Of a stretch of DNA of 64,000 nucleotides, positions 1-64,000 are shown in pieces. The position numbers and the translations under genes were made by a program. The notes beneath the pieces were generated by a model. The model was given only the letters and a program-made list of their open reading frames with translations, did not search any database and was not told the origin of the DNA. The number at the start of each line of letters is the position of its first letter. Position 1 is the first letter of the stretch. The stretch is from an uncultured Candidatus Saccharibacteria bacterium (lineage in GTDB: Bacteria; Patescibacteriota; Minisyncoccia; Phycocordibacterales; PALSA-1337): the NCBI GenBank assembly GCA_964558375.1, contig CAZLCD010000001.1, forward strand, positions 209,160 to 273,159, written 5' to 3'.

Positions 1-3000
1 CCGGTTTTCAGGTAATTGATATCTCAAATCCCGTTTCCCCAACTCTTGTTGGAACATATGCTTCTGCTACTAATGCTGAAGGGATCTATGTTTCTGGTAA
101 GTACGCCTATGTAACCAATTCTACAGATTTTGTTATATTAGATATCTCAAATCCTGCATCTCCATCGCTTGTAGGGACATATGTCAGTCCTTCGGACGCT
201 ATCGATGTCTACGTATCCGGCAAATATGCATATGTTGCAGATGATGCTGGTTTACTCATTATTAATATCTCAAATCCTGCATCTCCATCGCTTGTAGGTA
301 CACAAACGACAAATGCTTACTCTGTCTTTGTTTCAGGTAAATATGCATATACAGCTTCTGGTTCATCTGGTCTAAAAATCCTCGACATCAACGGTATCGA
401 AACCCCATCCCTATACGCAGGTAACATAGAGACAAACGTACTAAACGCTACAGAAAACATAATCGCAGGAGGAGATATATATGCTCAAGGAGGTCTAAAT
501 GTCGGTATCTCCGGTATCTTCTCTAGAGGTACTATCTCTGCATTTATAGCTTCTACTACTCAGACTAATCCAGTAGTTGCTACATTTATGGGAGGTAGTG
601 TAGGAATCGGCACCACCACTCCATACTCAAAACTTTCTGTCTGGGGATCTTCGAATGGCACAGCTCGACTTTTTGAACTTACCAATTCTGCTTCCACAAC
701 CCTAGCTTCTTTCTTAGAAAACGGAACAGGTTATTTCCTAGGAAATATCGGAGTTGGTACAACATCTCCTTATGCAAAGCTATCTGTTGTCGGCCAAGCT
801 GTAGCTGCATACTTCACTGCAACCACTTCTACCGCTTCCACTTTCCCTTATGCTTCGACCACAGCTATCACTTCTAGTGGTTCAGCATATTTCGGAACTT
901 CATCTGGTGGAGTATTGATCGGCACTACTACAGCAACTTCAACTTCCAAACTCACACTTGCCGGTGGAAACTTTTTACATACAGCAGTGGGGAATCCGAC
1001 ATTGAAGGGATCATATAATACAACAGGTGATGCTCATGATGTGTTCGTCTCTGGTAAATATACTTATATTGCTGATGGTGGCTCAGGACTTCATATCATA
1101 GACACTTCCAATCCTGGATCACCGGTTCTTATAGGAACTTACAATACTTCTAGTTTTGCTTACGGTGTTAAAGTGTCCGGCAAATATGCCTATGTTGCGG
1201 ATTATAGTTCTGGTCTTAATATCATCGATGTTTCAAACCCAACAGCACCTACTCTTGTAGGAATATATAATACAAGTGATCATGCATATGATGTGTATGT
1301 TTCCGGAAAATACGCTTACGTTGCGGATGATGGAACAGGTCTTAATATTATTGATATATCAGATCCAACAACACCAACTCTTGTCGGAACATATAATACA
1401 TCTTCTGGTTCCCAGGGTGTGCAAGTTTCCGGAAAATATGCTTACGTTGCGGATAGTTCATCAGGTCTCAATATTATAGACATATCAAATCCAACAGCAC
1501 CTTCTTTGGTTGGTATATACGATACTGGAGATGCTTTTGACGTTTATGTTTCTGGTAAGTACGCATATGTGGCAGATTTTCTTGGTTTGAAAATTGTAAA
1601 TATTTCCAACCCTGCTTCACCTTCACTTGTGAGTACATATAGTCCTATTACTATACCCGGTGTAGTTGATGGTATTTATGTTGCTGGTAACTACGCTTAT
1701 ATAACAGTTGATGATGAAAGTTCGGATTCAGGTCTAGTAATTGTAAATATCTCAAATCCTGCATCACCATCACTAGTTGGAACTTATAATGTTGCTGGTG
1801 CATCAGATTTTCTAACTCATGACGATGTTTTTGTTTCCGGAAAGTATGCATACATGGCAAATGGAGCTGCCGGCCTCCAAATAATAGACATCAACGGTAT
1901 CGAAACCCCATCCCTATACGCAGGTAATATCGAAACCAATGTACTCAACGCTACAGAAAACATAATCGCAGGAGGAGACATATATGCTCAAGGAGGTCTC
2001 AATGTAGGAATCTCAGGTATCTTCTCTAGAGGAACTATCTCTGCATTCATCGCTTCTACTACTCAGACAAATCCTGTAGTTGCTACATTCATGGGAGGTA
2101 ATGTGGGTATCGGAACAACATCTCCATGGCGTACTCTTTCTGTAACTGGTTCATCTGATCTTGGTAACAATGCTCTAGCTGGATACTTCACTGCAACCAC
2201 CACAGCTACCTCAACCTTCGGAGGCTCTCTAGCTGTAACAGAAACCAATGCCACTTCAACTTTTGCAGGAGGTATAGACCTCTCTGATGGATGCTTCGCT
2301 ATTGATGGAGTGTGTCTAAGTGTAGGAGGAGGAAGTTACGGAGACACAAACGTTAACTCCTACATCCACGCTTCTAGTACAATCCCAAAGACATATACTG
2401 CGAATACTTTTACAGCAGATCAAACATTTAGTGGATCAATCGTAGCAAATGGAGCTATATATGCAAATAATCTATATGGAGGAAATGCTGCTGTGACTTG
2501 GAACGGAGCAACAGCTCTACCGATAAACCAATTTAACTTTAATTTTGGTAATAATGCTCTTGCATATACATCAGGAAATGGAGGAGTGTTTAAAATTGCT
2601 GCTGCTTATAATCAGACTGGTACCGCTGCCAACACTGATCTTTTAATAAGTAGAACTGAAACAGCGATAGGATCTGGATTGCAATATTTAATCGATGCAC
2701 AAGTGGGTAGCGCAAGTAAATTCAATGTAACTAATACAGGTCAAGGATATTTCCTAGGTAACCTAGGAATCGGAACAAGCTCCCCATATGCGAAACTTTC
2801 TGTTGTCGGTCCGGTAGTTGCTCAATATTTCCATGCTACCTCTACAACAGCGACAAGTACTATCGGTGGCTCACTTGTTGTCGGTGGCCCAAGAGTCTTT
2901 TCTGGCTATTCTGTAACTGGCGGTCTTGGAAATATCGCGGCTGGTGATGCTCAAGCTGGTACAGCTATCAATGCGTCTGGTCAAGGTGCTTTTGCTTACG

Positions 3001-6000
3001 GTCAGACGACCTCATCACTTGGAGGAACCTCACTCATTCTTTCATCAGGTCAGGGTAGTTTGGCGGGTGGTCGGACAAGTGGTATTTTCGGATCAGCAAC
3101 CACCACATCATCTGGAAATGGTTCAATCGCTTGGGGGTATGCTGAGTCTGCAGGTCCAGGTACTTCCGCCAACCTAACCTCTTCCGGCACAGGTTCTATT
3201 GTTCTTGGTGCAGCCTCTAACAAGAATCTAACCTCTTCTGCTATAGGTTCATTTGCTGGTGGTTATGCAAGTGCTGGTAATATTCTTTCTTCTGCAGATG
3301 GTGCGTTTGCATTCGGAGATAACATCACAGCTTCTGCTGCACTTTCCACTGCCTTCGGTTCTGGGTTTACAAACAACACTGCAAATAGCTTTATGGTTGG
3401 TTATGGTTCAACTCCAACTCTTACAGTAGATGCTACAAATGTAGGTATCGGTACCACATCTCCATATGCAAAACTTTCTGTTGTTGGCCAAGCTGTCGCT
3501 GCATACTTCACCGCTACTACTTCCACCGCTTCTACTTTCCCTTACGCTTCTACTACAGCTATTACTTCTTCAGGTTCTGCGTATTTTGGAACTTCATCTG
3601 GTGGAGTATTGATCGGTACAACCACAGCCAACTCAACCTCAAAACTCACCCTAGCAGGAGGAAACTTCATACACACAGCTGTCGGTGACCCGACATTGAA
3701 GGGTACATACAACACACCCGGCACTTCTGGTGGGGTATATGTCTCTGGTAAATATGCTTATGTAGCAGACGGTACATCTCTTCAAATTATTGATATATCA
3801 AACCCAGCATCACCAACTTCTATAGGATCATACGCATCTTCTGGATCAATATTTTCTGTATCCGTCTCTGGTAAATATGCCTATGTTACAGTATCTGATT
3901 TACTAGGATCTTTTTTAATTATTGATGTTTCAAATCCAGCATTACCAACACTTGTTGGTTCAGCAATTACTAGTAGTGATGTATCTTATTCCTATGTTTC
4001 TGGAAAGTATGCATATGTTTCTGATAATCTTGCTGGACTAAAGATTTTTGACATTTCAGATCCTAGATCACCAAGTCTTCTTTCAACATATGCTCCAGGT
4101 ACTGAGAATACGGGTGTATATGTTTCTGGTAAATATGCATACATTGCAGATAGTTCATCTGGTATTCAAATCCTAGATATTTCAAATCCAGTCTCACCGT
4201 CTTTGATGGGAACATATAATACTAGTGGCGCAGCTCTCGGTATATATGTTTCTGGTAAATACGCATATGTTGCAGATGGTAGCTCAGGTCTACAGATTGT
4301 AAATATCTCTAACCCAGCCTCACCGGCTCTTGTTGGAACATATAATACTACTGGAACCGCCTATGATGTTTACGTCTCTGGAAGATACGCATATGTTGCT
4401 GATGATACCTCAGGCGTCCATGTTATCGATGTCCTAAACCCAGCTTCGCCATCTCTTGTAGGAACATACAATACATCAGGCAATGCTGCTGGAATATATG
4501 TCTCTGGTAAATACGCATATGTAGCAGATAGTGCCTCCGGCCTCCAAATCCTCGACATCAACGGTATCGAAACCCCATCCCTATACGCAGGTAATATCGA
4601 AACCAACGTCCTCAATGCCACAGAAAACATAATCGCAGGAGGAGACATCTATGCTCAAGGAGGATTAAATGTCGGTATCTCTGGTATCTTCTCTAGAGGA
4701 ACTATCTCAGCTTTTATAGCTTCTACAACTCAGACAAATCCTGTGGTTGCTACATTTATGGGGGGGAATGTGGGAATTGGAACTACCTCTCCATGGCGTA
4801 GACTATCTGTAAATGGTTCATCAGATCTTGGTATAAATGCTCTAGCTGGATACTTCACCGCTACTACTTCCACTGCTTCTACTTTCCCTTATGCTTCGAC
4901 CACAGCCATCACTTCTTCAGGTTCTGCTTATTTTGCTACTACTGGTGGGAATGTGGGAATTGGAACAACTTCACCTTATGCAAAACTTTCTGTTGTCGGT
5001 CCGGTAGTTGCAGAATATTTTAATGCTACAAGTACAAATGCGACTTCTACTTTCCTGGGAGGGGTCGCTATAGGTGGACCATTTAGAGGACAAGTAAGTC
5101 CATACACAAGAGTAGAATTTTCTGATCCTACTAGTGGTTATTATTCTGATTGGAGTTTTGATCTAGCTGGAGGCGGATCAGGTGCTATTAATTTTGGTTC
5201 ATCTGCTGGTACATATGCCTCTAGAAGTGTGAGAACACTTACCCCTTCTGTTATAGGTACATATCTATATAACACACTAGGATCAATGATCAGTCGTACT
5301 TGGGACGGAACAGCTTTTAAAGAATCATCAGCTATTTCATTTGAATACGATGCAGCTTTAGGTACCAATGATGTTCCTGGAGCTATATCTTTCTATACAT
5401 CCGCAGATGGTACTGCTACCCCTCGAAACCGTATGATGATTCGTAGTAGTGGAAACGTCGGTATCGGTACAACTTCTCCTTATGCAATACTCACTACCTG
5501 GGGAACTACTACAGGCAAAATCTTTGAAGCTGTAACTTCTGCTTCTACTACAGCTCTCTCTATCTCTGCTACAGGTTTTGCAACTACTACTGTATCTGGT
5601 CTAACAATTGCAGGATCTGCTACCTCTACATCCAATGTAGGCTTCAATCTTTCCGGAGGATGTTTTGCGGTCAATGGTACTTGTGTAGGAGGATCTTCTT
5701 CTGGTTCAAGTTTTGCATACCCATTTACCCCAACAACTAACTATAGTTCAACCAATCAAGCAACAACAGGTATAGCATGGTTCCAGAATGGTATAAATGC
5801 ATCTTCAACATCACATTTTGTAAATGCTTCTACTACCATGATATCTGTAAATGACTTACTCATCAGTAGTCCAGTGGCTAACAGTTTGTTTGTAGGTACA
5901 GATGCTGGTATGGGTGCAACTAGTGCTCTCAACTCACACTTCATTGGATATAATTCTGGTAATAGCGCTACCAATGCTTATGAAGCTAACTTTATCGGAA

Positions 6001-8432
6001 TAAGTGCTGGAAATGGTGCAACTAATGCTAACAATTCAAACTTCATTGGAATGATTGCTGGTCAACATGCAACTGATGCCTCCTACTCAAACTTCTTTGG
6101 GTGGGGTGCGGGTGAAGCGTCATTTAATTCATCTTATTCAAACTTCATGGGACAGAGCGCTGGAGCTTATGCGACATACGCAGAGTATTCAAACTTCATT
6201 GGAGCTTATGCAGGTTACTCTGCAACCAATGCCTCCACTTCAAACTTCATTGGGTATAATGCTGGTACCGGTGCAGCAGATGCAAACAACTCTATATTCT
6301 TGGGTTATCAATCTGGATACTATGACACAGTCAACAATATAGGTACTGGCAAATCTTCTATCCTAATCGGAGACTATACATCTACTGGTGGTTTTTCAAA
6401 CAGTATCGCTATCGGTCAAGGAACAGCAAATAATGCAGCGCGACAAATAAACCTTGGTAATGTTCTCTATGCTACTGGTATTTATAATGGCATTACTCCA
6501 TCATCAATTCCTACATCAGGTAATATAGGAATCGGTACTTCATCTCCATACGCAAAACTATCCGTTGTTGGTCCAGTAGTTGCAGAATATTTCCATGCGA
6601 CATCTACAACTGCGACTTCTACAATAGCTGGAGGTCTTGATGTAAACAGTGGAGGACTACTCTATGATTTCAATACCGGTATTACATCTATCGGAGCGAT
6701 AGAAACTGGCGCATTCAACTTTGATACAGACGCAGGTCAGGTGAACTGGGTCAATCTTCCAGTTACTTCATCTGCGGTATCTGGTCTTGTACAGAGTTAC
6801 ACTGCAAGCATTGCAGATATCTCTCTACTTACTTTATATGCTGAAGCTACAGGAGTAGATAATACTGTGAGAAAAACTGCAGTCGGTATTGGTTCTACTA
6901 CTCCGATGGCTCTTCTAACAATACAAAACAATGCCTTCACAGCCTCAAGTACTTATGACTTCTTTATAGCTTCTACAACTGCGGCGTACGCAACTACTAC
7001 ACACTTTGCTATCACCAATACTGGAAATGTGGGAGTAGCGACATCGACTCCATGGGGACTCTTGTCTGTTGAGCAGGGAACAGAAGGTGCTTCATTCGTT
7101 GTTTCAAATACTGGAAGTACCACTCCGTCATTTATAGTTAGTGGAGTCAATGGTAATGGACATGTCGGAGTAGGAACTTCTACTCCTTGGAAAACTCTTT
7201 CAGTTACCGGAACTGTGGCTATCGATGGACTTACAGCTGCAGGTGCTTCTGGAGATGCTTTATGTCTAGGCGCTGGAAAAGAAGTTCAAGTAAATACAGG
7301 AGCACAGACATGTACTGTATCTTCTGCAAGATTCAAGAATAATATTGCAAACCTTGATATAGGTCTTGAGGCATTGAATAAATTGAATCCAGTTTCATTT
7401 ATCTACAATGGCTCAACTGAAAACAGAATAGGATTCATCGCAGAAGAAGTAGGTGCTGTAGACAAGAGACTTATCTTCACTGAAGCAGATGGAGTAACAC
7501 CAAGAGGTGTACGTTATGAAGACATGGTGGCGGTACTTGCAAAGGCGATCAAAGAACAACAAGTTCAGATCAATGCTTTCCAATCTGCTACTTCTACTTC
7601 AAGCAACACACATTCAACTAGTACGATAATTGTTAATAACAATACAAATTCTTCAAATTCATCATCTAACCTTTCTGAAGAAGCGATAGCGTCTATCACT
7701 TCAAATGCTAGTGCAGCCGCTCTCTCTGGTCTTACTGCTGTTGTTGCTGACCTATTTGCTTCATCGACTGTCTTAAATAATCTTGCTTCAAGTACAGGAG
7801 CTTTGGTCGCTGGCAATGTCGCTGACACTTTGGCAAGCTCTACTCCTTCATTTATCTCTAGAGTTGCTTCTGCTGTGATCGAGGGTCTAAAGAGTTCTAC
7901 AGAATGGGTCTTTGCAAAGATCACTGCAACTCTTGCGATCTTCGATAGAGTAGAGACAAAGACTCTATGTATAGGTGAGACTTGTGTAAACGAAGATCAG
8001 CTTAAGGCATTACTTGCTCAAGCGGGCGTTCCAGCAGCAACAGCTACAACAACGGCAACTACTACACCTGTAGTTGTTGGCGATGAAGAAGGAAATGAGG
8101 TTAAAGATTTTAAAATAAAAGTAGATAATACAGAAGATACTACAGTAGATAAAATCTCTACAACAACAGTTGCAAATACAGATACTTCTACTACAACAAC
8201 TACTACTATTCTCGTAGAAGAACCTTTGGGTAACCCGATAATAATTGAAGAGCCTAAGGTGGAGGTATCTCCCGCAGTGGAAGTTAAAGAAGATATAAAA
8301 GAAGAAGTAACTCCAAAAGAGGAAGTTAAAGAAGAAGTTAAAGAGGATGTAAAGGAAGAGAAGGTAGAGGAGAAAAAGGAAGAAGTGTCAGAGCCAGAAG
8401 AATCAAAGCCAGCAGAGGAGAAGACAGAGTAA
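1..8432 (+). CDS. giant secreted/surface protein, 5'-partial; the frame opens at nt 3 with no stop before the track ORF at 588. Contains LVIVD-type beta-propeller repeats, tail-fibre-like Gly-rich repeats, a C-terminal peptidase S74-like intramolecular chaperone domain and a Thr/Glu/Lys-rich tail.
   Basis: Manual translation of nt 3-587 in the frame of the 588..8432 ORF gives 'GFQVIDISNPVSPTLVGTY...SGKYAYV...' with no stop, so the gene starts upstream of the window. Over 25 repeats of 'SGKYAYVAD..GL.IIDISNP..P.LVGTY' (LVIVD-like) are present. 'GIGTTSPYAKLSVVG' motifs match phage tail-fibre proteins. The C-terminal 'SSARFKNNIANLD...PVSFIYNG...IGFIAEEV...VRYEDMVAVLAKAIKE' matches the S74 chaperone-of-endosialidase signature. 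Confidence 0.8.
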   Translation, partial: GFQVIDISNPVSPTLVGTYASATNAEGIYVSGKYAYVTNSTDFVILDISNPASPSLVGTYVSPSDAIDVYVSGKYAYVADDAGLLIINISNPASPSLVGTQTTNAYSVFVSGKYAYTASGSSGLKILDINGIETPSLYAGNIETNVLNATENIIAGGDIYAQGGLNVGISGIFSRGTISAFIASTTQTNPVVATFMGGSVGIGTTTPYSKLSVWGSSNGTARLFELTNSASTTLASFLENGTGYFLGNIGVGTTSPYAKLSVVGQAVAAYFTATTSTASTFPYASTTAITSSGSAYFGTSSGGVLIGTTTATSTSKLTLAGGNFLHTAVGNPTLKGSYNTTGDAHDVFVSGKYTYIADGGSGLHIIDTSNPGSPVLIGTYNTSSFAYGVKVSGKYAYVADYSSGLNIIDVSNPTAPTLVGIYNTSDHAYDVYVSGKYAYVADDGTGLNIIDISDPTTPTLVGTYNTSSGSQGVQVSGKYAYVADSSSGLNIIDISNPTAPSLVGIYDTGDAFDVYVSGKYAYVADFLGLKIVNISNPASPSLVSTYSPITIPGVVDGIYVAGNYAYITVDDESSDSGLVIVNISNPASPSLVGTYNVAGASDFLTHDDVFVSGKYAYMANGAAGLQIIDINGIETPSLYAGNIETNVLNATENIIAGGDIYAQGGLNVGISGIFSRGTISAFIASTTQTNPVVATFMGGNVGIGTTSPWRTLSVTGSSDLGNNALAGYFTATTTATSTFGGSLAVTETNATSTFAGGIDLSDGCFAIDGVCLSVGGGSYGDTNVNSYIHASSTIPKTYTANTFTADQTFSGSIVANGAIYANNLYGGNAAVTWNGATALPINQFNFNFGNNALAYTSGNGGVFKIAAAYNQTGTAANTDLLISRTETAIGSGLQYLIDAQVGSASKFNVTNTGQGYFLGNLGIGTSSPYAKLSVVGPVVAQYFHATSTTATSTIGGSLVVGGPRVFSGYSVTGGLGNIAAGDAQAGTAINASGQGAFAYGQTTSSLGGTSLILSSGQGSLAGGRTSGIFGSATTTSSGNGSIAWGYAESAGPGTSANLTSSGTGSIVLGAASNKNLTSSAIGSFAGGYASAGNILSSADGAFAFGDNITASAALSTAFGSGFTNNTANSFMVGYGSTPTLTVDATNVGIGTTSPYAKLSVVGQAVAAYFTATTSTASTFPYASTTAITSSGSAYFGTSSGGVLIGTTTANSTSKLTLAGGNFIHTAVGDPTLKGTYNTPGTSGGVYVSGKYAYVADGTSLQIIDISNPASPTSIGSYASSGSIFSVSVSGKYAYVTVSDLLGSFLIIDVSNPALPTLVGSAITSSDVSYSYVSGKYAYVSDNLAGLKIFDISDPRSPSLLSTYAPGTENTGVYVSGKYAYIADSSSGIQILDISNPVSPSLMGTYNTSGAALGIYVSGKYAYVADGSSGLQIVNISNPASPALVGTYNTTGTAYDVYVSGRYAYVADDTSGVHVIDVLNPASPSLVGTYNTSGNAAGIYVSGKYAYVADSASGLQILDINGIETPSLYAGNIETNVLNATENIIAGGDIYAQGGLNVGISGIFSRGTISAFIASTTQTNPVVATFMGGNVGIGTTSPWRRLSVNGSSDLGINALAGYFTATTSTASTFPYASTTAITSSGSAYFATTGGNVGIGTTSPYAKLSVVGPVVAEYFNATSTNATSTFLGGVAIGGPFRGQVSPYTRVEFSDPTSGYYSDWSFDLAGGGSGAINFGSSAGTYASRSVRTLTPSVIGTYLYNTLGSMISRTWDGTAFKESSAISFEYDAALGTNDVPGAISFYTSADGTATPRNRMMIRSSGNVGIGTTSPYAILTTWGTTTGKIFEAVTSASTTALSISATGFATTTVSGLTIAGSATSTSNVGFNLSGGCFAVNGTCVGGSSSGSSFAYPFTPTTNYSSTNQATTGIAWFQNGINASSTSHFVNASTTMISVNDLLISSPVANSLFVGTDAGMGATSALNSHFIGYNSGNSATNAYEANFIGISAGNGATNANNSNFIGMIAGQHATDASYSNFFGWGAGEASFNSSYSNFMGQSAGAYATYAEYSNFIGAYAGYSATNASTSNFIGYNAGTGAADANNSIFLGYQSGYYDTVNNIGTGKSSILIGDYTSTGGFSNSIAIGQGTANNAARQINLGNVLYATGIYNGITPSSIPTSGNIGIGTSSPYAKLSVVGPVVAEYFHATSTTATSTIAGGLDVNSGGLLYDFNTGITSIGAIETGAFNFDTDAGQVNWVNLPVTSSAVSGLVQSYTASIADISLLTLYAEATGVDNTVRKTAVGIGSTTPMALLTIQNNAFTASSTYDFFIASTTAAYATTTHFAITNTGNVGVATSTPWGLLSVEQGTEGASFVVSNTGSTTPSFIVSGVNGNGHVGVGTSTPWKTLSVTGTVAIDGLTAAGASGDALCLGAGKEVQVNTGAQTCTVSSARFKNNIANLDIGLEALNKLNPVSFIYNGSTENRIGFIAEEVGAVDKRLIFTEADGVTPRGVRYEDMVAVLAKAIKEQQVQINAFQSATSTSSNTHSTSTIIVNNNTNSSNSSSNLSEEAIASITSNASAAALSGLTAVVADLFASSTVLNNLASSTGALVAGNVADTLASSTPSFISRVASAVIEGLKSSTEWVFAKITATLAIFDRVETKTLCIGETCVNEDQLKALLAQAGVPAATATTTATTTPVVVGDEEGNEVKDFKIKVDNTEDTTVDKISTTTVANTDTSTTTTTTILVEEPLGNPIIIEEPKVEVSPAVEVKEDIKEEVTPKEEVKEEVKEDVKEEKVEEKKEEVSEPEESKPAEEKTE
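381..630 (+). repeat. intragenic module A, copy 1 ('ILDINGIETPSLYAGNIETNVLNATENIIAGGDIYAQGGLNVGISGIFSRGTISAFIASTTQTNPVVATFMGG.VGIGTT')
   Basis: About 250 nt that recurs almost identically at 1885-2130 and 4551-4795, as read directly from the sequence. Confidence 0.85.
741..1000 (+). repeat. intragenic block B ('GIGTTSPYAKLSVVGQAVAAYFTATTSTASTFPYASTTAITSSGSAYFGTSSGGVLIGTTTA.STSKLTLAGGNF'), copy 1. Copy 2 lies at 3436-3690 and a partial copy at about 4840-4940.
   Basis: Near-identical protein segments and highly similar DNA at the two locations. Confidence 0.8.
1885..2130 (+). repeat. intragenic module A, copy 2
   Basis: Near-identical nucleotide and protein repeat of 381-630. Confidence 0.85.
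4551..4795 (+). repeat. intragenic module A, copy 3
   Basis: Near-identical nucleotide and protein repeat of 381-630. Confidence 0.85.
7300..7585 (+). other. peptidase S74-like intramolecular chaperone (auto-processing) domain inside the giant protein
   Basis: 'CTVSSARFKNNIANLDIGLEALNKLNPVSFIYNGSTENRIGFIAEEVGAVDKRLIFTEADGVTPRGVRYEDMVAVLAKAIKEQQ'. The Ser-x-x-R-x-K-x-N-I start and the GFIAEEV / VRYEDMV blocks are characteristic of the endosialidase and tail-fibre C-terminal chaperone domain. Confidence 0.75.
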
Positions 8433-8450
8433 ATAAATGATTAAAATAAA

Positions 8451-11400
8451 ATGATAAACCATCAAGTCAAAAGTTCATATGCCATAGCAATAATCTCCAT
8501 TTTATTTTTCTGTGCATTATTTGTAGTCAATTTTGCAAGGAAAGAGATAGCTAAAATAAACTTTGTAGCTTATATACCGGAAGCTCGAACACTTCTAGCA
8601 CAAGCAGGGGGAAGTCTGAGTGATGGACTAGTGGGGCATTGGACTTTTGATGAGGGAAGTGGAACTACAGCGGGGGATTCTAGTGGGGCGGGGAATAATG
8701 GAACTCTGGTGAATTTCCCTTCAGATGGTTCTGGATGGGTTGATGGGTATTTTGGAAAGGCGCTAAAATTTAATGGAACAAACACTTATGTAAATCTACC
8801 AAAAATTTTGGCCAATAAAACCCAATTTACAATATCAATGAGGGCAAGGTTTGATGGTGCGACAGATTTTCAGGGAGCACTTATGGGTCACTCAAATGGT
8901 GGATTCTACATTCGAAAAGCTGGTTCATGTAATAGTATCATCACTTGGGTAGTAAATAGCTTGAGTACAAATGTTGGAGCCTCTCTCAATGGATCTCCTT
9001 CAAGTGGTATTGCCTGTGATAGTTGGCAAATGCATACATTTACCATGCAAACAAATGGAACTTTTTCATATTATATAGATGGAGAATTTATAAAATCTGC
9101 AACCCATCCATCATGGGATTCTTTCAATGCTTCACATGACAATAGGATTGGTCAATATGCCGGGTCTGGTTATGTATGGAATGGTCTCATAGATGATACT
9201 AGAATATATGATCGTGCTCTATCTGCTGTAGAAATTTCCGAACTTTATAATCAAGGTACACCAAATGAAGTAGTAGAAGTGTCTACAGCGGATAGAGAAG
9301 CACCAAGTATACCAGCGAATCTAGTTGCTACTTCTGTGTCAGCAACACAAAACAATCTTTCATGGGATGCCTCTACAGATAATGTCGGTGTGACTGGATA
9401 CAAGGTATATAGAGGAACAACCGATATCGGTAATACCACAAACCCTACTTTTCAAGATACAAATGTTCCCTCAGACAACTCTAGCGTCTATACTACTTCT
9501 ATATACACCGTACTTGCATATGATGCTCAGAATAATAGATCGAACAAATCCGCATCAGCTTCCGCTACTTTTCAGTCAGCCAATACAGAGAATCCAGCTA
9601 ATGTTGCTCAAAATTTAAATGGACTAACTCTAGGAACTAATCTGAGGATAGATAATCTTGGAGCGCCCTTGAAAGGTAATACTCAAGAGCATCAAGTAAT
9701 GTATAAAACAAATGATGGTCATAGACATTTACAAATGTACTATGATACTTTTGGTGCATCACCTATCGATGTTGTAGATATTGATCTCGAAAACGCTAAA
9801 GTTGTAAAATCTTCTCTCGAAAGAAATGTAGGGAGAGTCGGTACTCGTTGTCATGTGTTCTATCCAGCAAATAACAAAATGTATATAGGTAGTAGTGATC
9901 CAGGAAGCTTTAGTGAATTTGATCCTACTACCGGAGCGACCAAGTATATAAGTGCAGTAAAGTACAAAGGTGCCTATCATTGTGAAATAGGTGATGATGG
10001 ATGGATATATATAGGGCAAATAACTGCAGGTGTAGTTAAGGGGGCAGGTCTCGAAAGATACAATCCTACGACTGGTGTATGGCAAGATCTAGGAGTCATC
10101 GACCCTGCTTTTAATGGTGCTTTGCAATATGCTTACACATTAGGTGCTGACAATCGATATGTATATATTAGTCTCGGTCAACTTCCATGGTATCTAGCTG
10201 TATATGATACTCAAGCTACTTCAAATAAGATCAAGATTTACTTTAAAGAGAATGGAGATACTAATAGTAATATTTCAAAGGGTGCAGATGGCAAATGGTA
10301 TTATACAAAATATCATTTAGGAGAGACTCCGTATAAAAGAATGTATAAATTTGAAAATGGCATTCCAGTAGAAGTAAGTAGTACGCCAGTTTTGGATCAA
10401 TGGTATCAGCAGAGCAATGTGATATCTGACAAGTCAGCATTTAAGCAAGTTTTTAATACTGAAGTAAATTTTGATAAGGCAAATTCAAATTCAGAGAACG
10501 GGGGCACGGTAGAGATAAGTTGGAAGACAGATTCTGGATCTTGGCAATCTGCTACAGTGAATGGTCTCAGTCAGGTAGCAAGAACTATCAAGCGCCTGTA
10601 TCCATGGCCAGGCAGAGAAGATAAATTTCTGGGATGGGCTTCTGAATATGGATTAGTGTTTTTGTATGATGCTTCATCAAAAGATATTCAGTCATTAGGG
10701 TATCCAACAAGAAGTCTTTATGACGCTGTTTTTGTTGGTCCGATTATCTATATATCCGGATACACAGCCATTACTATGAAGTATGATCCAAGCAAACCTT
10801 GGACACTTTCAGCTTCGACCCTAGATCCGAAGTCGACTTCTGTTAATCCATACATCTTTTATGGTCAATATGGTAAGTATCATTACTATTCAACTCTAGG
10901 TTCAGATGGAATGCTATATATTGCCACCCACCATGAGCGAGGTTCAGTGGGAGGAGAGATTGCTTGGTACAACCTGAGTTCTGGCGCATCGGCTAGTCTT
11001 CGAGAACCTTTTCTGGACTATGATGTAAGTGATCTAAAAAGCGCTCTCAATGGTACCAAGATTGTCTACTCCAGTAGTAAAGATAAATTATTTATTTTCG
11101 ATGTTGCCACAAAAAGAATTGAAAGGGAAATCACTCCTATACCTGGCAATATGGAAATTGATAAAATTTTTGAAACTGAACCCGGGATTATCTTCGGTAT
11201 ATATGACACAAAATACTTCAAAGCAAATATTCAAACAGGAGAAATTATATACATAAAAGATCTTGGTGGCAGAGCTTTCCCTGGGATTCCTGCTTATGAT
11301 CGCAGACTTGTAAAAGGTCCTGACGGGTATGCTTGGCTATTTATCGATGATAAATTATCAAGAATCAATCCAGTGGACGGTACAATTCAAAAAATAATGA

Positions 11401-12011
11401 CAGCCCCAGTATCTAGCTTTATTTTTAATGGTAATGATTTGTATTTCTATGGAGGTACCACTATAAGTAGGATCAGAAATATTTTAATTGGAGAGATTAC
11501 AAATACTCCATCCATCTCTCTACCTGTAACAAACCCAGATCTTTTAAATACAGAAGATAGCCTTCCTGTAAACGCCTCCTGCTCCACCCGTCTAAACAGA
11601 TGCTCAACTGGTTCAGTCTCCGGTAGAACCTCCAACACTACTCATAACTTATGGACTTGTAATGGACTCAATGGTGGAACTAATGCTTCTTGCTCTATAT
11701 TAAAAACAGCACAAGATCCAGTAAATCCTATAGTCCCTGTAGATCCTTTACCTCTCCAAGCTCCTTTAACCCCAACCTACACTCCAGCATACACACCAAC
11801 TCATACTCCAACTACATACGTATACAAGAAACCAGCAACCCCTGCACCCAAAGTTATATCTCCCACCCCAGACCTCCCACCCTCCCCATCCTTCGAACCT
11901 CTAGACTTTATACCCACCGACTATATTCAGATATTACTCGACTTGATCAAACAATTCTTCATTGATCTTGTGGAGAGGATTAAGAGGGGAGTAGATAGAA
12001 TAATTGGATAG
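8451..12011 (+). CDS. secreted multi-domain protein: signal/TM, LamG (Laminin_G_3-like) lectin domain, FN3 domain, beta-propeller-like core, 4-Cys module, conserved C-terminal tail domain
   Basis: N-terminal hydrophobic segment, then 'LVGHWTFDEGSGTTAGDSSG..NGTL' through 'IDDTRIYDRALSAVEISELYNQG' (LamG). 'APSIPANLVATSVSATQNNLSWDAS..GVTGYKVYRG' is FN3. 'CSTRLNRCSTGSVSGRTSNTTHNLWTCNGLNGGTNASCS' is the Cys module. The C-terminus reads '...PDLPPSPSFEPLDFIPTDYIQILLDLIKQFFIDLVERIKRGVDRIIG'. Confidence 0.85.
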   Translation: MINHQVKSSYAIAIISILFFCALFVVNFARKEIAKINFVAYIPEARTLLAQAGGSLSDGLVGHWTFDEGSGTTAGDSSGAGNNGTLVNFPSDGSGWVDGYFGKALKFNGTNTYVNLPKILANKTQFTISMRARFDGATDFQGALMGHSNGGFYIRKAGSCNSIITWVVNSLSTNVGASLNGSPSSGIACDSWQMHTFTMQTNGTFSYYIDGEFIKSATHPSWDSFNASHDNRIGQYAGSGYVWNGLIDDTRIYDRALSAVEISELYNQGTPNEVVEVSTADREAPSIPANLVATSVSATQNNLSWDASTDNVGVTGYKVYRGTTDIGNTTNPTFQDTNVPSDNSSVYTTSIYTVLAYDAQNNRSNKSASASATFQSANTENPANVAQNLNGLTLGTNLRIDNLGAPLKGNTQEHQVMYKTNDGHRHLQMYYDTFGASPIDVVDIDLENAKVVKSSLERNVGRVGTRCHVFYPANNKMYIGSSDPGSFSEFDPTTGATKYISAVKYKGAYHCEIGDDGWIYIGQITAGVVKGAGLERYNPTTGVWQDLGVIDPAFNGALQYAYTLGADNRYVYISLGQLPWYLAVYDTQATSNKIKIYFKENGDTNSNISKGADGKWYYTKYHLGETPYKRMYKFENGIPVEVSSTPVLDQWYQQSNVISDKSAFKQVFNTEVNFDKANSNSENGGTVEISWKTDSGSWQSATVNGLSQVARTIKRLYPWPGREDKFLGWASEYGLVFLYDASSKDIQSLGYPTRSLYDAVFVGPIIYISGYTAITMKYDPSKPWTLSASTLDPKSTSVNPYIFYGQYGKYHYYSTLGSDGMLYIATHHERGSVGGEIAWYNLSSGASASLREPFLDYDVSDLKSALNGTKIVYSSSKDKLFIFDVATKRIEREITPIPGNMEIDKIFETEPGIIFGIYDTKYFKANIQTGEIIYIKDLGGRAFPGIPAYDRRLVKGPDGYAWLFIDDKLSRINPVDGTIQKIMTAPVSSFIFNGNDLYFYGGTTISRIRNILIGEITNTPSISLPVTNPDLLNTEDSLPVNASCSTRLNRCSTGSVSGRTSNTTHNLWTCNGLNGGTNASCSILKTAQDPVNPIVPVDPLPLQAPLTPTYTPAYTPTHTPTTYVYKKPATPAPKVISPTPDLPPSPSFEPLDFIPTDYIQILLDLIKQFFIDLVERIKRGVDRIIG

Positions 12012-12025
12012 ATAATCTGATATAA
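11757..12025 (+). repeat. family 3' tail repeat, copy 1: Pro/Thr linker 'TPTYTPAYTPTHTPT.Y.YKKP', the 'PDLPPSPSFEPLDFIPTDYIQILLDLIKQFF..' domain, and the shared downstream 'tagataatctgatataataaa'
   Basis: DNA is about 85% identical over roughly 255 nt with 17307-17580 and 22507-22765. A diverged copy lies at 56650-56898. Copies 1 and 2 also share about 20 nt of intergenic sequence after the stop codon. Confidence 0.85.
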
Positions 12026-12039
12026 TAAAATGCAAATGT

Positions 12040-15000
12040 ATGAATAGATTTTTAAAAATAATTTTACTTGTTACAATCACTGTTTCTTCAGTATCATCTA
12101 TAAATATTTCTACCGCATCTGCTAGTCTCACTGATGGCCTCGTAGCTCACTATACTTTCGATGACAATACAAATGACTCTGCTGGAACAAACAACGGTAC
12201 TGCATCAGGTGGACCAAGTTATGTAGAGGGTAAAGTGGGGAAGGCACTGCAGTTTGACGGAACCAACGACTATATAACTCTCAGTAACACTTCAGCAGCA
12301 GACATGACAACAAATAACTTCACAGTTTCTCTGTGGCTTAAAACAAATACAACAGCAACAACTCAGTATAGGTTAATAAGCAAAAGAGGTAGTGATGGGT
12401 ATGAGATCTATCTTGGTTCCGGACAAAATGGTCTCGCTGCATACTGTGATACTACTGGAGGTGGATGTTTAAATGATAATAATCTTGGAACGGCGAGCGT
12501 GAGAGATATGAAGTGGCATCATGCTGTAGTTGTGTTTGACCGTAGTGGAAATATGACTGGATATGTTGACGGTAATGTTGGTTCAAGTCCATCAAATATC
12601 TCAGCTGCAGTAGGATCTATGACAGTTGCTCAAAATCTAATGATTGGTCAATATAGTAATGGGGGTGGTGACTATTTCAACGGCACCCTCGACGACGTCC
12701 GCGTCTATAACCGGGCTTTGTCTGCTGATGAAATAATTCAATTGTACAATCAAAGTTCTGATTCCACACCAGATATTCCTGTAGAAGAAGTGCCTGATGA
12801 TACTCCAACGGATCCAACCTCAACTCCAACCCAATATAACCTATCTGTTTTAATGAGTGGTTCTGGTAATGGATCTATATCCGGTACTGGTATTTCATGT
12901 GGTACTGATTGTAGTGAAGTTGTAAATTCAGGTACGCAAGTAACGCTTACGGCTTCTCCAGCAAATAGTTCAAGTATTTTTTCTGGGTGGAGTGGAGGTG
13001 GGTGTTCCGGTACAGGAAACTGTGTAGTCACAGTCTCTTCAGACAAAACAGTAACTGCAACATTTACAACTCAACCATTAGTAATAGATGGTAAAAATAC
13101 AGTTACCCAATCAATGTTTTATACAAAAAACGGTTTATATAATGGATATGTTCGTGACAATACAGGATTCCATCCTTTTGTAGCAGATTCATTTCCAGGA
13201 CACTATATTAAAGCTGCAGATTTAAAAGGTATTAGTCAAGCATCAATCATTCCATTGGACCAGACATATTATGGTGATAATCTTGGAAATCAAGTTAATG
13301 GTTATCCCGCTAGTGAAGCAGCAGTAAAGCTCTCAGTTGGTGGAGATTCAATTTCTCTTGATTTGGTTAATATTGAATATGGAGTCTATGTGATTAGATT
13401 GGTTGGTAGGGTAAATCAACCTACCATTCCACGTATCAGGAAACCCCTCTATGTTCATTTAAAAATAAACGATGGACCGAATGGTGAAGTGAATGATTAT
13501 CGAATGAGGGTACTGTATTCTAATAACCTAGAAGAAACTGGCAGAATATTCTTTAATGCTCTAAAACCAAATAATAATCTTCATGCGGAACTTTTTGTTG
13601 GTCCAGGCAGTCAAGAAGATTTATTAATACACAGAATAGATTTTTTTGATGCGCTAGCCGATATACAGAAAAAAGCTGTGAAGACCTCAGCGACTACATA
13701 TACAGCAGAAGAAAAATCTTCTGCTCAGACTCAGGGTAAAAAACTAATAGGTCTAGGTACACGCTCATCAGATTGCGGCTTCTTTGGGATAGATTATTGC
13801 GGAGATAATATTTTTTGGCAATGGTTCAATGGTGGCTACACAACGACTCCAGCTGTGTCTTCTGCAGAAACTCGTCGACAAAGAGATGATATTATCTGGA
13901 ATGCTTTACCACCACTAAATGCCATGACAGCTGGTATAGATGGTACATACAATGCTTATGATAAATGGCCAAATGGTATGACGACTGCAGAGGTTGTCGA
14001 ACAATATGGGAAGTGGGAACTCGATCCGATAGTTACAAATCAGCAATATATCTATCAATACTATGACAGACCTTGGAAAATAGTTAATAAAAAATTGAAC
14101 CTAGAATATACCTTAGAAGATTACAAGGCTCACAAACCCCTACCCGATCCGTACCCTTTTAAAGATGATGGAAGTGGTGTTTATTTTCCAGCATCAACCC
14201 ATGACAGTCCAGGTACATATCAATTCATTATTGCTCCACTCATACTACAGAGAATACAAGGTCAATACTCAACTTCTTTTTTTGATCCAGCTGGTGGGCC
14301 GGGACTCAATTTACCATACAGGTATTTTTTGACTAATGATGAAAAAGTTGCAAGAGATACAGCTCTTGCCTTGGTCAGATTTTCTTCACAATGGCCAGCA
14401 TTTCAGTTTGAAGCTCAAGACCTTGCTTACAATAGCGCTCTTCCAGAGCTAGTTTTTAATGGAGCTTGGCGATGGACCAATGCTCGTATTGGTAAGGTTG
14501 TAGGTATAAAAGAAGACGAAATCCAAGGTTATCTCTATGCCTATGACTATCTTTTTGATTATATTAAAAATAATCAGGAATTAGCAGACGCTGTGCACAG
14601 ATATATACCATGGGTTCAAACCCCCGATGATATTATTGAACTGATCGATACTCATTTTGTTAAATCTTTAAAAAATGATATTAGTAATAAAAGAGTAATT
14701 TTTACAAAGCCCCTATTGATCGACCTTGTTCTTCAAGATACAGCGATAGAGCAGACGGAAAGCCCAATGGATATTTCAAAAATAATTAACTTCATTCATC
14801 CTCTCACTACTTCACTTAAAAATCACTATAGCAACTCCTTTACTCAAAATGGCACTATGTTCATAGGGTCATCTTTCTATGTTATCGGAGAATCTTCGGC
14901 ATTTATTAATATGCTTGACCCAATGACGCGCTACAAGGATTCGACTGGGAAATCTATTCCGTATGATCTGACTAATCTTGATTTGTTTCCAAAGGTTAGG

Positions 15001-17562
15001 GAATATTGTAATACTTTTTCTGATTATACAGTGGCGGGAGGTTACGAACCATCTTTTGGTGATGCCGCAGATACTATCTATGAAAAACGCCAGCTAAATC
15101 CAGGATTGGTTTCCCAAATTAAAAATATGTGGAGATTCTGTAGGAATCCCAAAGCCGCTTGGTTGCTTGTTAATGTGGTCGGAAGAACTGATCAAAGTAA
15201 TACTGAATGGTCTTCTGCTCAGTCGGCAGCTAATAATGTTCGTGATCCTAGAATTTCTTCTAATTCAAGAACATTAAATGGTCTAGGTCTAGGTATATTA
15301 GAGAGTGGCGTTAGTTCAAATGACTATAGAGATAAACGAGCGGTAATGGTTAGAACCGGTAGTGGTTATGGGCATGAACACCACGATGCTCTAGACCTTA
15401 GCTGGTTCGCTCTTGGACTTCGAATGGGAACTGATTATGGACAGAGGAATGAAGGAAACTTATATACCGTACCCAATGATGAAGCTTCGAATACTCACAA
15501 TGTCCTAGAGGTTGATGGTTTAAAGCATCCATTGAGAGCGACTGATGGTTGGCCATCAGGAAGTTTCTCTGCTTCAGATGCGTGGATATCAGTTTTTGCC
15601 CCAGAAAATGGAGCTCAATATATCTCTGCTCAATCAAAATCAGCTGACCATACCAATGTTAATATTTTCAGGCGAGATACTTCACTTATAGATATAGACG
15701 ATAAGAACTCCTATGTATTCGATGTCTTTAGAGTTGGTGGTGGACAAATGCACACATGGTCTTTCCATGGAGCTGATACATCAGGAGAATCTGGCGGTCT
15801 ACAAGTTAATGTGCCTATGAACTCGACTCTAGATAGTGATGCTAGTCAGTATCTTAGAAAACATGCAGAGGGTACTAGAACACAGGGTGTGGCAACTAAT
15901 AAAATTGAAGCAACATGGAGATTAGGTAGGACTTCAAATACTGCAAATCTTAACAATGCTGATGGTGCATCACTCTCAGTTACAACTGTCGCTGCAGAGC
16001 AAAGTATGCTGGGTTCTGATTACAATGCTTCCTCCCCAAGAAAATATACCAAGACTACTTTATTCGACAGATCGGGTGATAAAGTCATGATGGGTAATCT
16101 GTATTCTGCATACTACAAAATTAATGAACCAAATCTTTTTGTACAATCAGGAACTGGTGGTAGTTATAACTCTGGAAGTAATAAGCAAGATGTATATCCT
16201 GCTATAATTGAAGCTTACGCTGGTTCATCTCTTATCTCCGCTAGTCAATCACTTTCTGTTACTCCGAATGAATCTGATGCTCTAAAAGCTGTTGCGCTTT
16301 CAGTCACTACTACAAATGGTAATAATGATATATTGTTTTCAGATGGAAGAAATACAACTCGTACGATCGGAGGGGGTACTATGACCGCCAATGCGCAATT
16401 TGGTTACTATTCATCAAATGCTGGAAATATGAGAATGATGACTATTGTTGGTGGTACAAATCTAACAAAAGGAAATTATTCTCTAAAACCATCCGTTGCA
16501 GTAAATTCCTCTACTATCCAAAGTGTTAATTATCGTGATCGTAAGATATATACATCTTCAAAATTTCCAAAAACTCTTATCAATCGCGACTTTCATATAA
16601 AAAATACTGATCACGAAACTTCATACAAAATAATCAATATTGTTGACTCTGGCTCTGGTAGTATACTTACCTTCGAAAAACCTGCAGATATCGGGGTTCT
16701 TAAGATTGATGGCCTGTCAGGTAACACCATTACATCCTCAGATAGTTGGATTTTAGACTATACACCTAACAGAAATAGGGGATTAACCGGTACAAATGAA
16801 TCTGGTTCTAAAGTTTTTAAGATTAAAAAGACGGCAAGTAATGGCGGAAGTTCAAATACAATTTCTGGAGCATCTGTTTCTCAAGCTGATTTTACTGATA
16901 TTGATGGAGATGGAATCTCTCAGGTACTTGTATATGATTTTGGCATAGGCGATACAATAGAGGTTGCATCCGCCTCAACTTTAAAAAGAGTAAATAACAA
17001 TGATATATATCAACTAACAAGTAACACACCTCTGTCTGTAACTTTACCTGGTACTGGAAGCTTGGAAATTAGTTCAAATTCTTCTAGTTGGACAAAGATT
17101 AACAGTACCTTATCTACAAATTCAGTAACAGCGAACATTACTGAATCACAACTACTATCAGGTATCAAATATGTTAGAGCTTCATCAAACCCTGGTATTA
17201 ATCTTACATTAGAAGAGTTGAAAAAATTAGAGGACCAAGCTCTTCTTAATGTACCTCTTAATCCACTTACCCCATTACCTAACCCAGATCCTTTTCCTCT
17301 CTCCCCGCTAAATCCTACTACTCCAACCTACACTCCCGCATATACACCAACCCATACTCCAACACCCTATACCTACAAGAAACCAGTAACTCAAGCACCC
17401 AAGGTTATCTCTCCAACCCCAGACCTCCCACCCTCCCCATCCTTCGAACCTCTAGACTTCATACCCACCGACTATATACAGATATTACTCGACCTTATTA
17501 AACAATTCTTCATCGATCTTATAGAAAGGATTAAGAGGGGAGTAGATAGGATAATTGGATAG
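12040..17562 (+). CDS. secreted multi-domain protein: signal peptide, LamG domain, InlB-B-repeat-like Cys domain, large alpha/beta core (possibly heparinase II/III-like polysaccharide lyase; weak call), conserved C-terminal tail domain
   Basis: 'MNRFLKIILLVTITVSSVSS' is the signal peptide and LamG ends '...LDDVRVYNRALSADEIIQLYNQS'. 'SGSGNGSISGTGISCGTDCSEVVNSGTQVTLTASPANSSSIFSGWSGGGCSGTGNCVVTVSSDKTVTATF' fits the divergent InlB B-repeat pattern. 'YGHEHHDALDLSWFALGL' recalls heparinase II/III motifs with low confidence. The C-terminal tail is identical in type to that of 8451..12011. Confidence 0.85.
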   Translation: MNRFLKIILLVTITVSSVSSINISTASASLTDGLVAHYTFDDNTNDSAGTNNGTASGGPSYVEGKVGKALQFDGTNDYITLSNTSAADMTTNNFTVSLWLKTNTTATTQYRLISKRGSDGYEIYLGSGQNGLAAYCDTTGGGCLNDNNLGTASVRDMKWHHAVVVFDRSGNMTGYVDGNVGSSPSNISAAVGSMTVAQNLMIGQYSNGGGDYFNGTLDDVRVYNRALSADEIIQLYNQSSDSTPDIPVEEVPDDTPTDPTSTPTQYNLSVLMSGSGNGSISGTGISCGTDCSEVVNSGTQVTLTASPANSSSIFSGWSGGGCSGTGNCVVTVSSDKTVTATFTTQPLVIDGKNTVTQSMFYTKNGLYNGYVRDNTGFHPFVADSFPGHYIKAADLKGISQASIIPLDQTYYGDNLGNQVNGYPASEAAVKLSVGGDSISLDLVNIEYGVYVIRLVGRVNQPTIPRIRKPLYVHLKINDGPNGEVNDYRMRVLYSNNLEETGRIFFNALKPNNNLHAELFVGPGSQEDLLIHRIDFFDALADIQKKAVKTSATTYTAEEKSSAQTQGKKLIGLGTRSSDCGFFGIDYCGDNIFWQWFNGGYTTTPAVSSAETRRQRDDIIWNALPPLNAMTAGIDGTYNAYDKWPNGMTTAEVVEQYGKWELDPIVTNQQYIYQYYDRPWKIVNKKLNLEYTLEDYKAHKPLPDPYPFKDDGSGVYFPASTHDSPGTYQFIIAPLILQRIQGQYSTSFFDPAGGPGLNLPYRYFLTNDEKVARDTALALVRFSSQWPAFQFEAQDLAYNSALPELVFNGAWRWTNARIGKVVGIKEDEIQGYLYAYDYLFDYIKNNQELADAVHRYIPWVQTPDDIIELIDTHFVKSLKNDISNKRVIFTKPLLIDLVLQDTAIEQTESPMDISKIINFIHPLTTSLKNHYSNSFTQNGTMFIGSSFYVIGESSAFINMLDPMTRYKDSTGKSIPYDLTNLDLFPKVREYCNTFSDYTVAGGYEPSFGDAADTIYEKRQLNPGLVSQIKNMWRFCRNPKAAWLLVNVVGRTDQSNTEWSSAQSAANNVRDPRISSNSRTLNGLGLGILESGVSSNDYRDKRAVMVRTGSGYGHEHHDALDLSWFALGLRMGTDYGQRNEGNLYTVPNDEASNTHNVLEVDGLKHPLRATDGWPSGSFSASDAWISVFAPENGAQYISAQSKSADHTNVNIFRRDTSLIDIDDKNSYVFDVFRVGGGQMHTWSFHGADTSGESGGLQVNVPMNSTLDSDASQYLRKHAEGTRTQGVATNKIEATWRLGRTSNTANLNNADGASLSVTTVAAEQSMLGSDYNASSPRKYTKTTLFDRSGDKVMMGNLYSAYYKINEPNLFVQSGTGGSYNSGSNKQDVYPAIIEAYAGSSLISASQSLSVTPNESDALKAVALSVTTTNGNNDILFSDGRNTTRTIGGGTMTANAQFGYYSSNAGNMRMMTIVGGTNLTKGNYSLKPSVAVNSSTIQSVNYRDRKIYTSSKFPKTLINRDFHIKNTDHETSYKIINIVDSGSGSILTFEKPADIGVLKIDGLSGNTITSSDSWILDYTPNRNRGLTGTNESGSKVFKIKKTASNGGSSNTISGASVSQADFTDIDGDGISQVLVYDFGIGDTIEVASASTLKRVNNNDIYQLTSNTPLSVTLPGTGSLEISSNSSSWTKINSTLSTNSVTANITESQLLSGIKYVRASSNPGINLTLEELKKLEDQALLNVPLNPLTPLPNPDPFPLSPLNPTTPTYTPAYTPTHTPTPYTYKKPVTQAPKVISPTPDLPPSPSFEPLDFIPTDYIQILLDLIKQFFIDLIERIKRGVDRIIG

Positions 17563-17580
17563 ATAATCTGATATAATAAA
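17307..17580 (+). repeat. family 3' tail repeat, copy 2
   Basis: See copy 1. The identity is visible directly, for example in 'cccagacctcccaccctccccatccttcgaacctctagacttcatacccaccgactatat'. Confidence 0.85.
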
Positions 17581-17584
17581 GTGA

Positions 17585-19756
17585 ATGATAAAATTATTTA
17601 AAATTACTTCTGTTTGCATTTCGATTGCTATAGTCTTCTTATTATCCCTACCCACCACGACCCATGCCCTCACCCTCACTAGTAGCTCAAATAACCTAGG
17701 TCTCAATGCTGGACTTGTAGGATGGTGGACCTTCGACGGTAAAGACGTGGTCAATGGTAGAGCTTTAGACAAGTCAGGAAATGCAAATCATGGAACTCTC
17801 ACCAACATCTCTACTTCCACCTTCTATACCACAGGCAAGATCGGGCAGGGGTTTAGGTTTGATGGCACCAACGACTATATAACTCTCAGTAACACTTCAG
17901 CAGCAGACATGACAACAAATAACTTCACAGTTTCTCTGTGGCTTAAAACAAATACAACAGCAACAACTCAGTATAGGTTAATAAGCAAAAGAGGTAGTGA
18001 TGGGTATGAGATCTATCTTGGTTCCGGACAAAATGGTCTCGCTGCATACTGTGATACTACTGGAGGTGGATGTTTAAATGATAATAATCTTGGAACGGCG
18101 AGCGTGAGAGATATGAAGTGGCATCATGCTGTAGTTGTGTTTGACCGTAGTGGAAATATGACTGGATATGTTGACGGTAATGTTGGTTCAAGTCCCTCAA
18201 GTATATCAGCTGCAGTAGGCTCTATGACGGTCGCACAAAGTCTAATGATTGGTCAGTATAGTAATGGTGGCGGTGACTATTTCAACGGCTCCCTCGACGA
18301 CGTCCGTGTCTATAATCGAGCACTCTCAGCCACTGAAATCCGCCAACTCTACAACCAAGGAGCAGCCACCAAGCAAGGTGTAGCCCAGAAGGTAACAGCA
18401 ACTTCTACCTGTAGTACAGGACTATCCTGTGGGCTCGTCGGCTACTGGTCCTTTGATGGTAAAGATGTAGTAAACGGTAGAGCTCTAGATAAGTCAGGTA
18501 ATGCAAATCATGGAACTCTTACAAACATCTCCACCTCTACTTTCTATACAACAGGCAAGATCGGGCAGGGGTTTAAGTTCGATGGGGTGAATGATACCGT
18601 AAACATAGCTACAAACATGTTTGCCAACAGGACTGAGTTTTCATTGATGGTGTGGACCAAAAAAACTAAAGGAACTACAGGTTCTGTATTTTCTTCTTCT
18701 AACGGTGGTCCATATTGGAGATTCACTTCTGCAACCACAATATTGCATTATATAGAAAAATCAGACTGTACAGGATCTTCGAGAGGTGTAGCATATCCAG
18801 ATGATGGCAAGTTTCATTATATTGGTTTTACGGTCAGTACAGCTGGACTCGTTAGATTTTATGTAGATGGAGTGGTAGTTGACTCTTATACATATCCTAG
18901 TTGGAATTATGCATGTGCAGATGCTACAGATTGGCGTAGTATCGGTTCTTACGCAGTATCCAATTATTTCAACGGCCTCCTCGACGACGTCCGCATCTAC
19001 AACCGCGCGCTCTCAGCAACCGAAGTCACCCAGCTCTACAACCAAGGTGCAGCAACCAAACAAGGTGTAGCACAGAAGGTAACAGCCACCTCCACCTGTA
19101 GTACAGGACTATCCTGTGGGCTCGTAGGCTACTGGTCTTTTGATGGTAAAGATGTAGTAAATGGAGTAGCGAGAGACAAGTCAGGAGGTAACAATCATGG
19201 TAACCTAGTGAATATCGCCACTTCTACATTCTATGTACCAGGCAAGATCGGGCAGGGGTTTAAGTTTGATGGGGTGGATGATTATGTGAGTGTAGGAAAT
19301 AATACGGTTTTGGCTCCGACAACTGCGGTAACTATTTCTGCATGGGTAAAGCCGTTAAGAAAGGTTGATTCCAGTCACTACTCGGCAATTACATCAAGAG
19401 GTTCTGTTAATTATTTATTTATGATAAGACACGGTGGTGTTGTAGTTTTTTATCTTCCAGGGGTGCAGAACTGGGTTACTAATGACGGCGCAAAAGATCT
19501 CTTTGACGGCCAATGGCACCATGCTCTTGTGACTTATGATGGTAGCTTCCAGCGATTATATATCGATACTACACTTATAAGTTCTAGTGCTATAACAGGA
19601 AATATCACATCAAACTCGAATACAACTCTTATTGGTAGAGATACTACTGGTGCATCAAATTTTAATTTCAACGGCCTCCTCGACGACGTCCGTATCTACA
19701 ACCGTGCTCTCTCCGCTACCGAAGTCCGTCAACTCTACAACCAAGGTAAAAAATAA
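17585..19756 (+). CDS. secreted protein made of three tandem LamG domains; it lacks the family C-terminal tail
   Basis: 'MIKLFKITSVCISIAIVFLLSLPTTTHA' is the signal peptide. Three LamG units each end 'LDDVR[IV]YNRALSATE[IV].QLYNQG'. Linker 'AATKQGVAQKVTATSTCSTGLSCGLVGYWSFDGKDVVNG' occurs twice. The first LamG shares about 350 nt of near-identity with 12040..17562. Confidence 0.85.
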   Translation: MIKLFKITSVCISIAIVFLLSLPTTTHALTLTSSSNNLGLNAGLVGWWTFDGKDVVNGRALDKSGNANHGTLTNISTSTFYTTGKIGQGFRFDGTNDYITLSNTSAADMTTNNFTVSLWLKTNTTATTQYRLISKRGSDGYEIYLGSGQNGLAAYCDTTGGGCLNDNNLGTASVRDMKWHHAVVVFDRSGNMTGYVDGNVGSSPSSISAAVGSMTVAQSLMIGQYSNGGGDYFNGSLDDVRVYNRALSATEIRQLYNQGAATKQGVAQKVTATSTCSTGLSCGLVGYWSFDGKDVVNGRALDKSGNANHGTLTNISTSTFYTTGKIGQGFKFDGVNDTVNIATNMFANRTEFSLMVWTKKTKGTTGSVFSSSNGGPYWRFTSATTILHYIEKSDCTGSSRGVAYPDDGKFHYIGFTVSTAGLVRFYVDGVVVDSYTYPSWNYACADATDWRSIGSYAVSNYFNGLLDDVRIYNRALSATEVTQLYNQGAATKQGVAQKVTATSTCSTGLSCGLVGYWSFDGKDVVNGVARDKSGGNNHGNLVNIATSTFYVPGKIGQGFKFDGVDDYVSVGNNTVLAPTTAVTISAWVKPLRKVDSSHYSAITSRGSVNYLFMIRHGGVVVFYLPGVQNWVTNDGAKDLFDGQWHHALVTYDGSFQRLYIDTTLISSSAITGNITSNSNTTLIGRDTTGASNFNFNGLLDDVRIYNRALSATEVRQLYNQGKK

Positions 19757-19768
19757 TCTAAATGAATT

Positions 19769-22762
19769 ATGAATAGATTTTTTAAATTAATTTTATTTCT
19801 CACTATAATTATCTCAGTATCTCTTTCTACCAACATACCTAACGTATCCGCTAGTCTCACAGATGGACTAGTATCACACTATACTTTCGATGAAGGAAGC
19901 GGAACCACTGCAGGGGATTCTGCTGGGTCGAATGCAGGGACACTTACAAATGGACCGACTTGGGCTACGGGGAAAGTGGGAAGTGGGGCACTACAGTTTG
20001 ATGGAACGGATGATTTTGTAAAGTTAACTTCTCGCATTACATCCCCAGGTACTTTTTCTATGAGTCTATGGTTCTATCCAAAAACGGTATCTTATGCTGG
20101 AGGAGTTTTGATCGGTGGTTTAAATGCAAATTCTCAGATCACTGCAGGTCCTATTGTTACAGTAAGAGACAATGGTGCAGCGGCAACTGATGTAGCTATA
20201 TTAAAACCACTTTTTGCCAATAAATGGCAACATCTAGCTGTGACCCGTGGTGCGAGTAATGCTATTTTAATTTATCTAAATGGAGAAAATGTAACCACAG
20301 GCACTCCGACTTTTTCTATCACAAAATATTGGGATTATATCGGTAGTCGCTCTGATGGTCTATATCCTTTCTCTGGTTCCCTCGACGACATCCGCATCTA
20401 CAGTCGTGTTCTAGATTCTAATGAAATAGAAGAATTAAATGATATGGGTGCAGTTGTAGCTTCTGGGGACACGGAAGCACCTTCCATACCCTCTGGTCTC
20501 ACAGCTTCTCCCACATCACAATCAAAAATCAATCTATCTTGGACTGCATCTACAGATAACACTGCCGTAACAGGATACAAGATATACAGAGGTGGTTCAG
20601 AAATAGCTACCACACCAAATACTTCCTATGAAGATACAGGACTATCTCCTAGTATTCCATACACCTACACAGTACTAGCCTATGATGCTATAGGTAATCA
20701 AAGTGAAAAATCCTCTCCTACCTCTGCAACTATACAATCAGATACTCCTGTCGCAGATACACCTCCACCGGCTGACAATACAGTATGGTACGTCTCACCT
20801 ACAGGAACATCAGCTGGAACTGGTTCCATTACTAGTCCTTGGGATCTACAGACAGCTTTTACTAATACAGGTAAGAAGATAAAACCGGGACATACTGTAT
20901 GGATGCGGGGAGGGGTTTATGGGCTCGGAGGAAATACAGTTTTTGGTCATCGATGGGATGGGTTGAGTGGAACAAGTGGTAATCAAATTACTTTTAGAAA
21001 TTATGCAAATGAGCGAGCTATTATAAATGGATCTATCGCTGGAAGTGGAAATTACCTTACTTTCTTTGGATTTGAAATAATGAATTCAAATCCTGTGCGT
21101 AAGATCAGTACTTTTGATAAGCCAGGAGGGATAAATATAGGTGGTAAGGGTAACAGAGTGATCAATCTGGTTATACATGATGTAGGACATTCACCAATTG
21201 GAGGAATATCCGAAGGAGAAATTTACGGAGTAATAATGTGGGGTAGCGGTATATACGATACAAGCAATCCATTATATCCAAATGGTCTAGCCCGAGGATC
21301 TGGTATGTACCTCCAGAATCGTAATGGAAACTCTTATGTTTCCGATTCAATTTCTTTTAAGCAATTTACGACTGGAATGAAAGCCTATGCACAAGAAGGA
21401 CATGTTAATGGATTTAAATTTGAAGGCAATGTAGTGTTCGATAACAATGATATAAACCTTGAAACTATCGCAATTACAAATCCAGCTAAGGATATTTCCT
21501 GGATAGAAAATTACACTTACACAGATCCTCTTGATATTAAAAAGCCAGCACAGCTAGGATGGGTTTCAAACGATATGATAGATGCAATAGTCAAAGATAA
21601 TTATTTTGTAAATGGAAGTAATCCTAAAGGAGCACTCTTTGTTCATAAATGGAAAGATTTAAATGTGACCGGTAATACTTTTATCTCTCAACGACAAGCT
21701 GCTAACGTTCCAGTATTGTCTTTCGATATGCCTGACACCACGACTTCACATACCTGGAACTCCAACAAATATTACGGAGGCAATTCATCTTCTCTATTTT
21801 TCCTCGACAATGTTGCTAAGACCTTCGATCAATGGAAATCCACCACCGGCTTCGACTCCAACAGCACCTACTCATCATCTCTACCTAGTACCAATGCCAT
21901 TTTCGTAAGACCAAACAAATACGAACAAGGAAGAGCACATGTCATTGTCTATAACTGGGAAAACAAAAACCAAGTAAATGTAAACATTTCAAATATAGGA
22001 CTTCAAACAGGAGACAACTTTGCTATATTCGATGTACAGAACTTCCTAGGAGAACCAGTAATGAGAGGAGTGTATAATGGTCAGTCAGTAGATCTTCCTA
22101 TGAACCTCACCACCATCACTCCTCTCATCGGTAGACAAAACATTACACATTTCAATCCAAACACTCATACAGACAAGAAATTCAATGTCTTTGTTGTCTT
22201 AAAGACCAATGGAGTCTATTCTCAACAGAACTATGTGATCCCTCCACCTCCAGCAAACCTTCCTCCACCCACAGTAGAGATACCCAATCTACCAATTGAC
22301 TTACTAGTGAATGGATCTTGTTCTACACGGTTGAATAGATGCTCAAACGGCACAGTATCTGGTAGAACCTCCAACACTACCCACAATCTCTGGACTTGTA
22401 ATGGTTTAAATGGAGGTACCAACGCTTCTTGCTCTACCTTAAAGACAGTAGAAGATCCTGTAAATCCTATAGCACCTGCAGATCCTTTACCGACTCCTCC
22501 TTCTGCACTAAACCCCCTAACCCCAACCTACACTCCAGCATACACCCCAGCACACACTCCAACACCCTATACCTACAAGAAACCAACCACTTCCACACCC
22601 AAACCAATAGCAGGAACCCCTGATCTCCCACCCTCCCCGTCCTTCGAACCTCTAGACTTCATACCCACCGACTATATACAGATATTACTCGACCTAATTA
22701 AACAATTCTTCATTAATCTTATGGAGAGGATTAAGAGAGGGGTGGAGAGGATAATTGGATAA
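19769..22762 (+). CDS. secreted multi-domain protein: signal peptide, LamG, FN3, parallel beta-helix-like core (pectate-lyase-fold candidate), 4-Cys module, conserved C-terminal tail domain
   Basis: 'MNRFFKLILFLTIIISVSLS' is the signal peptide and LamG ends 'LDDIRIYSRVLDSNEIEELNDMG'. 'APSIPSGLTASPTSQSKINLSWTAS..AVTGYKIYRG' is FN3. Repetitive 'G..N..I..' turns are consistent with a beta-helix. The Cys module is 'CSTRLNRCSNGTVSGRTSNTTHNLWTCNGLNGGTNASCS'. The tail reads '...PDLPPSPSFEPLDFIPTDYIQILLDLIKQFFINLMERIKRGVERIIG'. Confidence 0.85.
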   Translation: MNRFFKLILFLTIIISVSLSTNIPNVSASLTDGLVSHYTFDEGSGTTAGDSAGSNAGTLTNGPTWATGKVGSGALQFDGTDDFVKLTSRITSPGTFSMSLWFYPKTVSYAGGVLIGGLNANSQITAGPIVTVRDNGAAATDVAILKPLFANKWQHLAVTRGASNAILIYLNGENVTTGTPTFSITKYWDYIGSRSDGLYPFSGSLDDIRIYSRVLDSNEIEELNDMGAVVASGDTEAPSIPSGLTASPTSQSKINLSWTASTDNTAVTGYKIYRGGSEIATTPNTSYEDTGLSPSIPYTYTVLAYDAIGNQSEKSSPTSATIQSDTPVADTPPPADNTVWYVSPTGTSAGTGSITSPWDLQTAFTNTGKKIKPGHTVWMRGGVYGLGGNTVFGHRWDGLSGTSGNQITFRNYANERAIINGSIAGSGNYLTFFGFEIMNSNPVRKISTFDKPGGINIGGKGNRVINLVIHDVGHSPIGGISEGEIYGVIMWGSGIYDTSNPLYPNGLARGSGMYLQNRNGNSYVSDSISFKQFTTGMKAYAQEGHVNGFKFEGNVVFDNNDINLETIAITNPAKDISWIENYTYTDPLDIKKPAQLGWVSNDMIDAIVKDNYFVNGSNPKGALFVHKWKDLNVTGNTFISQRQAANVPVLSFDMPDTTTSHTWNSNKYYGGNSSSLFFLDNVAKTFDQWKSTTGFDSNSTYSSSLPSTNAIFVRPNKYEQGRAHVIVYNWENKNQVNVNISNIGLQTGDNFAIFDVQNFLGEPVMRGVYNGQSVDLPMNLTTITPLIGRQNITHFNPNTHTDKKFNVFVVLKTNGVYSQQNYVIPPPPANLPPPTVEIPNLPIDLLVNGSCSTRLNRCSNGTVSGRTSNTTHNLWTCNGLNGGTNASCSTLKTVEDPVNPIAPADPLPTPPSALNPLTPTYTPAYTPAHTPTPYTYKKPTTSTPKPIAGTPDLPPSPSFEPLDFIPTDYIQILLDLIKQFFINLMERIKRGVERIIG

Positions 22763-22765
22763 TCC
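22507..22765 (+). repeat. family 3' tail repeat, copy 3
   Basis: See copy 1. Confidence 0.8.
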
Positions 22766-22873
22766 GCAATTCACAACATTGACTTTCCCTCAATCTTCCT
22801 GTATCTTATTCAATGTAAGTTTTCCTAGTCGCTTACAGTTTATTTATTTAAGACGGGTTAAAAGTAAAAGAAA

Positions 22874-23179
22874 ATGGCAAAGAAGTTATATGTAGGAGGT
22901 ATTTCATACGGCACAAGCGAAGACGCTCTTAAGGCGCATTTCGCAGCAGCTGGAACAGTTGAATCAGCTAGTATTATCATGGACAAGATGACAGGCCGAT
23001 CAAAAGGTTTTGGATTCGTCCAGATGACAGACGATGCTGGTGCAGACAATGCAATCAACATGTTCAATGGTAAGCCACTTGACGGAAGAAACCTTACCGT
23101 CAACGAAGCACGACCTATGGAACCTCGCGCTCCTAGAAAGGATTTCAATCGAGGTGGCGAAAGTCGCGGAAATTGGTAA
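22874..23179 (+). CDS. RRM-type RNA-binding protein (RNP-1 'KGFGFVQM', Gly/Arg-rich C-terminus)
   Basis: 'KLYVGGISYGTSEDALKAHFAAAGTVESASIIMDKMTGRSKGFGFVQM' shows the RNP-2 and RNP-1 motifs of small bacterial Rbp proteins. Confidence 0.8.
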   Translation: MAKKLYVGGISYGTSEDALKAHFAAAGTVESASIIMDKMTGRSKGFGFVQMTDDAGADNAINMFNGKPLDGRNLTVNEARPMEPRAPRKDFNRGGESRGNW

Positions 23180-23214
23180 TACCTTACCGTCTTATTTAGT
23201 CAAAAGCTAAATAC

Positions 23215-23248
23215 AAAAAACACTCAAACGAAAGTCTGAGTGTTTTTT
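23215..23248. terminator. bidirectional intrinsic terminator between the convergent RRM gene (+) and LOG gene (-)
   Basis: 'aaaaaaCACTCAaacGAAAgtcTGAGTGtttttt' has an A-tract, a stem-loop with a GAAA loop and a T-tract. Confidence 0.7.
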
Positions 23249-23267
23249 GTTGGTTATATATTGGAAA

Positions 23268-23981
23268 CTATCCAAGCATGTTTGACCATTCAGACACAGG
23301 AGATCCCTTTATAATTTTTATTGCTTCGTCTATAGAATTGGTAATTACAAAAAGATCAATATCTTTCTCTTCTATAGTATGATGTTCCTTCAACATTGTA
23401 TTCTCTATCATCGCTTTTACTGGATTCCAGAAATCTTTACCGAAGAGGATGATAGGTACAGGAGTGATCTTCTTGGTTTGCATTAAGGTCAAAATACTGA
23501 AGAGCTCATCGAATGTTCCAAACCCTCCAGGGAAGAAAACATAAGCTTCCGCTTCAAAGGTGAGCATAGCTTTTCTTGTGAAGAAATATTTGAAGACCAT
23601 AGAGTCTGTGGCATAAGGGTTCAAATGTTGCTCGTAGGGAAGTGTGATGTTCAAACCAAGAGACATTCCTCCAGCTTCCTTTGCTCCCAGATTGGTCGCT
23701 TCCATAATACCAGGACCACCACCGGTGATGATGCTATAACCTGTTTCTTTTACGATTCTTTCTGCAAGCCGCTTTGCATCGTGATAATGAGAACTAGCGG
23801 TAGTAAGTCTGGATGATCCAAAGATCGTTACGGACTTTGGATATTTTTTCATAAATTCAAAACCTTGTTTGAATTCTTGGGTAATATTATTTACATGCTC
23901 TTCAATACTTTTTGTAATTTCTTCTTCTGTCATTTTTATTTCATTTTGCATGGAAATCATTGTAACATATGTTAATATCAT
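23268..23981 (-). CDS. LOG family protein (cytokinin riboside 5'-monophosphate phosphoribohydrolase / TIGR00730 Rossmann-fold). The true start is probably the internal Met at about 23951.
   Basis: 'ITGGGPGIMEATNLGAKEAGG' and 'FPGGFGTFDELFSIL' are LOG signature motifs. Confidence 0.8.
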   Translation of the reverse strand: MILTYVTMISMQNEIKMTEEEITKSIEEHVNNITQEFKQGFEFMKKYPKSVTIFGSSRLTTASSHYHDAKRLAERIVKETGYSIITGGGPGIMEATNLGAKEAGGMSLGLNITLPYEQHLNPYATDSMVFKYFFTRKAMLTFEAEAYVFFPGGFGTFDELFSILTLMQTKKITPVPIILFGKDFWNPVKAMIENTMLKEHHTIEEKDIDLFVITNSIDEAIKIIKGSPVSEWSNMLG

Positions 23982-25171
23982 TTTATATGAAATTCAACAT
24001 AGAAAAAAAGCTTAAAGGCAGTCGCGGCCGAGTGGGCACTATAGACACTATACATGGGAGCATACAAACCCCAGCTTTTATCGTTGTCGGAACCAAGGCT
24101 ACAGTTAAGGCATTGACCATAGAACAAGTGCAGAGCCTCGGCACCCAAGCTGTCCTTGCAAATACCTATCATCTATATCTTCAACCCGGCGAAGAACTTT
24201 TGAAAAAGGCTGGAGGACTTCACAAATTCATGAATTGGTCCGGACCGACCTTCACAGACTCCGGTGGATTCCAAGCTTTTTCACTAGGTGCGGATTTTGA
24301 TAATAAGGTGGGGAAGATAGCAGACATAAAAATTGAAACTAAAGAAAATAAAAAAGTTTCAGAAGATAGATATGCAAAAGTTACTGAAGAAGGAGTAGAA
24401 TTCAAATCCGTCCTTGATGGAAGCAAACATTTCTTCACACCAGAAAAATCCATAGAGATACAGCACAATATCGGCGCTGATATTATTTTCGCTTTCGATG
24501 AATGCACATCTCCACATGCAAGTTATGAATATCAGAAGGAGGCTATGGCAAGGACTCATAGATGGGCACAGCGTTCTTTGGATTTTCATAAGCAGAACAA
24601 AAAAGCAGATCAAGCACTCTTTGGAATAGTTCAAGGAGGGCGATATCAAGATTTGAGAAAAGAGAGTGCAAAGATTATAGGAGGGATGGACTTCGATGGA
24701 TTTGGAATCGGTGGGTCTTTTGATAAAGAAGATATCTATACAGCTGTAGGTTGGGTCAATGATGTTTTGCCAGAAGGTAAGCCACGACATCTCTTGGGTA
24801 TCGGTGAACCAGCTGATCTTTTTGGTGGAATAGAAAACGGCATAGACACCTTCGACTGTGTGACACCGACACGCATTGCTCGCAATGGAGGTTTGTATAC
24901 ACGAGACGGTAGGATCAATATTTTAAATGCAGAGCATATTACTAATTTTGAAAAAATAGACAATGAATGTACTTGCTACACTTGCACACATTACACTCGC
25001 GCTTACTTGTCACATCTTTTCAGGGCAAAAGAAATGCTCGGCGCAACTCTAGCATCGATACACAACCTATTCTTCATAGTAAATTTAGTAAAAGAAATCC
25101 GAGAGTCAATTTTAAATGAAAACTTTTTTGAATTTAAGGAGAGGTTTCTAGAGAGATATTATAAGAAATAG
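23969..25171 (+). CDS. tgt: queuine tRNA-ribosyltransferase. The probable true start is the Met at 23987 ('MKFNIEKKLKGSRGRVGTIDTIHG').
   Basis: 'RVGTIDTIHGSIQTPAFIVVGT', 'LGIGEPADLFGGIENGIDTFDCVTPTRIARNG' and the zinc site 'CTCYTCTHYTRAYLSHL' are present. Confidence 0.9.
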   Translation: MLISFYMKFNIEKKLKGSRGRVGTIDTIHGSIQTPAFIVVGTKATVKALTIEQVQSLGTQAVLANTYHLYLQPGEELLKKAGGLHKFMNWSGPTFTDSGGFQAFSLGADFDNKVGKIADIKIETKENKKVSEDRYAKVTEEGVEFKSVLDGSKHFFTPEKSIEIQHNIGADIIFAFDECTSPHASYEYQKEAMARTHRWAQRSLDFHKQNKKADQALFGIVQGGRYQDLRKESAKIIGGMDFDGFGIGGSFDKEDIYTAVGWVNDVLPEGKPRHLLGIGEPADLFGGIENGIDTFDCVTPTRIARNGGLYTRDGRINILNAEHITNFEKIDNECTCYTCTHYTRAYLSHLFRAKEMLGATLASIHNLFFIVNLVKEIRESILNENFFEFKERFLERYYKK

Positions 25172-25228
25172 CAGATATATTTTTTCTCTAGGGGCTTTCG
25201 AGGCTGTCGAGCCGAGAACATGAGAAAA

Positions 25229-26227
25229 TTAGATCTCCCTCGGCTTATAGTCCTCCGGCGCCTTCGCAAGCCACCATTCTATGTTCTCATGATTAAGTAA
25301 ACCTTCTTGTGCACCGACATATTGGACAACGGACATAGGGTTCACGGGAGCCCAGACAAGAGCTTCAAGAGGAGACTTGCCTTGCATAAGCGCGGCGACA
25401 AAAGTAGCTGAAAAGGAATCTCCACAACCAGTTCTTTCTACGGGAGGCTTAGGGTCTGGATATACAGGCATAAAATAAAAGTGTTCACCATCAAGCATAT
25501 AAGAACCCTTTGGGCCGTCGGTTATTAAAACAATCTTGGGACCATTGGCATGCATTTCTGATAGAAGAGTCTTGATATCTCTTGAATCAGTGTGAAGAAC
25601 AGTCTGAGCTTCTTCGACATTGCAGATAAAAACCTCAGTACGTTTGTAGATATCTTTTAATTCTTTTATACCAAGCTTAATCTGGAATGTGCCAGGTTGG
25701 AAAGCGAGCTTAACACTTGGACTGTCCAATAAATATTGCGAAATTTCTTTATGATAGTCTTTGGAATTTGAAGCAAGAGAGCTTAGATATATCCATTTTG
25801 GAACTTTCTTGATGGTTGGAAATTTGTAAGGGTATTCTACGTGATTAATAAGGATAGTGCGGTCAACATCGTACCAAAGAACGAAATGATAGTTAGTCGG
25901 CATGCCTTTGTGACTCTTCACATATCTAGTATCAACCTTTTCTTTTATAAGTCCATCAAGGCAATCTTTGCCGTTTAGATCATCACCGATCTGTGAAATG
26001 AGTGCTGAACGGAAACCAAGACGAGATATGGCCACAGCGGCATTTGCAGAGTTGCCGACAGCTTTAATGATCTTTACATATTCAAAAGGAACCTTGTCGC
26101 CAAATTTCATACATAGCTCACACTTTTCTGTATCCACCTTACAATGAACATTGGCCTCTTTTATTCTTATAAAAGCATCAGTTGTAATATCTCCTATTGC
26201 TAAAAAATCAATTGTTTTATCAAACAT
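25229..26227 (-). CDS. PfkB-family carbohydrate (ribokinase-like) kinase
   Basis: 'DFLAIGDITTDAFI' at the N-terminus and 'TGCGDSFSATFVAALMQG' as the anion-hole / GAGD-type motif. Confidence 0.8.
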   Translation of the reverse strand: MFDKTIDFLAIGDITTDAFIRIKEANVHCKVDTEKCELCMKFGDKVPFEYVKIIKAVGNSANAAVAISRLGFRSALISQIGDDLNGKDCLDGLIKEKVDTRYVKSHKGMPTNYHFVLWYDVDRTILINHVEYPYKFPTIKKVPKWIYLSSLASNSKDYHKEISQYLLDSPSVKLAFQPGTFQIKLGIKELKDIYKRTEVFICNVEEAQTVLHTDSRDIKTLLSEMHANGPKIVLITDGPKGSYMLDGEHFYFMPVYPDPKPPVERTGCGDSFSATFVAALMQGKSPLEALVWAPVNPMSVVQYVGAQEGLLNHENIEWWLAKAPEDYKPREI

Positions 26228-26243
26228 ATGTTAATATTATAAC

Positions 26244-27110
26244 ATGAACAATAAAGATTTTAATTTAAAAAGTTATGTACAAGAGGCTCGCAGCAAAAAA
26301 GTCGCCATCGGACACTTCAATGTTTCCAATCTTGAAATGTTCCATGGGGTCTGGAATGCCGCTTCAAAGCTTAAAGTGCCGGTTATTATAGGAGTGTCTG
26401 AAGGCGAGAGAGATTTTATGGGGATCACTGAAGTTATTTCACTGGTCCGTACCTTAAGAGAAAAATACAATTATCCAATTTTTATAAATGCTGATCATAC
26501 TTATTCTTTTGAGAGAGTAAAGGAGGCAATAGATGCTGGTTTTGATTCTGCTATCTTTGATGGCACAGAACTTCCACTTGAAGAAAATATTGCAACCACA
26601 AAGAAATGTGTAGAATATGCCAAGTCTATAAACTCAAATATTTTATTAGAAGCAGAAGTCGGCTTCATCGGTAAGTCTTCCAAGCTTCTCGACAAAGTTC
26701 CAGATGGAGTAGGAAGAGTAACTACAGTGGAGGAGGCAAATGATTTTATAAATCAAACCAAGATCGACATGCTTGCTCCAGCTGTGGGTAATGTTCATGG
26801 AATGGTCAAGGGAGGAGAGCCGAAGCTCGATACACAGAGAATTAAGGAAATAGTAGATGCGACTGGTGTGCCACTTGTTCTACACGGCGCTTCTGGCAAT
26901 TCTGTAGAAGACGTAAAAGCATCCATTGAAGCCGGCATATCTATAGTGCATATTTCTACAGAGATTCGCGTGGCATATATCGAAGCTTTGAAGAAGTCTC
27001 TATCAGACAATCCAAAAGAGATCGCTCCTTATAGATATTTAAATCCTACAATCGAGGCTGTAGAAAAAGTTGTTACAGAAAAGCTAAAATTATTTAATAA
27101 TATAGTATAA
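26244..27110 (+). CDS. fba: class II fructose/tagatose-bisphosphate aldolase
   Basis: 'GHFNVSNLE', 'NADHTYSFERVKEAIDAGFDSAIFDGT', 'LEAEVGFIG', 'VGNVHGM' and 'LHGASG' are present. Confidence 0.85.
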   Translation: MNNKDFNLKSYVQEARSKKVAIGHFNVSNLEMFHGVWNAASKLKVPVIIGVSEGERDFMGITEVISLVRTLREKYNYPIFINADHTYSFERVKEAIDAGFDSAIFDGTELPLEENIATTKKCVEYAKSINSNILLEAEVGFIGKSSKLLDKVPDGVGRVTTVEEANDFINQTKIDMLAPAVGNVHGMVKGGEPKLDTQRIKEIVDATGVPLVLHGASGNSVEDVKASIEAGISIVHISTEIRVAYIEALKKSLSDNPKEIAPYRYLNPTIEAVEKVVTEKLKLFNNIV

Positions 27111-27117
27111 TTAAAAA

Positions 27118-27822
27118 ATGAAAAAACACACAGATAGTATTATTATCGCCACAGCAATTATCTTTTCTGGAGTACTCATCTCTTTCTCTCTGGTTTCAAT
27201 GAATGGTTTTTCTGTATCGTCAGCCCCTTCTACAAACAAACAAATAGACAAACAAGAAGAAGCGCCAAGAGCTGTTACTAGGACAGACCACATACAAGGA
27301 GACATAAATGCCAAACTTGTGATCGTAGAATACTCCGATACCGAATGCCCTTTCTGCAAAAACTTTCACTCGACCATGAATAGAATCATAAATGAATACG
27401 GTCCAAGCAAAAAAGTCGCATGGGTATATAGACATATGCCTATCAAGCAACTCCATGCCAAGGCTCCAAAAGAGGCTGAAGCTACAGAATGTGCAGCTGA
27501 GCTTGGTGGAAATGGTAAATTTTGGGAATATACCAACAAACTCTATGAGATCACACCTTCAAACGATGGACTAGACCCAGCTGAACTTACAAAGATCGCC
27601 GAACAAGTAGGTCTCAACACAATGCGTTTCAATTCTTGTCTTTCAAGTGGCAAGCATGCAAAGACAGTGGATGCGGATTATAAAGATGGGGTACTGGCTA
27701 TAGGAGGTAATCCAGGAACACCTTTCAGTGTCATTATCACAAAAGACGGGAAGAAAGTTCCCATCAACGGCGCTCAGCCATACGAAGTTGTGAAAGAAAT
27801 GATCGATGGATTATTAAAATAA
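27118..27822 (+). CDS. membrane-anchored DsbA-like thiol:disulfide oxidoreductase (thioredoxin fold, CPFC active site)
   Basis: An N-terminal TM segment is followed by 'EYSDTECPFCKNFH'. Confidence 0.8.
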   Translation: MKKHTDSIIIATAIIFSGVLISFSLVSMNGFSVSSAPSTNKQIDKQEEAPRAVTRTDHIQGDINAKLVIVEYSDTECPFCKNFHSTMNRIINEYGPSKKVAWVYRHMPIKQLHAKAPKEAEATECAAELGGNGKFWEYTNKLYEITPSNDGLDPAELTKIAEQVGLNTMRFNSCLSSGKHAKTVDADYKDGVLAIGGNPGTPFSVIITKDGKKVPINGAQPYEVVKEMIDGLLK

Positions 27823-27838
27823 TTTTTTAAATTAAAAA

Positions 27839-28810
27839 ATGAAAAAAGTTTATATAACAAGACAAATACCAGAGATAGGAATAAAAATGCTTACAGACAA
27901 AGGTTATGAAGTAGATATAAACAAAGAAAACAGACCACTTACAAAAGCAGAACTTATAGGAGCTTTGAAGCAAAAAGAATATGATGCAGTTCTTACCTTA
28001 CTTACCGACAATATAGACGCAGAGGTTATGGATTCTGCACCGACCGTGAAGATCTATGCAAACTTCGCTATCGGTTTCAATAACTTCAATGTAGAAGAAG
28101 CAAAAAAGAGAAATATATATCTGACCAATACTCCAGGCGGTGGAGCAGACAGAGTGGCGGAGCATACCTGGGCTCTCATCCTTGCTCTATCATGTCGTAT
28201 AGTAGAGGGTGACAATTATATGCGAGCCGGCAAATACAATGGCTGGGATCCTATGCTTCTACACGGAACAAAACTCGCAGGGAAGACTCTGGGAATACTA
28301 GGTTCTGGACGCATCGGTGCCGATGTTGCTCATAGAGCAAAGAATGGCTTCGATATGAATGTTGTTTATTATGATGTTAAAAGAAATGAGCAATTGGAAA
28401 AAGATTTCGGAGCAGTCTTTTATAATACTGTTGAAGAAGTGCTAAAGGTTTCAGATGTTGTGTCCATACACGTACCACTTTTAGACTCTACACATCACCT
28501 TATCAATAAAGAAAGATTGGCAATAATGAAACCTTCCGCTTACCTTATAAACACTTCAAGAGGTCCAGTGATCGATGAAGCAGCCTTGGTGGAAGCTTTG
28601 CAAAAGGGAATTATAAGAGGAGCGGGCTTAGATGTATTTGAATTTGAGCCAAAGCTCGTAGATGGTCTAGCCCTACTTCCAAATGTTGTTCTGACTCCAC
28701 ATATCGCATCTGGCACCGAGGAAGCTCGTCATGATATGGCCACTCTTTCTGCACAGAATATTATAAACAGTATAGAGGGTGTTAAGCCTGCCAACTTAGT
28801 ATATAATTAG
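27839..28810 (+). CDS. D-isomer-specific 2-hydroxyacid dehydrogenase (glyoxylate/hydroxypyruvate reductase-like)
   Basis: NAD-binding 'GKTLGILGSGRIGADVAHRA' and catalytic-region 'LTPHIASGTEEAR' are present. Confidence 0.85.
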   Translation: MKKVYITRQIPEIGIKMLTDKGYEVDINKENRPLTKAELIGALKQKEYDAVLTLLTDNIDAEVMDSAPTVKIYANFAIGFNNFNVEEAKKRNIYLTNTPGGGADRVAEHTWALILALSCRIVEGDNYMRAGKYNGWDPMLLHGTKLAGKTLGILGSGRIGADVAHRAKNGFDMNVVYYDVKRNEQLEKDFGAVFYNTVEEVLKVSDVVSIHVPLLDSTHHLINKERLAIMKPSAYLINTSRGPVIDEAALVEALQKGIIRGAGLDVFEFEPKLVDGLALLPNVVLTPHIASGTEEARHDMATLSAQNIINSIEGVKPANLVYN

Positions 28811-28847
28811 TCATATGTCTTCAGGAGTTGAATTTGAGGAGGATAAG

Positions 28848-29057
28848 ATGGGATATGCTGTCAAACGACAGCAGTTTTCCAATTCCCAACCAACCTTTGT
28901 AGGTGGGGTGGGGATAAGTGATTCCGATCCAAAGATGATACAATGGTTGATGAAAAAGGGTATAGTCAAGTCCTCCGGTGGTGGCCAAGTGGTGTTGATC
29001 GTCGTACTCATTTTAAATGTTATTATTACGTATTTTATAATTAAATTTTTATTATGA
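28848..29057 (+). CDS. small hypothetical protein with a C-terminal TM helix (69 aa from the SD-preceded Met; the track ORF starts at 28815)
   Basis: 'gaggaggataagATG' is a strong SD. The C-terminus is 'VVLIVVLILNVIITYFIIKFLL'. Confidence 0.5.
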   Translation: MGYAVKRQQFSNSQPTFVGGVGISDSDPKMIQWLMKKGIVKSSGGGQVVLIVVLILNVIITYFIIKFLL

Positions 29058-29173
29058 AAAAACATTTTGATAAAGCTTCCTCTCACATTCCAGTCTCGAT
29101 GTACTATGTGCTTGCTGCGGCAATGATTGCCAATGTAGTCGTTACTTTTATTATGATAAGATACTTCCTATAA
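29054..29173 (+). CDS. micro-ORF (39 aa) with a single TM helix, coupled to the preceding ORF through an ATGA overlap
   Basis: 'MKKHFDKASSHIPVSMYYVLAAAMIANVVVTFIMIRYFL'. It is too short to appear in the ORF track and ends 8 nt before the pilin gene. Confidence 0.35.
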   Translation: MKKHFDKASSHIPVSMYYVLAAAMIANVVVTFIMIRYFL

Positions 29174-29181
29174 TAAAAACC

Positions 29182-30048
29182 ATGACAAATAATTTTAAAA
29201 AAAGATTTTCTAACCGCGGTTTCACTCTCATCGAGCTTCTCGTAGTTATTTCCATTATCGGTCTTCTTTCAAGTGTTGTGTTGGCGAGTCTAAAAACCGC
29301 AAGAGATAAAGGTACTATCGCAGCAGGTATCCAGTTCAGTGGCTACAACTACCGAGCCTTCGGCGCTGATGCAGCGGGGTATTGGGATTTTAATAATAGT
29401 ACAACGGTAGATACTTCTGGAAATGGTAATACCTTAACTATCGTCGGTGCCCCTACATATGATTCAAACAATACTTATAATAATTCAGGTAGATCTATGT
29501 ACTTCTTACAATCAGCAGGCACAAGGTATCTTTCTATTGCAAGTAATGCAAGTCTATTAAAACCAACAACTCAAGGAACTGTGGGTGCTTGGATAAAGGC
29601 AGGATCAAATGTGGGCGGTAGTTATCGTGGTATTGTCGTGAAGAACTATTCATATGGAATTTTTCTAAACAATGGAATATTATCTACATATAATTATGGT
29701 ACAGCTAATGGTCCTGCAGGCAACAGAAGTTCTGGAGTTACTGTAAATGATGATAAATGGCATCATGTAACAGTTACCTTTAAAGGTAACGTAACTAACG
29801 GATCTCAATTTTATGTTGATGGAAAAGCTGTAGGTGCTCCATTTACTTATAACACAACTGGGGTCGGTACAGATCAAGCTCAAGGAGTAACTATTGCTTC
29901 TGGAGGAACAGATATAAATGGACAAACTCAAAACTTCACTGGCTACATCGACGACGCGTTCATCTACACCTCCTCCCTCCTCGCTTCTGAAATCCATGAC
30001 CTTTATGTACAGGGATTGCCGGAGCACACACTGGTAGATGCTCGATAA
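29182..30048 (+). CDS. type IV pilin / pseudopilin-like protein (prepilin N-terminal cleavage-methylation motif) fused to a LamG lectin domain
   Basis: 'FSNRGFTLIELLVVISIIGLL' is the class III signal. The C-terminal 'IDDAFIYTSSLLASEIHDLYVQG' is the same LamG terminal signature seen in the large surface proteins. Confidence 0.85.
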   Translation: MTNNFKKRFSNRGFTLIELLVVISIIGLLSSVVLASLKTARDKGTIAAGIQFSGYNYRAFGADAAGYWDFNNSTTVDTSGNGNTLTIVGAPTYDSNNTYNNSGRSMYFLQSAGTRYLSIASNASLLKPTTQGTVGAWIKAGSNVGGSYRGIVVKNYSYGIFLNNGILSTYNYGTANGPAGNRSSGVTVNDDKWHHVTVTFKGNVTNGSQFYVDGKAVGAPFTYNTTGVGTDQAQGVTIASGGTDINGQTQNFTGYIDDAFIYTSSLLASEIHDLYVQGLPEHTLVDAR

Positions 30049-30087
30049 TTTGCTTTTTTATATATTCTGTATATAATAGCTTCCTAT

Positions 30088-30753
30088 ATGATTACATTAA
30101 CTGTAGAGCGACGTGACAGCAAAACAAGAGTAGATAATCTTCGAGAAGAAGGCAGAATGCCTGCAGTTTTCTACGGTCCAAAAGAAAAGTCAACACCGAT
30201 CAGTGTTTCAATGACTGAATTTATAAAAGTTTACAAAAAAGCTGGAGAATCTTCAGTTATTATTCTAAAGGACGGTACACATGAGCATGAAGCTCTTATA
30301 CATGAGATGGATGTGCATCCAGTTACAGGAACTCCAAGACATGCAGATTTTTATGTTATAGAAAAGGGTAAAAAAGTTAAAGTTAATATCCCTCTTATCT
30401 TTGAAGGAGTTTCTCCTGCAGTAAAAGACAAAGGCGCTATTCTTATCAAGGTGGCTCGAGAGCTAGAAGTAGAAGCTGCACCAAAGGATCTACCTCATGA
30501 ATTAAAAATAGACATAAGTTCACTTGTAGAATTTTCAAGTACAATCACCGCAAAGGATATAAAGCTTCCAGCCGGAGTAACTCTAGTTTCAGGAGCAGAT
30601 GAAATATTGGCGTCAGTAGCAGAAGCAAAAGAAGAAGCAGAAGAAGTAAAACCTATAGACATGTCAACGATCGAAGTTGCAAAGAAAGGTAAAGAAGCTA
30701 AAGAAGGAGAAGAAGTTGTAGCTGAAGACAAAAAAGAAGAAAAGAAGGCGTAA
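30088..30753 (+). CDS. rplY: 50S ribosomal protein L25 / general stress protein Ctc, with an acidic C-terminal extension
   Basis: 'TLTVERRDSKTRVDNLREEGRMPAVFYGPK' matches L25. Confidence 0.85.
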   Translation: MITLTVERRDSKTRVDNLREEGRMPAVFYGPKEKSTPISVSMTEFIKVYKKAGESSVIILKDGTHEHEALIHEMDVHPVTGTPRHADFYVIEKGKKVKVNIPLIFEGVSPAVKDKGAILIKVARELEVEAAPKDLPHELKIDISSLVEFSSTITAKDIKLPAGVTLVSGADEILASVAEAKEEAEEVKPIDMSTIEVAKKGKEAKEGEEVVAEDKKEEKKA

Positions 30754-30771
30754 GGGTGGTATAATATTGGG

Positions 30772-32157
30772 ATGTATAAAGTTTTTAGGGTTATTATTCC
30801 TGTTTTTATTTTTGTATTTTTTCTTGCATCGCCTTTTTTTGCATCTGCTCAAAGCGGCGAAAACACAGATCAAAGAGAGGCTCGCCTTAGAGCAGAGCTT
30901 GCTCAAGTAGAGAAAGAGCAGGCAGAAACAGAAAAGATTCTAGCGACTACCAAAAATCAAACCGCCTCCATTCAGAGAGATATACTTATTTTATCTACAA
31001 AGATTAAAGCTGCTCAGCTCAATATCAAAGCCAAGACTTTGATCATAGAAACCTTAGGAAAAGATATAAATAAAAAACAAGCCAAGATCGAAGATCTAGA
31101 AAGTCATATAGATCGCGGAGTGGAGACCTTGGCTCAGATCATGAGAAAGACAAACGAGATCGACTCATATTCTTTTGCAGAATTTATTTTGGCTAGAGAA
31201 AATTTATCAGAAGCCTTTGTCGATATAGATAATTTTCAATCTCTGCAATCTTCTTTGAAAGATACCTTCGAAGAGATTCGCGACGACAAAACTCAGACAG
31301 AGACAGAGAAAAGTAGCTTGAGTAAGAGGAAAAATCAAGAGACGGATGCGCGCGCTACTATAGAATCAGAAAAAAGAAATATAGAAGCCAATGAAAAAGA
31401 AAAGCAAAGACTACTTAACCTAAGTAAGGGAAGTGAATATGCCTACGGACAGCTTCTGAAAGAAAAACAACAAAAAGCCGCACAGATCCGTGCCGCACTA
31501 TTTGCTTTGAGGGGTAGTGCATCTATTCCGTTCGGAGATGCTTTAGCCTATGCCAATGCCTCTTCAAAACAGACGGGAGTCAGAGCTGCTTTTCTTCTGG
31601 CGGTTTTGACTCAAGAGTCCAACCTTGGAGCAAATATCGGTCAATGCTTCCTTTCAGATATTTCAAATGGAAATGGTGTGGGTAAAAATACAGGAACTCC
31701 TTTCGAGCAGGTAATGAAAGCTCCTCGAGATACAGAACCTTTTGCAAATATTACAAATAGGCTTGGAAGAGATTGGAAAAGTACACCAGTTTCTTGTCCG
31801 CCAGATCATATATACTATGTAGGAAGAGGCTTCGGTGGCGGTATGGGACCTTCCCAATTTATACCTTCTACATGGGAGCTTTTCAAAGGTACTTTAGGCA
31901 AATTGCTTGGCATATCTGCAGACAGTGTGGATCCATGGAACCCTCAACATGCTTTCATGGCTACAGCTGTTTATATGAGGGATTTGGGTGCTGGAGCGGG
32001 TACATATACAGCAGAGAGGAATTCTGCTTGTAGATACTATTCAGGTGCGCCTTGTACACCAGGCAGAAAGCCCGCAAATGTCTTCTATGGAGACGATGTG
32101 ATGGTTATAGCCGATAGAATACAAAGAACTATGATTGACCCTTTGCAGGGACTATGA
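30772..32157 (+). CDS. secreted coiled-coil protein with a C-terminal lytic-transglycosylase-like (MltB/SLT-type) domain
   Basis: A signal peptide is followed by a long heptad-rich region. 'AVLTQESNLG' is an E-S catalytic-type motif and 'GPSQFIPSTWELF' resembles the 'PMQFMPxTW' motif of the MltB family. Confidence 0.5.
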   Translation: MYKVFRVIIPVFIFVFFLASPFFASAQSGENTDQREARLRAELAQVEKEQAETEKILATTKNQTASIQRDILILSTKIKAAQLNIKAKTLIIETLGKDINKKQAKIEDLESHIDRGVETLAQIMRKTNEIDSYSFAEFILARENLSEAFVDIDNFQSLQSSLKDTFEEIRDDKTQTETEKSSLSKRKNQETDARATIESEKRNIEANEKEKQRLLNLSKGSEYAYGQLLKEKQQKAAQIRAALFALRGSASIPFGDALAYANASSKQTGVRAAFLLAVLTQESNLGANIGQCFLSDISNGNGVGKNTGTPFEQVMKAPRDTEPFANITNRLGRDWKSTPVSCPPDHIYYVGRGFGGGMGPSQFIPSTWELFKGTLGKLLGISADSVDPWNPQHAFMATAVYMRDLGAGAGTYTAERNSACRYYSGAPCTPGRKPANVFYGDDVMVIADRIQRTMIDPLQGL

Positions 32158-32182
32158 TAAAGTCTTTCGTATAATAAATTTT

Positions 32183-32458
32183 ATGAAAAAAGACATTCAC
32201 CCAAAGGAATACAGACCAGTAGTCTTCGTTGATAATTCCAACGGAACTAAGTTTCTTATTTCTTCAACTATCAAAACTTCAGAAAAAGAAACATGGACAG
32301 ATGGTAAAGAATATCCTGCATACCACGTGGAAATTTCTAGTTCATCTCATCCTTTCTATACAAATCAAGAGAAATCTCTAGACAGTGCAGGTCGTGTAGA
32401 AAAGTTCAAAACTCGCCAGTCAAAGGCTACAAGCAAGACTTCTGTAAAGAAGGCTTAA
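32183..32458 (+). CDS. rpmE: 50S ribosomal protein L31 (start at 'MKKDIHPKEY'; the track ORF begins earlier at 32135)
   Basis: 'MKKDIHPKEYRPVVF.D...G..F...ST......TW.DGKEYP...VEISS.SHPFYT' matches L31. Confidence 0.85.
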   Translation: MKKDIHPKEYRPVVFVDNSNGTKFLISSTIKTSEKETWTDGKEYPAYHVEISSSSHPFYTNQEKSLDSAGRVEKFKTRQSKATSKTSVKKA

Positions 32459-32580
32459 CTTAAAAAGGTAAGATACTGTCCTTCCGCAGACCAGAAGTTT
32501 TTTGCTAAAAACTTCTTAATCCTCGGCGACTACTCGCCTGCGGAGTCTGCTTCAGAACAATATCTTACCTTTTTAAGTTA
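32459..32580 (+). ncRNA. candidate structured RNA or cis element: a 14-bp outer inverted repeat enclosing nested hairpins between rpmE and prfA
   Basis: 'AAAAAGGTAAGATA...TATCTTACCTTTTT' is a perfect 14-bp inverted repeat. Inside it 'TCCGCAG...CTGCGGA' and 'AGAAGTTTTT-tgct-AAAAACTTCT' are also inverted repeats. Confidence 0.3.
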
Positions 32581-32591
32581 TAATTCATCCT

Positions 32592-33518
32592 ATGAACTTA
32601 GAAGAATATAAGAAAAATCACAAAACAGCGTATTTGGCTGAAATTTATGAAAAGCTTTTGAAGGAAGAAGCGGAGCTTTTTTCTATGATTACCAGTGATC
32701 CGAGCATGAAAGAAATAGCTGAAAATGACCTTGCTATCCTAGCAGAACAAAAGAAAAATACCGAAGATCAGATCAAGGTAATTATCGAATCTGAAAAAGA
32801 GGAGATAGAATATCCGACTGAGCTTGTTCTAGAAATACGCGCAGCGACAGGTGGAGATGAAGCTAATATCTTTGCTCATGAACTTTTTCAAATGTACAAA
32901 AAGTACGCAGAAAGCCAAGGTTGGTCGTCAAAGGAAATCGATGATCTGACTATGGAGATAAAGGGTAAGACCGCCTACAATATCTTGAGACATGAAACCG
33001 GTGTGCATAGAGTGCAGAGAATTCCTGAAACAGAAAAGATGGGCAGAGTACATACTTCCACCGCTTCGGTGGCGATCCTGCCTATACGAAAAAAAGTCAA
33101 ATTTGAAATCAATCCAGCCGAACTTCATATGGAATTCTCTAGAGCTGGTGGAAAGGGTGGACAGAATGTTAATAAGGTTGAAACAGCTGTGCGCATACTT
33201 CATGTTCCTACAGGTATAGATGTGAGAGCTACTGCAGAAAGAAGTCAAAGTGCGAACCGTGAAATGGCTATGGCAATACTTAGTGCAAAATTGGAAGCTC
33301 TAAAAGAAGAACAAGAAGCTAAGAAATTTAGCTCACATCGAAAAGGTCAGATAGGTACAGGTGATCGTTCAGAGAAGATCAGAACTTACAATTTCCCGCA
33401 GGACCGTATAACCGATCATCGTATCAAAGAGTCTTGGAGTAATATCCATACTATTATGGCTGGTAAGCTCGATTCGATTATCGAGAAGCTACAGGAGTTT
33501 GAAAAGTTGCAAAACTAA
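32592..33518 (+). CDS. prfA: peptide chain release factor 1 (short, 308 aa)
   Basis: 'HRVQRIPETEKMGRVHTSTASVAILP' gives a PxT tripeptide as PET. The GGQ motif is 'RAGGKGGQNVNKVETAVRILHVPTGI'. Confidence 0.85.
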   Translation: MNLEEYKKNHKTAYLAEIYEKLLKEEAELFSMITSDPSMKEIAENDLAILAEQKKNTEDQIKVIIESEKEEIEYPTELVLEIRAATGGDEANIFAHELFQMYKKYAESQGWSSKEIDDLTMEIKGKTAYNILRHETGVHRVQRIPETEKMGRVHTSTASVAILPIRKKVKFEINPAELHMEFSRAGGKGGQNVNKVETAVRILHVPTGIDVRATAERSQSANREMAMAILSAKLEALKEEQEAKKFSSHRKGQIGTGDRSEKIRTYNFPQDRITDHRIKESWSNIHTIMAGKLDSIIEKLQEFEKLQN

Positions 33519-33559
33519 GCTCTATTTGCTACACTCTCTCTACTTATTTAATATAAATT

Positions 33560-34237
33560 ATGTCAACACCAAACAATCCAACTATAGACAGTATGTTCAA
33601 AGCAGGAGCGCATTTTGCCTTCTCCAGAACTCGTCGTCATCCAAGTGTTACCCCATATATTTTTGGTGCAAAAAACAAAGTAGATATTTTTGATCTAGAA
33701 AAGACAGAAGCTCTGCTAGAGAAGGCAAAGGCTTTCATGGCATCTCTTGCGAAAGAAGGCAAAAGTGTACTTATTGTAGGTGGCAAAAGTGAAGCACGTG
33801 CTGCTGTAAAGACTGGTGCTCTTTCAATAAACATGCCATATGTAGATGGAAGATGGATCGGTGGAACTCTTACAAACTTCGTTCAGATCCGCAAGCGTGT
33901 AGAAAAGATGGAAAAGCTAATGTCAGAAAAAGAAAAAGGTGAACTTGCAAAGTACACCAAGAAAGAAAGACTTTTGATCGATCGCGAAATAGCCAACCTC
34001 GAGAGATTTTTCTCAGGTATAGTTTCTATGAAGGATTTACCAAAGGCTCTTTTTGTAATAGACCCAAAGAAAGAAAAGAATGCGGTGAAGGAAGCAGAAG
34101 ATATGGGTATTCCAGTTATTGCTTTAGCAGGTTCAGACTGTGATATCAAAAAGATCGATCATCCTGTTATCGGTAACGATTCCTCAAGAACTAGTGTGCA
34201 GTTTTTCGTTCAAGAAATAGTTAAATCATACAAATAA
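33560..34237 (+). CDS. rpsB: 30S ribosomal protein S2
   Basis: 'MFKAGAHFAFSRTRRHPSVTPYIFGAKNKVDIFDLEKT' and the rpsB-tsf gene pair support the call. Confidence 0.9.
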   Translation: MSTPNNPTIDSMFKAGAHFAFSRTRRHPSVTPYIFGAKNKVDIFDLEKTEALLEKAKAFMASLAKEGKSVLIVGGKSEARAAVKTGALSINMPYVDGRWIGGTLTNFVQIRKRVEKMEKLMSEKEKGELAKYTKKERLLIDREIANLERFFSGIVSMKDLPKALFVIDPKKEKNAVKEAEDMGIPVIALAGSDCDIKKIDHPVIGNDSSRTSVQFFVQEIVKSYK

Positions 34238-34242
34238 AGTCT

Positions 34243-34830
34243 ATGGTCACAACAGAACAAATAAAAGAATTGAGAGACTCTACTGGTATCTCAGTTATGC
34301 AATGCAAAAAGGCTCTCGAAGAGGCTGGAGGAGACATGGAGAAGGCTCTGGTTATTTTGCGTAAGAAAAGTGGGGAATTGGCTGCAAAGAAAAGTGATCG
34401 CACATTCGGCGCAGGCACAGTACAAGCTTATGTTCATTCTACAGGCAGAGTATCGGCTATGGTTGAGCTTGTCTGCGAAACCGACTTTGTTTCCGGTAAC
34501 AATGAATTCAAAGCCTTGGCTCGAGATATTGCTATGCATATTACTGCTTCCAATCCAAAATTTTTGAATAAAGAAGAAATAACAGAAGAGTCAAGAAATG
34601 TTGCAAAGGAAGTCTTTATGAAAGAAGTCGAAGGTAAGCCAAAGGAAATGCAAGATAAGATTCTAGAAGGTAAACTTTCGACATATTTTTCTGAAATGGT
34701 TCTTTTGAATCAATCTTTCATTAAGAATCCAGATCTGACTATCGAGGCTCTTGTTTTGGCTGCTGGACAGAAGTTCGGTGAGAAGATAGCCATCGCTCGC
34801 TTCGCTCGCTTTGCTGTGCTCGAAAAATAA
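34243..34830 (+). CDS. tsf: elongation factor Ts
   Basis: 'IKELRDSTGISVMQCKKALEEAGGDMEKA' is the UBA-like N-terminus and 'AMVELVCETDFV' is present. Confidence 0.9.
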   Translation: MVTTEQIKELRDSTGISVMQCKKALEEAGGDMEKALVILRKKSGELAAKKSDRTFGAGTVQAYVHSTGRVSAMVELVCETDFVSGNNEFKALARDIAMHITASNPKFLNKEEITEESRNVAKEVFMKEVEGKPKEMQDKILEGKLSTYFSEMVLLNQSFIKNPDLTIEALVLAAGQKFGEKIAIARFARFAVLEK

Positions 34831-34842
34831 ACTTTTTAATCA

Positions 34843-35253
34843 ATGTCAATTTTCCTAAACACATTCATAATTTCTTTCTACGTGTCACTTCTCGGCATTA
34901 TAAGTATGATCGGTATAAAGTCTATGGAGATAAATTCTGGCAAAAAAAGTTGGGTCTCTAGACTTTCTGACAATACAAATCACCTGGTGCATGATGCCTA
35001 CGATAGGACTAGGACATTTATCTCATATATAAACAGAAAGAGCGCACTTGCACTTGTTCAATGGATTGCGTATCATATTCTCTCATGGGCACGTGAGTTC
35101 TATATTTGGGCTTATCACAAGGCCCATGCTCACGCCCCATCAAAGAAAGTGATAGATATGGTGCGAGGTAAAGGAAAAGAATACAAAGGCGGTGGCGCGT
35201 CCTTTTATTTGAAAAGGATTTCAGAGGAGGAAGAGGAAGAAGTTTTAAAATAA
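34843..35253 (+). CDS. hypothetical membrane protein with an acidic C-terminus
   Basis: An N-terminal TM helix and an 'EEEEEE' tail. No recognisable family. Confidence 0.4.
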   Translation: MSIFLNTFIISFYVSLLGIISMIGIKSMEINSGKKSWVSRLSDNTNHLVHDAYDRTRTFISYINRKSALALVQWIAYHILSWAREFYIWAYHKAHAHAPSKKVIDMVRGKGKEYKGGGASFYLKRISEEEEEEVLK

Positions 35254-35278
35254 ATATAATATGTTAGTATGTAAATAG

Positions 35279-35352
35279 GCCATCTTAGCTCAGCTGGTAG
35301 AGCAACATTTTTGTAAAATGAAGGTCCCCGGTTCGATCCCGGGAGATGGCTC
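35279..35352 (+). tRNA. tRNA-Thr (anticodon UGU)
   Basis: The cloverleaf was folded by hand. Acceptor GCCATCT/AGATGGC, D-arm GCTC-AGCTGGTA-GAGC, anticodon loop TT-TGT-AA, T-arm CCCGG-TTCGATC-CCGGG. CCA is not cleanly encoded (CCCA). Confidence 0.8.
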
Positions 35353-35356
35353 CCAA

Positions 35357-35754
35357 ACTTTAAACAATGTACAAATTGTAGAGAAGTTCTTACAACCAGA
35401 CATCAAGTCAGGTTTTGTTCAAATAGTTGCCAAATTGAAAATAGACACAAAGATAATGTTGCTTTATGGAAAAGTAACAATCAAGATGATAAATTTAAAA
35501 CCAAAAATATATCAGCCTATATAAAAAAATATCTCCTCGAAAAATACAAAAACAAATGTTCACTATGTGGTTGGAATAAGGTAAACGAAGTATCTGGCAA
35601 AATTCCACTTGAAATAGATCATGTAGATGGAAACTCAGAAAATAATACAGAAGAAAATTTAAGGGTATTATGTCCAAATTGTCACTCTCTAACCCCACAT
35701 TTTAGAAATCTAAATAAAGGGAATGGAAGGGCATGGAGGTTGAAAAGTAAATAG
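35357..35754 (+). pseudogene. HNH endonuclease remnant beside tRNA-Thr, with a frameshift in an A7 homopolymer at 35523-35529 and no credible start codon
   Basis: The downstream frame encodes 'KCSLCGWNKVNEVSGKIPLEIDHVDGNSENNTEENLRVLCPNCHSL', a C-x2-C...H-x-D...N...C-x2-C-H HNH motif. The upstream part continues in another frame (track ORF 35318..35524, which runs into the tRNA). Confidence 0.55.
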
Positions 35755-35769
35755 CTATAAAATTACCCC

Positions 35770-36900
35770 CTACCTCACCCTCGCATCATAAGTCATCTTT
35801 GTAACCTCTTCTAGTTTCTTATGAAGAATATCAATCTCTGCATTGGTAAGAGTTCTTTCTAGTGTTCTATAAGTAATACGATAAGCATAACTTACATTAC
35901 CTTTGCCAAACTTCTCTTCATTTTCATATTTATCAAGAAGATGCACTTCTTCTACAAGGTCAGGCGCGACATCTCGCACGAGGTCAAAGTAATTGTTCGG
36001 TATAAAGTCATCTTTCACGACAAAAGAAATATCGCGAACAATAGCAGGGAACTTGCTGACATCATTGTACTTATTGCCTAACTTGAGTTGTCTTACAACT
36101 CTAGGATCCTTTGACCATAATAGGCGAATATCTGGCAATTCCATACCGATGATCGCTAGACGTTCCAAACCAAAGCCGAAAGCCCAGCCATTGTAGCCAG
36201 TTACTCCAAAATTCTTAAGAACACTTTTCTTAGGCATACCACCGCCTAGGATTTCTATCCATTGACCGTTGATATCTACTTCTACTTCAAGACTAGGATC
36301 TGTGTAAGGGAAGGTATCTACATTGAAACGATACTTGATGTCTTTACCAAAAATTCCTTGAACGATATGGGTGAGGATATTTTTTAAATCGTCTATGGTC
36401 AATACTTCTTTTGAATCTGGAGTTAGATAAAGCCCGCCCATCTGATGAAAGATGTTCATATGCTTTCGATCAATTTCATCTTTTCTATAGACTTTTCCAT
36501 AACACATTACTCCGAAAGATTCGTTTTTATTAATCCTCTCTTTAATTTCAGGAAGGTTCAAATAGTAATACCACATCACGGTATCATGTGTACGTAATAT
36601 GTTTTTGTCATCAGCATAATACGTGTCGGACTTACTACGAGCCGGATGATTGGCGGCAAAATCGAACATATCAAAACTCACATCAGCCGGAACGATCTCA
36701 GGGATCACTACATCATCAAAGTTTGCAAGGCCAGATAGATTCTTAACCTTCTGTATTATCTCAAATAAAGGACTTTCAGGGGTTCGAGAAAGGTCGGGCA
36801 TTTCAAGGTATTTTATAATACGCTGTGCCTCGGCATCCTTTCTTTCAATCAAGGCTTTTCTGAGAGATTTTTCTGTTTCATTAGGTATAATATATTCCAT
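35770..36900 (-). CDS. pheS: phenylalanine--tRNA ligase alpha subunit
   Basis: 'GWAFGFGLERLAIIGMELPDIRLLW' is the class II motif 3. Motif 2 is in 'FRVDTFPYTDPS..EVEV'. Confidence 0.9.
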   Translation of the reverse strand: MEYIIPNETEKSLRKALIERKDAEAQRIIKYLEMPDLSRTPESPLFEIIQKVKNLSGLANFDDVVIPEIVPADVSFDMFDFAANHPARSKSDTYYADDKNILRTHDTVMWYYYLNLPEIKERINKNESFGVMCYGKVYRKDEIDRKHMNIFHQMGGLYLTPDSKEVLTIDDLKNILTHIVQGIFGKDIKYRFNVDTFPYTDPSLEVEVDINGQWIEILGGGMPKKSVLKNFGVTGYNGWAFGFGLERLAIIGMELPDIRLLWSKDPRVVRQLKLGNKYNDVSKFPAIVRDISFVVKDDFIPNNYFDLVRDVAPDLVEEVHLLDKYENEEKFGKGNVSYAYRITYRTLERTLTNAEIDILHKKLEEVTKMTYDARVR

Positions 36901-36940
36901 CCATCTAGTCTATTTAAAAATGGCATAAAAGTAAAGAAGC

Positions 36941-36949
36941 TGGTATAAT
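36941..36949 (+). promoter_or_regulatory. extended -10 element (TGgTATAAT) upstream of gyrB
   Basis: 'gaagcTGGTATAATttacc' lies 26 nt upstream of the gyrB ATG. Confidence 0.35.
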
Positions 36950-36974
36950 TTACCGATAAAACACGATAAACCAT

Positions 36975-39044
36975 ATGGCAAAAGACAAAGAAGATAAGAA
37001 GAAAGATAGCTATGGCGCGGATTCCATACAGGTCCTAGAGGGCCTAGAACCGGTCAGAAAGCGTCCTGGTATGTATATCGGTACTACTGGACCAGATGGA
37101 CTACATCACTTGATTACGGAGATCTTCGATAACTCTCGCGATGAAGCGATGGGCGGTTTTGCCAATCATATAGAAGTGGCCCTTCTTCCTAACAATCGCG
37201 TACGAGTTGTTGATAATGGTCGAGGTATCCCTGTCGATATTCACAAAGCTACAAAGGTTTCAGCTCTAGAGACTATTATGACCGTGCTACATGCCGGAGG
37301 AAAGTTCGGTGGAGATGAAAGTGGCTACAAGGTCTCCGGAGGTCTTCATGGTGTGGGTGCATCTGTAGTCAACGCTTTGTCTGTGTACACTCAAGTTTGG
37401 GTTCATAAAGATGGCGATATCTACACACAAGAATATTCTCAAGGAAAGAAAAAAGCAGCAGTAAAGAAAATAGGCAAAACCAAAGAGCATGGAACCATTG
37501 TCGCCTTTGAGCCAGATATAATTATTTTTAAAGAAGTTAAATTTGATTTTAATAGAATTGTAAATTCTCTCAGACAACAAGCGTATCTTGTGAAGGCTTT
37601 ACGTATCACAGTTATCGATGCGCGAGAAGCAAAGAATCTTGAACTAGATGAAAATGTTTTTTATTTAAATAACCTAGATCTACAAGTACCATCTCAGACA
37701 TTCTTTTTTGAAAATGGTTTGACTTCTCTTGTTAAATTTAACAATCAGATTCTAAAGCCAATACACAAAAATATTTTCTATGTAGAGAAAAAGGTTGAAG
37801 GGGTAGAATCTGTAGAGATCGCTTTGCAATATGCAGACGATATTTCTGCGCGCATTTTGCCTTTTGCAAACAATATCTATAACCCAGAAGGTGGTACTCA
37901 TGTTACAGGTTTCAAAACCGCTTTAACCAGAAGTCTCAATACATATTCAAAGAAAAATAACCTAGCAAAAGATGGTGAAGATAACTTTACTGGAGACGAT
38001 GTGCTTGAAGGTCTTACGGCTGTGATATCTGTAAAGCTTCGCGAGATACAGTTTGAAGGTCAGACCAAAGCCAAACTCGGTTCTGTCGAGGCACAGAGTG
38101 CTGTGGCTACAGTCTTCGGTGAAGCTTTTGCTGCTTTCCTTGAAGAAAATCCTGATGATGCGAAGGCTATAATCATGAAAGTGATATTAGCGATGAAAGC
38201 TCGCAAGGCTGCGAAGGCGGCAAAGGACAGTGTGCTAAGAAAGGGAGCTCTCGAAGGCATGACCTTGCCTGGTAAGCTTGCGGATTGCCAGACCAATGAT
38301 GCTTCGGAATCAGAGCTCTTCATTGTAGAGGGAGACTCTGCGGGTGGTACTGCAAAGACTGGTCGCGATCGACGTACGCAAGCTATCCTGCCACTAAGAG
38401 GAAAGATTTTAAATATTGAAAGAGCTCGTCTTGATCGTATGCTTGGTTCTGAGCAGATCAAGAATCTAGTTCTGGCTTTCGGCACAGCGATAGGGGATAC
38501 CTTCGATATTTCCAAGCTTCGTTATCACAAAATAATCCTTGCAACAGATGCAGACGTGGACGGCGCACATATCCGTACTCTTATACTCACTTTGCTCTAT
38601 AGGTATTTCAAGCCACTCATCGAAGGGGGATTCGTCTATATTGCTCAACCACCTTTGTATAAAGTTAAAAGAGGTAAAGAGATCATGTACTTCTATTCAG
38701 AAGAAGAAAAAAATAAAGTCATAGGCAAAGAAATCGATGAAATGAATGACGTTATAGAAAACTCCGACAATCAAATCGCTAGTGAAACTCCTGTGGAAGA
38801 AGAAGTGGAGGTTGTTGGCAAAAAAGCCAAAATATCTATACAAAGATACAAAGGTCTCGGAGAAATGAACGCAGATGAGCTATGGGAAACCACCATGGAT
38901 CCAGAAAAGCGCATACTAAAACAGGTCAATATTGAGGATGCTCAAGATGCAGACAAGGTCTTCGACATGCTTATGGGTACAGACGTGCCATCTCGCAAAA
39001 TGTTCATACAATCCAATGCAAAGAAAGCCACTATTGACATTTAA
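36975..39044 (+). CDS. gyrB: DNA gyrase subunit B
   Basis: 'YGADSIQVLEGLEPVRKRPGMYIGTTGPDGLHHL', 'LHGVGASVVNALS' and the C-terminal 'YKGLGEMNADELWETTMDP' are present. Confidence 0.95.
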   Translation: MAKDKEDKKKDSYGADSIQVLEGLEPVRKRPGMYIGTTGPDGLHHLITEIFDNSRDEAMGGFANHIEVALLPNNRVRVVDNGRGIPVDIHKATKVSALETIMTVLHAGGKFGGDESGYKVSGGLHGVGASVVNALSVYTQVWVHKDGDIYTQEYSQGKKKAAVKKIGKTKEHGTIVAFEPDIIIFKEVKFDFNRIVNSLRQQAYLVKALRITVIDAREAKNLELDENVFYLNNLDLQVPSQTFFFENGLTSLVKFNNQILKPIHKNIFYVEKKVEGVESVEIALQYADDISARILPFANNIYNPEGGTHVTGFKTALTRSLNTYSKKNNLAKDGEDNFTGDDVLEGLTAVISVKLREIQFEGQTKAKLGSVEAQSAVATVFGEAFAAFLEENPDDAKAIIMKVILAMKARKAAKAAKDSVLRKGALEGMTLPGKLADCQTNDASESELFIVEGDSAGGTAKTGRDRRTQAILPLRGKILNIERARLDRMLGSEQIKNLVLAFGTAIGDTFDISKLRYHKIILATDADVDGAHIRTLILTLLYRYFKPLIEGGFVYIAQPPLYKVKRGKEIMYFYSEEEKNKVIGKEIDEMNDVIENSDNQIASETPVEEEVEVVGKKAKISIQRYKGLGEMNADELWETTMDPEKRILKQVNIEDAQDADKVFDMLMGTDVPSRKMFIQSNAKKATIDI

Positions 39045-39090
39045 TACGTTATAATATATAGTACTGCCACATATATAAATATTAAAAACC

Positions 39091-40353
39091 ATGAAAAAAA
39101 CCTTATTTCTTATTGCTTTTGCGATAGTATTCGTTGCTGTAGTCCCTTCAAAAGTTGAGGCTGGATGTCTTGTTTTCTGCAAGAAAAAGAAAGTTACCGA
39201 AGTAACAAAGATTGTTATAGGTAGTAATGTAAACTCTCCAAATTCTACAGTAGTTAATAACACTGGTACTCCAGTTGTTGTGGCTAATCATACTCCTTCT
39301 TATGACTATGATAATGACTATCGTACTCTAGGTGCTTCTTGTTATTCCAACCCTACAACAGGTGATGTGGGTGATACTATACATTGGAGAGCTTCCGTAT
39401 ATGGTGGAAATGGTGATTATAATGTAACTTGGTCTGGTACAAATGGTCTTGATGGTGATGGTACTAGTATTACAAAAAGATACAATTCTCCAGGTACAAA
39501 GAACGCTTCAATCAGAGTACGTTCTGGCAGTCAGACTCTTACTAGAAACTGTAATAGTGTAATAATCTATGATTATGACAATAGATACAATGATCGTGAT
39601 GACGATTACTACGATTACGACGATGATTATTATAGAAACACACCTCTTCTAGTTTCTTGTTCTGTAAACTCAAATTTTGCTCAAATCGGATCTAGTGTAA
39701 CTTGGCAATCATATGTTTCTGGTGGTAATGGAAGTTATCGCTACACTTGGGATGGTAGTGATTATCTAAGAGGAAGTTCTAGAAATGTGAGTGTCTCTTA
39801 CAATTCTAATGGTGTAAAAACCGCATCTGTCACTGTACGTTCCGATGGTCAGAGTGTAACTCAATCATGTTCAAATTCTATAACTGTAGGTACTGCAAAT
39901 AATCAAAGTAACAACAATTCAGGTCTGCAGACTGCTTGTTATCCAGACAAAACTACTGCTCGTATAGGTACTCCTGTGACATGGTATGCAGAAGCTGTAG
40001 GTGGATCAGGAAACTATACTTATGCATGGTCAGGTTCAGATGCTCTATATGGCAATCAGGTCTCAACTATTAAGACTTATGGAAGTGCTGGTACTAAAGT
40101 TGGTAGTGTAACCATCACCGCTTCAAATGGTCAGTCTACTGTTCAGTCTTGCAGTGGTTCAGTATATATTCAGGGTGACACAGTAGTAAGAGCTGCTCCG
40201 GCTAATACAGACAATAATTCAAACAATGGTGCACTTACCGCATCTTCACTATTCTCACTTTCAAATGTTCCATGGGGATGGGTAGTGGTGCTTGTAATAA
40301 TGTTGCTTGTAGCTACAATTATCTATCTAGTGATTAATAAGAATAAGATATAA
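39091..40353 (+). CDS. cell-surface protein: signal peptide, three ~90-aa Cys-bounded Ig-like repeats ('V.W...V.GG.G.Y.Y.WSGSD'), Asp/Tyr-rich linker, C-terminal TM anchor
   Basis: 'MKKTLFLIAFAIVFVAVVPSKVEA' is the signal peptide. Three repeats are of the form 'C(Y)...G..V.W...V.GGNG.Y..TW.GS......S......G.K.ASVTV.S.GQS.TQSCS'. The C-terminus is 'WGWVVVLVIMLLVATIIYLVINKNKI'. Confidence 0.7.
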   Translation: MKKTLFLIAFAIVFVAVVPSKVEAGCLVFCKKKKVTEVTKIVIGSNVNSPNSTVVNNTGTPVVVANHTPSYDYDNDYRTLGASCYSNPTTGDVGDTIHWRASVYGGNGDYNVTWSGTNGLDGDGTSITKRYNSPGTKNASIRVRSGSQTLTRNCNSVIIYDYDNRYNDRDDDYYDYDDDYYRNTPLLVSCSVNSNFAQIGSSVTWQSYVSGGNGSYRYTWDGSDYLRGSSRNVSVSYNSNGVKTASVTVRSDGQSVTQSCSNSITVGTANNQSNNNSGLQTACYPDKTTARIGTPVTWYAEAVGGSGNYTYAWSGSDALYGNQVSTIKTYGSAGTKVGSVTITASNGQSTVQSCSGSVYIQGDTVVRAAPANTDNNSNNGALTASSLFSLSNVPWGWVVVLVIMLLVATIIYLVINKNKI

Positions 40354-40389
40354 AGAGGGAGGGAAGGTGTTTGCTTAAGATAAGCTCAG

Positions 40390-40417
40390 AAAAGACCCTA
40401 GGAATAGGGTCTTTTCT
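40390..40417 (+). terminator. intrinsic terminator of the 39091 gene
   Basis: 'aaAGACCCTAggaaTAGGGTCTtttc' has an 8-bp stem, a GGAA loop and a T-run. Confidence 0.7.
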
Positions 40418-40433
40418 ATTACCCTATACTACT

Positions 40434-40462
40434 TGACAAGATGTATAGTAATATGGTAGTAT
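40434..40462 (+). promoter_or_regulatory. sigma70-like promoter (TTGACA-N17-TAGTAT with a TGG extended -10) heading a ~350-nt unannotated transcription unit
   Basis: 'TTGACAagatgtatagtaatatgGTAGTAT'. The same 'TTGAC(A/T)...TGGTAGT(A/C)T' architecture recurs at 42635-42662 upstream of the DUF218 gene. Confidence 0.45.
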
Positions 40463-40489
40463 GTAGGAGTATAAGGAAAGGACATTGAT

Positions 40490-40615
40490 ATGAACAAACT
40501 AGAGATTAGCCTCGCGCAGAGTAGGTGGGGACGAGTCGTCCTACATCTAATCTGTATGGCAAGATGCCATAGGGTGCAACTGCACCTCGCTGGAATTCGT
40601 AGAGAATTCCGATAA
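40490..40615 (+). CDS. candidate small basic protein (41 aa) preceded by AAGGAAAGGA
   Basis: 'MNKLEISLAQSRWGRVVLHLICMARCHRVQLHLAGIRREFR', hand translated. It is not in the ORF track because it is under 60 aa. A second micro-ORF lies at 40708..40773 ('MIELPDGTLATYEEWKTLVGR'). Confidence 0.25.
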   Translation: MNKLEISLAQSRWGRVVLHLICMARCHRVQLHLAGIRREFR

Positions 40616-40779
40616 TTTTCAAGAGGTATCCGTGATGATTTCCTGAATAATTCATGGGGGTGTATCTTGACCCATTGTAAACAAGATTTTTCTGAAAGGG
40701 AAAAAATATGATCGAATTACCTGATGGTACTTTGGCCACCTACGAAGAGTGGAAGACACTCGTCGGAAGGTGACTAGTT

Positions 40780-40819
40780 GGGCGCGCTCCGTTGTATCGA
40801 GCCGCCCTTTCTTTTTGCC
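40780..40819 (+). terminator. GC-rich intrinsic terminator oriented for plus-strand transcripts, abutting the thrS stop
   Basis: 'GGGCGCGCTCcgttgtatcGAGCCGCCCtttcttttt'. There is no T-run in the minus orientation. Confidence 0.55.
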
Positions 40820-40824
40820 AAAAT

Positions 40825-42576
40825 TTACTTTCTCTCCGCTATTTCTTTTGATATCTTTTCAATAACTTCAGTTGAATCCAATTGACCTATTTGTCCAGCG
40901 TCACGACTTTCGAGAGTGACTTTACTTACAGCAAGGTCTTTGTCGCCAATTATTATAAAGTATGGAGCACGAGAGACTTTGGCTTGGCGAATCTTTTTAC
41001 CGAAACCTTCGTCAGAAAGATCTATTTCTACTCTGACCATTTTTTCTTTCAAAGTATCGTATATTTCTACAGCTTTTGCATGATGAGCTTCGCCTACCGG
41101 AATTATTTTGACTTGAGTTGGAGAAAGCCAGAGAGGGAAATTGCCTGCTGTGTGTTCTATATAGACTGAGATGAATCTTTCAAGTGAGCCAAGTAGGGCC
41201 TTATGGATCATAACTGGTCTTTTTTCTTTTCCATCACTATCTACATATGAAAGGCCGAATCTCTCTGGTTGGACAAAGTCTAATTGTATCGTAGCGCATT
41301 GCCATTCACGTCCTAGAGCATCAGTTACTAGATAGTCGAGCTTAGGTCCATAGAATGCTGCTTCGCCGATTCCCGGAATTGTTACCAAATTTTCCTCCTT
41401 AGATACTTTTGAGATGGTATCTTCTGCCCGCTTCCATGTTTCTTTGTCTCCTAAGAATTTATCAGAATCATCTCTAAATGAAAGTCTTACTTTATAATCC
41501 AATTTTAGAGCAGAATAAAGTTCTTTGATCATACTGATGAGATTTCTGATCTCATCTTCCATGTGAGTTTCTTGGCAGAATATATGTCCATCATCTTGAG
41601 AAAGAGATCTTACACGAGATAGTCCATGAAGTTCTCCATGCTTTTCATCGCGATAGTTTGTGGTATTTTCCATATAACGCACAGGAAGCTCACGATAGCT
41701 CCATGGTTTTCTTGCGAAGAGTTGAGCATGATGAGGGCAGTTCATGGGTTTCAACATAAAAACATCTGTACTTTCAGCACTCGTAACTTCAAAGCGTTCA
41801 GGATACTTGTCATAGTGTCCGGAATGTTTATAAAGTTCTGTTCTTGCCATATGTGGTGTCCATACTCTTTCGAAGCCATGCTTTGCTTGAAGTTCTTGAG
41901 AATATGATCCCAAGACATCTCTTAGTACACAACCTTTTGGAGTAAACAGAGGAAGTCCACCACCTACAAGTTCTGAGATGGTAAAGAGATCCAATTCTTT
42001 TCCTAATTTTCTATGATCTCTTTTTCCCGCCTCTATCTTCATAGTTTCATAATCATCTAGCTCGAGTTTTGTAGGGAAAGCTAGTCCATAAACGCGAGTG
42101 AGCATGGTGTTATTTTCATTACCCCTCCAATACGCTCCAGCAACTCTTGAGAGTTTGAAGGAGTCATGAGCTATTTCTTTTGCGGGGTTCTCAACATGTC
42201 CACCTCGACAAAGATCAGAAAAATTACCACAAGTGTATATTGTAATCTTTTCACCTTTAGCGACTATCTCTTCTATAAGTTCTAGTTTATAAGGATTATT
42301 TTTAAAGGACTCTCGAGCTTCTTCCGCACTTATTTCTTTGTGGGTAAACTTAGTCCAACTTTTTAAAAGGCCCTTCATCTTTTTTTCTATAGCCGGCAAT
42401 TCTTTCTCAGAGAGCTTCACATCTGCAGGGAACTCGAAGTCATAGTAAAAGCCATTATCAATAGCTGGGCCTATTGTGTTTTTTGTGCCTGGATAAAGTT
42501 CATTGACTGCAGCGGCTAGTAAATGGGCAAGGGTGTGGCGTATATTATTTAAGTTTTCAGGTTGATTATTTGACAT
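40825..42576 (-). CDS. thrS: threonine--tRNA ligase (begins at the N2 editing domain; the N-terminal TGS/N1 domain is absent)
   Basis: 'NIRHTLAHLLAAAV', 'IGPAIDNGFYYDFE', 'CRGGHVENPAKEI' and class II motifs such as 'FRDEKHGELHGLSRVRSLSQDDGHIFC' are present. Confidence 0.9.
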   Translation of the reverse strand: MSNNQPENLNNIRHTLAHLLAAAVNELYPGTKNTIGPAIDNGFYYDFEFPADVKLSEKELPAIEKKMKGLLKSWTKFTHKEISAEEARESFKNNPYKLELIEEIVAKGEKITIYTCGNFSDLCRGGHVENPAKEIAHDSFKLSRVAGAYWRGNENNTMLTRVYGLAFPTKLELDDYETMKIEAGKRDHRKLGKELDLFTISELVGGGLPLFTPKGCVLRDVLGSYSQELQAKHGFERVWTPHMARTELYKHSGHYDKYPERFEVTSAESTDVFMLKPMNCPHHAQLFARKPWSYRELPVRYMENTTNYRDEKHGELHGLSRVRSLSQDDGHIFCQETHMEDEIRNLISMIKELYSALKLDYKVRLSFRDDSDKFLGDKETWKRAEDTISKVSKEENLVTIPGIGEAAFYGPKLDYLVTDALGREWQCATIQLDFVQPERFGLSYVDSDGKEKRPVMIHKALLGSLERFISVYIEHTAGNFPLWLSPTQVKIIPVGEAHHAKAVEIYDTLKEKMVRVEIDLSDEGFGKKIRQAKVSRAPYFIIIGDKDLAVSKVTLESRDAGQIGQLDSTEVIEKISKEIAERK

Positions 42577-42727
42577 GGTTTTTATCGATAGTCATAACTT
42601 TAGCATTTTAAATAGAATGTGTGGAGGGGTTGACTTATAGTTTTTACGTGGTAGTCTCAAGGAGAATTTCTGTAAGTGAAGTAATTCATAAACCGTTCTT
42701 AAACAACTAAAAACATGGGGGTGAATT

Positions 42728-43285
42728 GTGCGTACCGTAATTGCAATTATTGCAGCAGAGTTGAGTCGTTCAAATACTGGTAAAGTAATTCTTGGTCCAG
42801 AGACCATTGCTGTCTGTAATAATGCTCTTGATTATCCAGCAGATCTTTTGGTGAAAGCTTTTATGGGTAATGTCGAAGATCATGTAATACTTGGCGATTA
42901 TTATTATGCCGTGATGGCATGCAAACCGCCAAACCAAACTGATGGTCAGCCGATGTGTGAGCTAATGAAGAAATACCTTATGTCTAAGGGGGTTGAAGAA
43001 GGGTGGATCTTAACCAATGTCGCTACACATTTCCACACCAATGGAGAGCTTGGTGCACTAGCTTCGCTAGTCGAAGAGAGAAAATTCGACAGAGTAATTA
43101 TTGTTGCACGTTGGTGGCATATGCCAAGAGTTAAGTTTTTGTGGTTATTTCATCAAATTCATTTCACTCGTAAAGTGGAGGAGGTCTTTGTAAACGCTCC
43201 ATCTAAATATTGGGTGAAGATTTTCACAGACCCAACTCTCGGCATTATTCATAATATCTTCAGGTGGTTAGTTAAAGGACACTGA
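42728..43285 (+). CDS. DUF218 (YdcF/SanA/ElyC-like) domain protein, GTG start
   Basis: 'RVIIVARWWHMPRV' resembles the conserved 'HMPRA' motif of DUF218. Moderate confidence. Confidence 0.5.
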   Translation: MRTVIAIIAAELSRSNTGKVILGPETIAVCNNALDYPADLLVKAFMGNVEDHVILGDYYYAVMACKPPNQTDGQPMCELMKKYLMSKGVEEGWILTNVATHFHTNGELGALASLVEERKFDRVIIVARWWHMPRVKFLWLFHQIHFTRKVEEVFVNAPSKYWVKIFTDPTLGIIHNIFRWLVKGH

Positions 43286-43470
43286 AGACAATTCGTCAAG
43301 CTCTGCGTGCATCAGCAATGGTGTCGCGGGGCTTTTTATTTACTTTTTTAAATTTTATTTTGTAATAAATTTATATTGAACTTTTCTTACCATTAGACCG
43401 TTGCAATATATAGCTATTTAAAGTTATTAAGATTTGATAAAGATTTTGTGGGTTTATTATGGTTTTTCTA

Positions 43471-43500
43471 TTGCTTAAGTTTATGTAAATAATTTATAAT
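43471..43500 (+). promoter_or_regulatory. sigma70-like promoter TTGCTT-N18-TATAAT upstream of 43531..44076
   Basis: 'TTGCTTaagtttatgtaaataattTATAAT' lies 30 nt before the ATG. Confidence 0.45.
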
Positions 43501-43530
43501 GACTTCACTTAAGTAAATTATCAGACACTA

Positions 43531-44076
43531 ATGAAAAATAACATTATGAATGAAACAGAACCATTGTATATAAAGAAATTACGAGAACATATAGACTATA
43601 AGATAGAGACTCAGGAACCTAAGTATTTTAAGGAGTTTAGAGAGAGCTTAGAAACACATGAGCCAAAGTACTTCAAAGAGTTTAGAGAAAGCTTAGAAAC
43701 ACATGAGCCAAAGTACTTCAAAGAGTTTAGAGAGCACATAGACCATAAGATAGAAACTCATGAACCTAAGTATTTTAAGGAGTTCAAGAAAGAGATAAAG
43801 GATCATATAGATAACAAGATCGATGAAGTTTTAGTATCTACTGCGGGAGAATTTAGAAGAATTGATGAAAAATTTGATAAAATTGATACCGAGTTTGAGG
43901 GAGTTAATAACAGACTAGATAGACTAGAATCTGACGTGGTGGAAGTTAAAGAAAGTATAGGTAAAATAGAAGGTCATATAGGTAGATATGAAGTCAGGGC
44001 TCAAAATATAGAAGCAATTTTATTGGAAGATCATAAACCAAGAATAATCCAGTTGGAAAAAGAAGTTTTTGCCTAA
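43531..44076 (+). CDS. hypothetical coiled-coil protein with four tandem 15-aa repeats ('HEPKYFKEFRESLET')
   Basis: A 45-nt perfect tandem DNA repeat at about 43634-43723, with a heptad-like C-terminus. Confidence 0.6.
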   Translation: MKNNIMNETEPLYIKKLREHIDYKIETQEPKYFKEFRESLETHEPKYFKEFRESLETHEPKYFKEFREHIDHKIETHEPKYFKEFKKEIKDHIDNKIDEVLVSTAGEFRRIDEKFDKIDTEFEGVNNRLDRLESDVVEVKESIGKIEGHIGRYEVRAQNIEAILLEDHKPRIIQLEKEVFA

Positions 44077-44101
44077 ATATCTTTTTGCTTTTTTCAAACT
44101 C

Positions 44102-47100
44102 TTAACCCAACACCCTAACCCTCTCCACTATCATGCTTTTCTGACCGTTTCTTTCGGAGATTTTGCCTTTTAGGGCAAGGCATTTATCAGGGGTGAATGC
44201 ACTTCGGAATTCTACCAAAACCTTTGGGAAAACTACGGTTTCCAATTCGCCAGAAAAATCGGCGACTTTCACGAAAGCCATAGCGTCACCTTTCTTCGTG
44301 GTGATGGGTTTGATCTCTTCGATTATGCATGCCAAAGTCACTTCATCCCCATCTTTCAAAGTTTCCTTGGCTTTCTTTATGTCCATATCTCTCTTTGCAA
44401 TTATTTCTTTATAGCGATCAAGTGGATGTCCAGAAATATAAAGACCCAACAATTCTTTTTCCCAGGCCAACTTTTCTTTGGGATCTATGTTTGGAGCTTC
44501 AAGAAGTTTCAGTTTAGGAATACTTGAGGTATCAGACATCAAACCAAAAAGTGAATCCTGATTATCACTCTGCTTTTCTTTTTCTTTATTATATGCAAGC
44601 AATATTTCGATATTACCCATAAGTATTCCGCGATCAATACCAAAACTATCTAGTGCACCAGATTTGACTAAGGCTTCCAGAGACTTTTTGTTTAAATTTT
44701 TGTCTTTTACTCGGTCTAGAAAGTCCGTGAGGGATTTGAAATGCCCATTTTTCTTCCTTTCGTCTATTATGGCTGTTGCTATACCTTGGCCAAAATTCTT
44801 TATTGTCACTAGTCCAAAGCGTATTGTGTCCTTCTTTCTATCTTCATTATTTTTTACTACAGTGAATTGACTGTAACTTTCATTAATATCTGGTGGAAGT
44901 ATCGGTATACCCATTCTTTTACACTCTGCTATTGTTTCTGCAATTTTTTCTACATCCCCAGAGTCTGCGCTGAGAACGGCCGACATATATGTAGCAGGAA
45001 AATTGGCTTTCATGTATGAAGTCTGATAGGCAACTTTTCCATAGCTAGCTGCATGAGCTTTGTTGAAACCGTATGCAGCAAAAGGCTCGATGAGCTTCCA
45101 GAGAGTATTGGCATTCTTTTTGCCCATACCGTTTTTGACGAAGCCGGCAAGTAATTTCTCCTTCTGTTCTTCCATTTCTTTTGGAATCTTTTTACCCATT
45201 GCCTTTCGAAGCTTGTCTGCTTCAAGCCAAGAATATCCGGCGAGCTTGATAGCGATCATCATCACATCGTCTTGATAGGTGATCACTCCATAAGACATAT
45301 CCAGAATATCTTTCATGCGAGGGTCTAGATATGCCACTTTTGATTCATCATGTTTTCTTTCGATGTATTGAGGGATAGATTCAAGCGGTCCTGGACGATA
45401 AAGGGCGACCATAGCATTGATATCGTGAATTCTGGATGGCTTAAGATCTATAAGAAACTTGGTCATACCTGTACCATTGAGTTGGAAAAGTCCGGTCGTT
45501 TCTCCGCGTGCAAGCATTTCAAAAGTTTTTGTATCATCAAGCGGAATATTTTCTATATCAACATCGATATCATCTATTTTTTTTACCCTTTCCACTGCAT
45601 CTGCAAGTATTGAAAGGTTTTTTATTCCCAAGAAGTCAAATTTTAAAAGTCCTACACCATCTTCTCCGACGGCGTGCATATCGTATTGGGTAATGATTTT
45701 TCTCTCACCCTTTGTATCGTATTGAAGTGGGGTATGTTCTATAAGTGGATCTGGTGAGATGACCACTCCTGCTGCATGTACAGAAATGTGTCGTGCACAA
45801 CCCTCGATCTTTTTGGCCATATCAATTATCCGTTTTGCAGACTCTTCTTTTTCATAAATTTCTTTGAGCTCGGCTGTTTCATTTAAGGCTCGGTCGATCG
45901 TCATCGGGAATCCTTGCGCACCAAGTGGTATGAGCTTGGAGATGCGGTCTGCAACTTCGTAAGGGAAACCCATAGCGCGGGCGATATCGCGCACAGCACC
46001 CTTGGCCATCATAGTTCCGAAGGTTCCTATCTGTGCTACTTTGTCATGACCGTACTTTTTTCTGGTGTACTCGATCACTTCGTCTCGACGATTATCGGCA
46101 AAGTCCATATCGATATCGGGCGCCGATGGTCTTTCTGGATTTAGAAATCTTTCGAAGGGAAGCTTATAGGCCAAAGGGTCTACATTTGTAATCTTGGTGA
46201 GATAGGTGGTCAGAGAACCAGCGACGGATCCTCGAATATTTGTAAGTATTCCATGCTCATGTGCATAGCGGAGCAGATCCCAAACCACGAGGAAATATTG
46301 CGCATAACCTTTATCTTTAATAACTTTCAATTCATATTCAAGGCGATCTTTAACTTCTTTTGTTTCTGTTAAGCCACGAATCGCTATCCCTTCATAAGCC
46401 AATCTTTTTAATTCATCATCATGTGAAAGCCCACTTTCTACTATGAAGTTCGGGAAATACCATTTGCCGAGGCCAAGGTCTATGTCGCACATCCCGGCAA
46501 TTTTTATTGTATTGTCCAAAGCTTCCGGAATATCTGCAAAAAGTTCTTCGGCCTTTTCGGATGTGATAAAAGAAAAATCCTCGTCTTCATTGAAACTTTT
46601 GTCGGACATGTCTCCTCCAGTATTTACGAGCATCAAGGTGTCGCGAGCAGTCCTGTCCTCTGAATGGATATAGTAGACATCATGGCCAGCTACTATATCT
46701 GTGTCGGTTTCTTTGGCTAGCTTTATAAGTTGTTGCATCAAGTCTTCATGTCCTTGGATTTCTGCATGACGAGTGATTTCTATAAAAAAGTTTTCGGGGC
46801 CGTAGACTTTTTTGTAAAAAGAAATCAATTCTTTGGCCTTGTCGATATTCTTTGCTTTAATGGCTTGCGAAATATCACTAGAAAAAGAAGGGGCAATGCA
46901 AATAAGATTTTCTTTGTATTTTTCTATAAGCTCACGGTCGAGGCGGGGTTTATAATAGAAACCTTCAAGATAAGAATAGCTGACGAGCTTCATCAAGTTT
47001 TTGTAACCCTCATAGTTGCGTGCGAGTAAAACGAGGCGTGTACGGCGATTGTCTATACCAGCCTGCATGTCTGTGCGATTCCTGACGGCGACATAGAAGT

Positions 47101-47299
47101 CCACCCCGAGTATCGGTTTTATTCCTTTTTTCTTACATGTTTTATAAAACTCTATAGCCCCATACATATTGCCAGCATCGGTTAGCGCTAGGGCAGGCAT
47201 GTTGCTTTTCTTGGCTTCATCTATAAGGTCTTCGATCTTCGGTAAAGCATTCAAAAGAGAATAATGACTATGGGTGTGGAGATGTATAAATCGAGACAT
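44102..47299 (-). CDS. dnaE: DNA polymerase III alpha subunit
   Basis: PHP N-terminus 'FIHLHTHSHYSLLNAL', 'GLLKFDFLGIKNLS' and 'AHAASYGKVAYQTSYMKANFPATYMSAVLS' are present. Confidence 0.95.
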   Translation of the reverse strand: MSRFIHLHTHSHYSLLNALPKIEDLIDEAKKSNMPALALTDAGNMYGAIEFYKTCKKKGIKPILGVDFYVAVRNRTDMQAGIDNRRTRLVLLARNYEGYKNLMKLVSYSYLEGFYYKPRLDRELIEKYKENLICIAPSFSSDISQAIKAKNIDKAKELISFYKKVYGPENFFIEITRHAEIQGHEDLMQQLIKLAKETDTDIVAGHDVYYIHSEDRTARDTLMLVNTGGDMSDKSFNEDEDFSFITSEKAEELFADIPEALDNTIKIAGMCDIDLGLGKWYFPNFIVESGLSHDDELKRLAYEGIAIRGLTETKEVKDRLEYELKVIKDKGYAQYFLVVWDLLRYAHEHGILTNIRGSVAGSLTTYLTKITNVDPLAYKLPFERFLNPERPSAPDIDMDFADNRRDEVIEYTRKKYGHDKVAQIGTFGTMMAKGAVRDIARAMGFPYEVADRISKLIPLGAQGFPMTIDRALNETAELKEIYEKEESAKRIIDMAKKIEGCARHISVHAAGVVISPDPLIEHTPLQYDTKGERKIITQYDMHAVGEDGVGLLKFDFLGIKNLSILADAVERVKKIDDIDVDIENIPLDDTKTFEMLARGETTGLFQLNGTGMTKFLIDLKPSRIHDINAMVALYRPGPLESIPQYIERKHDESKVAYLDPRMKDILDMSYGVITYQDDVMMIAIKLAGYSWLEADKLRKAMGKKIPKEMEEQKEKLLAGFVKNGMGKKNANTLWKLIEPFAAYGFNKAHAASYGKVAYQTSYMKANFPATYMSAVLSADSGDVEKIAETIAECKRMGIPILPPDINESYSQFTVVKNNEDRKKDTIRFGLVTIKNFGQGIATAIIDERKKNGHFKSLTDFLDRVKDKNLNKKSLEALVKSGALDSFGIDRGILMGNIEILLAYNKEKEKQSDNQDSLFGLMSDTSSIPKLKLLEAPNIDPKEKLAWEKELLGLYISGHPLDRYKEIIAKRDMDIKKAKETLKDGDEVTLACIIEEIKPITTKKGDAMAFVKVADFSGELETVVFPKVLVEFRSAFTPDKCLALKGKISERNGQKSMIVERVRVLG

Positions 47300-47407
47300 G
47301 GGGGTATTATAGCAAATTTAAAAAGTTATCCCCAAGTTCTTAAGATTTGATAAAGATTTTATGAATTTAGTTGTTGCATTTATATGGTGGATTGAGATAA
47401 TTCACCT

Positions 47408-48232
47408 ATGGAACACAATAAGATTATTATATTTAAAGGTAAAAACGTTCGCAGGACACTCCATAATGATGAATGGTGGTTATCGGTGGTGGATGTTATA
47501 GAAGTTTTAACCGATAGTGTTAAGCCAAGAGACTATTGGTATAGGTTAAAAGATCGTGTAATCGATGAAGATAAAATCGAGTTGTCGACACTTTGTCGAC
47601 AACTGAAATTAGAGTCCACTGATGGTAAATTTTATGAAACTGACTGTGCCAACACTGAAGGCATTTTTCGTATCATTCAATCTATCCCTTCTCCCAAAGC
47701 AGAACCATTTAAAAGATGGCTAGCCAAGGTGGGCTATGAAAGAATGCAGGAAATAGAAAATCCCGAACTAGCCACAAAACGCACTAGAATGTTATATAAG
47801 TTGAAAGGTTATAGCGATGATTGGATAGAAAAAAGAATGAGAGGTATAGCTATTCGCGAAGAACTTACAGATGAATGGAAAGATAGAGGAGCGCAAGAAC
47901 ATAAAGATTATGAAATATTAACTGCAGAAATTTCAAAAGCTACATTTGGAATTACTCCAAAACAATACAAAGAATTAAAGGGATTAAAAAGAGAAAATCT
48001 TCGAGATCATATGAATGATTTTGAACTTATTCTCACTATGCTTGGTGAACGTTCAACCACAGAGATTCATAGAACTGAAGATTCTAAAGGTGTTAAAAAA
48101 TTAAAAGAAGATACAATGATTGGCGGAGAAATAGCTGGTGGCGCACGTAGACAACTTGAAAAGAAATTAAAAAAATCAATAGTTTCAGAAAAGAATTTTA
48201 AAGACCTAAATGCCAAAAGACTCAAAACTTAA
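47408..48232 (+). CDS. DNA-damage-inducible protein D (DinD)-like / Bro-N domain protein
   Basis: 'IIIFKGKNVRRTLHNDEWWLSVVDVIEVL' is a Bro-N-like N-terminus. The C-terminal half ('LYKLKGYSDDWIEKRMRGIAIREELTDEWKDRGAQ...') resembles E. coli DinD. Confidence 0.65.
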   Translation: MEHNKIIIFKGKNVRRTLHNDEWWLSVVDVIEVLTDSVKPRDYWYRLKDRVIDEDKIELSTLCRQLKLESTDGKFYETDCANTEGIFRIIQSIPSPKAEPFKRWLAKVGYERMQEIENPELATKRTRMLYKLKGYSDDWIEKRMRGIAIREELTDEWKDRGAQEHKDYEILTAEISKATFGITPKQYKELKGLKRENLRDHMNDFELILTMLGERSTTEIHRTEDSKGVKKLKEDTMIGGEIAGGARRQLEKKLKKSIVSEKNFKDLNAKRLKT

Positions 48233-48836
48233 ATACCTCATAGGTATAGATGAAGTCGGTCGTGGACCGATAGCTGGGCCAGTAGCTGTCGGTGCTTTTG
48301 TTTTTTTAGAGAAAAAAGCCTCAATCTTTTTTAAAGGAGTAAAAGAGTCAAAGCAATTAAGCGAAGAGAAAAGAGAAAAGTGGTTTTCTAAAATAGAAGA
48401 AGCTCGAGAGATGGGTATGGTGGACTTTTCTGTAATTTTTCAAAGTGAGAAAGTGATTGATAGTAAAGGCATTTCTTTTGCGATTAAGAAAGCACTCGAA
48501 CTTTCGCTTGGTGAACTTAAAATAAATCCTAAAGAGGCTCTCGTATTGCTTGATGGTGGACTAAAAGCCCCTCCTGAATATGTAGATCAAAAGACTATTA
48601 TAAAAGGGGATACGAAAGAACAAGTCATAGCCTTGGCTTCTATATGTGCCAAGGTTCTCCGAGATAGGAAAATGAGAAAATGGGCTTTGAAGTTCAAAGG
48701 CTATGGGTTCGATATTCATAAGGGCTATGGGACTAGGAAGCATTATGAGGCTATAAGGAAGTATGGTTTGACGGCTATACACAGGAGGAGTTTCTGTAGA
48801 AAATACGTGATTGCATTGCAAAAAACTCCTATATAA
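48210..48836 (+). CDS. rnhB: ribonuclease HII
   Basis: 'IGIDEVGRGPIAGPVAVGAFVF' is the DEVGRG active-site motif. Confidence 0.9.
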   Translation: MPKDSKLKYLIGIDEVGRGPIAGPVAVGAFVFLEKKASIFFKGVKESKQLSEEKREKWFSKIEEAREMGMVDFSVIFQSEKVIDSKGISFAIKKALELSLGELKINPKEALVLLDGGLKAPPEYVDQKTIIKGDTKEQVIALASICAKVLRDRKMRKWALKFKGYGFDIHKGYGTRKHYEAIRKYGLTAIHRRSFCRKYVIALQKTPI

Positions 48837-48853
48837 GCTAGTATAATAAAACT

Positions 48854-49087
48854 ATGGTAAATCGAATGAGAGCAAACCGTTCCCACAGGGGAAACAGACG
48901 TTCACATCATGCATTGGATGATGTGCGACTTTCTAAGTGTAGTAACTGTGCAGCTATGCATATAAGACATACAATGTGTGAAAAATGTGGGGTATATAGA
49001 GGGAAAAAGATAGTAGACATGACAGCTAAGATAGTCAAGAAAACAGAGAGAAACAAGAAAAAGGCGGATGCGATAGGAAAAAAATAG
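48854..49087 (+). CDS. rpmF: 50S ribosomal protein L32
   Basis: 'RRSHHALDDVRLSKCSNCAAMHIRHTMCEKCGVYRGKKIV' has the L32 Cys pair pattern. Confidence 0.8.
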   Translation: MVNRMRANRSHRGNRRSHHALDDVRLSKCSNCAAMHIRHTMCEKCGVYRGKKIVDMTAKIVKKTERNKKKADAIGKK

Positions 49088-49116
49088 AGTTTTAGGAAAA
49101 GGGGTTCTTCAAAAAT

Positions 49117-50016
49117 ATGGCAAATCGACATTTATCAAGATCAGTAGTACTCCAAACACTCTTTGAGTGGGATTTCCGAGGTTGTCATAATGAAAAGGTA
49201 AAAGAATCCATTTCTCGTATATCAGAAGAATTTGCTCCTGGAATGGGAGATTTGTCTTTTATTGAGGAATTAACTTTAAGTGTTTTAGCGAAGAAAGAAG
49301 ATTTAGATAAAATTATTGAAAAAGCTGCACCAGACTGGCCTCTAGACAAGATCTCGGTGATAGATAGAAATATCTTAAGAATGGGATTATACGAACTGTT
49401 GTTTGCTGACCGTGATGAAGTGCCTGCCAAGGTTGCTATCAACGAGGCTATAGAACTAGCCAAAGGTTTTGGCGGAGAGAATAGTGGAAAGTTTATAAAC
49501 GGTGTTCTTGGTTCTGTGTACAAGGAGCTTGGAGAGCCTGGTAAAGAAGGTGCTCCTCCAAAAAAGAAAAAAGTGGATGATATTCCTTATGAGGATATGA
49601 TTGTTCAGAACCTCGGTGGAGCTGTAGTCTATGCTCGGCACGAAGATGAAATCTACATGGCCTTTGTTCACGACATCTTTGGTCACTGGACTCTGTCGAA
49701 AGGTAAGATTCCCGAAGGTGATGTACGAGAAGGTACAGTCGCTAAAGTTAAAGAAGAAATGGGTCTCGATGTCAAAATCAAAGAAGATCTTGGGAATAAT
49801 GAATATATAGCTTCTGATCCAGAAAAAGGAAAGATTCGAAAGCAAGTTCATTATTTTCTAGCTGAATCAAAATTTGATGAGATCAAGCTCGCCGAAAAGC
49901 CAGGCCTCGATGATGCTAAATGGTTTAAGCTTTCTGCTATACTTGAACTTAATTTTTATAATGATATAGTGCCGATTGTAACCAAAGCCATTACCATACT
50001 TAGCCAAGAGAAGTAA
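49117..50016 (+). CDS. NusB-NUDIX fusion: transcription antitermination factor NusB domain followed by a NUDIX hydrolase domain
   Basis: 'VPAKVAINEAIELAKGFGGENSGKFINGVLGSV' is a near-canonical NusB C-terminal block. A Nudix box 'SKGKIPEGDVREGTVAKVKEEMGL' (G-x5-E-x7-REuxEExGu) follows. Confidence 0.85.
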   Translation: MANRHLSRSVVLQTLFEWDFRGCHNEKVKESISRISEEFAPGMGDLSFIEELTLSVLAKKEDLDKIIEKAAPDWPLDKISVIDRNILRMGLYELLFADRDEVPAKVAINEAIELAKGFGGENSGKFINGVLGSVYKELGEPGKEGAPPKKKKVDDIPYEDMIVQNLGGAVVYARHEDEIYMAFVHDIFGHWTLSKGKIPEGDVREGTVAKVKEEMGLDVKIKEDLGNNEYIASDPEKGKIRKQVHYFLAESKFDEIKLAEKPGLDDAKWFKLSAILELNFYNDIVPIVTKAITILSQEK

Positions 50017-50040
50017 CAAAAAAATAAGTAAATAAATACC

Positions 50041-50736
50041 ATGCCCGACTTTCTTAAATTCGAAGAAAAAATGAATATTAAATTTAACGATATCAATCTC
50101 TTAAAAAGAGCTTGTACTCATCGTTCCTATCTAAATGAAAATAAAGCCGCAGGCCTTGAGCATAATGAGAGACTAGAATTCCTAGGAGATGCTGTACTTG
50201 AGCTTGTAGTCACTAGTTTTCTTTTTAGAAAATATCCCAACAAAAACGAAGGGGATTTGACCTCATACCGTTCAGCGCTTGTAAATACTCAAAGCTTGGC
50301 AAAAGTGGCTCTGCATATCGGTGTTGATGAATACCTACTTCTATCTAAAGGAGAATCCAAAGATACTGGTAGAGCTAGATCTATTATCCATGCAGACACA
50401 CTAGAAGCGATCATCGGAGCAGTCTATCTTGATAAAGGTTATGATGCTGCTGCAAATTTTATCTCAGAACAACTTCTAGAGGTTATCGATATTGATGAGA
50501 TCGTGAAGAATAAAACATGGATGGATGCAAAAAGTCTTTTTCAAGAAAAATCTCAAGAGATGACAGGACATACTCCTTCTTATAAAACTCTAAAAGAAGT
50601 AGGTCCAGATCACAATAAAATGTTTACTCTCGGAGTGTTTATCGGCGACGAGCAAATAGCTACAGGTGCTGGTCTTTCCAAACAAGAAGCAGAACAAAAA
50701 GCAGCAGAGAAGGCGCTTGAGGTTAAGGGGTGGTAA
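50041..50736 (+). CDS. rnc: ribonuclease III
   Basis: 'NERLEFLGDAVLELVVTSFLF' is the RNase III signature. The C-terminal dsRBD reads 'GPDHNKMFTLGVFI'. Confidence 0.95.
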   Translation: MPDFLKFEEKMNIKFNDINLLKRACTHRSYLNENKAAGLEHNERLEFLGDAVLELVVTSFLFRKYPNKNEGDLTSYRSALVNTQSLAKVALHIGVDEYLLLSKGESKDTGRARSIIHADTLEAIIGAVYLDKGYDAAANFISEQLLEVIDIDEIVKNKTWMDAKSLFQEKSQEMTGHTPSYKTLKEVGPDHNKMFTLGVFIGDEQIATGAGLSKQEAEQKAAEKALEVKGW

Positions 50737-50757
50737 AAAATATGCTAAAATATCTCC

Positions 50758-52974
50758 ATGTATCTCAAATCTTTAGAGATTTATGGTTTTAAATCTTTTG
50801 CAAAAAAGGCAACGCTTAACTTTACTTCCCCTATCTCCGCTATTGTCGGACCAAATGGTTCTGGTAAGTCCAATGTGGCTGAAAGCTTCCGCTTCGTGCT
50901 TGGTGAACAATCGATAAAGTCGATGCGAGGTAAAAGGGGTGAGGATCTGATCTTTAATGGTGGAGGCGAGGGTGCAAGGGTGAATCGTGCTGGAGTCAAA
51001 GTTATTTTTGACAATAGCAAACGTGTTTTGAATGTGGACTTCGATGAGGTGGCCCTTGAGCGTGTCGTGCATAGAGATAATTCCAATGAATATTTTATCA
51101 ATGGTTCTTCTGTGCGCTTGAAGGATATTGTAGAGCTTTTGGCACATGCGCATATCGGTGCTTCTGGTCATCATATCATCTCTCAAGGTGAAGCGGATCG
51201 GATTCTCAATGCCAATATTCGAGAACGTCGGGAAATGATCGAAGATGCTTTGGGTCTCAAGATTTATCAATATAAAAAAGCTGAAAGCCAAAGAAAGCTT
51301 GAGAAAACAGAGGAGAATATGAAAAGTGTCGAATCCCTAAGAAGAGAGATCGCACCTCATTTAAAATTCCTAAAGAAACAAGTAGAGAAGGTTGAGAAGA
51401 CACAACAATTGCGAGAAGAATTGAGAAAGTTGTGCAAAGAATATTTTAAAAGAGAAGAAATTTATTTAAAAAGTGAAAAGCATAAAATTCTAGAAGAAAA
51501 AAATCCTTTAGAAAAAGAATTGATTCAGCTCGACGGAGAAATTCTACAAGCTAAAGAGATCCTAGAACAAAGCAAAAACCGCGATGCCAGAAGTGATGAA
51601 CTCATAGCCCTTGAAAGTAGTCTTCGACAAATTCGAATTCAGAAAGATAATGTAATGCGTGAGCTTGGTAAAATAGAGGGAGAGATCTATGCTGGAGAGA
51701 GAATGATAGTTAAAGAAAAAGAGAAACAAAAGCAGGATGAATTTAAGACTGTATATCTTAAGGACATCGAGGATATTTTTAAAAAGGTTAATATACTAGA
51801 AAGTATAAATGAAATAAGAAATCTTCTTTCTAATTTTATTTCAATTCACAAAAACAAAGAAAACTCTGCTCTGGTAGCTGAAACAGAGAGAGATATCCAT
51901 GATCTTAAAAAAAGTAAAGAGGAATTGGAGCACTCACTTAGAGGATTTGATGAAAAAGAGAAAATAGGCAATCTGGAATACAATCAGTTTCGTGAGAGAA
52001 TTGAAAAGGAAAAAGATTCAAACAGAGATGCTGAAAAAAATCTTTTTAGGATTATTGCTAGACAAAATGAAATCAGAGGAATGTTTGGTAATGTTAAAAG
52101 TCGTGAAGATAGAATAATTCTCGAAGAACAATCTTTCAAAAGATTACTAAATGAAGCCTATATTATTGTCGGAAGAGAAATCACTGAATATGAGAGTCTC
52201 GTTATAACTGATTTTTCTGAAGATCGGGCACTTCAATATGAAAGACAGAAAAATATTGAGAAAATCAAGATTAGAATAGAAGATTCTGGGGCGGGCAATA
52301 GTATTGATATTCTTAAAGAGCATAAAGAAGTAGAAGATCGAGATGCTTTCTTGGTTAAAGAGCTTGCGGATCTAGAGATTTCCAACAAGAGTCTGCGGGA
52401 CCTTATCGCCGAGCTCGATGCAAGGATCGATATAGAATTTAAAGAGGGAATTCTAAAGATCAATGCGCAGTTTCAGAATTATTTTGCTCTAATGTTTGGT
52501 GGAGGCAATGCTAGCCTCAATGTCATTCGCGAAAAAAGAAGAAAAAAGAAAAGTGATACGGACTTAAACTTCAATGAAGAGGCGACTTTGGAAATATTAG
52601 CTGAAGAAGAAGACGGTGAAGAGGGTATAGAAATAAATGTCAGCCTTCCTCGAAAAAAAGTGAAAGGTCTTATGATGCTTTCTGGTGGAGAAAGGGCGCT
52701 GACCTCCATTGCCCTTCTTTTTGCTATTTCTCAGGTCAATCCACCTCCATTTATTATTCTTGATGAAACCGATGCGGCCTTGGACGAAGCCAATTCTCGC
52801 AAATACGGCGACATGATAGCCAATCTTGCACAATATTCTCAACTTATTTTGATAACTCACAATCGTGAGACTATGTCGCGTGCGGGTGTTCTATATGGCG
52901 TGACTATGGGTAATGATGGGGCGTCTAGACTCCTCTCTATTCAACTCGAAGAAGCTGTGCAAATTGCCAAATAA
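50758..52974 (+). CDS. smc: SMC-like chromosome segregation ATPase, unusually short (738 aa) with no recognisable hinge
   Basis: 'MYLKSLEIYGFKSFAKKATLNFTSPISAIVGPNGSGKSN' is the Walker A. The C-terminal region has 'LSGGERALTSIALLFAI' and 'FIILDETDAALD'. The rnc-smc synteny is conserved. Confidence 0.8.
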   Translation: MYLKSLEIYGFKSFAKKATLNFTSPISAIVGPNGSGKSNVAESFRFVLGEQSIKSMRGKRGEDLIFNGGGEGARVNRAGVKVIFDNSKRVLNVDFDEVALERVVHRDNSNEYFINGSSVRLKDIVELLAHAHIGASGHHIISQGEADRILNANIRERREMIEDALGLKIYQYKKAESQRKLEKTEENMKSVESLRREIAPHLKFLKKQVEKVEKTQQLREELRKLCKEYFKREEIYLKSEKHKILEEKNPLEKELIQLDGEILQAKEILEQSKNRDARSDELIALESSLRQIRIQKDNVMRELGKIEGEIYAGERMIVKEKEKQKQDEFKTVYLKDIEDIFKKVNILESINEIRNLLSNFISIHKNKENSALVAETERDIHDLKKSKEELEHSLRGFDEKEKIGNLEYNQFRERIEKEKDSNRDAEKNLFRIIARQNEIRGMFGNVKSREDRIILEEQSFKRLLNEAYIIVGREITEYESLVITDFSEDRALQYERQKNIEKIKIRIEDSGAGNSIDILKEHKEVEDRDAFLVKELADLEISNKSLRDLIAELDARIDIEFKEGILKINAQFQNYFALMFGGGNASLNVIREKRRKKKSDTDLNFNEEATLEILAEEEDGEEGIEINVSLPRKKVKGLMMLSGGERALTSIALLFAISQVNPPPFIILDETDAALDEANSRKYGDMIANLAQYSQLILITHNRETMSRAGVLYGVTMGNDGASRLLSIQLEEAVQIAK

Positions 52975-53013
52975 AAATAAGAAAACCTATGCTATAATTT
53001 AGCGAAACATTTC

Positions 53014-56000
53014 ATGAATAATTTGATAAAAACGTCTCATGCATTTATCATCATAATTTCTCTTTTTCTTGCAAGCTTAAATATTATATTTTGGTCTTCG
53101 GAACAATTGAGTATTGTTGCTAAAAATATTCCCATAGAATCCATAAAACAAACCGCGGCGGTGGGGGATTTTGATTCTAGTAAAATTCATCATGAGACTT
53201 TCGATAGTGGAGGATCGACTGGTATAGTAGGGCAAGCTAAGGTATTTGCTTCACTTACAGATAAAGTAAACACTCCAATAAATACCTCTACTCTTACCGG
53301 TGGCTTCACTATTTCTTTTTGGGCGAATCCTACAGCTCTAGCTTTTAATAAGTTTGCATATTCTGCAAGTGATCAGGGCGCAGACCGATTTTATTTTAGA
53401 CAAGATACAGGAACTAGTGCTGTAGCTGGACTCGGTAGTTGGAATCCCGCTATCAGTTCTGCTTTTTCTACAGATAAGTGGACTCACTATGTCATTACTT
53501 TAGATGGCACTACAGGTAAGATTTACAAAAATAATTCAGTCGTAGCTTCCAATTCAAATATTACCGTCGCTCTACCAAACTCTGTTATTGCTATAGGTGC
53601 AAGTAAAGATTCCACAGCAAATACTTTTTTCACAGGTTCTTTAGATGATTTCCGTATCTACAATCGAGCTCTTACTGTAACTGAAATAGATGATCTATAT
53701 ATACTTGGTGGAGGTGCAGTTGCAGAAGTAGATACCACCCCTCCCTCTGTACCTGCAAATGTTACAGCTACAGCAATTTCTTCATCTCGGATAGATCTTT
53801 CATGGTCTGCATCTACCGGTGGAGCCACAGGGTATCGTGTCTATAAAGATGGAAGTCAGATAACTACAACTGCTAATACCTCATATTCCAATACAGGACT
53901 TACTCCAGCTACTTCGTATTCATATACAGTCGCTTCATATGATGACGATTCAAATGTATCAGCTCAAAGCTCTTCTGTTTCTGCAAGCACACCTGCTGGG
54001 TCTGGTTCACCGATAGATGGACAATGTTCAACAACTTTAAATACATGCACAACCCCAACCCCCGCAACAAACATAAGAGCAGACGCTAATAATAATCTTT
54101 GGACTTGTCCTGGAACAAATAATGGCAATCCAGCATCTTGTTCATCACCTATTACAACTGGTGGCAGACAGCCTACAGTTTCTGGTAACGAGGTAACTGC
54201 ATATTCTTGCGAACAGGTAGATGTGCAGGCGGCTTTGAATATCGCTCAGACAGGGAATATTGTAAATATTCCAGCTGGAACATGTACTTGGACAAGTACT
54301 TTTAATTTCAATAAAGCAGTTACTCTAAAGGGGGCAGGGGTAGATCAAACAACGCTTATAAATGGTGTATCACACACTGGAATTTCTAGTTGTGGTGGAT
54401 GTACAAGACCACAGATTATTATCATGAGTTCAAGTAATTCTGGGTTAACTAGAATTACAAATATGACTATCGATGGTGGTTCGGGAACTATAGATGGACA
54501 AAATAATGGTTTTTTTCTAGTCTACGGAAGTTCTAAAAATTGGAGAATAGATCATATGCGTTTTCGCGTGACTCGTACTTCTGCTATAACCGCGTATGCT
54601 CCGGGCGGTCTCATAGACAATAATCGTTTTGATATTATTGGCTGGTATGTGAGTATCTATGGTAAAAATGGAGGAGGAGAAAATGGTGATCCTGTATGGG
54701 CTCAGGATACTGAACTCGGTACAGATAATGCCTTATATATAGAAGATAATACATTCTATTCTTCCACGCCAAGTCTCGGTCTTGATGGATGGATGGGACA
54801 ACGTGTAGTTGTAAGGTTTAATAATTTTAATAATTCCCGAGCAGGTAATCATGGAACAGAGAGCGGTAATCGTCTACGAGGTTCTAGGAGTTACGAAATA
54901 TATAATAATACTTTCAACAAAACTAATGGTGATAATTATAGCGATGCTGTAGGTATTCGTGGTGGTGTAGGGGTCGTATTTAATAATACCTTGTCAGGAT
55001 CTTTTACAATGGTTGGTTCTATGCACAACTATCGTGATCTACACCCATATTCACCTTGGGGTCAATGTGATGGAACGAGTCCTTTCGATTTAAATGATCT
55101 AGAAGATGATAATTCTACCCTAAGAGTTTATGATACAGGGACTTCTGATACAAATTCAGTATATTCTAATAATAATATTACACTTACAGATTCAGATAAA
55201 TCATGGACTGCTGGTCAATGGATTGGTTATAGTATTTGGAATACAACAAAAAATCTAAAAAGTCCCATAACATCCAATACAGCCACAACGATAACTAGTC
55301 CCACAGATAACAACAATAATAGCGCGCCATTATCTTGGAGTAATGGTGATAGTTTCAAAATAATACGCGCATCTATGTGTATTGATCAAGTCGGTAGAGG
55401 TAAGGGAGTTTTGATTTCTGGTGGACAAAGTAATCCAACCCCAAGAGCTTGGACACAACAAGAATTAGATCCAACATATATCTGGAATAATACTTTAAAT
55501 GGATCTTATCGTGCTATAGGTGATACATCGGTTCATATTGTAGAAGGTAGAGATTATTATAATAACACTTGTAAGCCCGGGTATAGTCCATACACGTATC
55601 CCCACCCCCTTACAGGACTCTCACCTCAAACTGTACCCTTGAATTGTAATGGTGGTACACCAGCGCAAACCTATAATCTCTCTGTTTCAAAACAGGGAAC
55701 TGGTTCAGGTACTGTGTCTGGAGGTTCTATTTCTTGCGGAAGTATTTGTTCAATGACAGGTTCCGGAAATATCTTACTCCTAGCTACTCCAAGCAACGGC
55801 TCAGCATTTACTGGTTGGTCAGGCGCTTGTACTGGTTCTAGTAGTATTTGTTCAGTATCTCTTTCTTCTAACCAAACTGTTACTGCAACCTTTGGTCCAG
55901 GAACTCTAGTCGGCACCCCCGCTCAATGTTCCACCACTCTAAACTCCTGTTCAACTGGTACCTTAAGATCTGGTAGTCAAAGTAGCAATTCTACCCACAA

Positions 56001-56898
56001 CCTCTGGACCTGTGATGGTCTAAATGGAGGAGCTCAAGCTTCTTGTTCTGTTCTTAAAACACTTCCTCCTACACCTGGTCAATGTTCTACTACCCTAAAC
56101 CTTTGTACTTCTGGAAATCCAGAAGGTATAACTGCCAACACTACTCATAATATATGGACTTGTGGTGGTACAAACGGTGGTGAAGCTATCTCTTGCTCAA
56201 AACTCATATCCAACATAGACCTAACTCCAACCACCAACTTGGTTACGGTAAACAAAACAGGATCAGGATCAGGTACGGTTACGGGTACAGGTATCTCTTG
56301 TGGATCTGACTGTACTCATGTATTACCTATAAACACCGCTATTACCCTCACAGCTACTCCAAACAGTGGTTATGTGTTCAGTAGTTGGTCTGGAGGATAT
56401 TGTTCTGGTAGTAATAATACTTGTACTATTACTCCTACTACAGACGCTACTGTTATAGCAAGGTTTAGTATTATTCCTACCGCAATAAATGGTCTATGTT
56501 CCACTACTCTAAACTCTTGTACTACTGGTAGATTTTCTGAAAGATCAGATAACACGACTCACTCTCTCTGGTCATGCCAAGGTACAAATGGAGGAACTAA
56601 TGTAGATTGTTCTAGTGTAAAACCTGCGGTACCACCTCCTGTTTATAATCCTCCAGTTCAACCTGTAAACTATACTCCTACTCCTTATGTCTATAAGAAA
56701 CCAGTAACTACTCCAAAGTTAATTCAACCAACCCCAGATCTCCCACCCTCCCCATCCTTCGAACCTCTAGACTTCATACCCACCGACTATATAAAGATAT
56801 TGCTCAATCTTACCAAAGATTTGGTTCTTAATTTTGTACAGAGAATTACAAGAGGTGCTCAGAAAGTGATAGAGGAGATAAAAATGCTAAGTAGCTAA
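53014..56898 (+). CDS. giant secreted multi-domain protein of the LamG family: signal, LamG, FN3, Cys module, beta-helix-like core, InlB-B-repeat, Cys module x2, InlB-B-repeat, Cys module, diverged family C-terminal tail
   Basis: LamG ends 'LDDFRIYNRALTVTEIDDLYILG'. FN3 is 'PPSVPANVTATAISSSRIDLSWSAS..ATGYRVYKDG'. There are four 'CSTTLN.C...(8-12)..TH.[LI]W[TS]C.G.NGG....C[S]' modules and two 'GSG.V.G..ISCGS.C...........L.ATP..G..F..WSG.C.........VTA.F' modules. The tail is '...YVYKKP...PDLPPSPSFEPLDFIPTDYIKILLNL...'. Confidence 0.85.
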   Translation: MNNLIKTSHAFIIIISLFLASLNIIFWSSEQLSIVAKNIPIESIKQTAAVGDFDSSKIHHETFDSGGSTGIVGQAKVFASLTDKVNTPINTSTLTGGFTISFWANPTALAFNKFAYSASDQGADRFYFRQDTGTSAVAGLGSWNPAISSAFSTDKWTHYVITLDGTTGKIYKNNSVVASNSNITVALPNSVIAIGASKDSTANTFFTGSLDDFRIYNRALTVTEIDDLYILGGGAVAEVDTTPPSVPANVTATAISSSRIDLSWSASTGGATGYRVYKDGSQITTTANTSYSNTGLTPATSYSYTVASYDDDSNVSAQSSSVSASTPAGSGSPIDGQCSTTLNTCTTPTPATNIRADANNNLWTCPGTNNGNPASCSSPITTGGRQPTVSGNEVTAYSCEQVDVQAALNIAQTGNIVNIPAGTCTWTSTFNFNKAVTLKGAGVDQTTLINGVSHTGISSCGGCTRPQIIIMSSSNSGLTRITNMTIDGGSGTIDGQNNGFFLVYGSSKNWRIDHMRFRVTRTSAITAYAPGGLIDNNRFDIIGWYVSIYGKNGGGENGDPVWAQDTELGTDNALYIEDNTFYSSTPSLGLDGWMGQRVVVRFNNFNNSRAGNHGTESGNRLRGSRSYEIYNNTFNKTNGDNYSDAVGIRGGVGVVFNNTLSGSFTMVGSMHNYRDLHPYSPWGQCDGTSPFDLNDLEDDNSTLRVYDTGTSDTNSVYSNNNITLTDSDKSWTAGQWIGYSIWNTTKNLKSPITSNTATTITSPTDNNNNSAPLSWSNGDSFKIIRASMCIDQVGRGKGVLISGGQSNPTPRAWTQQELDPTYIWNNTLNGSYRAIGDTSVHIVEGRDYYNNTCKPGYSPYTYPHPLTGLSPQTVPLNCNGGTPAQTYNLSVSKQGTGSGTVSGGSISCGSICSMTGSGNILLLATPSNGSAFTGWSGACTGSSSICSVSLSSNQTVTATFGPGTLVGTPAQCSTTLNSCSTGTLRSGSQSSNSTHNLWTCDGLNGGAQASCSVLKTLPPTPGQCSTTLNLCTSGNPEGITANTTHNIWTCGGTNGGEAISCSKLISNIDLTPTTNLVTVNKTGSGSGTVTGTGISCGSDCTHVLPINTAITLTATPNSGYVFSSWSGGYCSGSNNTCTITPTTDATVIARFSIIPTAINGLCSTTLNSCTTGRFSERSDNTTHSLWSCQGTNGGTNVDCSSVKPAVPPPVYNPPVQPVNYTPTPYVYKKPVTTPKLIQPTPDLPPSPSFEPLDFIPTDYIKILLNLTKDLVLNFVQRITRGAQKVIEEIKMLSS

Positions 56899-56908
56899 GT
56901 CAGGAAAT

Positions 56909-58858
56909 TTAGGCTGGTAAGAAATCCAAAGTTTTCTTATCTAGATCCGCCGCAGCAACCTTGAAGCGTATGCTATCGCCCAGAGTAAACCTCTTTCCAC
57001 TTTTCTGACCAAAGATAGAATATGTTTTCTTATCGAATTCATAAAAGTCATTGCCTATATCTCGTATTTTGATCATACCTTCGGACTTGGTTTCTTTTTC
57101 TTCAATATACAGACCCCATTCAGTGACACCAGAGATAGTTCCATCGAAAGCTTGGCCGATTTTGTCGGACATGTATTCTACTTGTTTTAATTTCTTTGAT
57201 TCTCTTTCTGCACCAGCAGCATCTATCTCTCGAGCCGTGCTTTTCTCTGCAATGTTTTGAAATTCTACAATTTCTTTATCACCAAAAGGTTCATGATTGA
57301 GATGTCTCTGCAAAATCCTTTGTATTAGAAGATCAGGATAACGACGTATCGGGGAAGTAAAATGCGTATAATATTCGAAGGCCAAACCAAAGTGCCCAAT
57401 GTTCTTGGTCGAATACACGGCCTTTTGCATTGAACGTATCACCGCTGTGCTAACAAGCGCTTCATGAGGAGTTCCTTCAATTTGTTTCAATAGATTCTTG
57501 ATATCAAAAGCAGTTACTTTACCATCCTTAGTATGAAGATTGTAACCCAAAGCTTTGACGAAAATCGAAAGATCCATCATACGTTCTTGGTCCGGCATAT
57601 CATGGATGCGGTATATAGAGCCCGTATCCCTTTTGCCTTTTTCTTTTATAGCATCGAAAATATGCTTGGCTACTTCGCGATTGGCAAGAAGCATGTATTC
57701 TTCTACAAGCTTATGTGTATCGAGCCTAGCTTTTTTGTAAACTCCTATTGGCTTACCATTTTCATCAAGTTTAAATTTAATTTCTTCTTGTTCAAACTCT
57801 ATAGCCCCTTGCTTAAATTTCTCTTGCTGCAAAACCTTAGCTATCTGATTTAATTTATTTAATTCGCCGAAGTACTGACCCTGTTTAGCATTGAGAACCT
57901 CTTGCGCATCTTCATAGGTGAAGCGATGAGTAGAATTGATAATGGTCTTGCCGAAGCCACGCTCAGTAATCTCTGCTCTATCGTTCATTGTAAACCAAGC
58001 AGAGAAGGTGAGCTTGTCTTCATGGGGGTTTAGACTACATACATCGTTCGAAAGCACTTCAGGAAGCATGGGTATGGTTCGGTCAACCAAGTATACAGAG
58101 CAACCTCTTTTGAAAGCTTCGACATCAAGAGCTGAATCTTCTTTTACATAATGAGAAACATCAGCTATATGCACACCAATCTCGTATTTTCCATTTCCCA
58201 AATCTTTAAATGAAATCGCATCATCAAAGTCTTTTGCATCGAAAGGGTCTATGGTGAAAGTAAGTGTATCTCGGAAATCTCTACGTTTAGGAATTTCTGC
58301 TTCAATATCTCTTATCTTATTAATTTCTATTTCTGTAGCTTCTTTTTCTACTTCGGTAGGGAAGCCGATCTCAAATCCTTTTTCGAGAACGATAGATTCC
58401 ATCTCTACGTTATTGTTACCTTTTTTACCTAAGATTTTTAATATTGTGCCCTCTGGATTTTGTTTTGGATCTGTCCATTCTTTCATTTTGACATAAACCT
58501 TGTCTCCTATAGAAACTGTGGCTATATCGGCTTGAGAGAGGCGAATAGAAGCATAAGCTTTCTTATCATCTGGATAGGCTGTGAGCACTCCCTCTCTGCT
58601 ATCTATAGTACAGACAAAAGAATCTCGCTTTCGCTCTATCACACGCACCACTTCGGCTGTCTGTTGCTTGTATGAATTGATTTTACCAAGCTTTATCTCC
58701 ACAGTATCACCATTCAGTGCCGTGTTCAGTGAACCTACATCGATCATGATATCGCTTTCCAGGTTTTCTGGATTCTTCATAAAACCCATACCCTTTCGAT
58801 TGGTGATAATAATACCTTGCAAGTTTTCAGTTTTTTTCATTAAATTACTATAACTCAT
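56909..58858 (-). CDS. rnr: ribonuclease R. The start is trimmed to Met 'MSYSNLMKK'; the track ORF extends to 59035, antisense through rpsP.
   Basis: RNB-domain motifs include 'DPFDAKDFDDAISF' and 'IYRIHDMPDQERMMDL'. There is a C-terminal S1-like region. The upstream 59 codons of the track ORF overlap the rpsP coding strand and look spurious. Confidence 0.85.
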   Translation of the reverse strand: MSYSNLMKKTENLQGIIITNRKGMGFMKNPENLESDIMIDVGSLNTALNGDTVEIKLGKINSYKQQTAEVVRVIERKRDSFVCTIDSREGVLTAYPDDKKAYASIRLSQADIATVSIGDKVYVKMKEWTDPKQNPEGTILKILGKKGNNNVEMESIVLEKGFEIGFPTEVEKEATEIEINKIRDIEAEIPKRRDFRDTLTFTIDPFDAKDFDDAISFKDLGNGKYEIGVHIADVSHYVKEDSALDVEAFKRGCSVYLVDRTIPMLPEVLSNDVCSLNPHEDKLTFSAWFTMNDRAEITERGFGKTIINSTHRFTYEDAQEVLNAKQGQYFGELNKLNQIAKVLQQEKFKQGAIEFEQEEIKFKLDENGKPIGVYKKARLDTHKLVEEYMLLANREVAKHIFDAIKEKGKRDTGSIYRIHDMPDQERMMDLSIFVKALGYNLHTKDGKVTAFDIKNLLKQIEGTPHEALVSTAVIRSMQKAVYSTKNIGHFGLAFEYYTHFTSPIRRYPDLLIQRILQRHLNHEPFGDKEIVEFQNIAEKSTAREIDAAGAERESKKLKQVEYMSDKIGQAFDGTISGVTEWGLYIEEKETKSEGMIKIRDIGNDFYEFDKKTYSIFGQKSGKRFTLGDSIRFKVAAADLDKKTLDFLPA

Positions 58859-58908
58859 ATTGCCTTTTTTTAACAGTTCTGATAGAGTATGAATCTCAAT
58901 ATATACAT

Positions 58909-59286
58909 ATGTTAATGATACGACTACAAAGAGTAGGAAGAAAACACGAACCGGTATTTCGTCTGGTTTTGACTGATTCCAAGAATGGCCCAAAAAGTGG
59001 CAAGTATCTAGAGGTTCTCGGTTCTTATGATCCAAGACTGGACAATAAGGCTGAACAGTTCAATCTTCCTGAAATCAAAAAACATATGGCTAATGGCGCA
59101 AAGCTCTCTGACACTGTGCATAACTTCCTTGTTTCAAGAAAGGTTATAGAAGGTAAGAAGAGAAATGCTTTACCAAAGAAGACTGCGACAAAGAAAGAAG
59201 TGGTAGCCGAAGCTCCAGCAGCAACTCCTGTTGCCGCTCCTGCAGTAGCTCCAGAAGCAGCCGCTTCAACTCCCTCAGCTGTGTAA
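58909..59286 (+). CDS. rpsP: 30S ribosomal protein S16 with an Ala/Pro-rich C-terminal extension
   Basis: 'MIRLQRVGRKHEPVFRLVLTDSKNGPKSGKYLEVLGSYDPR' matches S16. Confidence 0.9.
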   Translation: MLMIRLQRVGRKHEPVFRLVLTDSKNGPKSGKYLEVLGSYDPRLDNKAEQFNLPEIKKHMANGAKLSDTVHNFLVSRKVIEGKKRNALPKKTATKKEVVAEAPAATPVAAPAVAPEAAASTPSAV

Positions 59287-59373
59287 AAGTTTAGTTGACG
59301 ACTCCTGTGATAAGGTTACAATTAGGCGATAGTAATAGATAGGCAGATTATAATTTTTTAAGAACAAACAGAA

Positions 59374-59691
59374 ATGAACAGCAATAATGATCAGCAATTT
59401 TTAGATTTTGTAGTAAAGTCCTTGGTTGATAATCAGAATGATGTAAAGATTACAAGAACAGTAGATGAAATGGGTGTACTTATGACACTTGAAGTAAATG
59501 CCGCTGATATGGGCAAGGTTATTGGTCGTTCTGGTAATACCGCAAAGGCTATCAGAACTCTTCTTAGGGTGGTGGGTATGAAGAATAACTCTAGAGTAAA
59601 CTTAAAGATCAATGAACCAGAAGGGGCAGTACGACCAATGGAAAAGGTCAATAAAACTGTTGACGAAGCGATGGCGGATTTGAAGATTTAG
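59374..59691 (+). CDS. KH-domain RNA-binding protein (YlqC/UPF0109-like)
   Basis: 'MGKVIGRSGNTAKAIRTLLRVV' has the GxxG KH core, and the gene lies in the conserved rpsP-KH-trmD position. Confidence 0.8.
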   Translation: MNSNNDQQFLDFVVKSLVDNQNDVKITRTVDEMGVLMTLEVNAADMGKVIGRSGNTAKAIRTLLRVVGMKNNSRVNLKINEPEGAVRPMEKVNKTVDEAMADLKI

Positions 59692-60359
59692 TGAACTACC
59701 ATATCATCACATTATTCCCTCAAAGTCTTGATTCATACCTAAATGAATCGATTTTGAAGCGCGCGTCTGAAAAAGGTTTGATAAAATTCAAATTCTATAA
59801 TCCAAGAGATTTTGCTGATGGTGATAGCTATGCCGAACGAAGGGTAGACGACAAACCTTATGGCGGTGGACCAGGTATGGTCATAGAAGCTCTACCGGTT
59901 ATTAAAGCTATCGAAAAAGCCGTAGGTAAAAAGATAAAAGATCCTAAGACAAAAAAGAAAGTTAAAATAATTTGGCTTACTCCATCAGGCAAACAATTTG
60001 ATACAGTAGAAGCTAAAAACTTTGCAAAAAAATATACAGATATTGTTTTTATCTGTGGACGTTATGAAGGCATAGACGCTCGTGTAAAAAAAGCTTTTAA
60101 GGTCGAAGAAATATCCGTCGGTCCATTTGTGCTGACTGGAGGCGAGCTTCCTACGCTTGTTCTTATAGACACTATCTCTAGACAGATAAAAGGGGTGCTC
60201 GGCGATTACGCCTCGCTAGAAGAATCTCGCATCGCTTCTCCGGATGTCTATACACGACCAGAAATAGTAGAATATAAGGGTAAGAAGTATAGGGTGCCAA
60301 AGGTTCTTCTTTCGGGCAATCACAAACTCATAGATGAATGGAAACAAAATAAAAAGTAG
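59691..60359 (+). CDS. trmD: tRNA (guanine37-N1)-methyltransferase
   Basis: 'IITLFPQSLDSYLNESILKRA' and 'YGGGPGMV' are present and the gene context is typical. Confidence 0.9.
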   Translation: MNYHIITLFPQSLDSYLNESILKRASEKGLIKFKFYNPRDFADGDSYAERRVDDKPYGGGPGMVIEALPVIKAIEKAVGKKIKDPKTKKKVKIIWLTPSGKQFDTVEAKNFAKKYTDIVFICGRYEGIDARVKKAFKVEEISVGPFVLTGGELPTLVLIDTISRQIKGVLGDYASLEESRIASPDVYTRPEIVEYKGKKYRVPKVLLSGNHKLIDEWKQNKK

Positions 60360-61281
60360 CTTATTTGGTATCTTTGCATTAACAATAATCGCTGTTTTTA
60401 TTTATGGGTTTTCAAAACCCTATAGAATTGATTTAAAATCTCTTTATCTCGACTTGCCTCAGCCATCCCAAGTTAAAATTGTTATTTTTGGCGACATGAT
60501 GCTTGACCGAAGTGTTCGTATTTTAATCGATAGAAACGGCTTCGATAAATTCTTCTCTGGTATAAAGGATGTTGTGAAAGATACAGACATTGCCGTGGCC
60601 AATCTGGAAGGACCGTTTACTACCTTTCCTTCTATCACTACGGATTTTAAAAATAAAGAATTAAAGTTTACTTTTGATCCGAAGTTAGCCCAGCCACTCG
60701 CCGATCTAGGTTTCGATGTATTTGGCTTGGCGAACAATCATACTATGAATTTTGGCAGAGAAGGGTTTGATATGACCAAGCGTTATCTTCAAAATTCTGG
60801 CATCGCTTATTATGGAGATCCCAATAATAAAGAGGAAATAAGTACAGTTATTGTAAAAGAGGGAATTAAAATAGGCTTCATAGGCTTTCATGAATTTACC
60901 TATGTGAATTTTGATAAAGTCTTTGCAGAGATCACACTTCTGCGTCCACTTGTCGATGTACTTATCGTCTCTCCACATTGGGGAAATGAATATGAGACCA
61001 AGCCTACAGAAAAAATGGTGAAATGGGCCCATGACTTTATAGACTCTGGGGCAGACGCTGTGATCGGCGCTCATCCGCATGTGATTGCAGAAATAGAGGA
61101 GTATAAAGGCAAGAAAATATTTTATTCCCTCGGCAATTTTGTCTTCGATCAATACTTTTCAGAAGAGACCATGAAGGGTCTTGGGGTGGTTATGGAAATA
61201 GAAAAAAGTAATGGTCAGATCGAGATAAATTATAAGCAAATACCTATAAGGGTTGATAGAGAAGGTGTGAGGGCTAATTAA
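60334..61281 (+). CDS. CapA-family (PGA_cap) metallophosphatase-like membrane protein
   Basis: An N-terminal TM helix is followed by 'VKIVIFGDMMLDRS' and 'GLANNHTMNFG', a CapA-type calcineurin-like fold. Confidence 0.65.
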   Translation: MNGNKIKSSLFGIFALTIIAVFIYGFSKPYRIDLKSLYLDLPQPSQVKIVIFGDMMLDRSVRILIDRNGFDKFFSGIKDVVKDTDIAVANLEGPFTTFPSITTDFKNKELKFTFDPKLAQPLADLGFDVFGLANNHTMNFGREGFDMTKRYLQNSGIAYYGDPNNKEEISTVIVKEGIKIGFIGFHEFTYVNFDKVFAEITLLRPLVDVLIVSPHWGNEYETKPTEKMVKWAHDFIDSGADAVIGAHPHVIAEIEEYKGKKIFYSLGNFVFDQYFSEETMKGLGVVMEIEKSNGQIEINYKQIPIRVDREGVRAN

Positions 61282-61489
61282 GAATGGATGAACTGTACGC
61301 TCTTTCCTTGACTATTTTTGATCCATCTGTTAAGCTCTCTCTTAACTTCATCTGATTGAGTTACTCTCGTAAATTGAAGGATGCTTTAGTATTCCTTTGT
61401 GCTTTTATTACTAAGTCCCGCTAATCCCCATTTTTTGTATGCATATAACAAAAAAGTATTTTAGTCGTTTCAAGGAGCCGTTGACCGTG

Positions 61490-64000
61490 ATGCCAAACCT
61501 TGTGGAATCACAGATCACATCGTTTAATCTTTTAATAGAACAGGGTATAGCAGAGGTTTTGAAGGAGTTTTCACCAATTAAAGACTATGCAGAGAAGAAA
61601 TTTGAACTTTCTTTTGCTGGTTTTGAATTGTCTAGACCAAAGTATGATGAACATTATGCCAAGAGCAATAAGCTTTCATATGAAGGTCAGATCAAGGTCA
61701 AGGTAAAGCTAAAGAATAAGCTACTAGACTCAACCAAGGAGCAAGAGATGTTTCTTGCTGATTTTCCTTTGATGACAGATCACGGTACCTTTATTATTAA
61801 TGGTATCGAGAGAGTAATCGTGCCACAGCTTGCTCGATCTTTCGGTATTTTCTTTACACTTAATGAACTTAAGGGTAAGAACTTTTTTGGGGCAAAGGTA
61901 ATACCTGCTCGCGGTGTATGGATGGAAATAGAAAGTGATTCTGACGGTACTATATATGTAAGAATCGATAGAAAAAGAAAGTTTCCTATCACATCTCTTC
62001 TTCGTATCCTTGGTGCCAAGACAGATGCAGATATTCTAGCTCTTTTTAAGGGTGATGAATTGGCAGTGAAGTCTATCGAATTAACTTTGGCTAAGGATCA
62101 TGCAAAAACTGTTGATGAAGCTTATATAGAAATACATAAGAGATTGCGAGATGGGGATCTTGCAACCGCTGAAAACGCAAAGGAATTCATAGGCAATATC
62201 TTCAATCCAGAGAGATACGACATCAATCGTGTTGGACGTTTCCGTTTCAACAAGCGCTTCGGTAAGTCGATGGATGAAAAAGAACTCGAAAGAAGAACTA
62301 TTTCTATCGATGATATTTCAACAATCATTTCTCACATCGTTTTACTAAACAATACTCCAGAGTCAGTAGAAGACGATATTGACCACCTTGGTTCACGTCG
62401 TGTGCGATATGTCGGAGAACTTCTACAACAGAAGCTTCGCGTAGGTATGACACAAATGAAAAGAAATATTCAGGACAGAATGTCGACTGTTGAGCCAGAT
62501 GTCACTTTGCCTGTAAACTTCGTTTTCCCTAGACCACTTCAAGCTCGTATCAAGGAATTTTTCACTACAAACCAGCTTTCACAGTTCATGCAACAGGAGA
62601 ATGTGCTTTCAGAAATCGAAAACTTAAGAACCCTTACAGCCCTAGGTCCCGGCGGACTTACTCGTGAAAGAGCAGGTTTTGAAGTGCGAGACGTCCATCC
62701 ATCTCACTACGGAAGACTTTGTCCTATCCACACACCAGAAGGTCCGAACATCGGTCTTGTTCTTCGTCTATCTACTTTTGCGAGAATCAATGATTTTGGA
62801 ATGATCGAAACTCCTTATGCAAAGGTTAAAAATGGTAAAGTCACAGATGAGATCTCTTATCTAAATGCTCTCGAAGAAGAAAATTTCCATATCGCTCACG
62901 CTGCTATCCCTTATGATAAAAGTGGAAAGATCACAGCAGAAGAAGTAGAAGTTCGTATCAATGGTAAGCCAGGTCTAGCTAAGGCCAACAATGTAGACTA
63001 TATAGACGTTTCTACAAACCAAGCTTTCTCTATCGCTACTTCTCTTATTCCATTCCTAAACCACGACGATGCCAACCGTGCACTCATGGGTTCAAACATG
63101 CAAAGACAGGCAACTCCTTGTCTTATCCCAGAAGCGCCACTAGTAGCAACTGGTATAGAAAAGAAAGCTGTAGTCGATACAGGACGTATTATTCTTGCTC
63201 CTGAAGATGGAGAGATAATTTACGTTGATTCTAAGAAAGTTATTTTTGAAGGAAAGAAACATGGTAAAAAAGAATACAACCTTATCCATTTCTCAAGAAC
63301 AAACGGTTTCACTGCATTTCATCAGAGACCTATTGTAAGTCTTGGTGATAAGGTTAAAAAAGGTGATGTACTTGTCGATACTTCTACTTCAGACAATGGA
63401 GAGATCGCTCTTGGGCAGAACATGCTTGTAGCGTTTATGTCATGGTCAGGAAACAACTATGAAGACGCAATCATTCTTTCTGAGAGAGTTGTAAAAAATA
63501 GCAAATTTAGCTCTATTCATATCGAAGAATTCGTAGTCAATGTTCGCGACACAAAGCTTGGTCCAGAAGTTACTACATGTGACATACCAAACGTCGGTGA
63601 AGCAAAGTTGAAAAATCTCGCTGAAGACGGAGTGGTTCGTGTCGGTGCAGAAGTAAGACCTGGAGACATCCTAGTTGGTAAGATTTCACCAAAGGGTGAG
63701 ACTCAACTTACACCAGAAGAAAGACTTCTACGATCTATCTTTGGAGAAAAGGCTCGTGATGTAAAAGATACTTCAAAGAGAATGGAAGGAGGTAAAAGAG
63801 GTCGTGTGATCTCTGTCAAAATCTTCTCAAGAGAGAAGGGGGATAAGCTAGAATCTGGAATTATCAAGAAAATTTATATAGAAGTTGCCGAGCTTAGAAA
63901 TGTATCTGTAGGAGACAAGCTAGCTGGACGACACGGAAACAAGGGAGTTATCTCTAGAATCCTTCCTGAAGAAGATATGCCATACATGGAAGATGGTAAG
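61490..64000 (+). CDS. rpoB: DNA-directed RNA polymerase beta subunit, 3'-partial (runs off the window). It is absent from the ORF track because there is no stop.
   Basis: Hand translation from the ATG at 61490 (SD AAGGAG at 61472) gives 'MPNLVESQITSFNLLIEQGIAEVLKEFSPI...FPLMTDHGTFIINGIERVIV', the canonical rpoB N-terminus. 'GLTRERAGFEVRDVHPSHYGR' follows later. Confidence 0.9.
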   Translation, partial: MPNLVESQITSFNLLIEQGIAEVLKEFSPIKDYAEKKFELSFAGFELSRPKYDEHYAKSNKLSYEGQIKVKVKLKNKLLDSTKEQEMFLADFPLMTDHGTFIINGIERVIVPQLARSFGIFFTLNELKGKNFFGAKVIPARGVWMEIESDSDGTIYVRIDRKRKFPITSLLRILGAKTDADILALFKGDELAVKSIELTLAKDHAKTVDEAYIEIHKRLRDGDLATAENAKEFIGNIFNPERYDINRVGRFRFNKRFGKSMDEKELERRTISIDDISTIISHIVLLNNTPESVEDDIDHLGSRRVRYVGELLQQKLRVGMTQMKRNIQDRMSTVEPDVTLPVNFVFPRPLQARIKEFFTTNQLSQFMQQENVLSEIENLRTLTALGPGGLTRERAGFEVRDVHPSHYGRLCPIHTPEGPNIGLVLRLSTFARINDFGMIETPYAKVKNGKVTDEISYLNALEEENFHIAHAAIPYDKSGKITAEEVEVRINGKPGLAKANNVDYIDVSTNQAFSIATSLIPFLNHDDANRALMGSNMQRQATPCLIPEAPLVATGIEKKAVVDTGRIILAPEDGEIIYVDSKKVIFEGKKHGKKEYNLIHFSRTNGFTAFHQRPIVSLGDKVKKGDVLVDTSTSDNGEIALGQNMLVAFMSWSGNNYEDAIILSERVVKNSKFSSIHIEEFVVNVRDTKLGPEVTTCDIPNVGEAKLKNLAEDGVVRVGAEVRPGDILVGKISPKGETQLTPEERLLRSIFGEKARDVKDTSKRMEGGKRGRVISVKIFSREKGDKLESGIIKKIYIEVAELRNVSVGDKLAGRHGNKGVISRILPEEDMPYMEDGK

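Follow-up and report, generated by a model that had tools for sequence, protein, structure and literature searches.

Patescibacteria spend their lives attached to other microbes, and for the recognition of these hosts their large surface proteins of LamG and lectin-like type are prime candidates. The locus analysed here encodes such proteins with 3' ends that are alike in DNA, and among the closest described counterparts are two families of surface genes in other bacteria. In Helicobacter pylori the outer-membrane adhesin paralogs babA, babB and babC have a variable middle and a homologous C-terminal region (C-HR) that is >90% identical, and intragenomic gene conversion among them gives rise to chimeras (PMC4552749). 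Our locus resembles bab in that its variable cargo is bounded by an N-terminal signal region and a 3' tail, both conserved, and in that there is silent-site evidence of exchange; it differs from bab in its short tail (~80 codons, with B, C and E copies that are about 81–87% identical in DNA), in the placement of its genes mostly in one tandem array, known here from one contig's sequence, in its Patescibacteria host and in a C-terminal module that is no β-barrel. In Neisseria gonorrhoeae a G-quadruplex (G4) lies in non-coding DNA upstream of pilE, where the promoter of an adjoining sRNA leaves the G-rich strand unpaired (PMC3547852). With pilE/pilS our locus has in common a surface family, conserved segments, gene conversion and a G4-forming motif at the recombining locus (here as a motif only), but this motif is within coding sequence with its G-rich side on the template strand, and whereas Neisseria has silent donor cassettes, neither silent cassettes nor a promoter-like site common to the four tail copies is present in the window (the whole 64-kb stretch of DNA that was analysed). 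Repeats of ~85% identity at the 3' ends of surface genes in a Patescibacteria genome also recall the target genes of diversity-generating retroelements (DGRs), with their variable 3' region and a template repeat; a DGR was rejected, because the window holds no reverse transcriptase and mismatches involving A make up 27–32% of the total against an A content of 31%, and unlike in DGR systems every tail copy is part of a full ORF.

Four genes of the window, which we call B, C, E and F, are paralogs that encode modular cell-surface proteins of an uncultured Patescibacteria (CPR) bacterium of Parcubacteria/Paceibacteria-like type, each built of a signal or anchor, a LamG head, variable cargo and a common tail. 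Their features, and those of gene D, are as follows:

8451–12011, + strand: gene B, an ORF for a secreted protein of 1186 aa, recognised by its PF13385 Laminin_G_3 match and its N- and C-termini; N-terminal hydrophobic anchor or signal, LamG domain, Cys-rich module and tail
11757–12011, + strand: tail copy 1 (gene B), with Pro/Thr-rich linker, core and amphipathic helix
11862–11927, + strand: core of copy 1, 66 nt, C-rich, encoding PTPDLPPSPSFEPLDFIPTDYI
12040–17562, + strand: gene C, a secreted LamG protein of 1840 aa with tail
17307–17562, + strand: tail copy 2 (gene C)
17413–17478, + strand: core of copy 2, of which 54 nt (17425–17478) match copy 4 exactly
17585–19756, + strand: gene D, 723 aa, three LamG domains, tail absent
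19769–22762, + strand: gene E, a secreted protein of 997 aa with LamG, fn3, Cys-rich module and tail
22507–22762, + strand: tail copy 3 (gene E), core at 22613–22678
53014–56898, + strand: gene F, a secreted protein of 1294 aa with LamG, fn3, InlB B-repeats, Cys-rich modules, a central domain of ~500 aa and a diverged tail
about 56668–56898, + strand: tail copy 4 (gene F), core at 56728–56793

The Pfam matches of B, C, E and F are confined to the heads, and F lies between the housekeeping genes SMC and RNase R. Each tail consists of a Pro/Thr-rich linker, then an invariant Pro-rich core of 22 residues and then an amphipathic helix of 30 residues. A preliminary description of this DNA had recognised three copies of the tail with about 85% nucleotide identity; a repeat search and blastn agree that all three are present where it had placed them, and with the copy limits as it had drawn them the identities are 87.4% (copies 1 and 2), 80.6% (1 and 3) and 82.6% (2 and 3). 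All three are thus real, but the total is four, the additional copy being that at the 3' end of ORF 53014–56898. A 53-nt version of the block that had been quoted as an example of similarity easy to see was found four times with ≤1 mismatch, and 100 shuffles gave 0 matches to it; tblastn and nhmmer found no additional partial or silent copies of the tail in the 64-kb window. The likeness extends for different distances in different pairs: that of B and E reaches further 5' (11577–12010 versus 22316–22761, 79% identity by blastn), that of B and C runs, indels included, beyond the stop codon to the start of the next gene (11741–12063 versus 17286–17609), and the 5' limit of homology, which varies by pair, falls within or before the Pro/Thr-rich linker. 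No two of the four tails are the same, and each closes an intact in-frame ORF whose upstream domains differ from those of the others. The tails had also been described as GC-rich, which is true only modestly, since those of B, C and E have 44–46% GC and that of F 38% in a window of 39.3%; the 66-nt core has 52–55% GC and is chiefly C-rich (43–48% C). The antisense ORFs at 11934–12131 and 17485–17772 do exist, and their proposed status as by-products of the duplication is plausible but goes no further than that.

Are the tails younger than the rest of the genes that carry them? Among degenerate codons that encode the same amino acid in both members of a pair, 57–77% are identical in the tails and 32–51% in the heads, a difference that each of the six pairs shows (Fisher p from 3e-6 to 3e-3), when codon usage alone would give a chance identity of about 39–41%. 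This test sidesteps the problem that dS is unreliable for heads aligned at ~30% amino-acid identity. Values of pS are 0.63–0.76 in the heads, which is saturated, and 0.36–0.46 in the tails of B, C and E. The comparison of synonymous divergence in tails and LamG domains that the preliminary description had called for thus gives clearly lower values for the tails of the same gene pairs, which favours recombination or concerted evolution. With a dS of about 0.5–0.7 that is spread fairly evenly, the B, C and E tails are nevertheless not freshly homogenised, and any homogenisation is old or episodic. The related contig L084 offers a useful contrast, as two of its surface proteins have a common tail motif (VPLA.LDLN.SSW.WLF) in which pS is 0.79 and only 6 of the 14 codons for a shared amino acid agree; a motif can therefore be kept with random codon identity, and identity at silent sites needs more than protein constraint.

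It is probable, in our judgment, that the tails are alike in DNA mainly through duplication of paralogs and recombination between them, in a three-layer account that includes a constraint on the spacer. The bottom layer would be tandem duplication of a unit spanning the gene boundary (tail, short spacer and start of the next gene), an event that would leave post-stop sequence common to copies 1 and 2. Upon this would lie functional constraint on the spacer as the extended −10 promoter, TGATATAAT, of the downstream paralog. The top layer would be exchange among the paralogs, by homologous recombination or gene conversion, which would make the tails younger than the heads at silent sites and would have copied a tract of ~55–70 nt (the core) between C/E-like copies and the distant copy F. 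We infer the direction and the number of these conversion events.

The evidence for the spacer layer lies immediately 3' of the first two tails. The 24-mer GGATAGATAATCTGATATAATAAA occurs exactly twice, at 12006–12029 and 17557–17580 (0 expected), and the 18 nt beyond the stop codon are identical between copies 1 and 2:

12012–12029, + strand: 18 nt after the stop codon of copy 1, with TGATATAAT at 12018–12026, 13 nt before the start of gene C
17563–17580, + strand: 18 nt after the stop codon of copy 2, with TGATATAAT at 17569–17577, 7 nt before the start of gene D

Copy 3 does not have this post-stop sequence because the gene that follows it is convergent. The motif TGNTATAAT (TGnTATAAT) is present eight times in the window against an expectation of 4.15, and seven of the eight, including both post-stop copies and one before gene F, are correctly oriented and lie 6–25 nt 5' of a start codon. 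A scan for classical −35/−10 promoters did not flag the spacer, but the extended −10 pattern did match. The post-stop identity itself was correctly noticed in the preliminary description; a better explanation of it than conversion is that TGATATAAT is a putative extended −10 promoter of the sigma-70 type, which would serve the downstream paralog, with an activity that we infer, and would have come with the tandem duplication. The tails, as that description also suggested, might be handles for homologous recombination by which 5' cargo is swapped. More generally, the promoters of this organism appear from their sequences to be extended −10 elements 6–25 nt before start codons, a spacing that would imply leaderless mRNAs or mRNAs with very short leaders.

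Exchange between homologous parts of these genes is also seen outside the tails, in the following tract:

12262–12590, + strand: 329 nt of the LamG domain of gene C, 100% identical to 17867–18195 in the first LamG domain of gene D, with a sharp 5' boundary

Identity drops to near-random immediately 5' of it; it is a recent conversion tract, and it shows that conversion has been active at the locus. Within the tails there is a short tract in copy F, whose core is nearly identical to that of C and differs from the other cores by a dS of 0.06–0.28 while the flanks of its tail are saturated. This contrast in codon identity between core and flank gave p values of 1.5e-4 to 8e-4 by Fisher test and of 0.001–0.01 by permutation of run lengths, 54 nt are exactly the same in the cores of C and F, which are 39 kb apart, and one short conversion tract would account for the contrast. 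Among B, C and E conservation of the core does not significantly exceed that of the flanks (p 0.1–0.5). The parsimony-informative sites of the four tails divide as BC|EF 8, BE|CF 4 and BF|CE 6, and these conflicting patterns are interleaved along the tail, in a set of only four sequences in which homoplasy is possible. Most GC3-rich islands in these genes overlap intragenomic repeats, as is expected under GC-biased conversion; the island at 21713–21919 is outside any repeat. A protein of another genome, P0008, has a central domain 71% identical to that of F and a tail only about 29% identical, whereas the core of F is 100% identical to those of its paralogs; P0008 is not a strict ortholog of F, because its head differs.

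The younger tails could also stem from grafting of the module onto older heads by domain shuffling. In its full form this alternative has no conversion at all: a younger tail would have been duplicated and joined, through illegitimate recombination within the low-complexity Pro/Thr linker, to heads that are older and unrelated, and would have been maintained by selection on the protein together with selection for accurate translation, the latter acting on C-ending codons at critical residues. The varying 5' limits of homology, in or before that linker, are what such grafting predicts, the 495-residue central domain of F, 71% identical in proteins with different heads, indicates that modules have been shuffled in this lineage, and the substantial, rather even dS of the B, C and E tails and the mostly NNC codons of the core fit as well. 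We nevertheless think an account by grafting alone fairly unlikely, since it leaves unexplained the 54-nt identity of the C and F cores amid the otherwise saturated F tail, and since the motif of L084 has been kept as protein with random codon identity, the 329-nt perfect tract indicates that homologous exchange does happen at the locus and the site patterns conflict along the tail. Could the repeats, or their near-identity, instead result from errors of assembly, or from a mixture of strains, in a contig that was built from a metagenome? The proteins all come from a single NCBI contig of 330 kb, each is the sole member of its 90%-identity cluster, and perfect tracts such as 12262–12590 and 17867–18195 are places where assemblers may merge strains. 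An artefact of this kind is extremely unlikely, however, given that the four tails are mutually different and end intact in-frame ORFs behind distinct upstream domains, that divergence changes smoothly around the tracts and that copy F is flanked by SMC and RNase R.

A further alternative concerns the core, which might be a functional nucleotide element under purifying selection as DNA or RNA (an antisense G4, a C-rich i-motif or an RNA site) and might serve as an initiator of recombination or as a regulatory site common to the four genes. All four cores (4/4) carry on the minus strand a canonical G4 motif predicted from sequence, GGGGAGGGTGGGAGRTCWGGGG, of the form (G3+N1-7)x3 G3+, and a minus-strand oligonucleotide of the core is GGGGAGGGTGGGAGGTCTGGGG:

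11866–11887, minus strand: antisense G4 motif of copy 1
17417–17438, minus strand: antisense G4 motif of copy 2
22617–22638, minus strand: antisense G4 motif of copy 3
56732–56753, minus strand: antisense G4 motif of copy 4

Nowhere else in the window are G4Hunter scores as strong as in the cores (2.04–2.36 absolute), and only six G4-motif loci occur in the 64 kb, all of them within this gene family, when shuffles predict 0.16. Conservation of silent sites in the core extends to every one of the four copies, distant F included, with rare C-ending codons (CCC 8–10%, TCC 10–12%, CTC 14–17%) that make four C-runs, and the few variable sites of the motif are in loops or flanks and spare the G-runs, a contrast between runs and loops that is based on eight third positions only. 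Between genomes the core peptide is poorly kept and the end of the helix is kept, which is the reverse of the pattern within this genome. Against a constrained element, silent-site conservation reaches ~40 nt past the G4 motif, one tract converted from a C/E-like copy to F explains the statistics of the core, which is not significantly special among B, C and E, and C-runs are absent at this position from the related tails of L082 and L083. In these genes the template strand is the G-rich one, which is opposite to the arrangement in Neisseria, whose RNA is paired with the C-rich strand (PMC3547852), and no antisense promoter consistently adjoins the four copies. The tail plus spacer does not fold stably as RNA (z = 0.37), and a structured RNA was rejected on this value and on an Rfam search that found one tRNA only in the window; an overlapping gene was likewise rejected, as six-frame translation of the four copies gave no conserved alternative-frame or antisense ORF (the +1 frame is broken in E, and the antisense frames are 20–40 aa long). 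These observations make selection on the core as nucleic acid improbable, and they make it very improbable that its predicted G4 motif is a cis-acting recombination element, by which programmed surface variation among the surface-protein genes of an episymbiont would be built into the coding sequence of the tail.

Duplication and recombination thus remain our preferred explanation of the likeness in DNA, and the process itself is familiar; what is new is the tail module on which it acts. This is a previously undescribed and unannotated module in which a Pro-rich motif is followed by an amphipathic helix ending in RI-RG--R--G. Pfam and NCBIfam have no family for it, and none of the four tails had an NCBIfam hit with E ≤ 1. 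An exhaustive search of 1.84 billion representatives with a tail HMM matched only B, C and F themselves, and when collections of contigs from genomes and metagenomes were scanned with tail patterns, the tail was on no other contig; the two large surface proteins of the Taylorbacteria contig L081 do not share a tail. Diverged tails (about 30–40% identity) were found through homologues of the body of F, at the ends of related proteins of other Patescibacteria. Proteins P0007 and P0008 end in such diverged homologues, which align without gaps and in which the P/P/P/D and RI-RG positions are invariant, and when the P0008 tail was compared with the window by tblastn it matched exactly the tails of E, C and B (E about 3e-5 to 7e-5). 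The tail is a lineage-restricted protein domain.

AlphaFold2 models the tail as a single helix at residues 33–62 (pLDDT 84–89), the remainder being coil. Residues D, K, E and R occur in the helix, its hydrophobic moment is ~0.8 and its maximum Kyte-Doolittle hydropathy over 19 residues is 0.89–1.15. The known sorting signals LPXTG/sortase, PEP-CTERM, PGF-CTERM and GlyGly-CTERM mark several secreted proteins per genome, each with a short conserved motif close to its C-terminus, then a helix and a basic cluster. The tail has the same order of motif, helix and basic cluster (RIKRGVDR); its helix, unlike theirs, is amphipathic and charged with no transmembrane segment. The known sorting domains are ruled out by the absence of an NCBIfam or Pfam match and by the low hydropathy, and there is no sortase- or exosortase-type enzyme among the ORFs of the window that were scanned. 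Another parallel is E. coli PBP5, a Sec-exported protein that ends in an uncleaved amphipathic-helix anchor, since the modelled C-terminal helix of the tail could likewise lie on the membrane surface; a sequence relationship between the two is not expected. The predicted helix also fits a heptad pattern, with seven of nine a/d positions hydrophobic, and could alternatively be a coiled-coil docking element. As modelled, the module most likely attaches or assembles the proteins at the cell surface through its amphipathic helix.

The locus is therefore a compact example of how surface proteins are built and diversified, in which one C-terminal module carries interchangeable heads and cargo and in which silent sites make visible duplication, shuffling of modules and gene conversion over short tracts. 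The placement of extended −10 elements gives a useful rule for annotation of this organism, and the tail module may be a means by which it holds proteins on the cell.

Pairwise identities of 87.4%, 80.6% and 82.6% were measured between the three 3'-end repeats (11757-12025, 17307-17580 and 22507-22765) that the preliminary description had judged about 85% alike. A repeat search of the window recovered a 271-nt family, whose second and third copies are 88% and 77% identical to the first, and a fourth member as part of a 154-nt family. Searches with tblastn and nhmmer found exactly four copies and no fragmentary tail copies in the window, and a 53-nt version of the core block occurs four times in it at one mismatch or fewer, with matches in none of 100 shuffles; the repeat is confirmed and the count raised from three copies to four.

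Tail-bearing genes and associated repeats
8451-12011, gene B, tail at 3' end
12040-17562, gene C, tail at 3' end
17585-19756, gene D, three LamG domains, inside the array, no tail
19769-22762, gene E, tail at 3' end
53014-56898, gene F, tail at 3' end
11762-12032, 17313-17583 and 22513-22783, 271-nt repeat family
56728-56881, fourth member, 154-nt repeat family
11565-11744, 22307-22450, 54010-54147 and 55921-56253, Cys-rich module

The segment was also said to be GC-rich, which holds modestly for the B, C and E tails (44–46% GC against 39.3% for the window) and fails for the F tail (38%); the 66-nt core is 52–55% GC and strongly C-rich. Each tail-bearing protein has an N-terminal hydrophobic signal or anchor, and Pfam finds LamG domains in all four, fn3 also in E and F, and InlB B-repeats in C and F. 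Pfam has no match for the Cys-rich module (~45 residues; C-x6-C ... W-x-C-x-G-x-NGG-x4-C), which lies before the tail in B and E, has several further copies in F, and is also present in a Taylorbacteria LamG protein (P0114). Gene A (588-8432; 2614 aa) has at least 14 LVIVD repeats and, around residue 2245, a Peptidase_S74 (endosialidase chaperone) domain; its DNA contains long internal repeats (families D1-D3, D7, D9, D11 and D12), and its C-terminus is an acidic E/K/V-rich stretch, not the common tail. A type IV pilin-like protein (29182-30048) has both an N-terminal methylation motif and a LamG domain and is distantly paralogous to the B-F LamG heads.

Otherwise the window carries ordinary housekeeping genes of bacteria (TGT, PfkB, aldolase, RF, S2, EF-Ts, PheRS, GyrB, ThrRS, DnaE, NusB, RNase III, SMC, RNase R and TrmD). 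The closest GyrB genes are from Patescibacteria MAGs variously labeled Saccharibacteria, Taylorbacteria, Paceibacteria and Parcubacteria. The proteins trace to a single 330-kb NCBI contig, and none shares its 90%-identity cluster with another protein. A protein with a BRO-N domain, which is frequent in phages, is encoded at 47408-48232, between dnaE and the RNase HII gene, and ORF 43531-44076 (181 aa, no Pfam match) has an internal direct repeat (43558-43784, 147-nt spacing, 80% identity) and a 44-nt exact repeat at 43645-43733.

The tail runs from a Pro/Thr-rich linker (PTYTPAYTPTHTPTPY-YKKP...) through an invariant PTPDLPPSPSFEPLDFIPTDYI to QILLDLIKQFFIDLVERIKRGVDRIIG. AlphaFold2 predicts a single helix in the last 30 residues (pLDDT 84–89) with coil ahead of it; this helix is amphipathic (moment ~0.8, hydrophobic residues at 7 of 9 heptad a/d positions) with a maximum hydropathy of 1.15, and so is not a transmembrane segment. 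The tail matched no Pfam or NCBIfam model, and when 1.84 billion representative proteins were searched with an HMM built from the four tails, only B, C and F themselves matched. A word-indexed protein search, queried with the short tail or E's C-terminal 171 residues, missed the window's own proteins, which are in the collection, so its negatives for short, low-complexity queries are not trustworthy. Two proteins of other Patescibacteria (P0007 and P0008) have a 495-residue central domain in common with F (71% identity) and end in ...GPFVPLPENTPEDISSTTPRTSIIATIKDIFSYVIERIWRGVERVMGR; these ends align with the window tails without gaps, the P, P, P, D and RI-RG positions being invariant, and a tblastn search of the window with the GPFVPLPENTPEDISSTTPRTSIIATIKDIFSYVIERIWRGVERVMGR-type tail matches exactly the tails of E, C and B (E-values ~3e-5 to 7e-5). 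Across genomes, conservation of the tail is highest at the helix end and poor in the core peptide, whereas within this genome the order is reversed. As a C-terminal module of Patescibacteria surface proteins, the tail had not been described before.

Nei-Gojobori estimates show that the tails are less diverged at silent sites than the LamG heads of the same genes.

Silent-site divergence
Tails, B-C: dS 0.49
Tails, B-E: dS 0.72
Tails, C-E: dS 0.67
Tails, F versus any other copy: dS 0.85–1.2
LamG heads, same gene pairs: pS 0.63–0.76, saturated

A second test, which counts identical codons among degenerate codons for the same amino acid and is independent of the alignment of diverged residues, gave 57–77% in tails and 32–51% in heads, with tails higher in all six pairs (Fisher p 3e-6 to 3e-3); codon usage alone predicts ~39–41%. 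Since their silent sites are closer, the tails are younger than the heads and the genes are mosaics. In comparisons with F, the 22-codon core has a dS of 0.06–0.28 and the tail flanks are saturated (core versus flank codon identity, p 1.5e-4 to 8e-4; run-length permutation, p 0.001–0.01), and C and F are identical over 54 nt (17425-17478 = 56740-56793); core and flanks do not differ significantly among B, C and E. Informative tail sites, in four sequences only, support all three possible groupings, interleaved. The simplest account is an older spread of the whole tail that would have been followed by conversion of a single short tract between F and a C/E-like copy.

Copies 1 and 2 (B and C) are indeed alike past the stop, with a 24-mer that occurs exactly twice and 18 identical nt 3' of the stop codon. 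The B-tail/C-head and C-tail/D-head junctions align unbroken through stop codon, spacer and next gene's start, so the duplicated unit spans the gene boundary, as tandem duplication predicts; such a duplication would have carried the spacer along to the second copy. In E and F a convergent gene is next and the spacer is absent. The common spacer holds TGATATAAT, a perfect extended -10 element, and TGNTATAAT has eight matches in the window (4.15 expected), seven of them in the correct orientation and 6–25 nt ahead of a start codon, namely those of genes C, D and F, the PfkB gene, ORF 30772, gyrB and dnaE.

TGNTATAAT motifs (extended -10 pattern) 6–25 nt ahead of start codons
12018-12026
17569-17577
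26236-26244, minus strand
30757-30765
36941-36949
47306-47314, minus strand
52990-52998

Given this element and its recurring placement, the spacer is most likely a promoter of the downstream paralog. The pattern also suggests that this organism's predicted promoters lack a -35 element and that its mRNAs may be leaderless or have very short leaders. The earlier interpretation thus holds in part: recombination or concerted evolution is backed by the silent sites, the post-stop identity is better read as a putative promoter carried by tandem duplication, and a role of the tails as handles for swapping cargo is hypothetical.

Might the core instead be conserved as a functional nucleotide element? 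It is built of rare C-ending codons that create four C-runs, all four copies read GGGGAGGGTGGGAGRTCWGGGG on the antisense strand, and the six G4-motif loci in 64 kb, against 0.16 expected, are all in this gene family. We nonetheless consider this improbable: silent-site conservation reaches well past the G4 motif; the genes are transcribed from the G-rich strand, in contrast to Neisseria pilE, where RNA pairs with the C-rich strand (PMC3547852); the C-runs are absent at that position in related tails of two contigs (L082 and L083); and no conserved promoter next to the core, RNA structure or overlapping ORF was found. Besides the four tail cores, the only G4 motifs in 64 kb are canonical ones at 17646-17675 (minus strand, gene D signal-peptide region) and 19962-19988 (plus strand, gene E N-terminal part). 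An assembly artefact is an unlikely source of the tail repeats because the four copies all differ and each lies in an intact ORF. A DGR is excluded, as the window has no reverse transcriptase and the mismatches have no adenine bias.

Conversion is also indicated elsewhere in the locus. C and D have a perfect 329-nt tract in their first LamG domains (12262-12590 = 17867-18195) with a sharp 5' boundary, identity being near random just 5' of it, and a decay on the 3' side; it stems either from recent gene conversion or, with lower probability, from the assembly. GC3 islands in these genes (third-position GC of at least 0.52; gene average 0.23–0.37) mostly fall on intragenomic repeats, namely the tail cores, the LamG FNG-LDDVR-YNRALS motif and a gene A repeat, and fit GC-biased gene conversion; one in gene E is an exception.

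GC3 islands
4512-4628, 11871-11990, 12637-12756, 17395-17499, 18254-19753, 22616-22708 and 56731-56814
21713-21919, gene E, not a repeat

A related contig (L084) with TGT-PfkB-aldolase synteny encodes two large surface proteins (2616-7199 and 8315-12100) with a common but different C-terminal tail variant (VPLA.LDLN.SSW.WLF). Their tails have no DNA-level similarity, with identical codons at 6 of 14 sites (the random level) and pS 0.79; protein-level constraint on a tail of this kind therefore does not alone give silent-site identity. This variant hints that common C-terminal tails may be general in the surface proteins of this lineage.

C-terminal sorting signals have a like layout (motif, helix, basic residues), but the tail lacks what defines them, having neither a transmembrane helix nor a model match. 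The closest analogue is a family of surface-adhesin paralogs with conserved ends and a variable middle, such as H. pylori babA/B/C, which exchange by gene conversion (PMC4552749). The process itself is of a known kind; here it acts on a newly described C-terminal module.

Follow-up and report, generated by a model that had tools for sequence, protein, structure and literature searches.

A four-cysteine module in surface proteins of an uncultured Saccharibacteria bacterium belongs to a large, uncurated domain family

A 64,000-nucleotide stretch of DNA from an uncultured Candidatus Saccharibacteria bacterium (the window) encodes three proteins in which a short segment with four cysteines recurs six times. 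The bacterium was judged Parcubacteria-like from its S2 protein, which is 82% identical to one named Candidatus Taylorbacteria. The locus raises the question of whether this segment is a genuine domain, whether it has a name already, and what it does on the cell surface. The original prediction of six copies in three proteins is borne out by their ORF context and by a profile built from other organisms. The module is a real and large domain family of a familiar general kind, uncurated in the resources searched.

Six copies in three surface proteins

All six copies are in frame and on the + strand, within long ORFs of three signal-bearing surface proteins, each of which (3/3) starts with an N-terminal hydrophobic signal or anchor. 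Protein A (8451..12011, + strand, 1186 aa) consists of the N-terminal hydrophobic anchor or signal, LamG_3, an fn3-like region, a ~650-aa core with a weak Kelch hint only, the module, a P/T linker and a C-terminal tail shared with the other two proteins. Protein D (19769..22762, + strand, 997 aa) has a signal peptide, LamG_3, fn3, a ~500-aa core, the module, a P/T linker and the shared tail. Protein E (53014..56898, + strand, 1294 aa) has an N-terminal anchor or signal, LamG_3, fn3, a module, a ~550-aa core, Flg_new_2, two modules, a second Flg_new_2, another module, a linker and the shared tail. The central cores of A, D and E found no relatives in a PDB sequence search.

Copy 1 (11565..11705; aa 1039-1085 of protein A; 53.5 bits, domain E-value 1.1e-15) has the central core upstream and the P/T-rich linker and C-terminal tail downstream. 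Copy 2 (22307..22444; aa 847-892 of protein D; 53.5 bits) is placed in the same way and its protein sequence is 90% identical to that of copy 1. Copy 3 (54010..54153; aa 333-380 of protein E; 43.4 bits, E-value 1.5e-12), the most divergent of the six, comes after fn3 and ahead of the central core. Copy 4 (55921..56058; aa 970-1015 of protein E; 45.7 bits) follows the first InlB-B-type repeat and stands in tandem with copy 5 (56068..56208; aa 1019-1065; 45.4 bits), which directly precedes the Flg_new_2 repeat at aa 1078-1154. Copy 6 (56485..56625; aa 1158-1204 of protein E; 60.9 bits, E-value 5e-18) has the second InlB-B-type repeat upstream and a P-rich linker and the tail downstream.

These scores were obtained with an external-only profile, made from 139 modules of other organisms with the window sequences left out. 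Run against the six-frame translation of the window, it matches exactly these six sites, at 43.4-60.9 bits and domain E-values of 1.5e-12 to 5e-18; the next best score is 6 bits or less. A loose cysteine regular expression also matches out-of-frame junk at 2789-5716, a region that the profile ignores.

The module is ~46 residues long and reads C-x6-C-x16-W-x-C-x10-C in the window copies, among which 13 columns are invariant. Certain details of the original prediction had to be revised. Its ~40-aa pattern stands as the core, to which the profile envelope adds ~5 residues upstream (P-[VI]-N-G-x) and ~4 downstream; the spacing between the first two cysteines is x6, not x5 (C-S-T-T-L-N-x-C); and the first interval, given as 11578-11695, is 2 nt out of frame, the true Cys-to-Ser core being 11580-11696. 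Copies are indeed found beside the central cores and the Flg_new_2 repeats, as had been proposed, but the module is a predicted folded domain (pLDDT 95) and not a linker.

Over 117 nt of module-coding sequence, the ORFs at 8451-12011 and 19769-22762 (copies 1 and 2) show 25 differences. Of these, 20 fall on third codon positions, and only 2 amino acids change; the differences are mostly synonymous, so the peptide is under purifying selection. Two other identities were tried and rejected. A diversity-generating retroelement target does not fit substitutions that are mostly synonymous and free of adenine bias. As for a divergent InlB B-repeat (Flg_new_2, PF18998), its best match falls on aa 1078-1154 of protein E, between the modules of copies 5 and 6, and isolated modules gave no match to the Flg_new_2 profile.

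The family and its distribution

A profile of the six copies, searched against representative proteins, gave 1,034 matches at E<=1e-3, of which 55 reach E<=1e-30; a single homologous protein may hold as many as 45 copies. The family consensus is (P)-[VI]-N-G-x-C-x6-C-x2-G-x13-W-x-C-x-G-x-N-G-G-x4-C-S-x-x-K. Across 1,185 distinct modules, C6, C13, W30, C32 and C43 are conserved at 99-100% and G4, G16, G34 and G38 at 95-97%, and most remaining columns have an entropy of ~3 bits. All four cysteines are present in 1,183 of them; conservation of the cysteines in homologues, on which the original prediction depended, is essentially absolute. The window copies follow this pattern, retaining C6, C13, W30, C32, G34, G38 and C43 in 6/6. 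Outside the core, polar and aromatic positions (D20, D23, T26, Y28 and N36) are semi-conserved in the family; in the window, D20 is lost in six of the six copies and D23 in five.

The family is found in CPR bacteria, DPANN archaea, Bdellovibrio-like predators, Proteobacteria and Bacteroidota. Cultured strains that carry it are Minisyncoccus archaeiphilus (a parasite, with at least 73 module matches and array proteins of 20-22 copies), Paenacidovorax caeni, Cellvibrio fontiphilus and Undibacterium. Genomes were scanned with a back-translated DNA pattern derived from one sub-type. Among the matches listed (~99 genomes) were ~40 CPR, 6 DPANN or other archaea and 7 Bdellovibrio-like or Micavibrio genomes, an apparent lineage enrichment that is not a census because the pattern came from one sub-type and the counts are of the matches listed only. 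Phage and plasmid collections gave no tblastn match to a four-module query.

By a heuristic, 115 of the 141 homologues that start with Met have an export signal or anchor. Partner domains vary and include LamG, CARDB, RCC1, NHL, LRR, Big_7, PG_binding_1, beta-helix and TSP1. A tie to LamG or InlB-B-repeat architectures, which the original prediction had offered for checking, does not extend to the family: of 72 homologues scanned, just 2 contain LamG_3. Where modules form arrays, most neighbours directly adjoin each other, with their envelopes -1 to +3 residues apart.

Pfam and NCBIfam gave no match, whether queried with single modules or with 12-45-copy proteins; PDB sequence searches with the module returned nothing, structure searches no fold match, and literature searches by topic, organism and motif found no description of the module. 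The earlier statement that it could not be assigned to a known family thus agrees with the Pfam, NCBIfam, PDB and fold searches.

A related repeat, N-G-x-C-G-S-A-N-G-x6-P-x3-L-C-x2-G-x-A-S-x-V-x-G-x-G-P-W-x-W-x-C-x-G-x-N-G-G-x4-C-S-A, occurs in Minisyncoccus, Woesearchaeota, Undibacterium, Paenacidovorax, Cellvibrio and Bdellovibrio. An hhalign comparison shows that this repeat and the window module are homologous (probability 98.8%, E 1e-16): the four cysteines, the Trp and the G-x-N-G-G turn all align, and both types occur in the same extracellular, tandem-array contexts. It differs by a ~10-residue insertion in the C1-C2 loop (C-x16-C versus C-x6-C) and by a slightly shorter beta2-beta3 hairpin. 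Across the superfamily the C1-C2 loop ranges from x5 to x17. The window copies belong to the short-loop branch, and the long-loop repeat is likewise uncurated.

Predicted fold and disulfides

AlphaFold2 models reached a pLDDT of 95.1 for copy 6 alone and 95.2 for tandem copies 4 and 5, junction included. The pTM of the tandem-pair model is only 0.60, and a rigid rod is therefore not established by the di-module model. Covariation (DCA), computed with the invariant columns removed, recovers the beta2/beta3 and beta3/beta4 ladders, a hairpin in which C6 lies opposite C13, and the tertiary contacts 10-45, 12-45 and 10-28. These contacts place the hairpin over the W30/C32/C43 face. The confidently predicted fold has a three-stranded antiparallel sheet, which bears C3, C4 and the invariant Trp, and against one of its faces packs an N-terminal hairpin with C1 and C2.

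Fold prediction, conservation and covariation together indicate that the module probably forms two intradomain disulfides. The most likely pairing would be C1-C3 and C2-C4 (C6-C32 and C13-C43). The alternative, C1-C2 and C3-C4, may apply instead because C6 stands opposite C13 in the hairpin. The invariant cysteines give no covariation signal and, with a cysteine missing from just 2 of 1,185 modules, Cys-loss patterns are uninformative on the pairing.

The cysteine content was also said to fit a DsbA-like oxidoreductase encoded at 27118. A DsbA-like thiol:disulfide oxidoreductase is indeed encoded there (27118..27822, + strand; Pfam Thioredoxin_4 5e-17, DSBA 4e-11), anchored in the membrane by its N terminus and with CPFC at its active site. 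The neighbours of the gene are housekeeping genes and the nearest module-bearing ORF (19769-22762) is ~4.4 kb away, so the connection is one of compatibility only, with the protein as a candidate for oxidizing the cysteines of the module. The window showed no DsbB or VKOR partner. A check for a prfB frameshift upstream of 32592 found no CTTTGA site.

What the module may do, and how it compares with known systems

The explanation we favour, with some confidence and well short of certainty, is that the module is an autonomously folding extracellular bead, probably stapled by disulfides, which joins the functional domains of surface proteins and sets the distance between them. Among the features that speak for it are these: i) only the fold-defining residues (Cys, Gly and Trp) are fixed; ii) there is no fixed partner domain; iii) arrays are tightly packed; and iv) the proteins look exported. 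A DsbA-type enzyme would plausibly oxidize the four cysteines after Sec export, and the two resulting disulfides would staple the hairpin onto the sheet to give a compact, stable bead. In the window proteins the beads would keep the working domains (LamG, fn3, the InlB-B-type repeats and the large cores) apart and hold them out from the cell; elsewhere, beads are strung head-to-tail, in arrays that would make long stalks.

A ligand-binding unit, adhesive or carbohydrate-binding, is a possible but clearly less probable role. The variable surface, or a D-x-x-D-x-x-T-x-Y hairpin, would contact host or prey polymers and arrays would make the contact multivalent. The family is frequent in host-attached and predatory lineages among the scan matches listed, though these reflect a one-sub-type pattern and are no census. 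The module is also abundant in the obligate parasite M. archaeiphilus (at least 73 matches) and co-occurs with LamG and beta-helix enzymes, and the semi-conserved Asp, Thr, Tyr and Asn outside the core might make up a site for a ligand or for Ca in many members. However, the strictly conserved residues are Cys, Gly and Trp only, which is a structural pattern, and the window copies, yet under purifying selection, are without the D20/D23 pair. CBM and lectin families show no similarity. The suggested resemblance to a carbohydrate-binding module found nothing to sustain it: among 145 modules a single one reaches Chitin_bind_1, at no better than E=0.15, and the six copies have no CBM match at E<=10.

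It is improbable that the module is a divergent member of a named small family (PKD_3, fibronectin type I, Sushi, TSP1 or hevein). For PKD_3 (PF16820), the 45-copy homologue P0002 sums to 36.3 bits; however, P0002 contains 0 significant stretches, only 4 of 145 single modules match, at E>=0.018 (the best at 0.018), and proteins with 14-22 copies do not match PKD_3 at all. There is some resemblance to the fibronectin type I module in the inferred 2+3-strand layout and in the C-x-G-x-x-x-G...C hairpin, but an hhalign comparison with nine human modules of that type gave a probability of 1.6%, and fn1, fn2, Sushi, EGF and TSP_1 had no match on any module.

More doubtful still is that the four cysteines bind a metal ion, as in a zinc-ribbon-like or rubredoxin-like knuckle, and form no disulfides. 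Four invariant cysteines in a small beta domain would suit such a site, and Zn_ribbon_recom gave weak sub-threshold matches to 2 of 145 single modules (E>=0.04) and a whole-protein E-value of 7.8e-9 with one homologue. The C-x6-C and C-x10-C spacings, however, are not those of CxxC-type knuckles, a C1-C2 loop varying from x5 to x17 across the superfamily is hard to square with a fixed metal site, and the module proteins have export signals and partner domains of the usual extracellular kinds. A chance or compositional artefact of an S/T/N/G-rich linker, which the S/T/N/G-rich, low-complexity neighbouring sequence might suggest, can be dismissed as refuted by the independent profile matches of 43-61 bits and by Cys and Trp that are invariant across 1,185 modules, with the mostly synonymous paralogue differences and the confident fold prediction also against it.

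For the window itself the result is modest: a genuine, well-supported domain of a familiar type, with a putative function. More widely, the large surface proteins that CPR bacteria and DPANN archaea encode are for the most part without annotation; defining the module would turn "hypothetical" stretches into interpretable architecture and would also set the domain boundaries of the cores that it flanks. The module further points to a dependence of these organisms on extracytoplasmic disulfide formation. A bolder proposal, which we consider rather unlikely, is that the short- and long-loop modules are a structurally new disulfide-stapled superfamily and a signature of the episymbiotic or predatory attachment apparatus in CPR/Patescibacteria, DPANN archaea and Bdellovibrionota, with long arrays (e.g. 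the 73 or more copies of M. archaeiphilus) serving as host-contact stalks or adhesive rods. If arrays are host-contact structures, this cultured parasite offers a direct test system.

Among known systems, knottins and hevein-type CBMs resemble the module in being small, disulfide-rich and extracellular. A knottin has six cysteines that pair into three knotted disulfides, and there are eight in hevein; the module has four, and exactly four in 1,183/1,185 cases, so the knottin resemblance that had been suggested fails, a knottin needing three disulfides. PKD_3 is, like the module, a small beta repeat domain of bacterial surface proteins, and its weak local match lies near the Y-x-W-x-C-x-G hairpin. 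The match spans only profile positions 24-49 of 68 and is below significance per domain; PKD domains are ~70-90 residues long and are not defined by four cysteines, unlike the ~46-residue module. The fibronectin type I module (PF00039) has ~45 residues and four cysteines, with a two-stranded N-terminal element on a three-stranded antiparallel sheet and an aromatic core, and it serves as a bead in extracellular proteins. Apart from a W-x-C where fibronectin type I has C-x-C, the module, as modelled, shares with it the size, the four cysteines, the 2+3-strand layout, the aromatic core and the use as a bead.

The four-Cys module and its host proteins

The module, a unit of about 46 residues with the spacing C-x6-C-x16-W-x-C-x10-C, is real and strongly conserved. 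Its six copies, numbered 1-6 along the window, lie in three long ORFs on the + strand: protein A (8451-12011, 1186 aa) and protein D (19769-22762, 997 aa) with one copy each, and protein E (53014-56898, 1294 aa) with four. Five of the six intervals in the original prediction translate to the stated peptide; the first, 11578-11695, is out of frame, and copy 1 was placed at 11580-11696 by a regular-expression scan of all six frames, in which C-x-x-x-L-N-x-C turned up nowhere but at these six + strand positions. The four-Cys pattern was correctly recognized in all six copies except for its first spacing, given as C1-x5-C2; the copies read C-x6-C-x(16-18)-W-x-C-x10-C, and 13 columns are invariant among them. 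A profile of 139 modules, all from other organisms, was searched against the six-frame translation of the window and recovered exactly these six sites (43-61 bits, domain E 1.5e-12 to 5e-18) with nothing else above 6 bits, bearing out the predicted recurrence in three proteins. Of 117 nucleotides, 25 distinguish the copy in A from that in D; 20 of the changes fall in third codon positions and only 2 residues are altered, so the module peptide is under selection.

The window is chromosomal DNA of 39% G+C that carries housekeeping genes for TGT, FBA, RpsB, EF-Ts, RF, GyrB, ThrRS, PheRS, DnaE, RNase HII, RNase III, SMC, and TrmD. The S2 protein encoded there shares 82% identity with one assigned to Candidatus Taylorbacteria, which makes the organism a CPR bacterium of Parcubacteria type. 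At the N-terminus of proteins A, D, and E stands a hydrophobic signal or anchor, and LamG_3 and fn3 come next. A large core, for which no Pfam or PDB relative was found, lies behind them and is followed by the module(s), one of the four copies in E preceding the core; E additionally has two InlB-B-type Flg_new_2 repeats. Their C-terminal ends share with protein B (12040-17562), which lacks the module, a cassette in which a P/T-rich linker (TPTYTPAYTPTHTPTPYTYKKP) precedes a conserved tail (PDLPPSPSFEPLDFIPTDYIQILLDLIKQFF..RIKRG). The four cassette copies, at 11784-12008 (A), 17335-17559 (B), 22535-22759 (D), and 56671-56895 (E), are 77-87% identical in nucleotides. The tail has no Pfam match, was not found in 148 module homologues of other organisms nor in the 120 genome loci examined, and possibly serves as an anchoring or sorting signal specific to the lineage. 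The genes for B and C (17585-19756) belong to a tandem cluster of LamG surface-protein genes spanning 8451-22762, and an identical 114-residue stretch in the LamG domains of B and C points to a very recent duplication or gene conversion.

The Cys content had been matched to a nearby DsbA-like oxidoreductase. Such a protein, membrane-anchored and carrying a CPFC motif, is encoded at 27118-27822 between the aldolase and 2-hydroxyacid dehydrogenase genes; its link to the modules is plausibly one of housekeeping compatibility, not a specific association.

Several other genes in the window deserve mention. A 2614-aa protein without the module (588-8432) has 14 LVIVD repeats, Peptidase_S74 (endosialidase intramolecular chaperone) at aa 2245-2291, and an acidic Lys/Glu-rich tail after it. 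In a Woesearchaeota protein with 14 modules (L007:557-5515), repeats resemble LVIVD on visual inspection, without a Pfam LVIVD match. A 288-aa protein (29182-30048) in which LamG_3 is fused to the N-terminal methylation motif of type IV pilins (N_methyl) would be pilin-like with a lectin-type head. A Bro-N domain protein, a type typical of phage/virus genes, is encoded between dnaE and RNase HII (47408-48232). The peptide-chain release factor ORF (32592-33518) is short (308 aa), its PCRF match beginning at profile position 30, and neither a CTTTGA frameshift site nor an upstream in-frame extension was found.

Family size, spread, and partner domains

Searched against 1.84 billion representative proteins, the six-copy profile uncovered a large family. 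A cutoff of E<=1e-3 admits 1,034 proteins, of which 319 remain at E<=1e-10 and 55 at E<=1e-30; a single protein can hold as many as 45 matched stretches. The best 150 of the 1,034 proteins contain 1,067 domain matches, 681 of them full-length; 642 of the latter have exactly four Cys, the commonest spacing being x6/x16/x10. The predicted Cys conservation holds across homologues: 1,183 of 1,185 distinct modules, pooled from representative proteins and genome loci, keep all four Cys (C6, C13, C32, and C43 in profile numbering). In this set, conservation is 95-99% at Trp30 and at four Gly positions, and most other columns are highly variable.

Scanning GTDB species genomes with a back-translated pattern gave at least 120 loci; the profile confirmed 119 of the 120 listed, with at least 389 domains among them. 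The loci listed come from many CPR lineages, DPANN archaea (one Woesearchaeota genome with at least 33 matches), Bdellovibrio-like predators and Micavibrio, and diverse Proteobacteria, Bacteroidota, Acidobacteriota, Nitrospirota, and Dehalococcoidia; cultured strains among them are Minisyncoccus archaeiphilus PMX.108, Paenacidovorax caeni, Cellvibrio fontiphilus, and Undibacterium. M. archaeiphilus PMX.108 (NZ_AP038758.1), a cultured obligate parasite of a methanogen, has at least 73 profile matches in ten loci (including L014, L037, L079, and L088). Most belong to a long-loop variant, repeated in tandem as 60-residue units that are nearly identical; one array counts 22 copies and another 20. 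These arrays are mentioned neither in the species description nor in a 2026 review. The long-loop form, recognized through partial profile matches, is a sister branch in which C1 and C2 are spaced C-x16-C. Long- and short-loop profiles align at 98.8% hhalign probability (E 1e-16), a comparison by which the two branches are judged homologous; apart from 10 residues inserted between C1 and C2, they show no major difference.

The module occurs with many different, unrelated partner domains, beyond the LamG or InlB-B-repeat architectures implied by the original prediction. Among the 72 homologues scanned, two have LamG_3, two have CARDB, and DUF285, RCC1, NHL, LRR, Big_7, PG_binding_1, Ig, and TSP1 appear in one each; a separately scanned homologue (P0010) has a right-handed beta-helix. 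A 521-aa metagenomic protein (P0104) combines three modules with a genuine TSP1 repeat at aa 401-454 (TSP1_ADAMTS, E 3.5e-10), an unusual pairing for a prokaryotic-type protein.

Predicted fold, disulfide pairing, and role

With an input alignment of 145 diverse modules, AlphaFold2 predicts copy 6 as all-beta (mean pLDDT 95.1, pTM 0.69), with strands 13-15, 17-20, 27-33, and 41-46 and bridges at 2, 5-6, and 35. For the tandem pair, copies 4 and 5, the prediction reaches pLDDT 95.2, junction included; its pTM of 0.60 makes their relative orientation less certain. To infer contacts, mean-field DCA was applied to the 1,185 modules after removal of invariant columns. A beta2/beta3 ladder (17-35, 19-33, 21-31, 23-29) is joined by a beta3/beta4 ladder (33-40, 31-42, 27-46) that sets W30 opposite C43, and an N-terminal hairpin (5-14, 7-12) sets C6 opposite C13. 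Taken together with the tertiary couplings 10-45, 12-45, 10-28, and 3-39/40, the contacts indicate that the C6/C13 hairpin lies above the side of the sheet bearing Y28, W30, C32, and C43. This arrangement favors hairpin-to-sheet staples, C1-C3 and C2-C4; a C1-C2/C3-C4 pairing is the less likely alternative.

The strictly conserved residues, Cys, Gly, and Trp, are those expected to define a fold, and the rest of the surface is variable. Array modules mostly abut (envelope gaps of -1 to +3 residues between neighbors), and export signals are present in the window proteins and in 115 of 141 homologues starting with Met. The most probable role of the module is structural, as a disulfide-stapled bead that links the working domains of surface proteins and sets the distance between them; in other organisms, strings of such beads would form long stalks. 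The main rival, a ligand-binding or adhesive role, is suggested by how often the family turns up in host-attached and predatory lineages among the loci listed and by the semi-conserved D20, D23, T26, and Y28; in the window, D20 is lost in all copies and D23 in five of six. Metal binding by the four Cys is unlikely given their spacings and extracellular setting. The substitution spectrum between copies excludes a diversity-generating-retroelement target.

Comparison with known families

Pfam gave no match to the six window copies even at E<=10 and no significant match to 145 diverse modules. Pfam and NCBIfam found nothing on proteins with 12-45 copies except a summed PKD_3 score on one protein, rejected as no individual stretch was significant and PKD_3 was absent in proteins with 14-22 copies. 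A PDB sequence search with three profiles returned nothing credible, Foldseek found no significant fold match in PDB (best E 2.9) or BFVD (best E 1.9), and literature searches by topic, organism, and literal motif strings found no description of the module. Source databases name the homologues "hypothetical" or after other domains. The original prediction, which could assign the module to no known family, was thus right on this point and largely right in its interpretation, apart from the implied architecture limit, the description of the module as sitting in linkers, and the resemblance to a knottin or carbohydrate-binding module; a knottin is excluded by the count of only four Cys.

The 2+3-strand layout of the module recalls the fibronectin type I module, rejected as a relative: hhalign against nine human FN1 modules gave 1.6% probability, and Pfam fn1 never matches. 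The superfamily is large and undescribed by any family or structure resource searched here; as a kind of thing it is familiar, a small Cys-rich extracellular repeat.

Follow-up and report, generated by a model that had tools for sequence, protein, structure and literature searches.

The closest described systems with which the locus can be compared are polysaccharide lyases of the families PL40 and PL17, large heparinase II/III-type proteins of haloarchaea, and a number of beta-helix enzymes. The PL40 ulvan lyase Uly1040 (9vtk) of a marine Alteromonas combines an (alpha/alpha)6 toroid N-domain with an antiparallel beta-sheet C-domain; His485 is its catalytic base and His487 a Mn ligand, mutation of either residue abolished activity, and Asn245 and Trp246 form a neutraliser pair (PMC12915356). 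The PL17 lyases Alg17c (4nei, 4ojz) and AlgL17 (9irq) share a G-H-G-H-x-D ... D ... H-N block, and their pair is Asn201/His202. Among the beta-helix enzymes, those most relevant here are the PL9 pectate/rhamnogalacturonan lyases (Pel9A 1ru4, 5olq), BT_1002 of family GH141 (5mqp), and the A-module of the mannuronan C5-epimerase AlgE4 (2pyg). PL9 enzymes possess a Ca2+-binding acidic cluster and a Lys base.

The window (the whole stretch of DNA that was analyzed, 64,000 nt) contains a single same-strand cluster of five ORFs (A–E, 588-22762; Table 1), which are separated by gaps of 12-28 nt and encode giant proteins with predicted export. A sixth gene of the same design, F, lies apart; all six ORFs exist at the stated coordinates on the plus strand. 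A hairpin between E and a convergent gene likely marks the end of the A–E transcription unit. One plan appears to underlie C, E, F, and probably also B: a signal peptide comes first and is succeeded by LamG, a spacer of the FN3 or InlB B-repeat type, a large core predicted to act on glycans, a linker rich in Pro, and a common tail. The explanation preferred here, in which this architecture is taken jointly with the mechanism and roles discussed below, is held with moderate confidence. The N-termini are hydrophobic in the translations, consistent with export, and the N-terminal LamG domains noted previously were recovered by the Pfam model Laminin_G_3 (PF13385; E-values 1e-20 to 1e-79) with 74 bits in B, 103 in C, 264 in D (three domains), 80 in E, and 78 in F, all above the gathering threshold of 27.6 bits. 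Nucleotides 12229-12528, at the LamG domain of C, are 96% identical to the first LamG of D, a protein that has neither a catalytic core nor the tail and would be an accessory lectin. The spacers had been described as FN3; this applies to E and F, which match Pfam fn3, but C carries an InlB B-repeat (Flg_new_2) instead, and the respective region of B matches no Pfam fn3 and just those parts of NCBIfam and PHROG models that contain fn3. The Pro-rich, amphipathic C-terminal tail is common to B, C, E, and F, matches no family model, and had no match in a metagenome scan; in relatives of C its place is taken by a dockerin, by a PG_binding_1 domain, or by Calx-beta together with LamG. The LamG domains would direct the enzymes to a glycan, and the tail would hold them on the cell surface, an anchoring function that we infer. 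Such a modular plan is a plausible route by which a bacterium with a reduced genome, as suggested here by synteny with a 602-kb contig, could display glycan-cutting activities on its surface.

Table 1. Coordinates of the genes, domains, and conserved sites discussed in the text (positions within the window).
Feature	Position (nt)	Strand	Remarks
ORF A	588-8432	+	First gene of the A–E cluster
ORF B, 1186 aa	8451..12011	+	N-terminal membrane/signal segment, LamG, FN3-like region, kelch-like repeats (weak), Cys motif, tail
ORF C, 1840 aa	12040..17562	+	Signal peptide, LamG, InlB B-repeat, ~1,350-aa lyase-like module, Pro-rich linker, tail
C LamG (Laminin_G_3), aa 73-232	12256..12735	+	
C divergent InlB B-repeat (Flg_new_2), aa 274-344	12859..13071	+	
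C family-specific N-terminal beta-sandwich of core, aa 350-539	13087..13656	+	Predicted model
C alpha-helical (toroid-like) domain, aa ~549-1069	13684..15246	+	Carries Tyr947 (nt 14878-14880), Tyr835/Asp836, Asp1008
C antiparallel beta-sandwich, aa 1077-1482	15268..16485	+	Matches entire beta-domain of PL40 Uly1040
C putative active-site/metal block YGHEHHD...D...R...HN	15367..15501	+	Alignment to Uly1040
C C-terminal extension, ~240 aa	16486..17199	+	Family-wide conservation
C Pro/Thr-rich linker and common tail	17242..17559	+	...PDLPPSPSFEPLDFIPTDYIQILLDLIKQFFIDLIERIKRGVDRIIG
ORF D, 723 aa	17585..19756	+	Signal peptide and three LamG domains
ORF E, 997 aa	19769..22762	+	Signal peptide, LamG (20000-20428), fn3 (20486-20728), beta-helix core, Cys motif, tail
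E right-handed parallel beta-helix, aa ~339-684	20783..21820	+	Predicted model
E conserved polar stripe	21074-21346	+	Glu436, Asn466, His470, Asp471, Glu484, Tyr486, Tyr514, Gln516, Asn517, Asp526
E C-terminal beta-sandwich packed after helix, aa ~700-813	21866..22207	+	Conserved RPNKYExGRAH block
Hairpin, 17-bp stem	23213..23250	.	A and T runs flanking; between convergent genes E and 23268-23981
ORF F, 1294 aa	53014..56898	+	LamG, fn3, probable beta-helix core (54151-55893), two Flg_new_2 stretches, tail
Tail repeat copies	11762-12032 (B), 17313-17583 (C), 22513..22783 (E), 56728-56881 (F)	+	

The core of C belongs to an unnamed family of about 1,350 aa with homology to the heparinase II/III-like lyase superfamily. 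A fold of the heparinase II/III or alginate-lyase type had been suspected for the alpha/beta core of C, and the family profiles, an AF2 model, and the alignment of catalytic residues bear this out. At 50% identity the family forms at least 223 clusters with E-values ≤1e-30, and 1,793 matches were obtained at ≤1e-3. Neither Pfam nor NCBIfam has a model for it, and its two members with a source name are both called “hypothetical”; it may already have a place in CAZy. When the cores were searched as single sequences against Pfam (E ≤ 10) or the PDB, nothing useful came out, and profiles were needed; a scan for related loci likewise found no relatives with a single protein but did find loci with a 5-sequence alignment. 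All PDB matches of the C family profiles at E-values ≤1e-4 were PL40 or PL17 lyases, with values of 9.6e-9 and 5.4e-9 for Uly1040, 4e-6 and 1.1e-6 for AlgL17, and 1e-6 to 4e-5 for PL17 over its histidine block. The Uly1040 alignment covers just the beta-domain (chain 447-850, E-value 5e-9) at about 14% identity. The helical domain of C had no significant alignment to Uly1040, so that significant sequence similarity to PL40 does not span the entire catalytic module, and its alignments to PL17 chains were collinear without being significant (i-E > 1e3). No protein of this set reached a curated catalytic-domain cut-off, and Pfam returned nothing for the cores of C, E, and F at E ≤ 10. Specifically, C had no match to Hepar_II_III_C (PF07940) at this level, two of its relatives (P0009 and P0002) scored 15.2 and 13.6 bits, below the cut-off of 24, and the NCBIfam model for PL17 oligoalginate lyase (NF042990) gave 14.2 bits against a cut-off of 1400 (E-value 0.0097, aa 1095-1236 only).

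The connection to the superfamily was provided by a tblastn search of a plasmid collection, in which all nine matches lay on haloarchaeal megaplasmids; eight fall on genes annotated as “heparinase II/III family protein,” whereas the record of the remaining one is unannotated. One of them passes PF07940 with 40.9 bits (cut-off 24), and this bridge protein aligned with the C family profile over 691 columns that span the helical and the beta domain (hhalign 99.9%, E-value 1.6e-31), which establishes homology to Hepar_II_III_C proteins at the superfamily level. The bridge sequence stems from the plasmid search, as the library-wide profile search listed strong family members only. Such PF07940 proteins, for example the haloarchaeal WP_252490855 (1,235 aa), to which these alignment values apply, are similarly large and share the conserved IGD, Tyr, and H-x-H-x-D positions with the C family; identity is about 19-21%. 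In the AF2 model (pLDDT 83.7, pTM 0.82) C displays the (alpha/alpha)6 toroid and antiparallel beta-sheet plan of PL40, the family to which, judged from this prediction, the C family is nearest in structure. It differs from Uly1040 by an additional N-terminal beta-sandwich, which the two-domain description of Uly1040 does not include, by the C-terminal extension, and by its occurrence mostly in PVC bacteria; PL17 lyases are about half the size of C-family proteins. Fold, profiles, and putative catalytic residues together connect this unnamed family with the heparinase/alginate/ulvan-lyase superfamily, which provides a predicted activity for its genes, found repeatedly in exopolysaccharide loci of Verrucomicrobiota, Kiritimatiellia, and Planctomycetota.

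The motif of C highlighted in the preliminary description, YGHEHHDALDLSWFALGL, occurs exactly at aa 1110 (nt 15367-15420) and holds the putative catalytic-base and metal-ligand histidines. His1112 aligns with His485 of Uly1040 and His1114 with His487, and both also align with the GHGH block of Alg17c (PMC4765187). The check for conserved catalytic residues that had been proposed earlier yielded a putative set: His1112, His1114, Asp1116, Asp1132, Arg1136, His1153, Asn1154, and Tyr947 each show at least 90% conservation across 93 relatives, and C retains every one of them. The near-invariant Tyr947 precedes the putative base His by 165 residues, compared with 155 for the corresponding distance in Alg17c and 180 in Uly1040; at the sequence level, Tyr947 and Asp1008 are conserved candidates with a spacing compatible with the acid Tyr305 and with Asp358 of Uly1040. 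No conserved Asn-His or Asn-Trp pair was recognised in the C family as a counterpart of the neutralisers of PL17 and Uly1040. By analogy, C would act on a uronic-acid polysaccharide, cleaving or possibly epimerising it via proton abstraction at C5, with His1112 as base, positioned by a metal site of His1114, Asp1132, and His1153, and with Tyr947 of the helical domain as acid. The same C5 proton-abstraction chemistry on uronates is used by dermatan-sulfate epimerase 1 (6hzn), which is eukaryotic and was not matched at the sequence level by any of the PDB profile searches. The data are compatible with a lyase, a C5-epimerase, or a binding protein; for now, the assignment is of practical use in improving annotation and in naming a few residues to mutate.

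Parallel beta-helices had been proposed for E and F on the basis of two motifs. The fold holds for E, whose model (pLDDT 90.1) is a right-handed parallel beta-helix, but both motifs, MTIDGGSGTIDGQNNGFFLVYGSS (nt 54463) and IDNNRFDIIGWYVSIYGKNGGGENGD (nt 54613), are absent from E and occur only in the core of F. The E profile matched BT_1002 (E-value 3.5e-7) and PL6 and PL9 chains (7e-7 to 3e-5; 2e-5 for the PL9 lyase compared here), the BT_1002 and PL9 matches lying mainly in the N-terminal cap. Most of the listed homologues of E have precomputed Pfam matches to Pel9A-like_beta_helix (PF22842) or Beta_helix (PF13229), although the core of E itself matches no beta-helix family at E ≤ 10. The adhesin PfbA and epimerases were found among its fold neighbors at nearly the same Z as lyases and hydrolases. 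The helix turns showed no conserved Lys or Arg, which tips the balance towards a hydrolase; E would most likely be a glycoside hydrolase or lyase for a second linkage. For F, the fold is suggested by weak profile matches: AlgE4 was the sole notable PDB match (E-value 3.4e-5) over about 90 residues of the N-terminal beta-helix cap, and a few homologues have a Pfam Beta_helix match. F also contains at least three Cys motifs (regex), and genes of its family have PL14, beta-helix, or SASA esterase genes as neighbors. Between the E and F families there is hardly any relationship (hhalign just 54%), for which reason a reading of the two as close paralogues was rejected. The propeller-like core suspected in B found slight support in a Kelch_6 match below the Pfam cut-off and a phmmer match to the kelch domain of KLHL17 (E-value 1.7e-4). 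The fold assignments of the lectin-fused cores hold, for C and E by model and profile and, tentatively, for F and B by weak matches.

The preliminary description regarded these proteins as plausibly directed at a host cell envelope. Candidate substrates would be an envelope polymer of a neighbor or host, or the matrix of the cell itself, and no genes for uronate catabolism or sugar import were seen adjoining the cluster. An alternative regarded as rather unlikely is that C, and perhaps E, acts on extracellular polysaccharide made by the organism itself, either as a C5-epimerase or as a lyase that trims chains, in the manner of AlgL or AlgG in alginate synthesis. C-family genes are located within EPS-synthesis loci in three PVC genomes, where one adjoins a beta-helix gene; the second-closest relative of C (P0004) is encoded among GT4 and GT2 glycosyltransferases, an asparagine synthase, a CapK-like ligase, and the exosortase EpsH, L008 and L006 are EPS-type loci of the same kind, an E-family gene resides in a cluster with glycosyltransferases and a carbamoyltransferase, and the epimerases AlgE4 and AlgG are among the top fold matches of E. 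Because relatives of C and E are often found in such loci, processing of an own polymer is indicated at least as much as attack on a host envelope. However, no glycosyltransferase, Wzx/Wzy, or sugar-nucleotide gene was detected by Pfam among the scanned ORFs of at least 150 aa in the window, the closest relative with the same architecture (P0003) has no EPS genes around it, and the cores at this locus are fused to lectin domains and the tail and lie amid adhesin-like proteins, unlike the PVC members, which are bare proteins of about 1,350 aa. A more specific version of the lectin-guided reading, to be regarded as speculative and rather doubtful, is that the C core represents a new PL family with a PL40-like His/Tyr and metal mechanism, an N-terminal beta-sandwich, a C-terminal extension, and an ancestral role in exosortase-type EPS loci of PVC bacteria. 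A small-genome, possibly episymbiotic, bacterium would have acquired it and fused it to LamG and to a previously undescribed surface-retention tail common to the beta-helix and propeller enzymes, giving rise to a toolkit against the glycan coat of another cell. If the target is indeed the envelope of another cell, this bears on the attachment and feeding of such bacteria.

Two further readings dispense with an enzymatic role or with a cellular origin. The cores might be catalytically dead scaffolds in adhesins or lectins that bind glycans and reuse old enzyme folds, as could be argued from the several LamG domains per cluster, the LamG-only composition of D, the scores below curated catalytic family thresholds, and the adhesin-like neighbors detected in the Pfam scan (an LVIVD-repeat protein and a pilin with a LamG domain at its tip). 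This appears improbable in view of the retention in C of every residue that is at least 90% conserved in its relatives, including His-x-His-x-Asp, Asp1132, His1153, and Tyr947, and in E of the entire conserved Glu/Asp/His/Tyr stripe, as degenerate binding modules usually lose such residues. A prophage, or phage-derived tail fibres and tailspike depolymerases, came into consideration through the intramolecular-chaperone domain Peptidase_S74 in A, which is typical of tail fibres, through the many phage tailspikes among the fold matches of E, and through PHROG matches in all six proteins. This origin was rejected as highly improbable: the PHROG matches in B–F cover only LamG and FN3 and never a core, A matches just two PHROGs, both of unknown function, and no capsid, terminase, or integrase gene was seen. 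In addition, the proteins begin with signal-type segments and end in C-terminal tails, and the cluster is flanked by housekeeping genes (TGT, aldolase, GyrB, ThrRS, DnaE, SMC, and RNase R).

Five long ORFs (A to E), separated by only 12-28 nt, form a cluster at the start of the window, and a further gene (F) of similar design lies apart from them (Table). Their N-termini are of the exported type, and Pfam assigned only accessory domains to them: Laminin_G_3, present in B, C, E, and F and threefold in D; fn3, present in E and F; and the InlB B-repeat Flg_new_2, present in C and F. The lectin domains of the preliminary description were thus recovered, and its FN3 spacers were found in E and F, whereas C carries Flg_new_2. 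For the cores, the large glycan-active candidate regions between spacer and Pro-rich linker, Pfam searches retrieved no family even at E ≤ 10, and single-sequence searches of the PDB returned no chain. The cluster is flanked by ordinary chromosomal genes coding for TGT, class II aldolase, GyrB, ThrRS, DnaE, SMC, RNase R, ribosomal proteins S2 and L25, and a release factor (PCRF/RF-1 domains). A prophage origin was rejected because the PHROG matches of B-F were confined to LamG and FN3 and the flanks consist of housekeeping genes; ORF A matched just two PHROGs, both of unknown function.

Positions of features in the window or, where indicated, in the loci of relatives
Feature	Position	Strand	Remark
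ORF A	588-8432	+	long ORF
ORF B	8451-12011	+	long ORF
ORF C	12040-17562	+	long ORF
ORF D	17585-19756	+	long ORF
ORF E	19769-22762	+	long ORF
ORF F	53014-56898		same design as cluster genes, 30 kb distant
LamG of C	12229-12528		
First LamG of D	17834-18133		
Tail repeat, B	11762-12032		
Tail repeat, C	17313-17583		
Tail repeat, E	22513-22783		
Tail repeat, F	56728-56881		
Four-Cys motif, B	11580-11693		
Four-Cys motif, E	22319-22432		
Four-Cys motif, F	55927 onward		at least 3 copies
Hairpin, 17-bp stem	23213-23250		after E, ahead of convergent gene
Additional LVIVD repeats	16-232		running beyond the window 5' end
Pilin-like protein	29182-30048	+	288 aa
PheRS	35770-36900	-	376 aa
ThrRS - small ORF - DnaE	40825-47299		
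80-nt direct repeat	43558-43784		inside ORF 43531-44076
C-family gene, L008	7261-11571		
C-family gene, L006	8861-12491		
C-family gene, L011	8001-12644		P0004, 46% identical to C
Haloarchaeal genes, L017	1742-5449, 5658-8420		'heparinase II/III family'
Haloarchaeal gene, L018	2204-6121		'heparinase II/III family'

A word-indexed search with aa 350-1500 of C retrieved 36 relatives, three of them source-named (all 'hypothetical protein') and the others nameless; in none does a Pfam domain fall on the core, and most are made up of a signal peptide and a module of ~1,300 aa. Exhaustive profile search extended the family to 1,793 representatives at E ≤ 1e-3 (223 at E ≤ 1e-30), and almost all of the best 150 have 1,200-1,500 aa. 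The AlphaFold2 model of the core, calculated on the 36-sequence alignment (pLDDT 83.7, pTM 0.82), comprises a beta-sandwich (core residues 1-190), a helical domain (~200-720), and a large antiparallel beta-sandwich (728-1133). It matched the folds of the ulvan lyase Uly1040 (PL40; score 33.2, 648 residues aligned), dermatan-sulfate epimerase 1 (a eukaryotic epimerase of no PL family; 25.6), AlgL17 (PL17; 25.6), Dp0100 (PL39; 24.9), Atu3025 (PL15; 24.3), heparinase III (PL12; 23.4), heparinase II (PL21; 21.8), and GAGase II (PL35; 20.5). Therefore, the earlier suggestion of a heparinase II/III or alginate lyase was right at the fold level.

C itself stayed below every curated family threshold tried, with no match to PF07940 and 14 bits against the NCBIfam oligoalginate lyase (cut-off 1400); its close relatives scored 13.6-15.2 bits against PF07940. 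Profiles of the C family matched lyases as the sole PDB entries. With 36 sequences AlgL17 was found at E 0.006, with a trimmed set of 12 sequences AlgL17 (4e-6), Alg17c (8e-4), and Uly1040 (1e-3), and with 93 sequences Uly1040 at 9.6e-9 over its entire beta-domain (residues 449-850); with 49 sequences including two archaeal proteins, all eight PDB matches at E ≤ 1e-4 were PL40 or PL17. A tblastn search of C against 72,556 plasmids gave nine records, every one a haloarchaeal megaplasmid, and in eight of these the matched genes are annotated 'heparinase II/III family protein', the remaining record being unannotated. One of the proteins encoded there, a haloarchaeal bridge protein of 1,235 aa, matched PF07940 at 40.9 bits (cut-off 24) and aligned with the C-family profile in hhalign at 99.9% (E 1.6e-31) over 691 columns including the helical domain. 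Judging from these comparisons, C is homologous to the heparinase II/III-like superfamily, because its profiles matched only lyases in the PDB and because the bridge protein is PF07940-positive. The family to which it belongs is sizeable and uncharacterised and forms a distant branch of this well-known lyase superfamily, and the large haloarchaeal proteins are evident distant homologues, helical domain included. On the haloarchaeal megaplasmids, 'heparinase II/III family' genes of 1,235-1,305 aa at times occur in tandem.

The sequence YGHEHHDALDLSWFALGL occurs exactly in ORF C at aa 1110. The G-H-x-H block of the C family aligned with, and resembles, I-H485-G-H487 in the Uly1040 beta-domain (positions counted off the printed alignment), and it also aligned with G-H413-G-H415 of the PL17 oligoalginate lyase Alg17c. 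In Uly1040, His485 is the catalytic base, His487 a Mn ligand, Asp358 the relay between them, Tyr305 the acid, and Asn245 and Trp246 the carboxylate neutralisers, and mutation of His485, His487, Tyr305, or Asp358 abolishes activity (PMC12915356). The proposed catalytic residues of Alg17c are Asn201/His202, Tyr258, and Tyr450 or His415 (PMC4765187). The block of C comprises His1112, His1114, Asp1116, Asp1132, Arg1136, His1153, and Asn1154, all seven of which are conserved to at least 90% among 93 relatives and kept in C; the core is thus, as predicted from these alignments, a lyase-superfamily core bearing the catalytic His pair. In structures of PL17 and PL21 enzymes, the metal site is presumably built from the second His of the block, its Asp, and the later His.

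The helical domain, which gave no significant alignment to solved chains, contains the near-invariant polar residues Tyr835/Asp836, Asp864, and Tyr947, and Asp1008 is likewise strongly conserved, being present in 33 of the 36 closest relatives. The spacing between acid Tyr and base His is 165 residues in C (from Tyr947), 155 in Alg17c, and 180 in Uly1040, and the bridge protein has a Tyr opposite Tyr947 and the Asp of an IGD motif opposite Asp1008. Because of this spacing and these counterparts, Tyr947 is the putative catalytic acid; Asp1008 may be the relay. Unlike Uly1040 and Alg17c with their Asn245/Trp246 and Asn201/His202 pairs, the C family has no recognised Asn-His or Asn-Trp neutraliser pair.

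The genome loci of the C family derive from MAGs of Verrucomicrobiota, Kiritimatiellia, and Planctomycetota. In three loci the gene lies within an exopolysaccharide-synthesis cluster, next to asparagine synthase, two GT4, GT2, FkbM methyltransferase, DegT, and an initiating sugar transferase (L008), a Wzy-like protein, GT4, AMP-ligase, and asparagine synthase (L006), or asparagine synthase, six GT4, GT2, a CapK-like ligase, and exosortase EpsH (L011); it is a recurrent, unannotated part of Verrucomicrobiota exopolysaccharide-synthesis loci. Elsewhere a beta-helix gene adjoins it (L007) or a GH42-like gene, an AXE1 esterase, and an ABC sugar transporter are close by, and several neighbourhoods held nothing informative. 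In relatives, the tail is replaced by dockerin, FN3 with PG_binding_1, or Calx-beta with LamG as extracellular modules. Because of these neighbourhoods and appended modules the family is regarded as glycan-associated. Exopolysaccharide-synthesis clusters being its commonest context, a role as lyase or epimerase on a polymer made by the own cell is suggested, and thus stays a rival to the attack on a host considered plausible in the preliminary description. P0003, in which LamG precedes the core as in C, is encoded on a 602-kb ENA contig (L009) that probably stems from a related small-genome organism, since the ThrRS - small ORF - DnaE arrangement of the window recurs there, with LVIVD and pilin genes nearby.

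For the core of E (aa 325-860) 361 relatives were found, and most of the 120 listed have precomputed PF22842 (Pel9A-like_beta_helix) and/or PF13229 assignments; a local Pfam scan of E itself matched neither. The AF2 model (pLDDT 90.1, pTM 0.89) bore out the proposed beta-helix and settles the predicted fold as a right-handed parallel beta-helix with a small beta-sandwich C-terminal to it. The E-family profile matched GH141 BT_1002 (3.5e-7), PL6 lyases, chondroitinase B, and a PL9 lyase in the PDB, chiefly over the N-terminal cap, and Foldseek gave generic beta-helix matches. Successive turns carry a polar stripe (Glu436, Asn466, His470, Asp471, Glu484, Tyr486, Tyr514, Gln516, Asn517, and Asp526) that is shared by at least 57 of 69 relatives and kept in E; E is thus a beta-helix whose acidic groove is conserved. 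A hydrolase would be favoured over a Ca-dependent lyase, because no basic residue on the helix turns is conserved among the relatives. One E-family gene lies inside a glycosyltransferase and carbamoyltransferase cluster.

Both strings quoted earlier as beta-helix repeats, and placed partly in E, sit in F. The F core has at least 885 relatives, almost all unannotated proteins of ~500 aa, a few with a Beta_helix match, and the family profile matched only the AlgE4 epimerase N-cap (3.4e-5) and pectinesterase (0.046) in the PDB, so that a beta-helix is plausible on these grounds. The E family and the putative beta-helix family of F, both unannotated, are barely related (hhalign, 54%); PL14, beta-helix, and SASA esterase genes are among those adjoining F-family members.

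For B, a propeller-like core had been proposed; kelch signals were seen, but only weak ones. ORF D consists of three LamG domains without core or tail, and its first LamG is 96% identical to that of C at the DNA level, the remainder of both genes being unrelated, a pattern suggesting that gene conversion or module exchange between paralogues took place recently. In ORF A (2,614 aa), 13 LVIVD repeats are split between two blocks; it also has a Peptidase_S74 intramolecular-chaperone domain (aa 2245-2291), a type known from phage tail fibres, and a Ser/Thr- and Glu/Lys-rich C-terminal end. Additional LVIVD repeats precede it.

A common module closes B, C, E, and F: a Pro/Thr-rich linker and then ...PDLPPSPSFEPLDFIPTDYIQILLDLIKQFFIDLVERIKRGVDRIIG. 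Its DNA copies are 77-93% identical and extend past the genes into the next intergenic region. It matched no family in Pfam or NCBIfam; the closest relatives of F, P0157 and P0158 from other samples, have a similar terminal helix ...ERI(E/W)RG(I/V)(Q/E)RV(V/M)GR. Possibly the module is a signal for surface retention or sorting that is specific to the lineage; the combination of the cores with LamG and this tail is a local modular design. Between cores and tails of B, E, and F lies a four-Cys motif of ~38 aa (C-S-T-x-L-N-x-C...N-T-T-H-N-L-W-T-C-x-G-x-N-G-G-x-x-x-S-C), which had no family match and probably forms a small spacer domain with disulfide bonds. In the proposed working, the tail would hold the enzymes at the cell surface and the LamG domains would bring them to a glycan, where C would cleave or epimerise a uronic-acid polymer via His1112 and Tyr947 with the metal site, E would cleave a second linkage, and D would serve as accessory lectin. 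These findings help annotation and are experimentally tractable, and involve no new principle.

Elsewhere in the window, the PheRS consists of a class II catalytic core with an FDX-ACB anticodon-binding domain attached directly, an arrangement typical of the monomeric mitochondrial-type enzyme and unusual in a bacterium; no beta subunit was seen within the window. The direct repeat (80% identical, 147 nt spacing) is an internal duplication within a small protein of unknown function. The pilin-like protein has a type IV pilin methylation motif (N_methyl) at its N-terminus followed by LamG, and the LamG theme thus reaches pili too.
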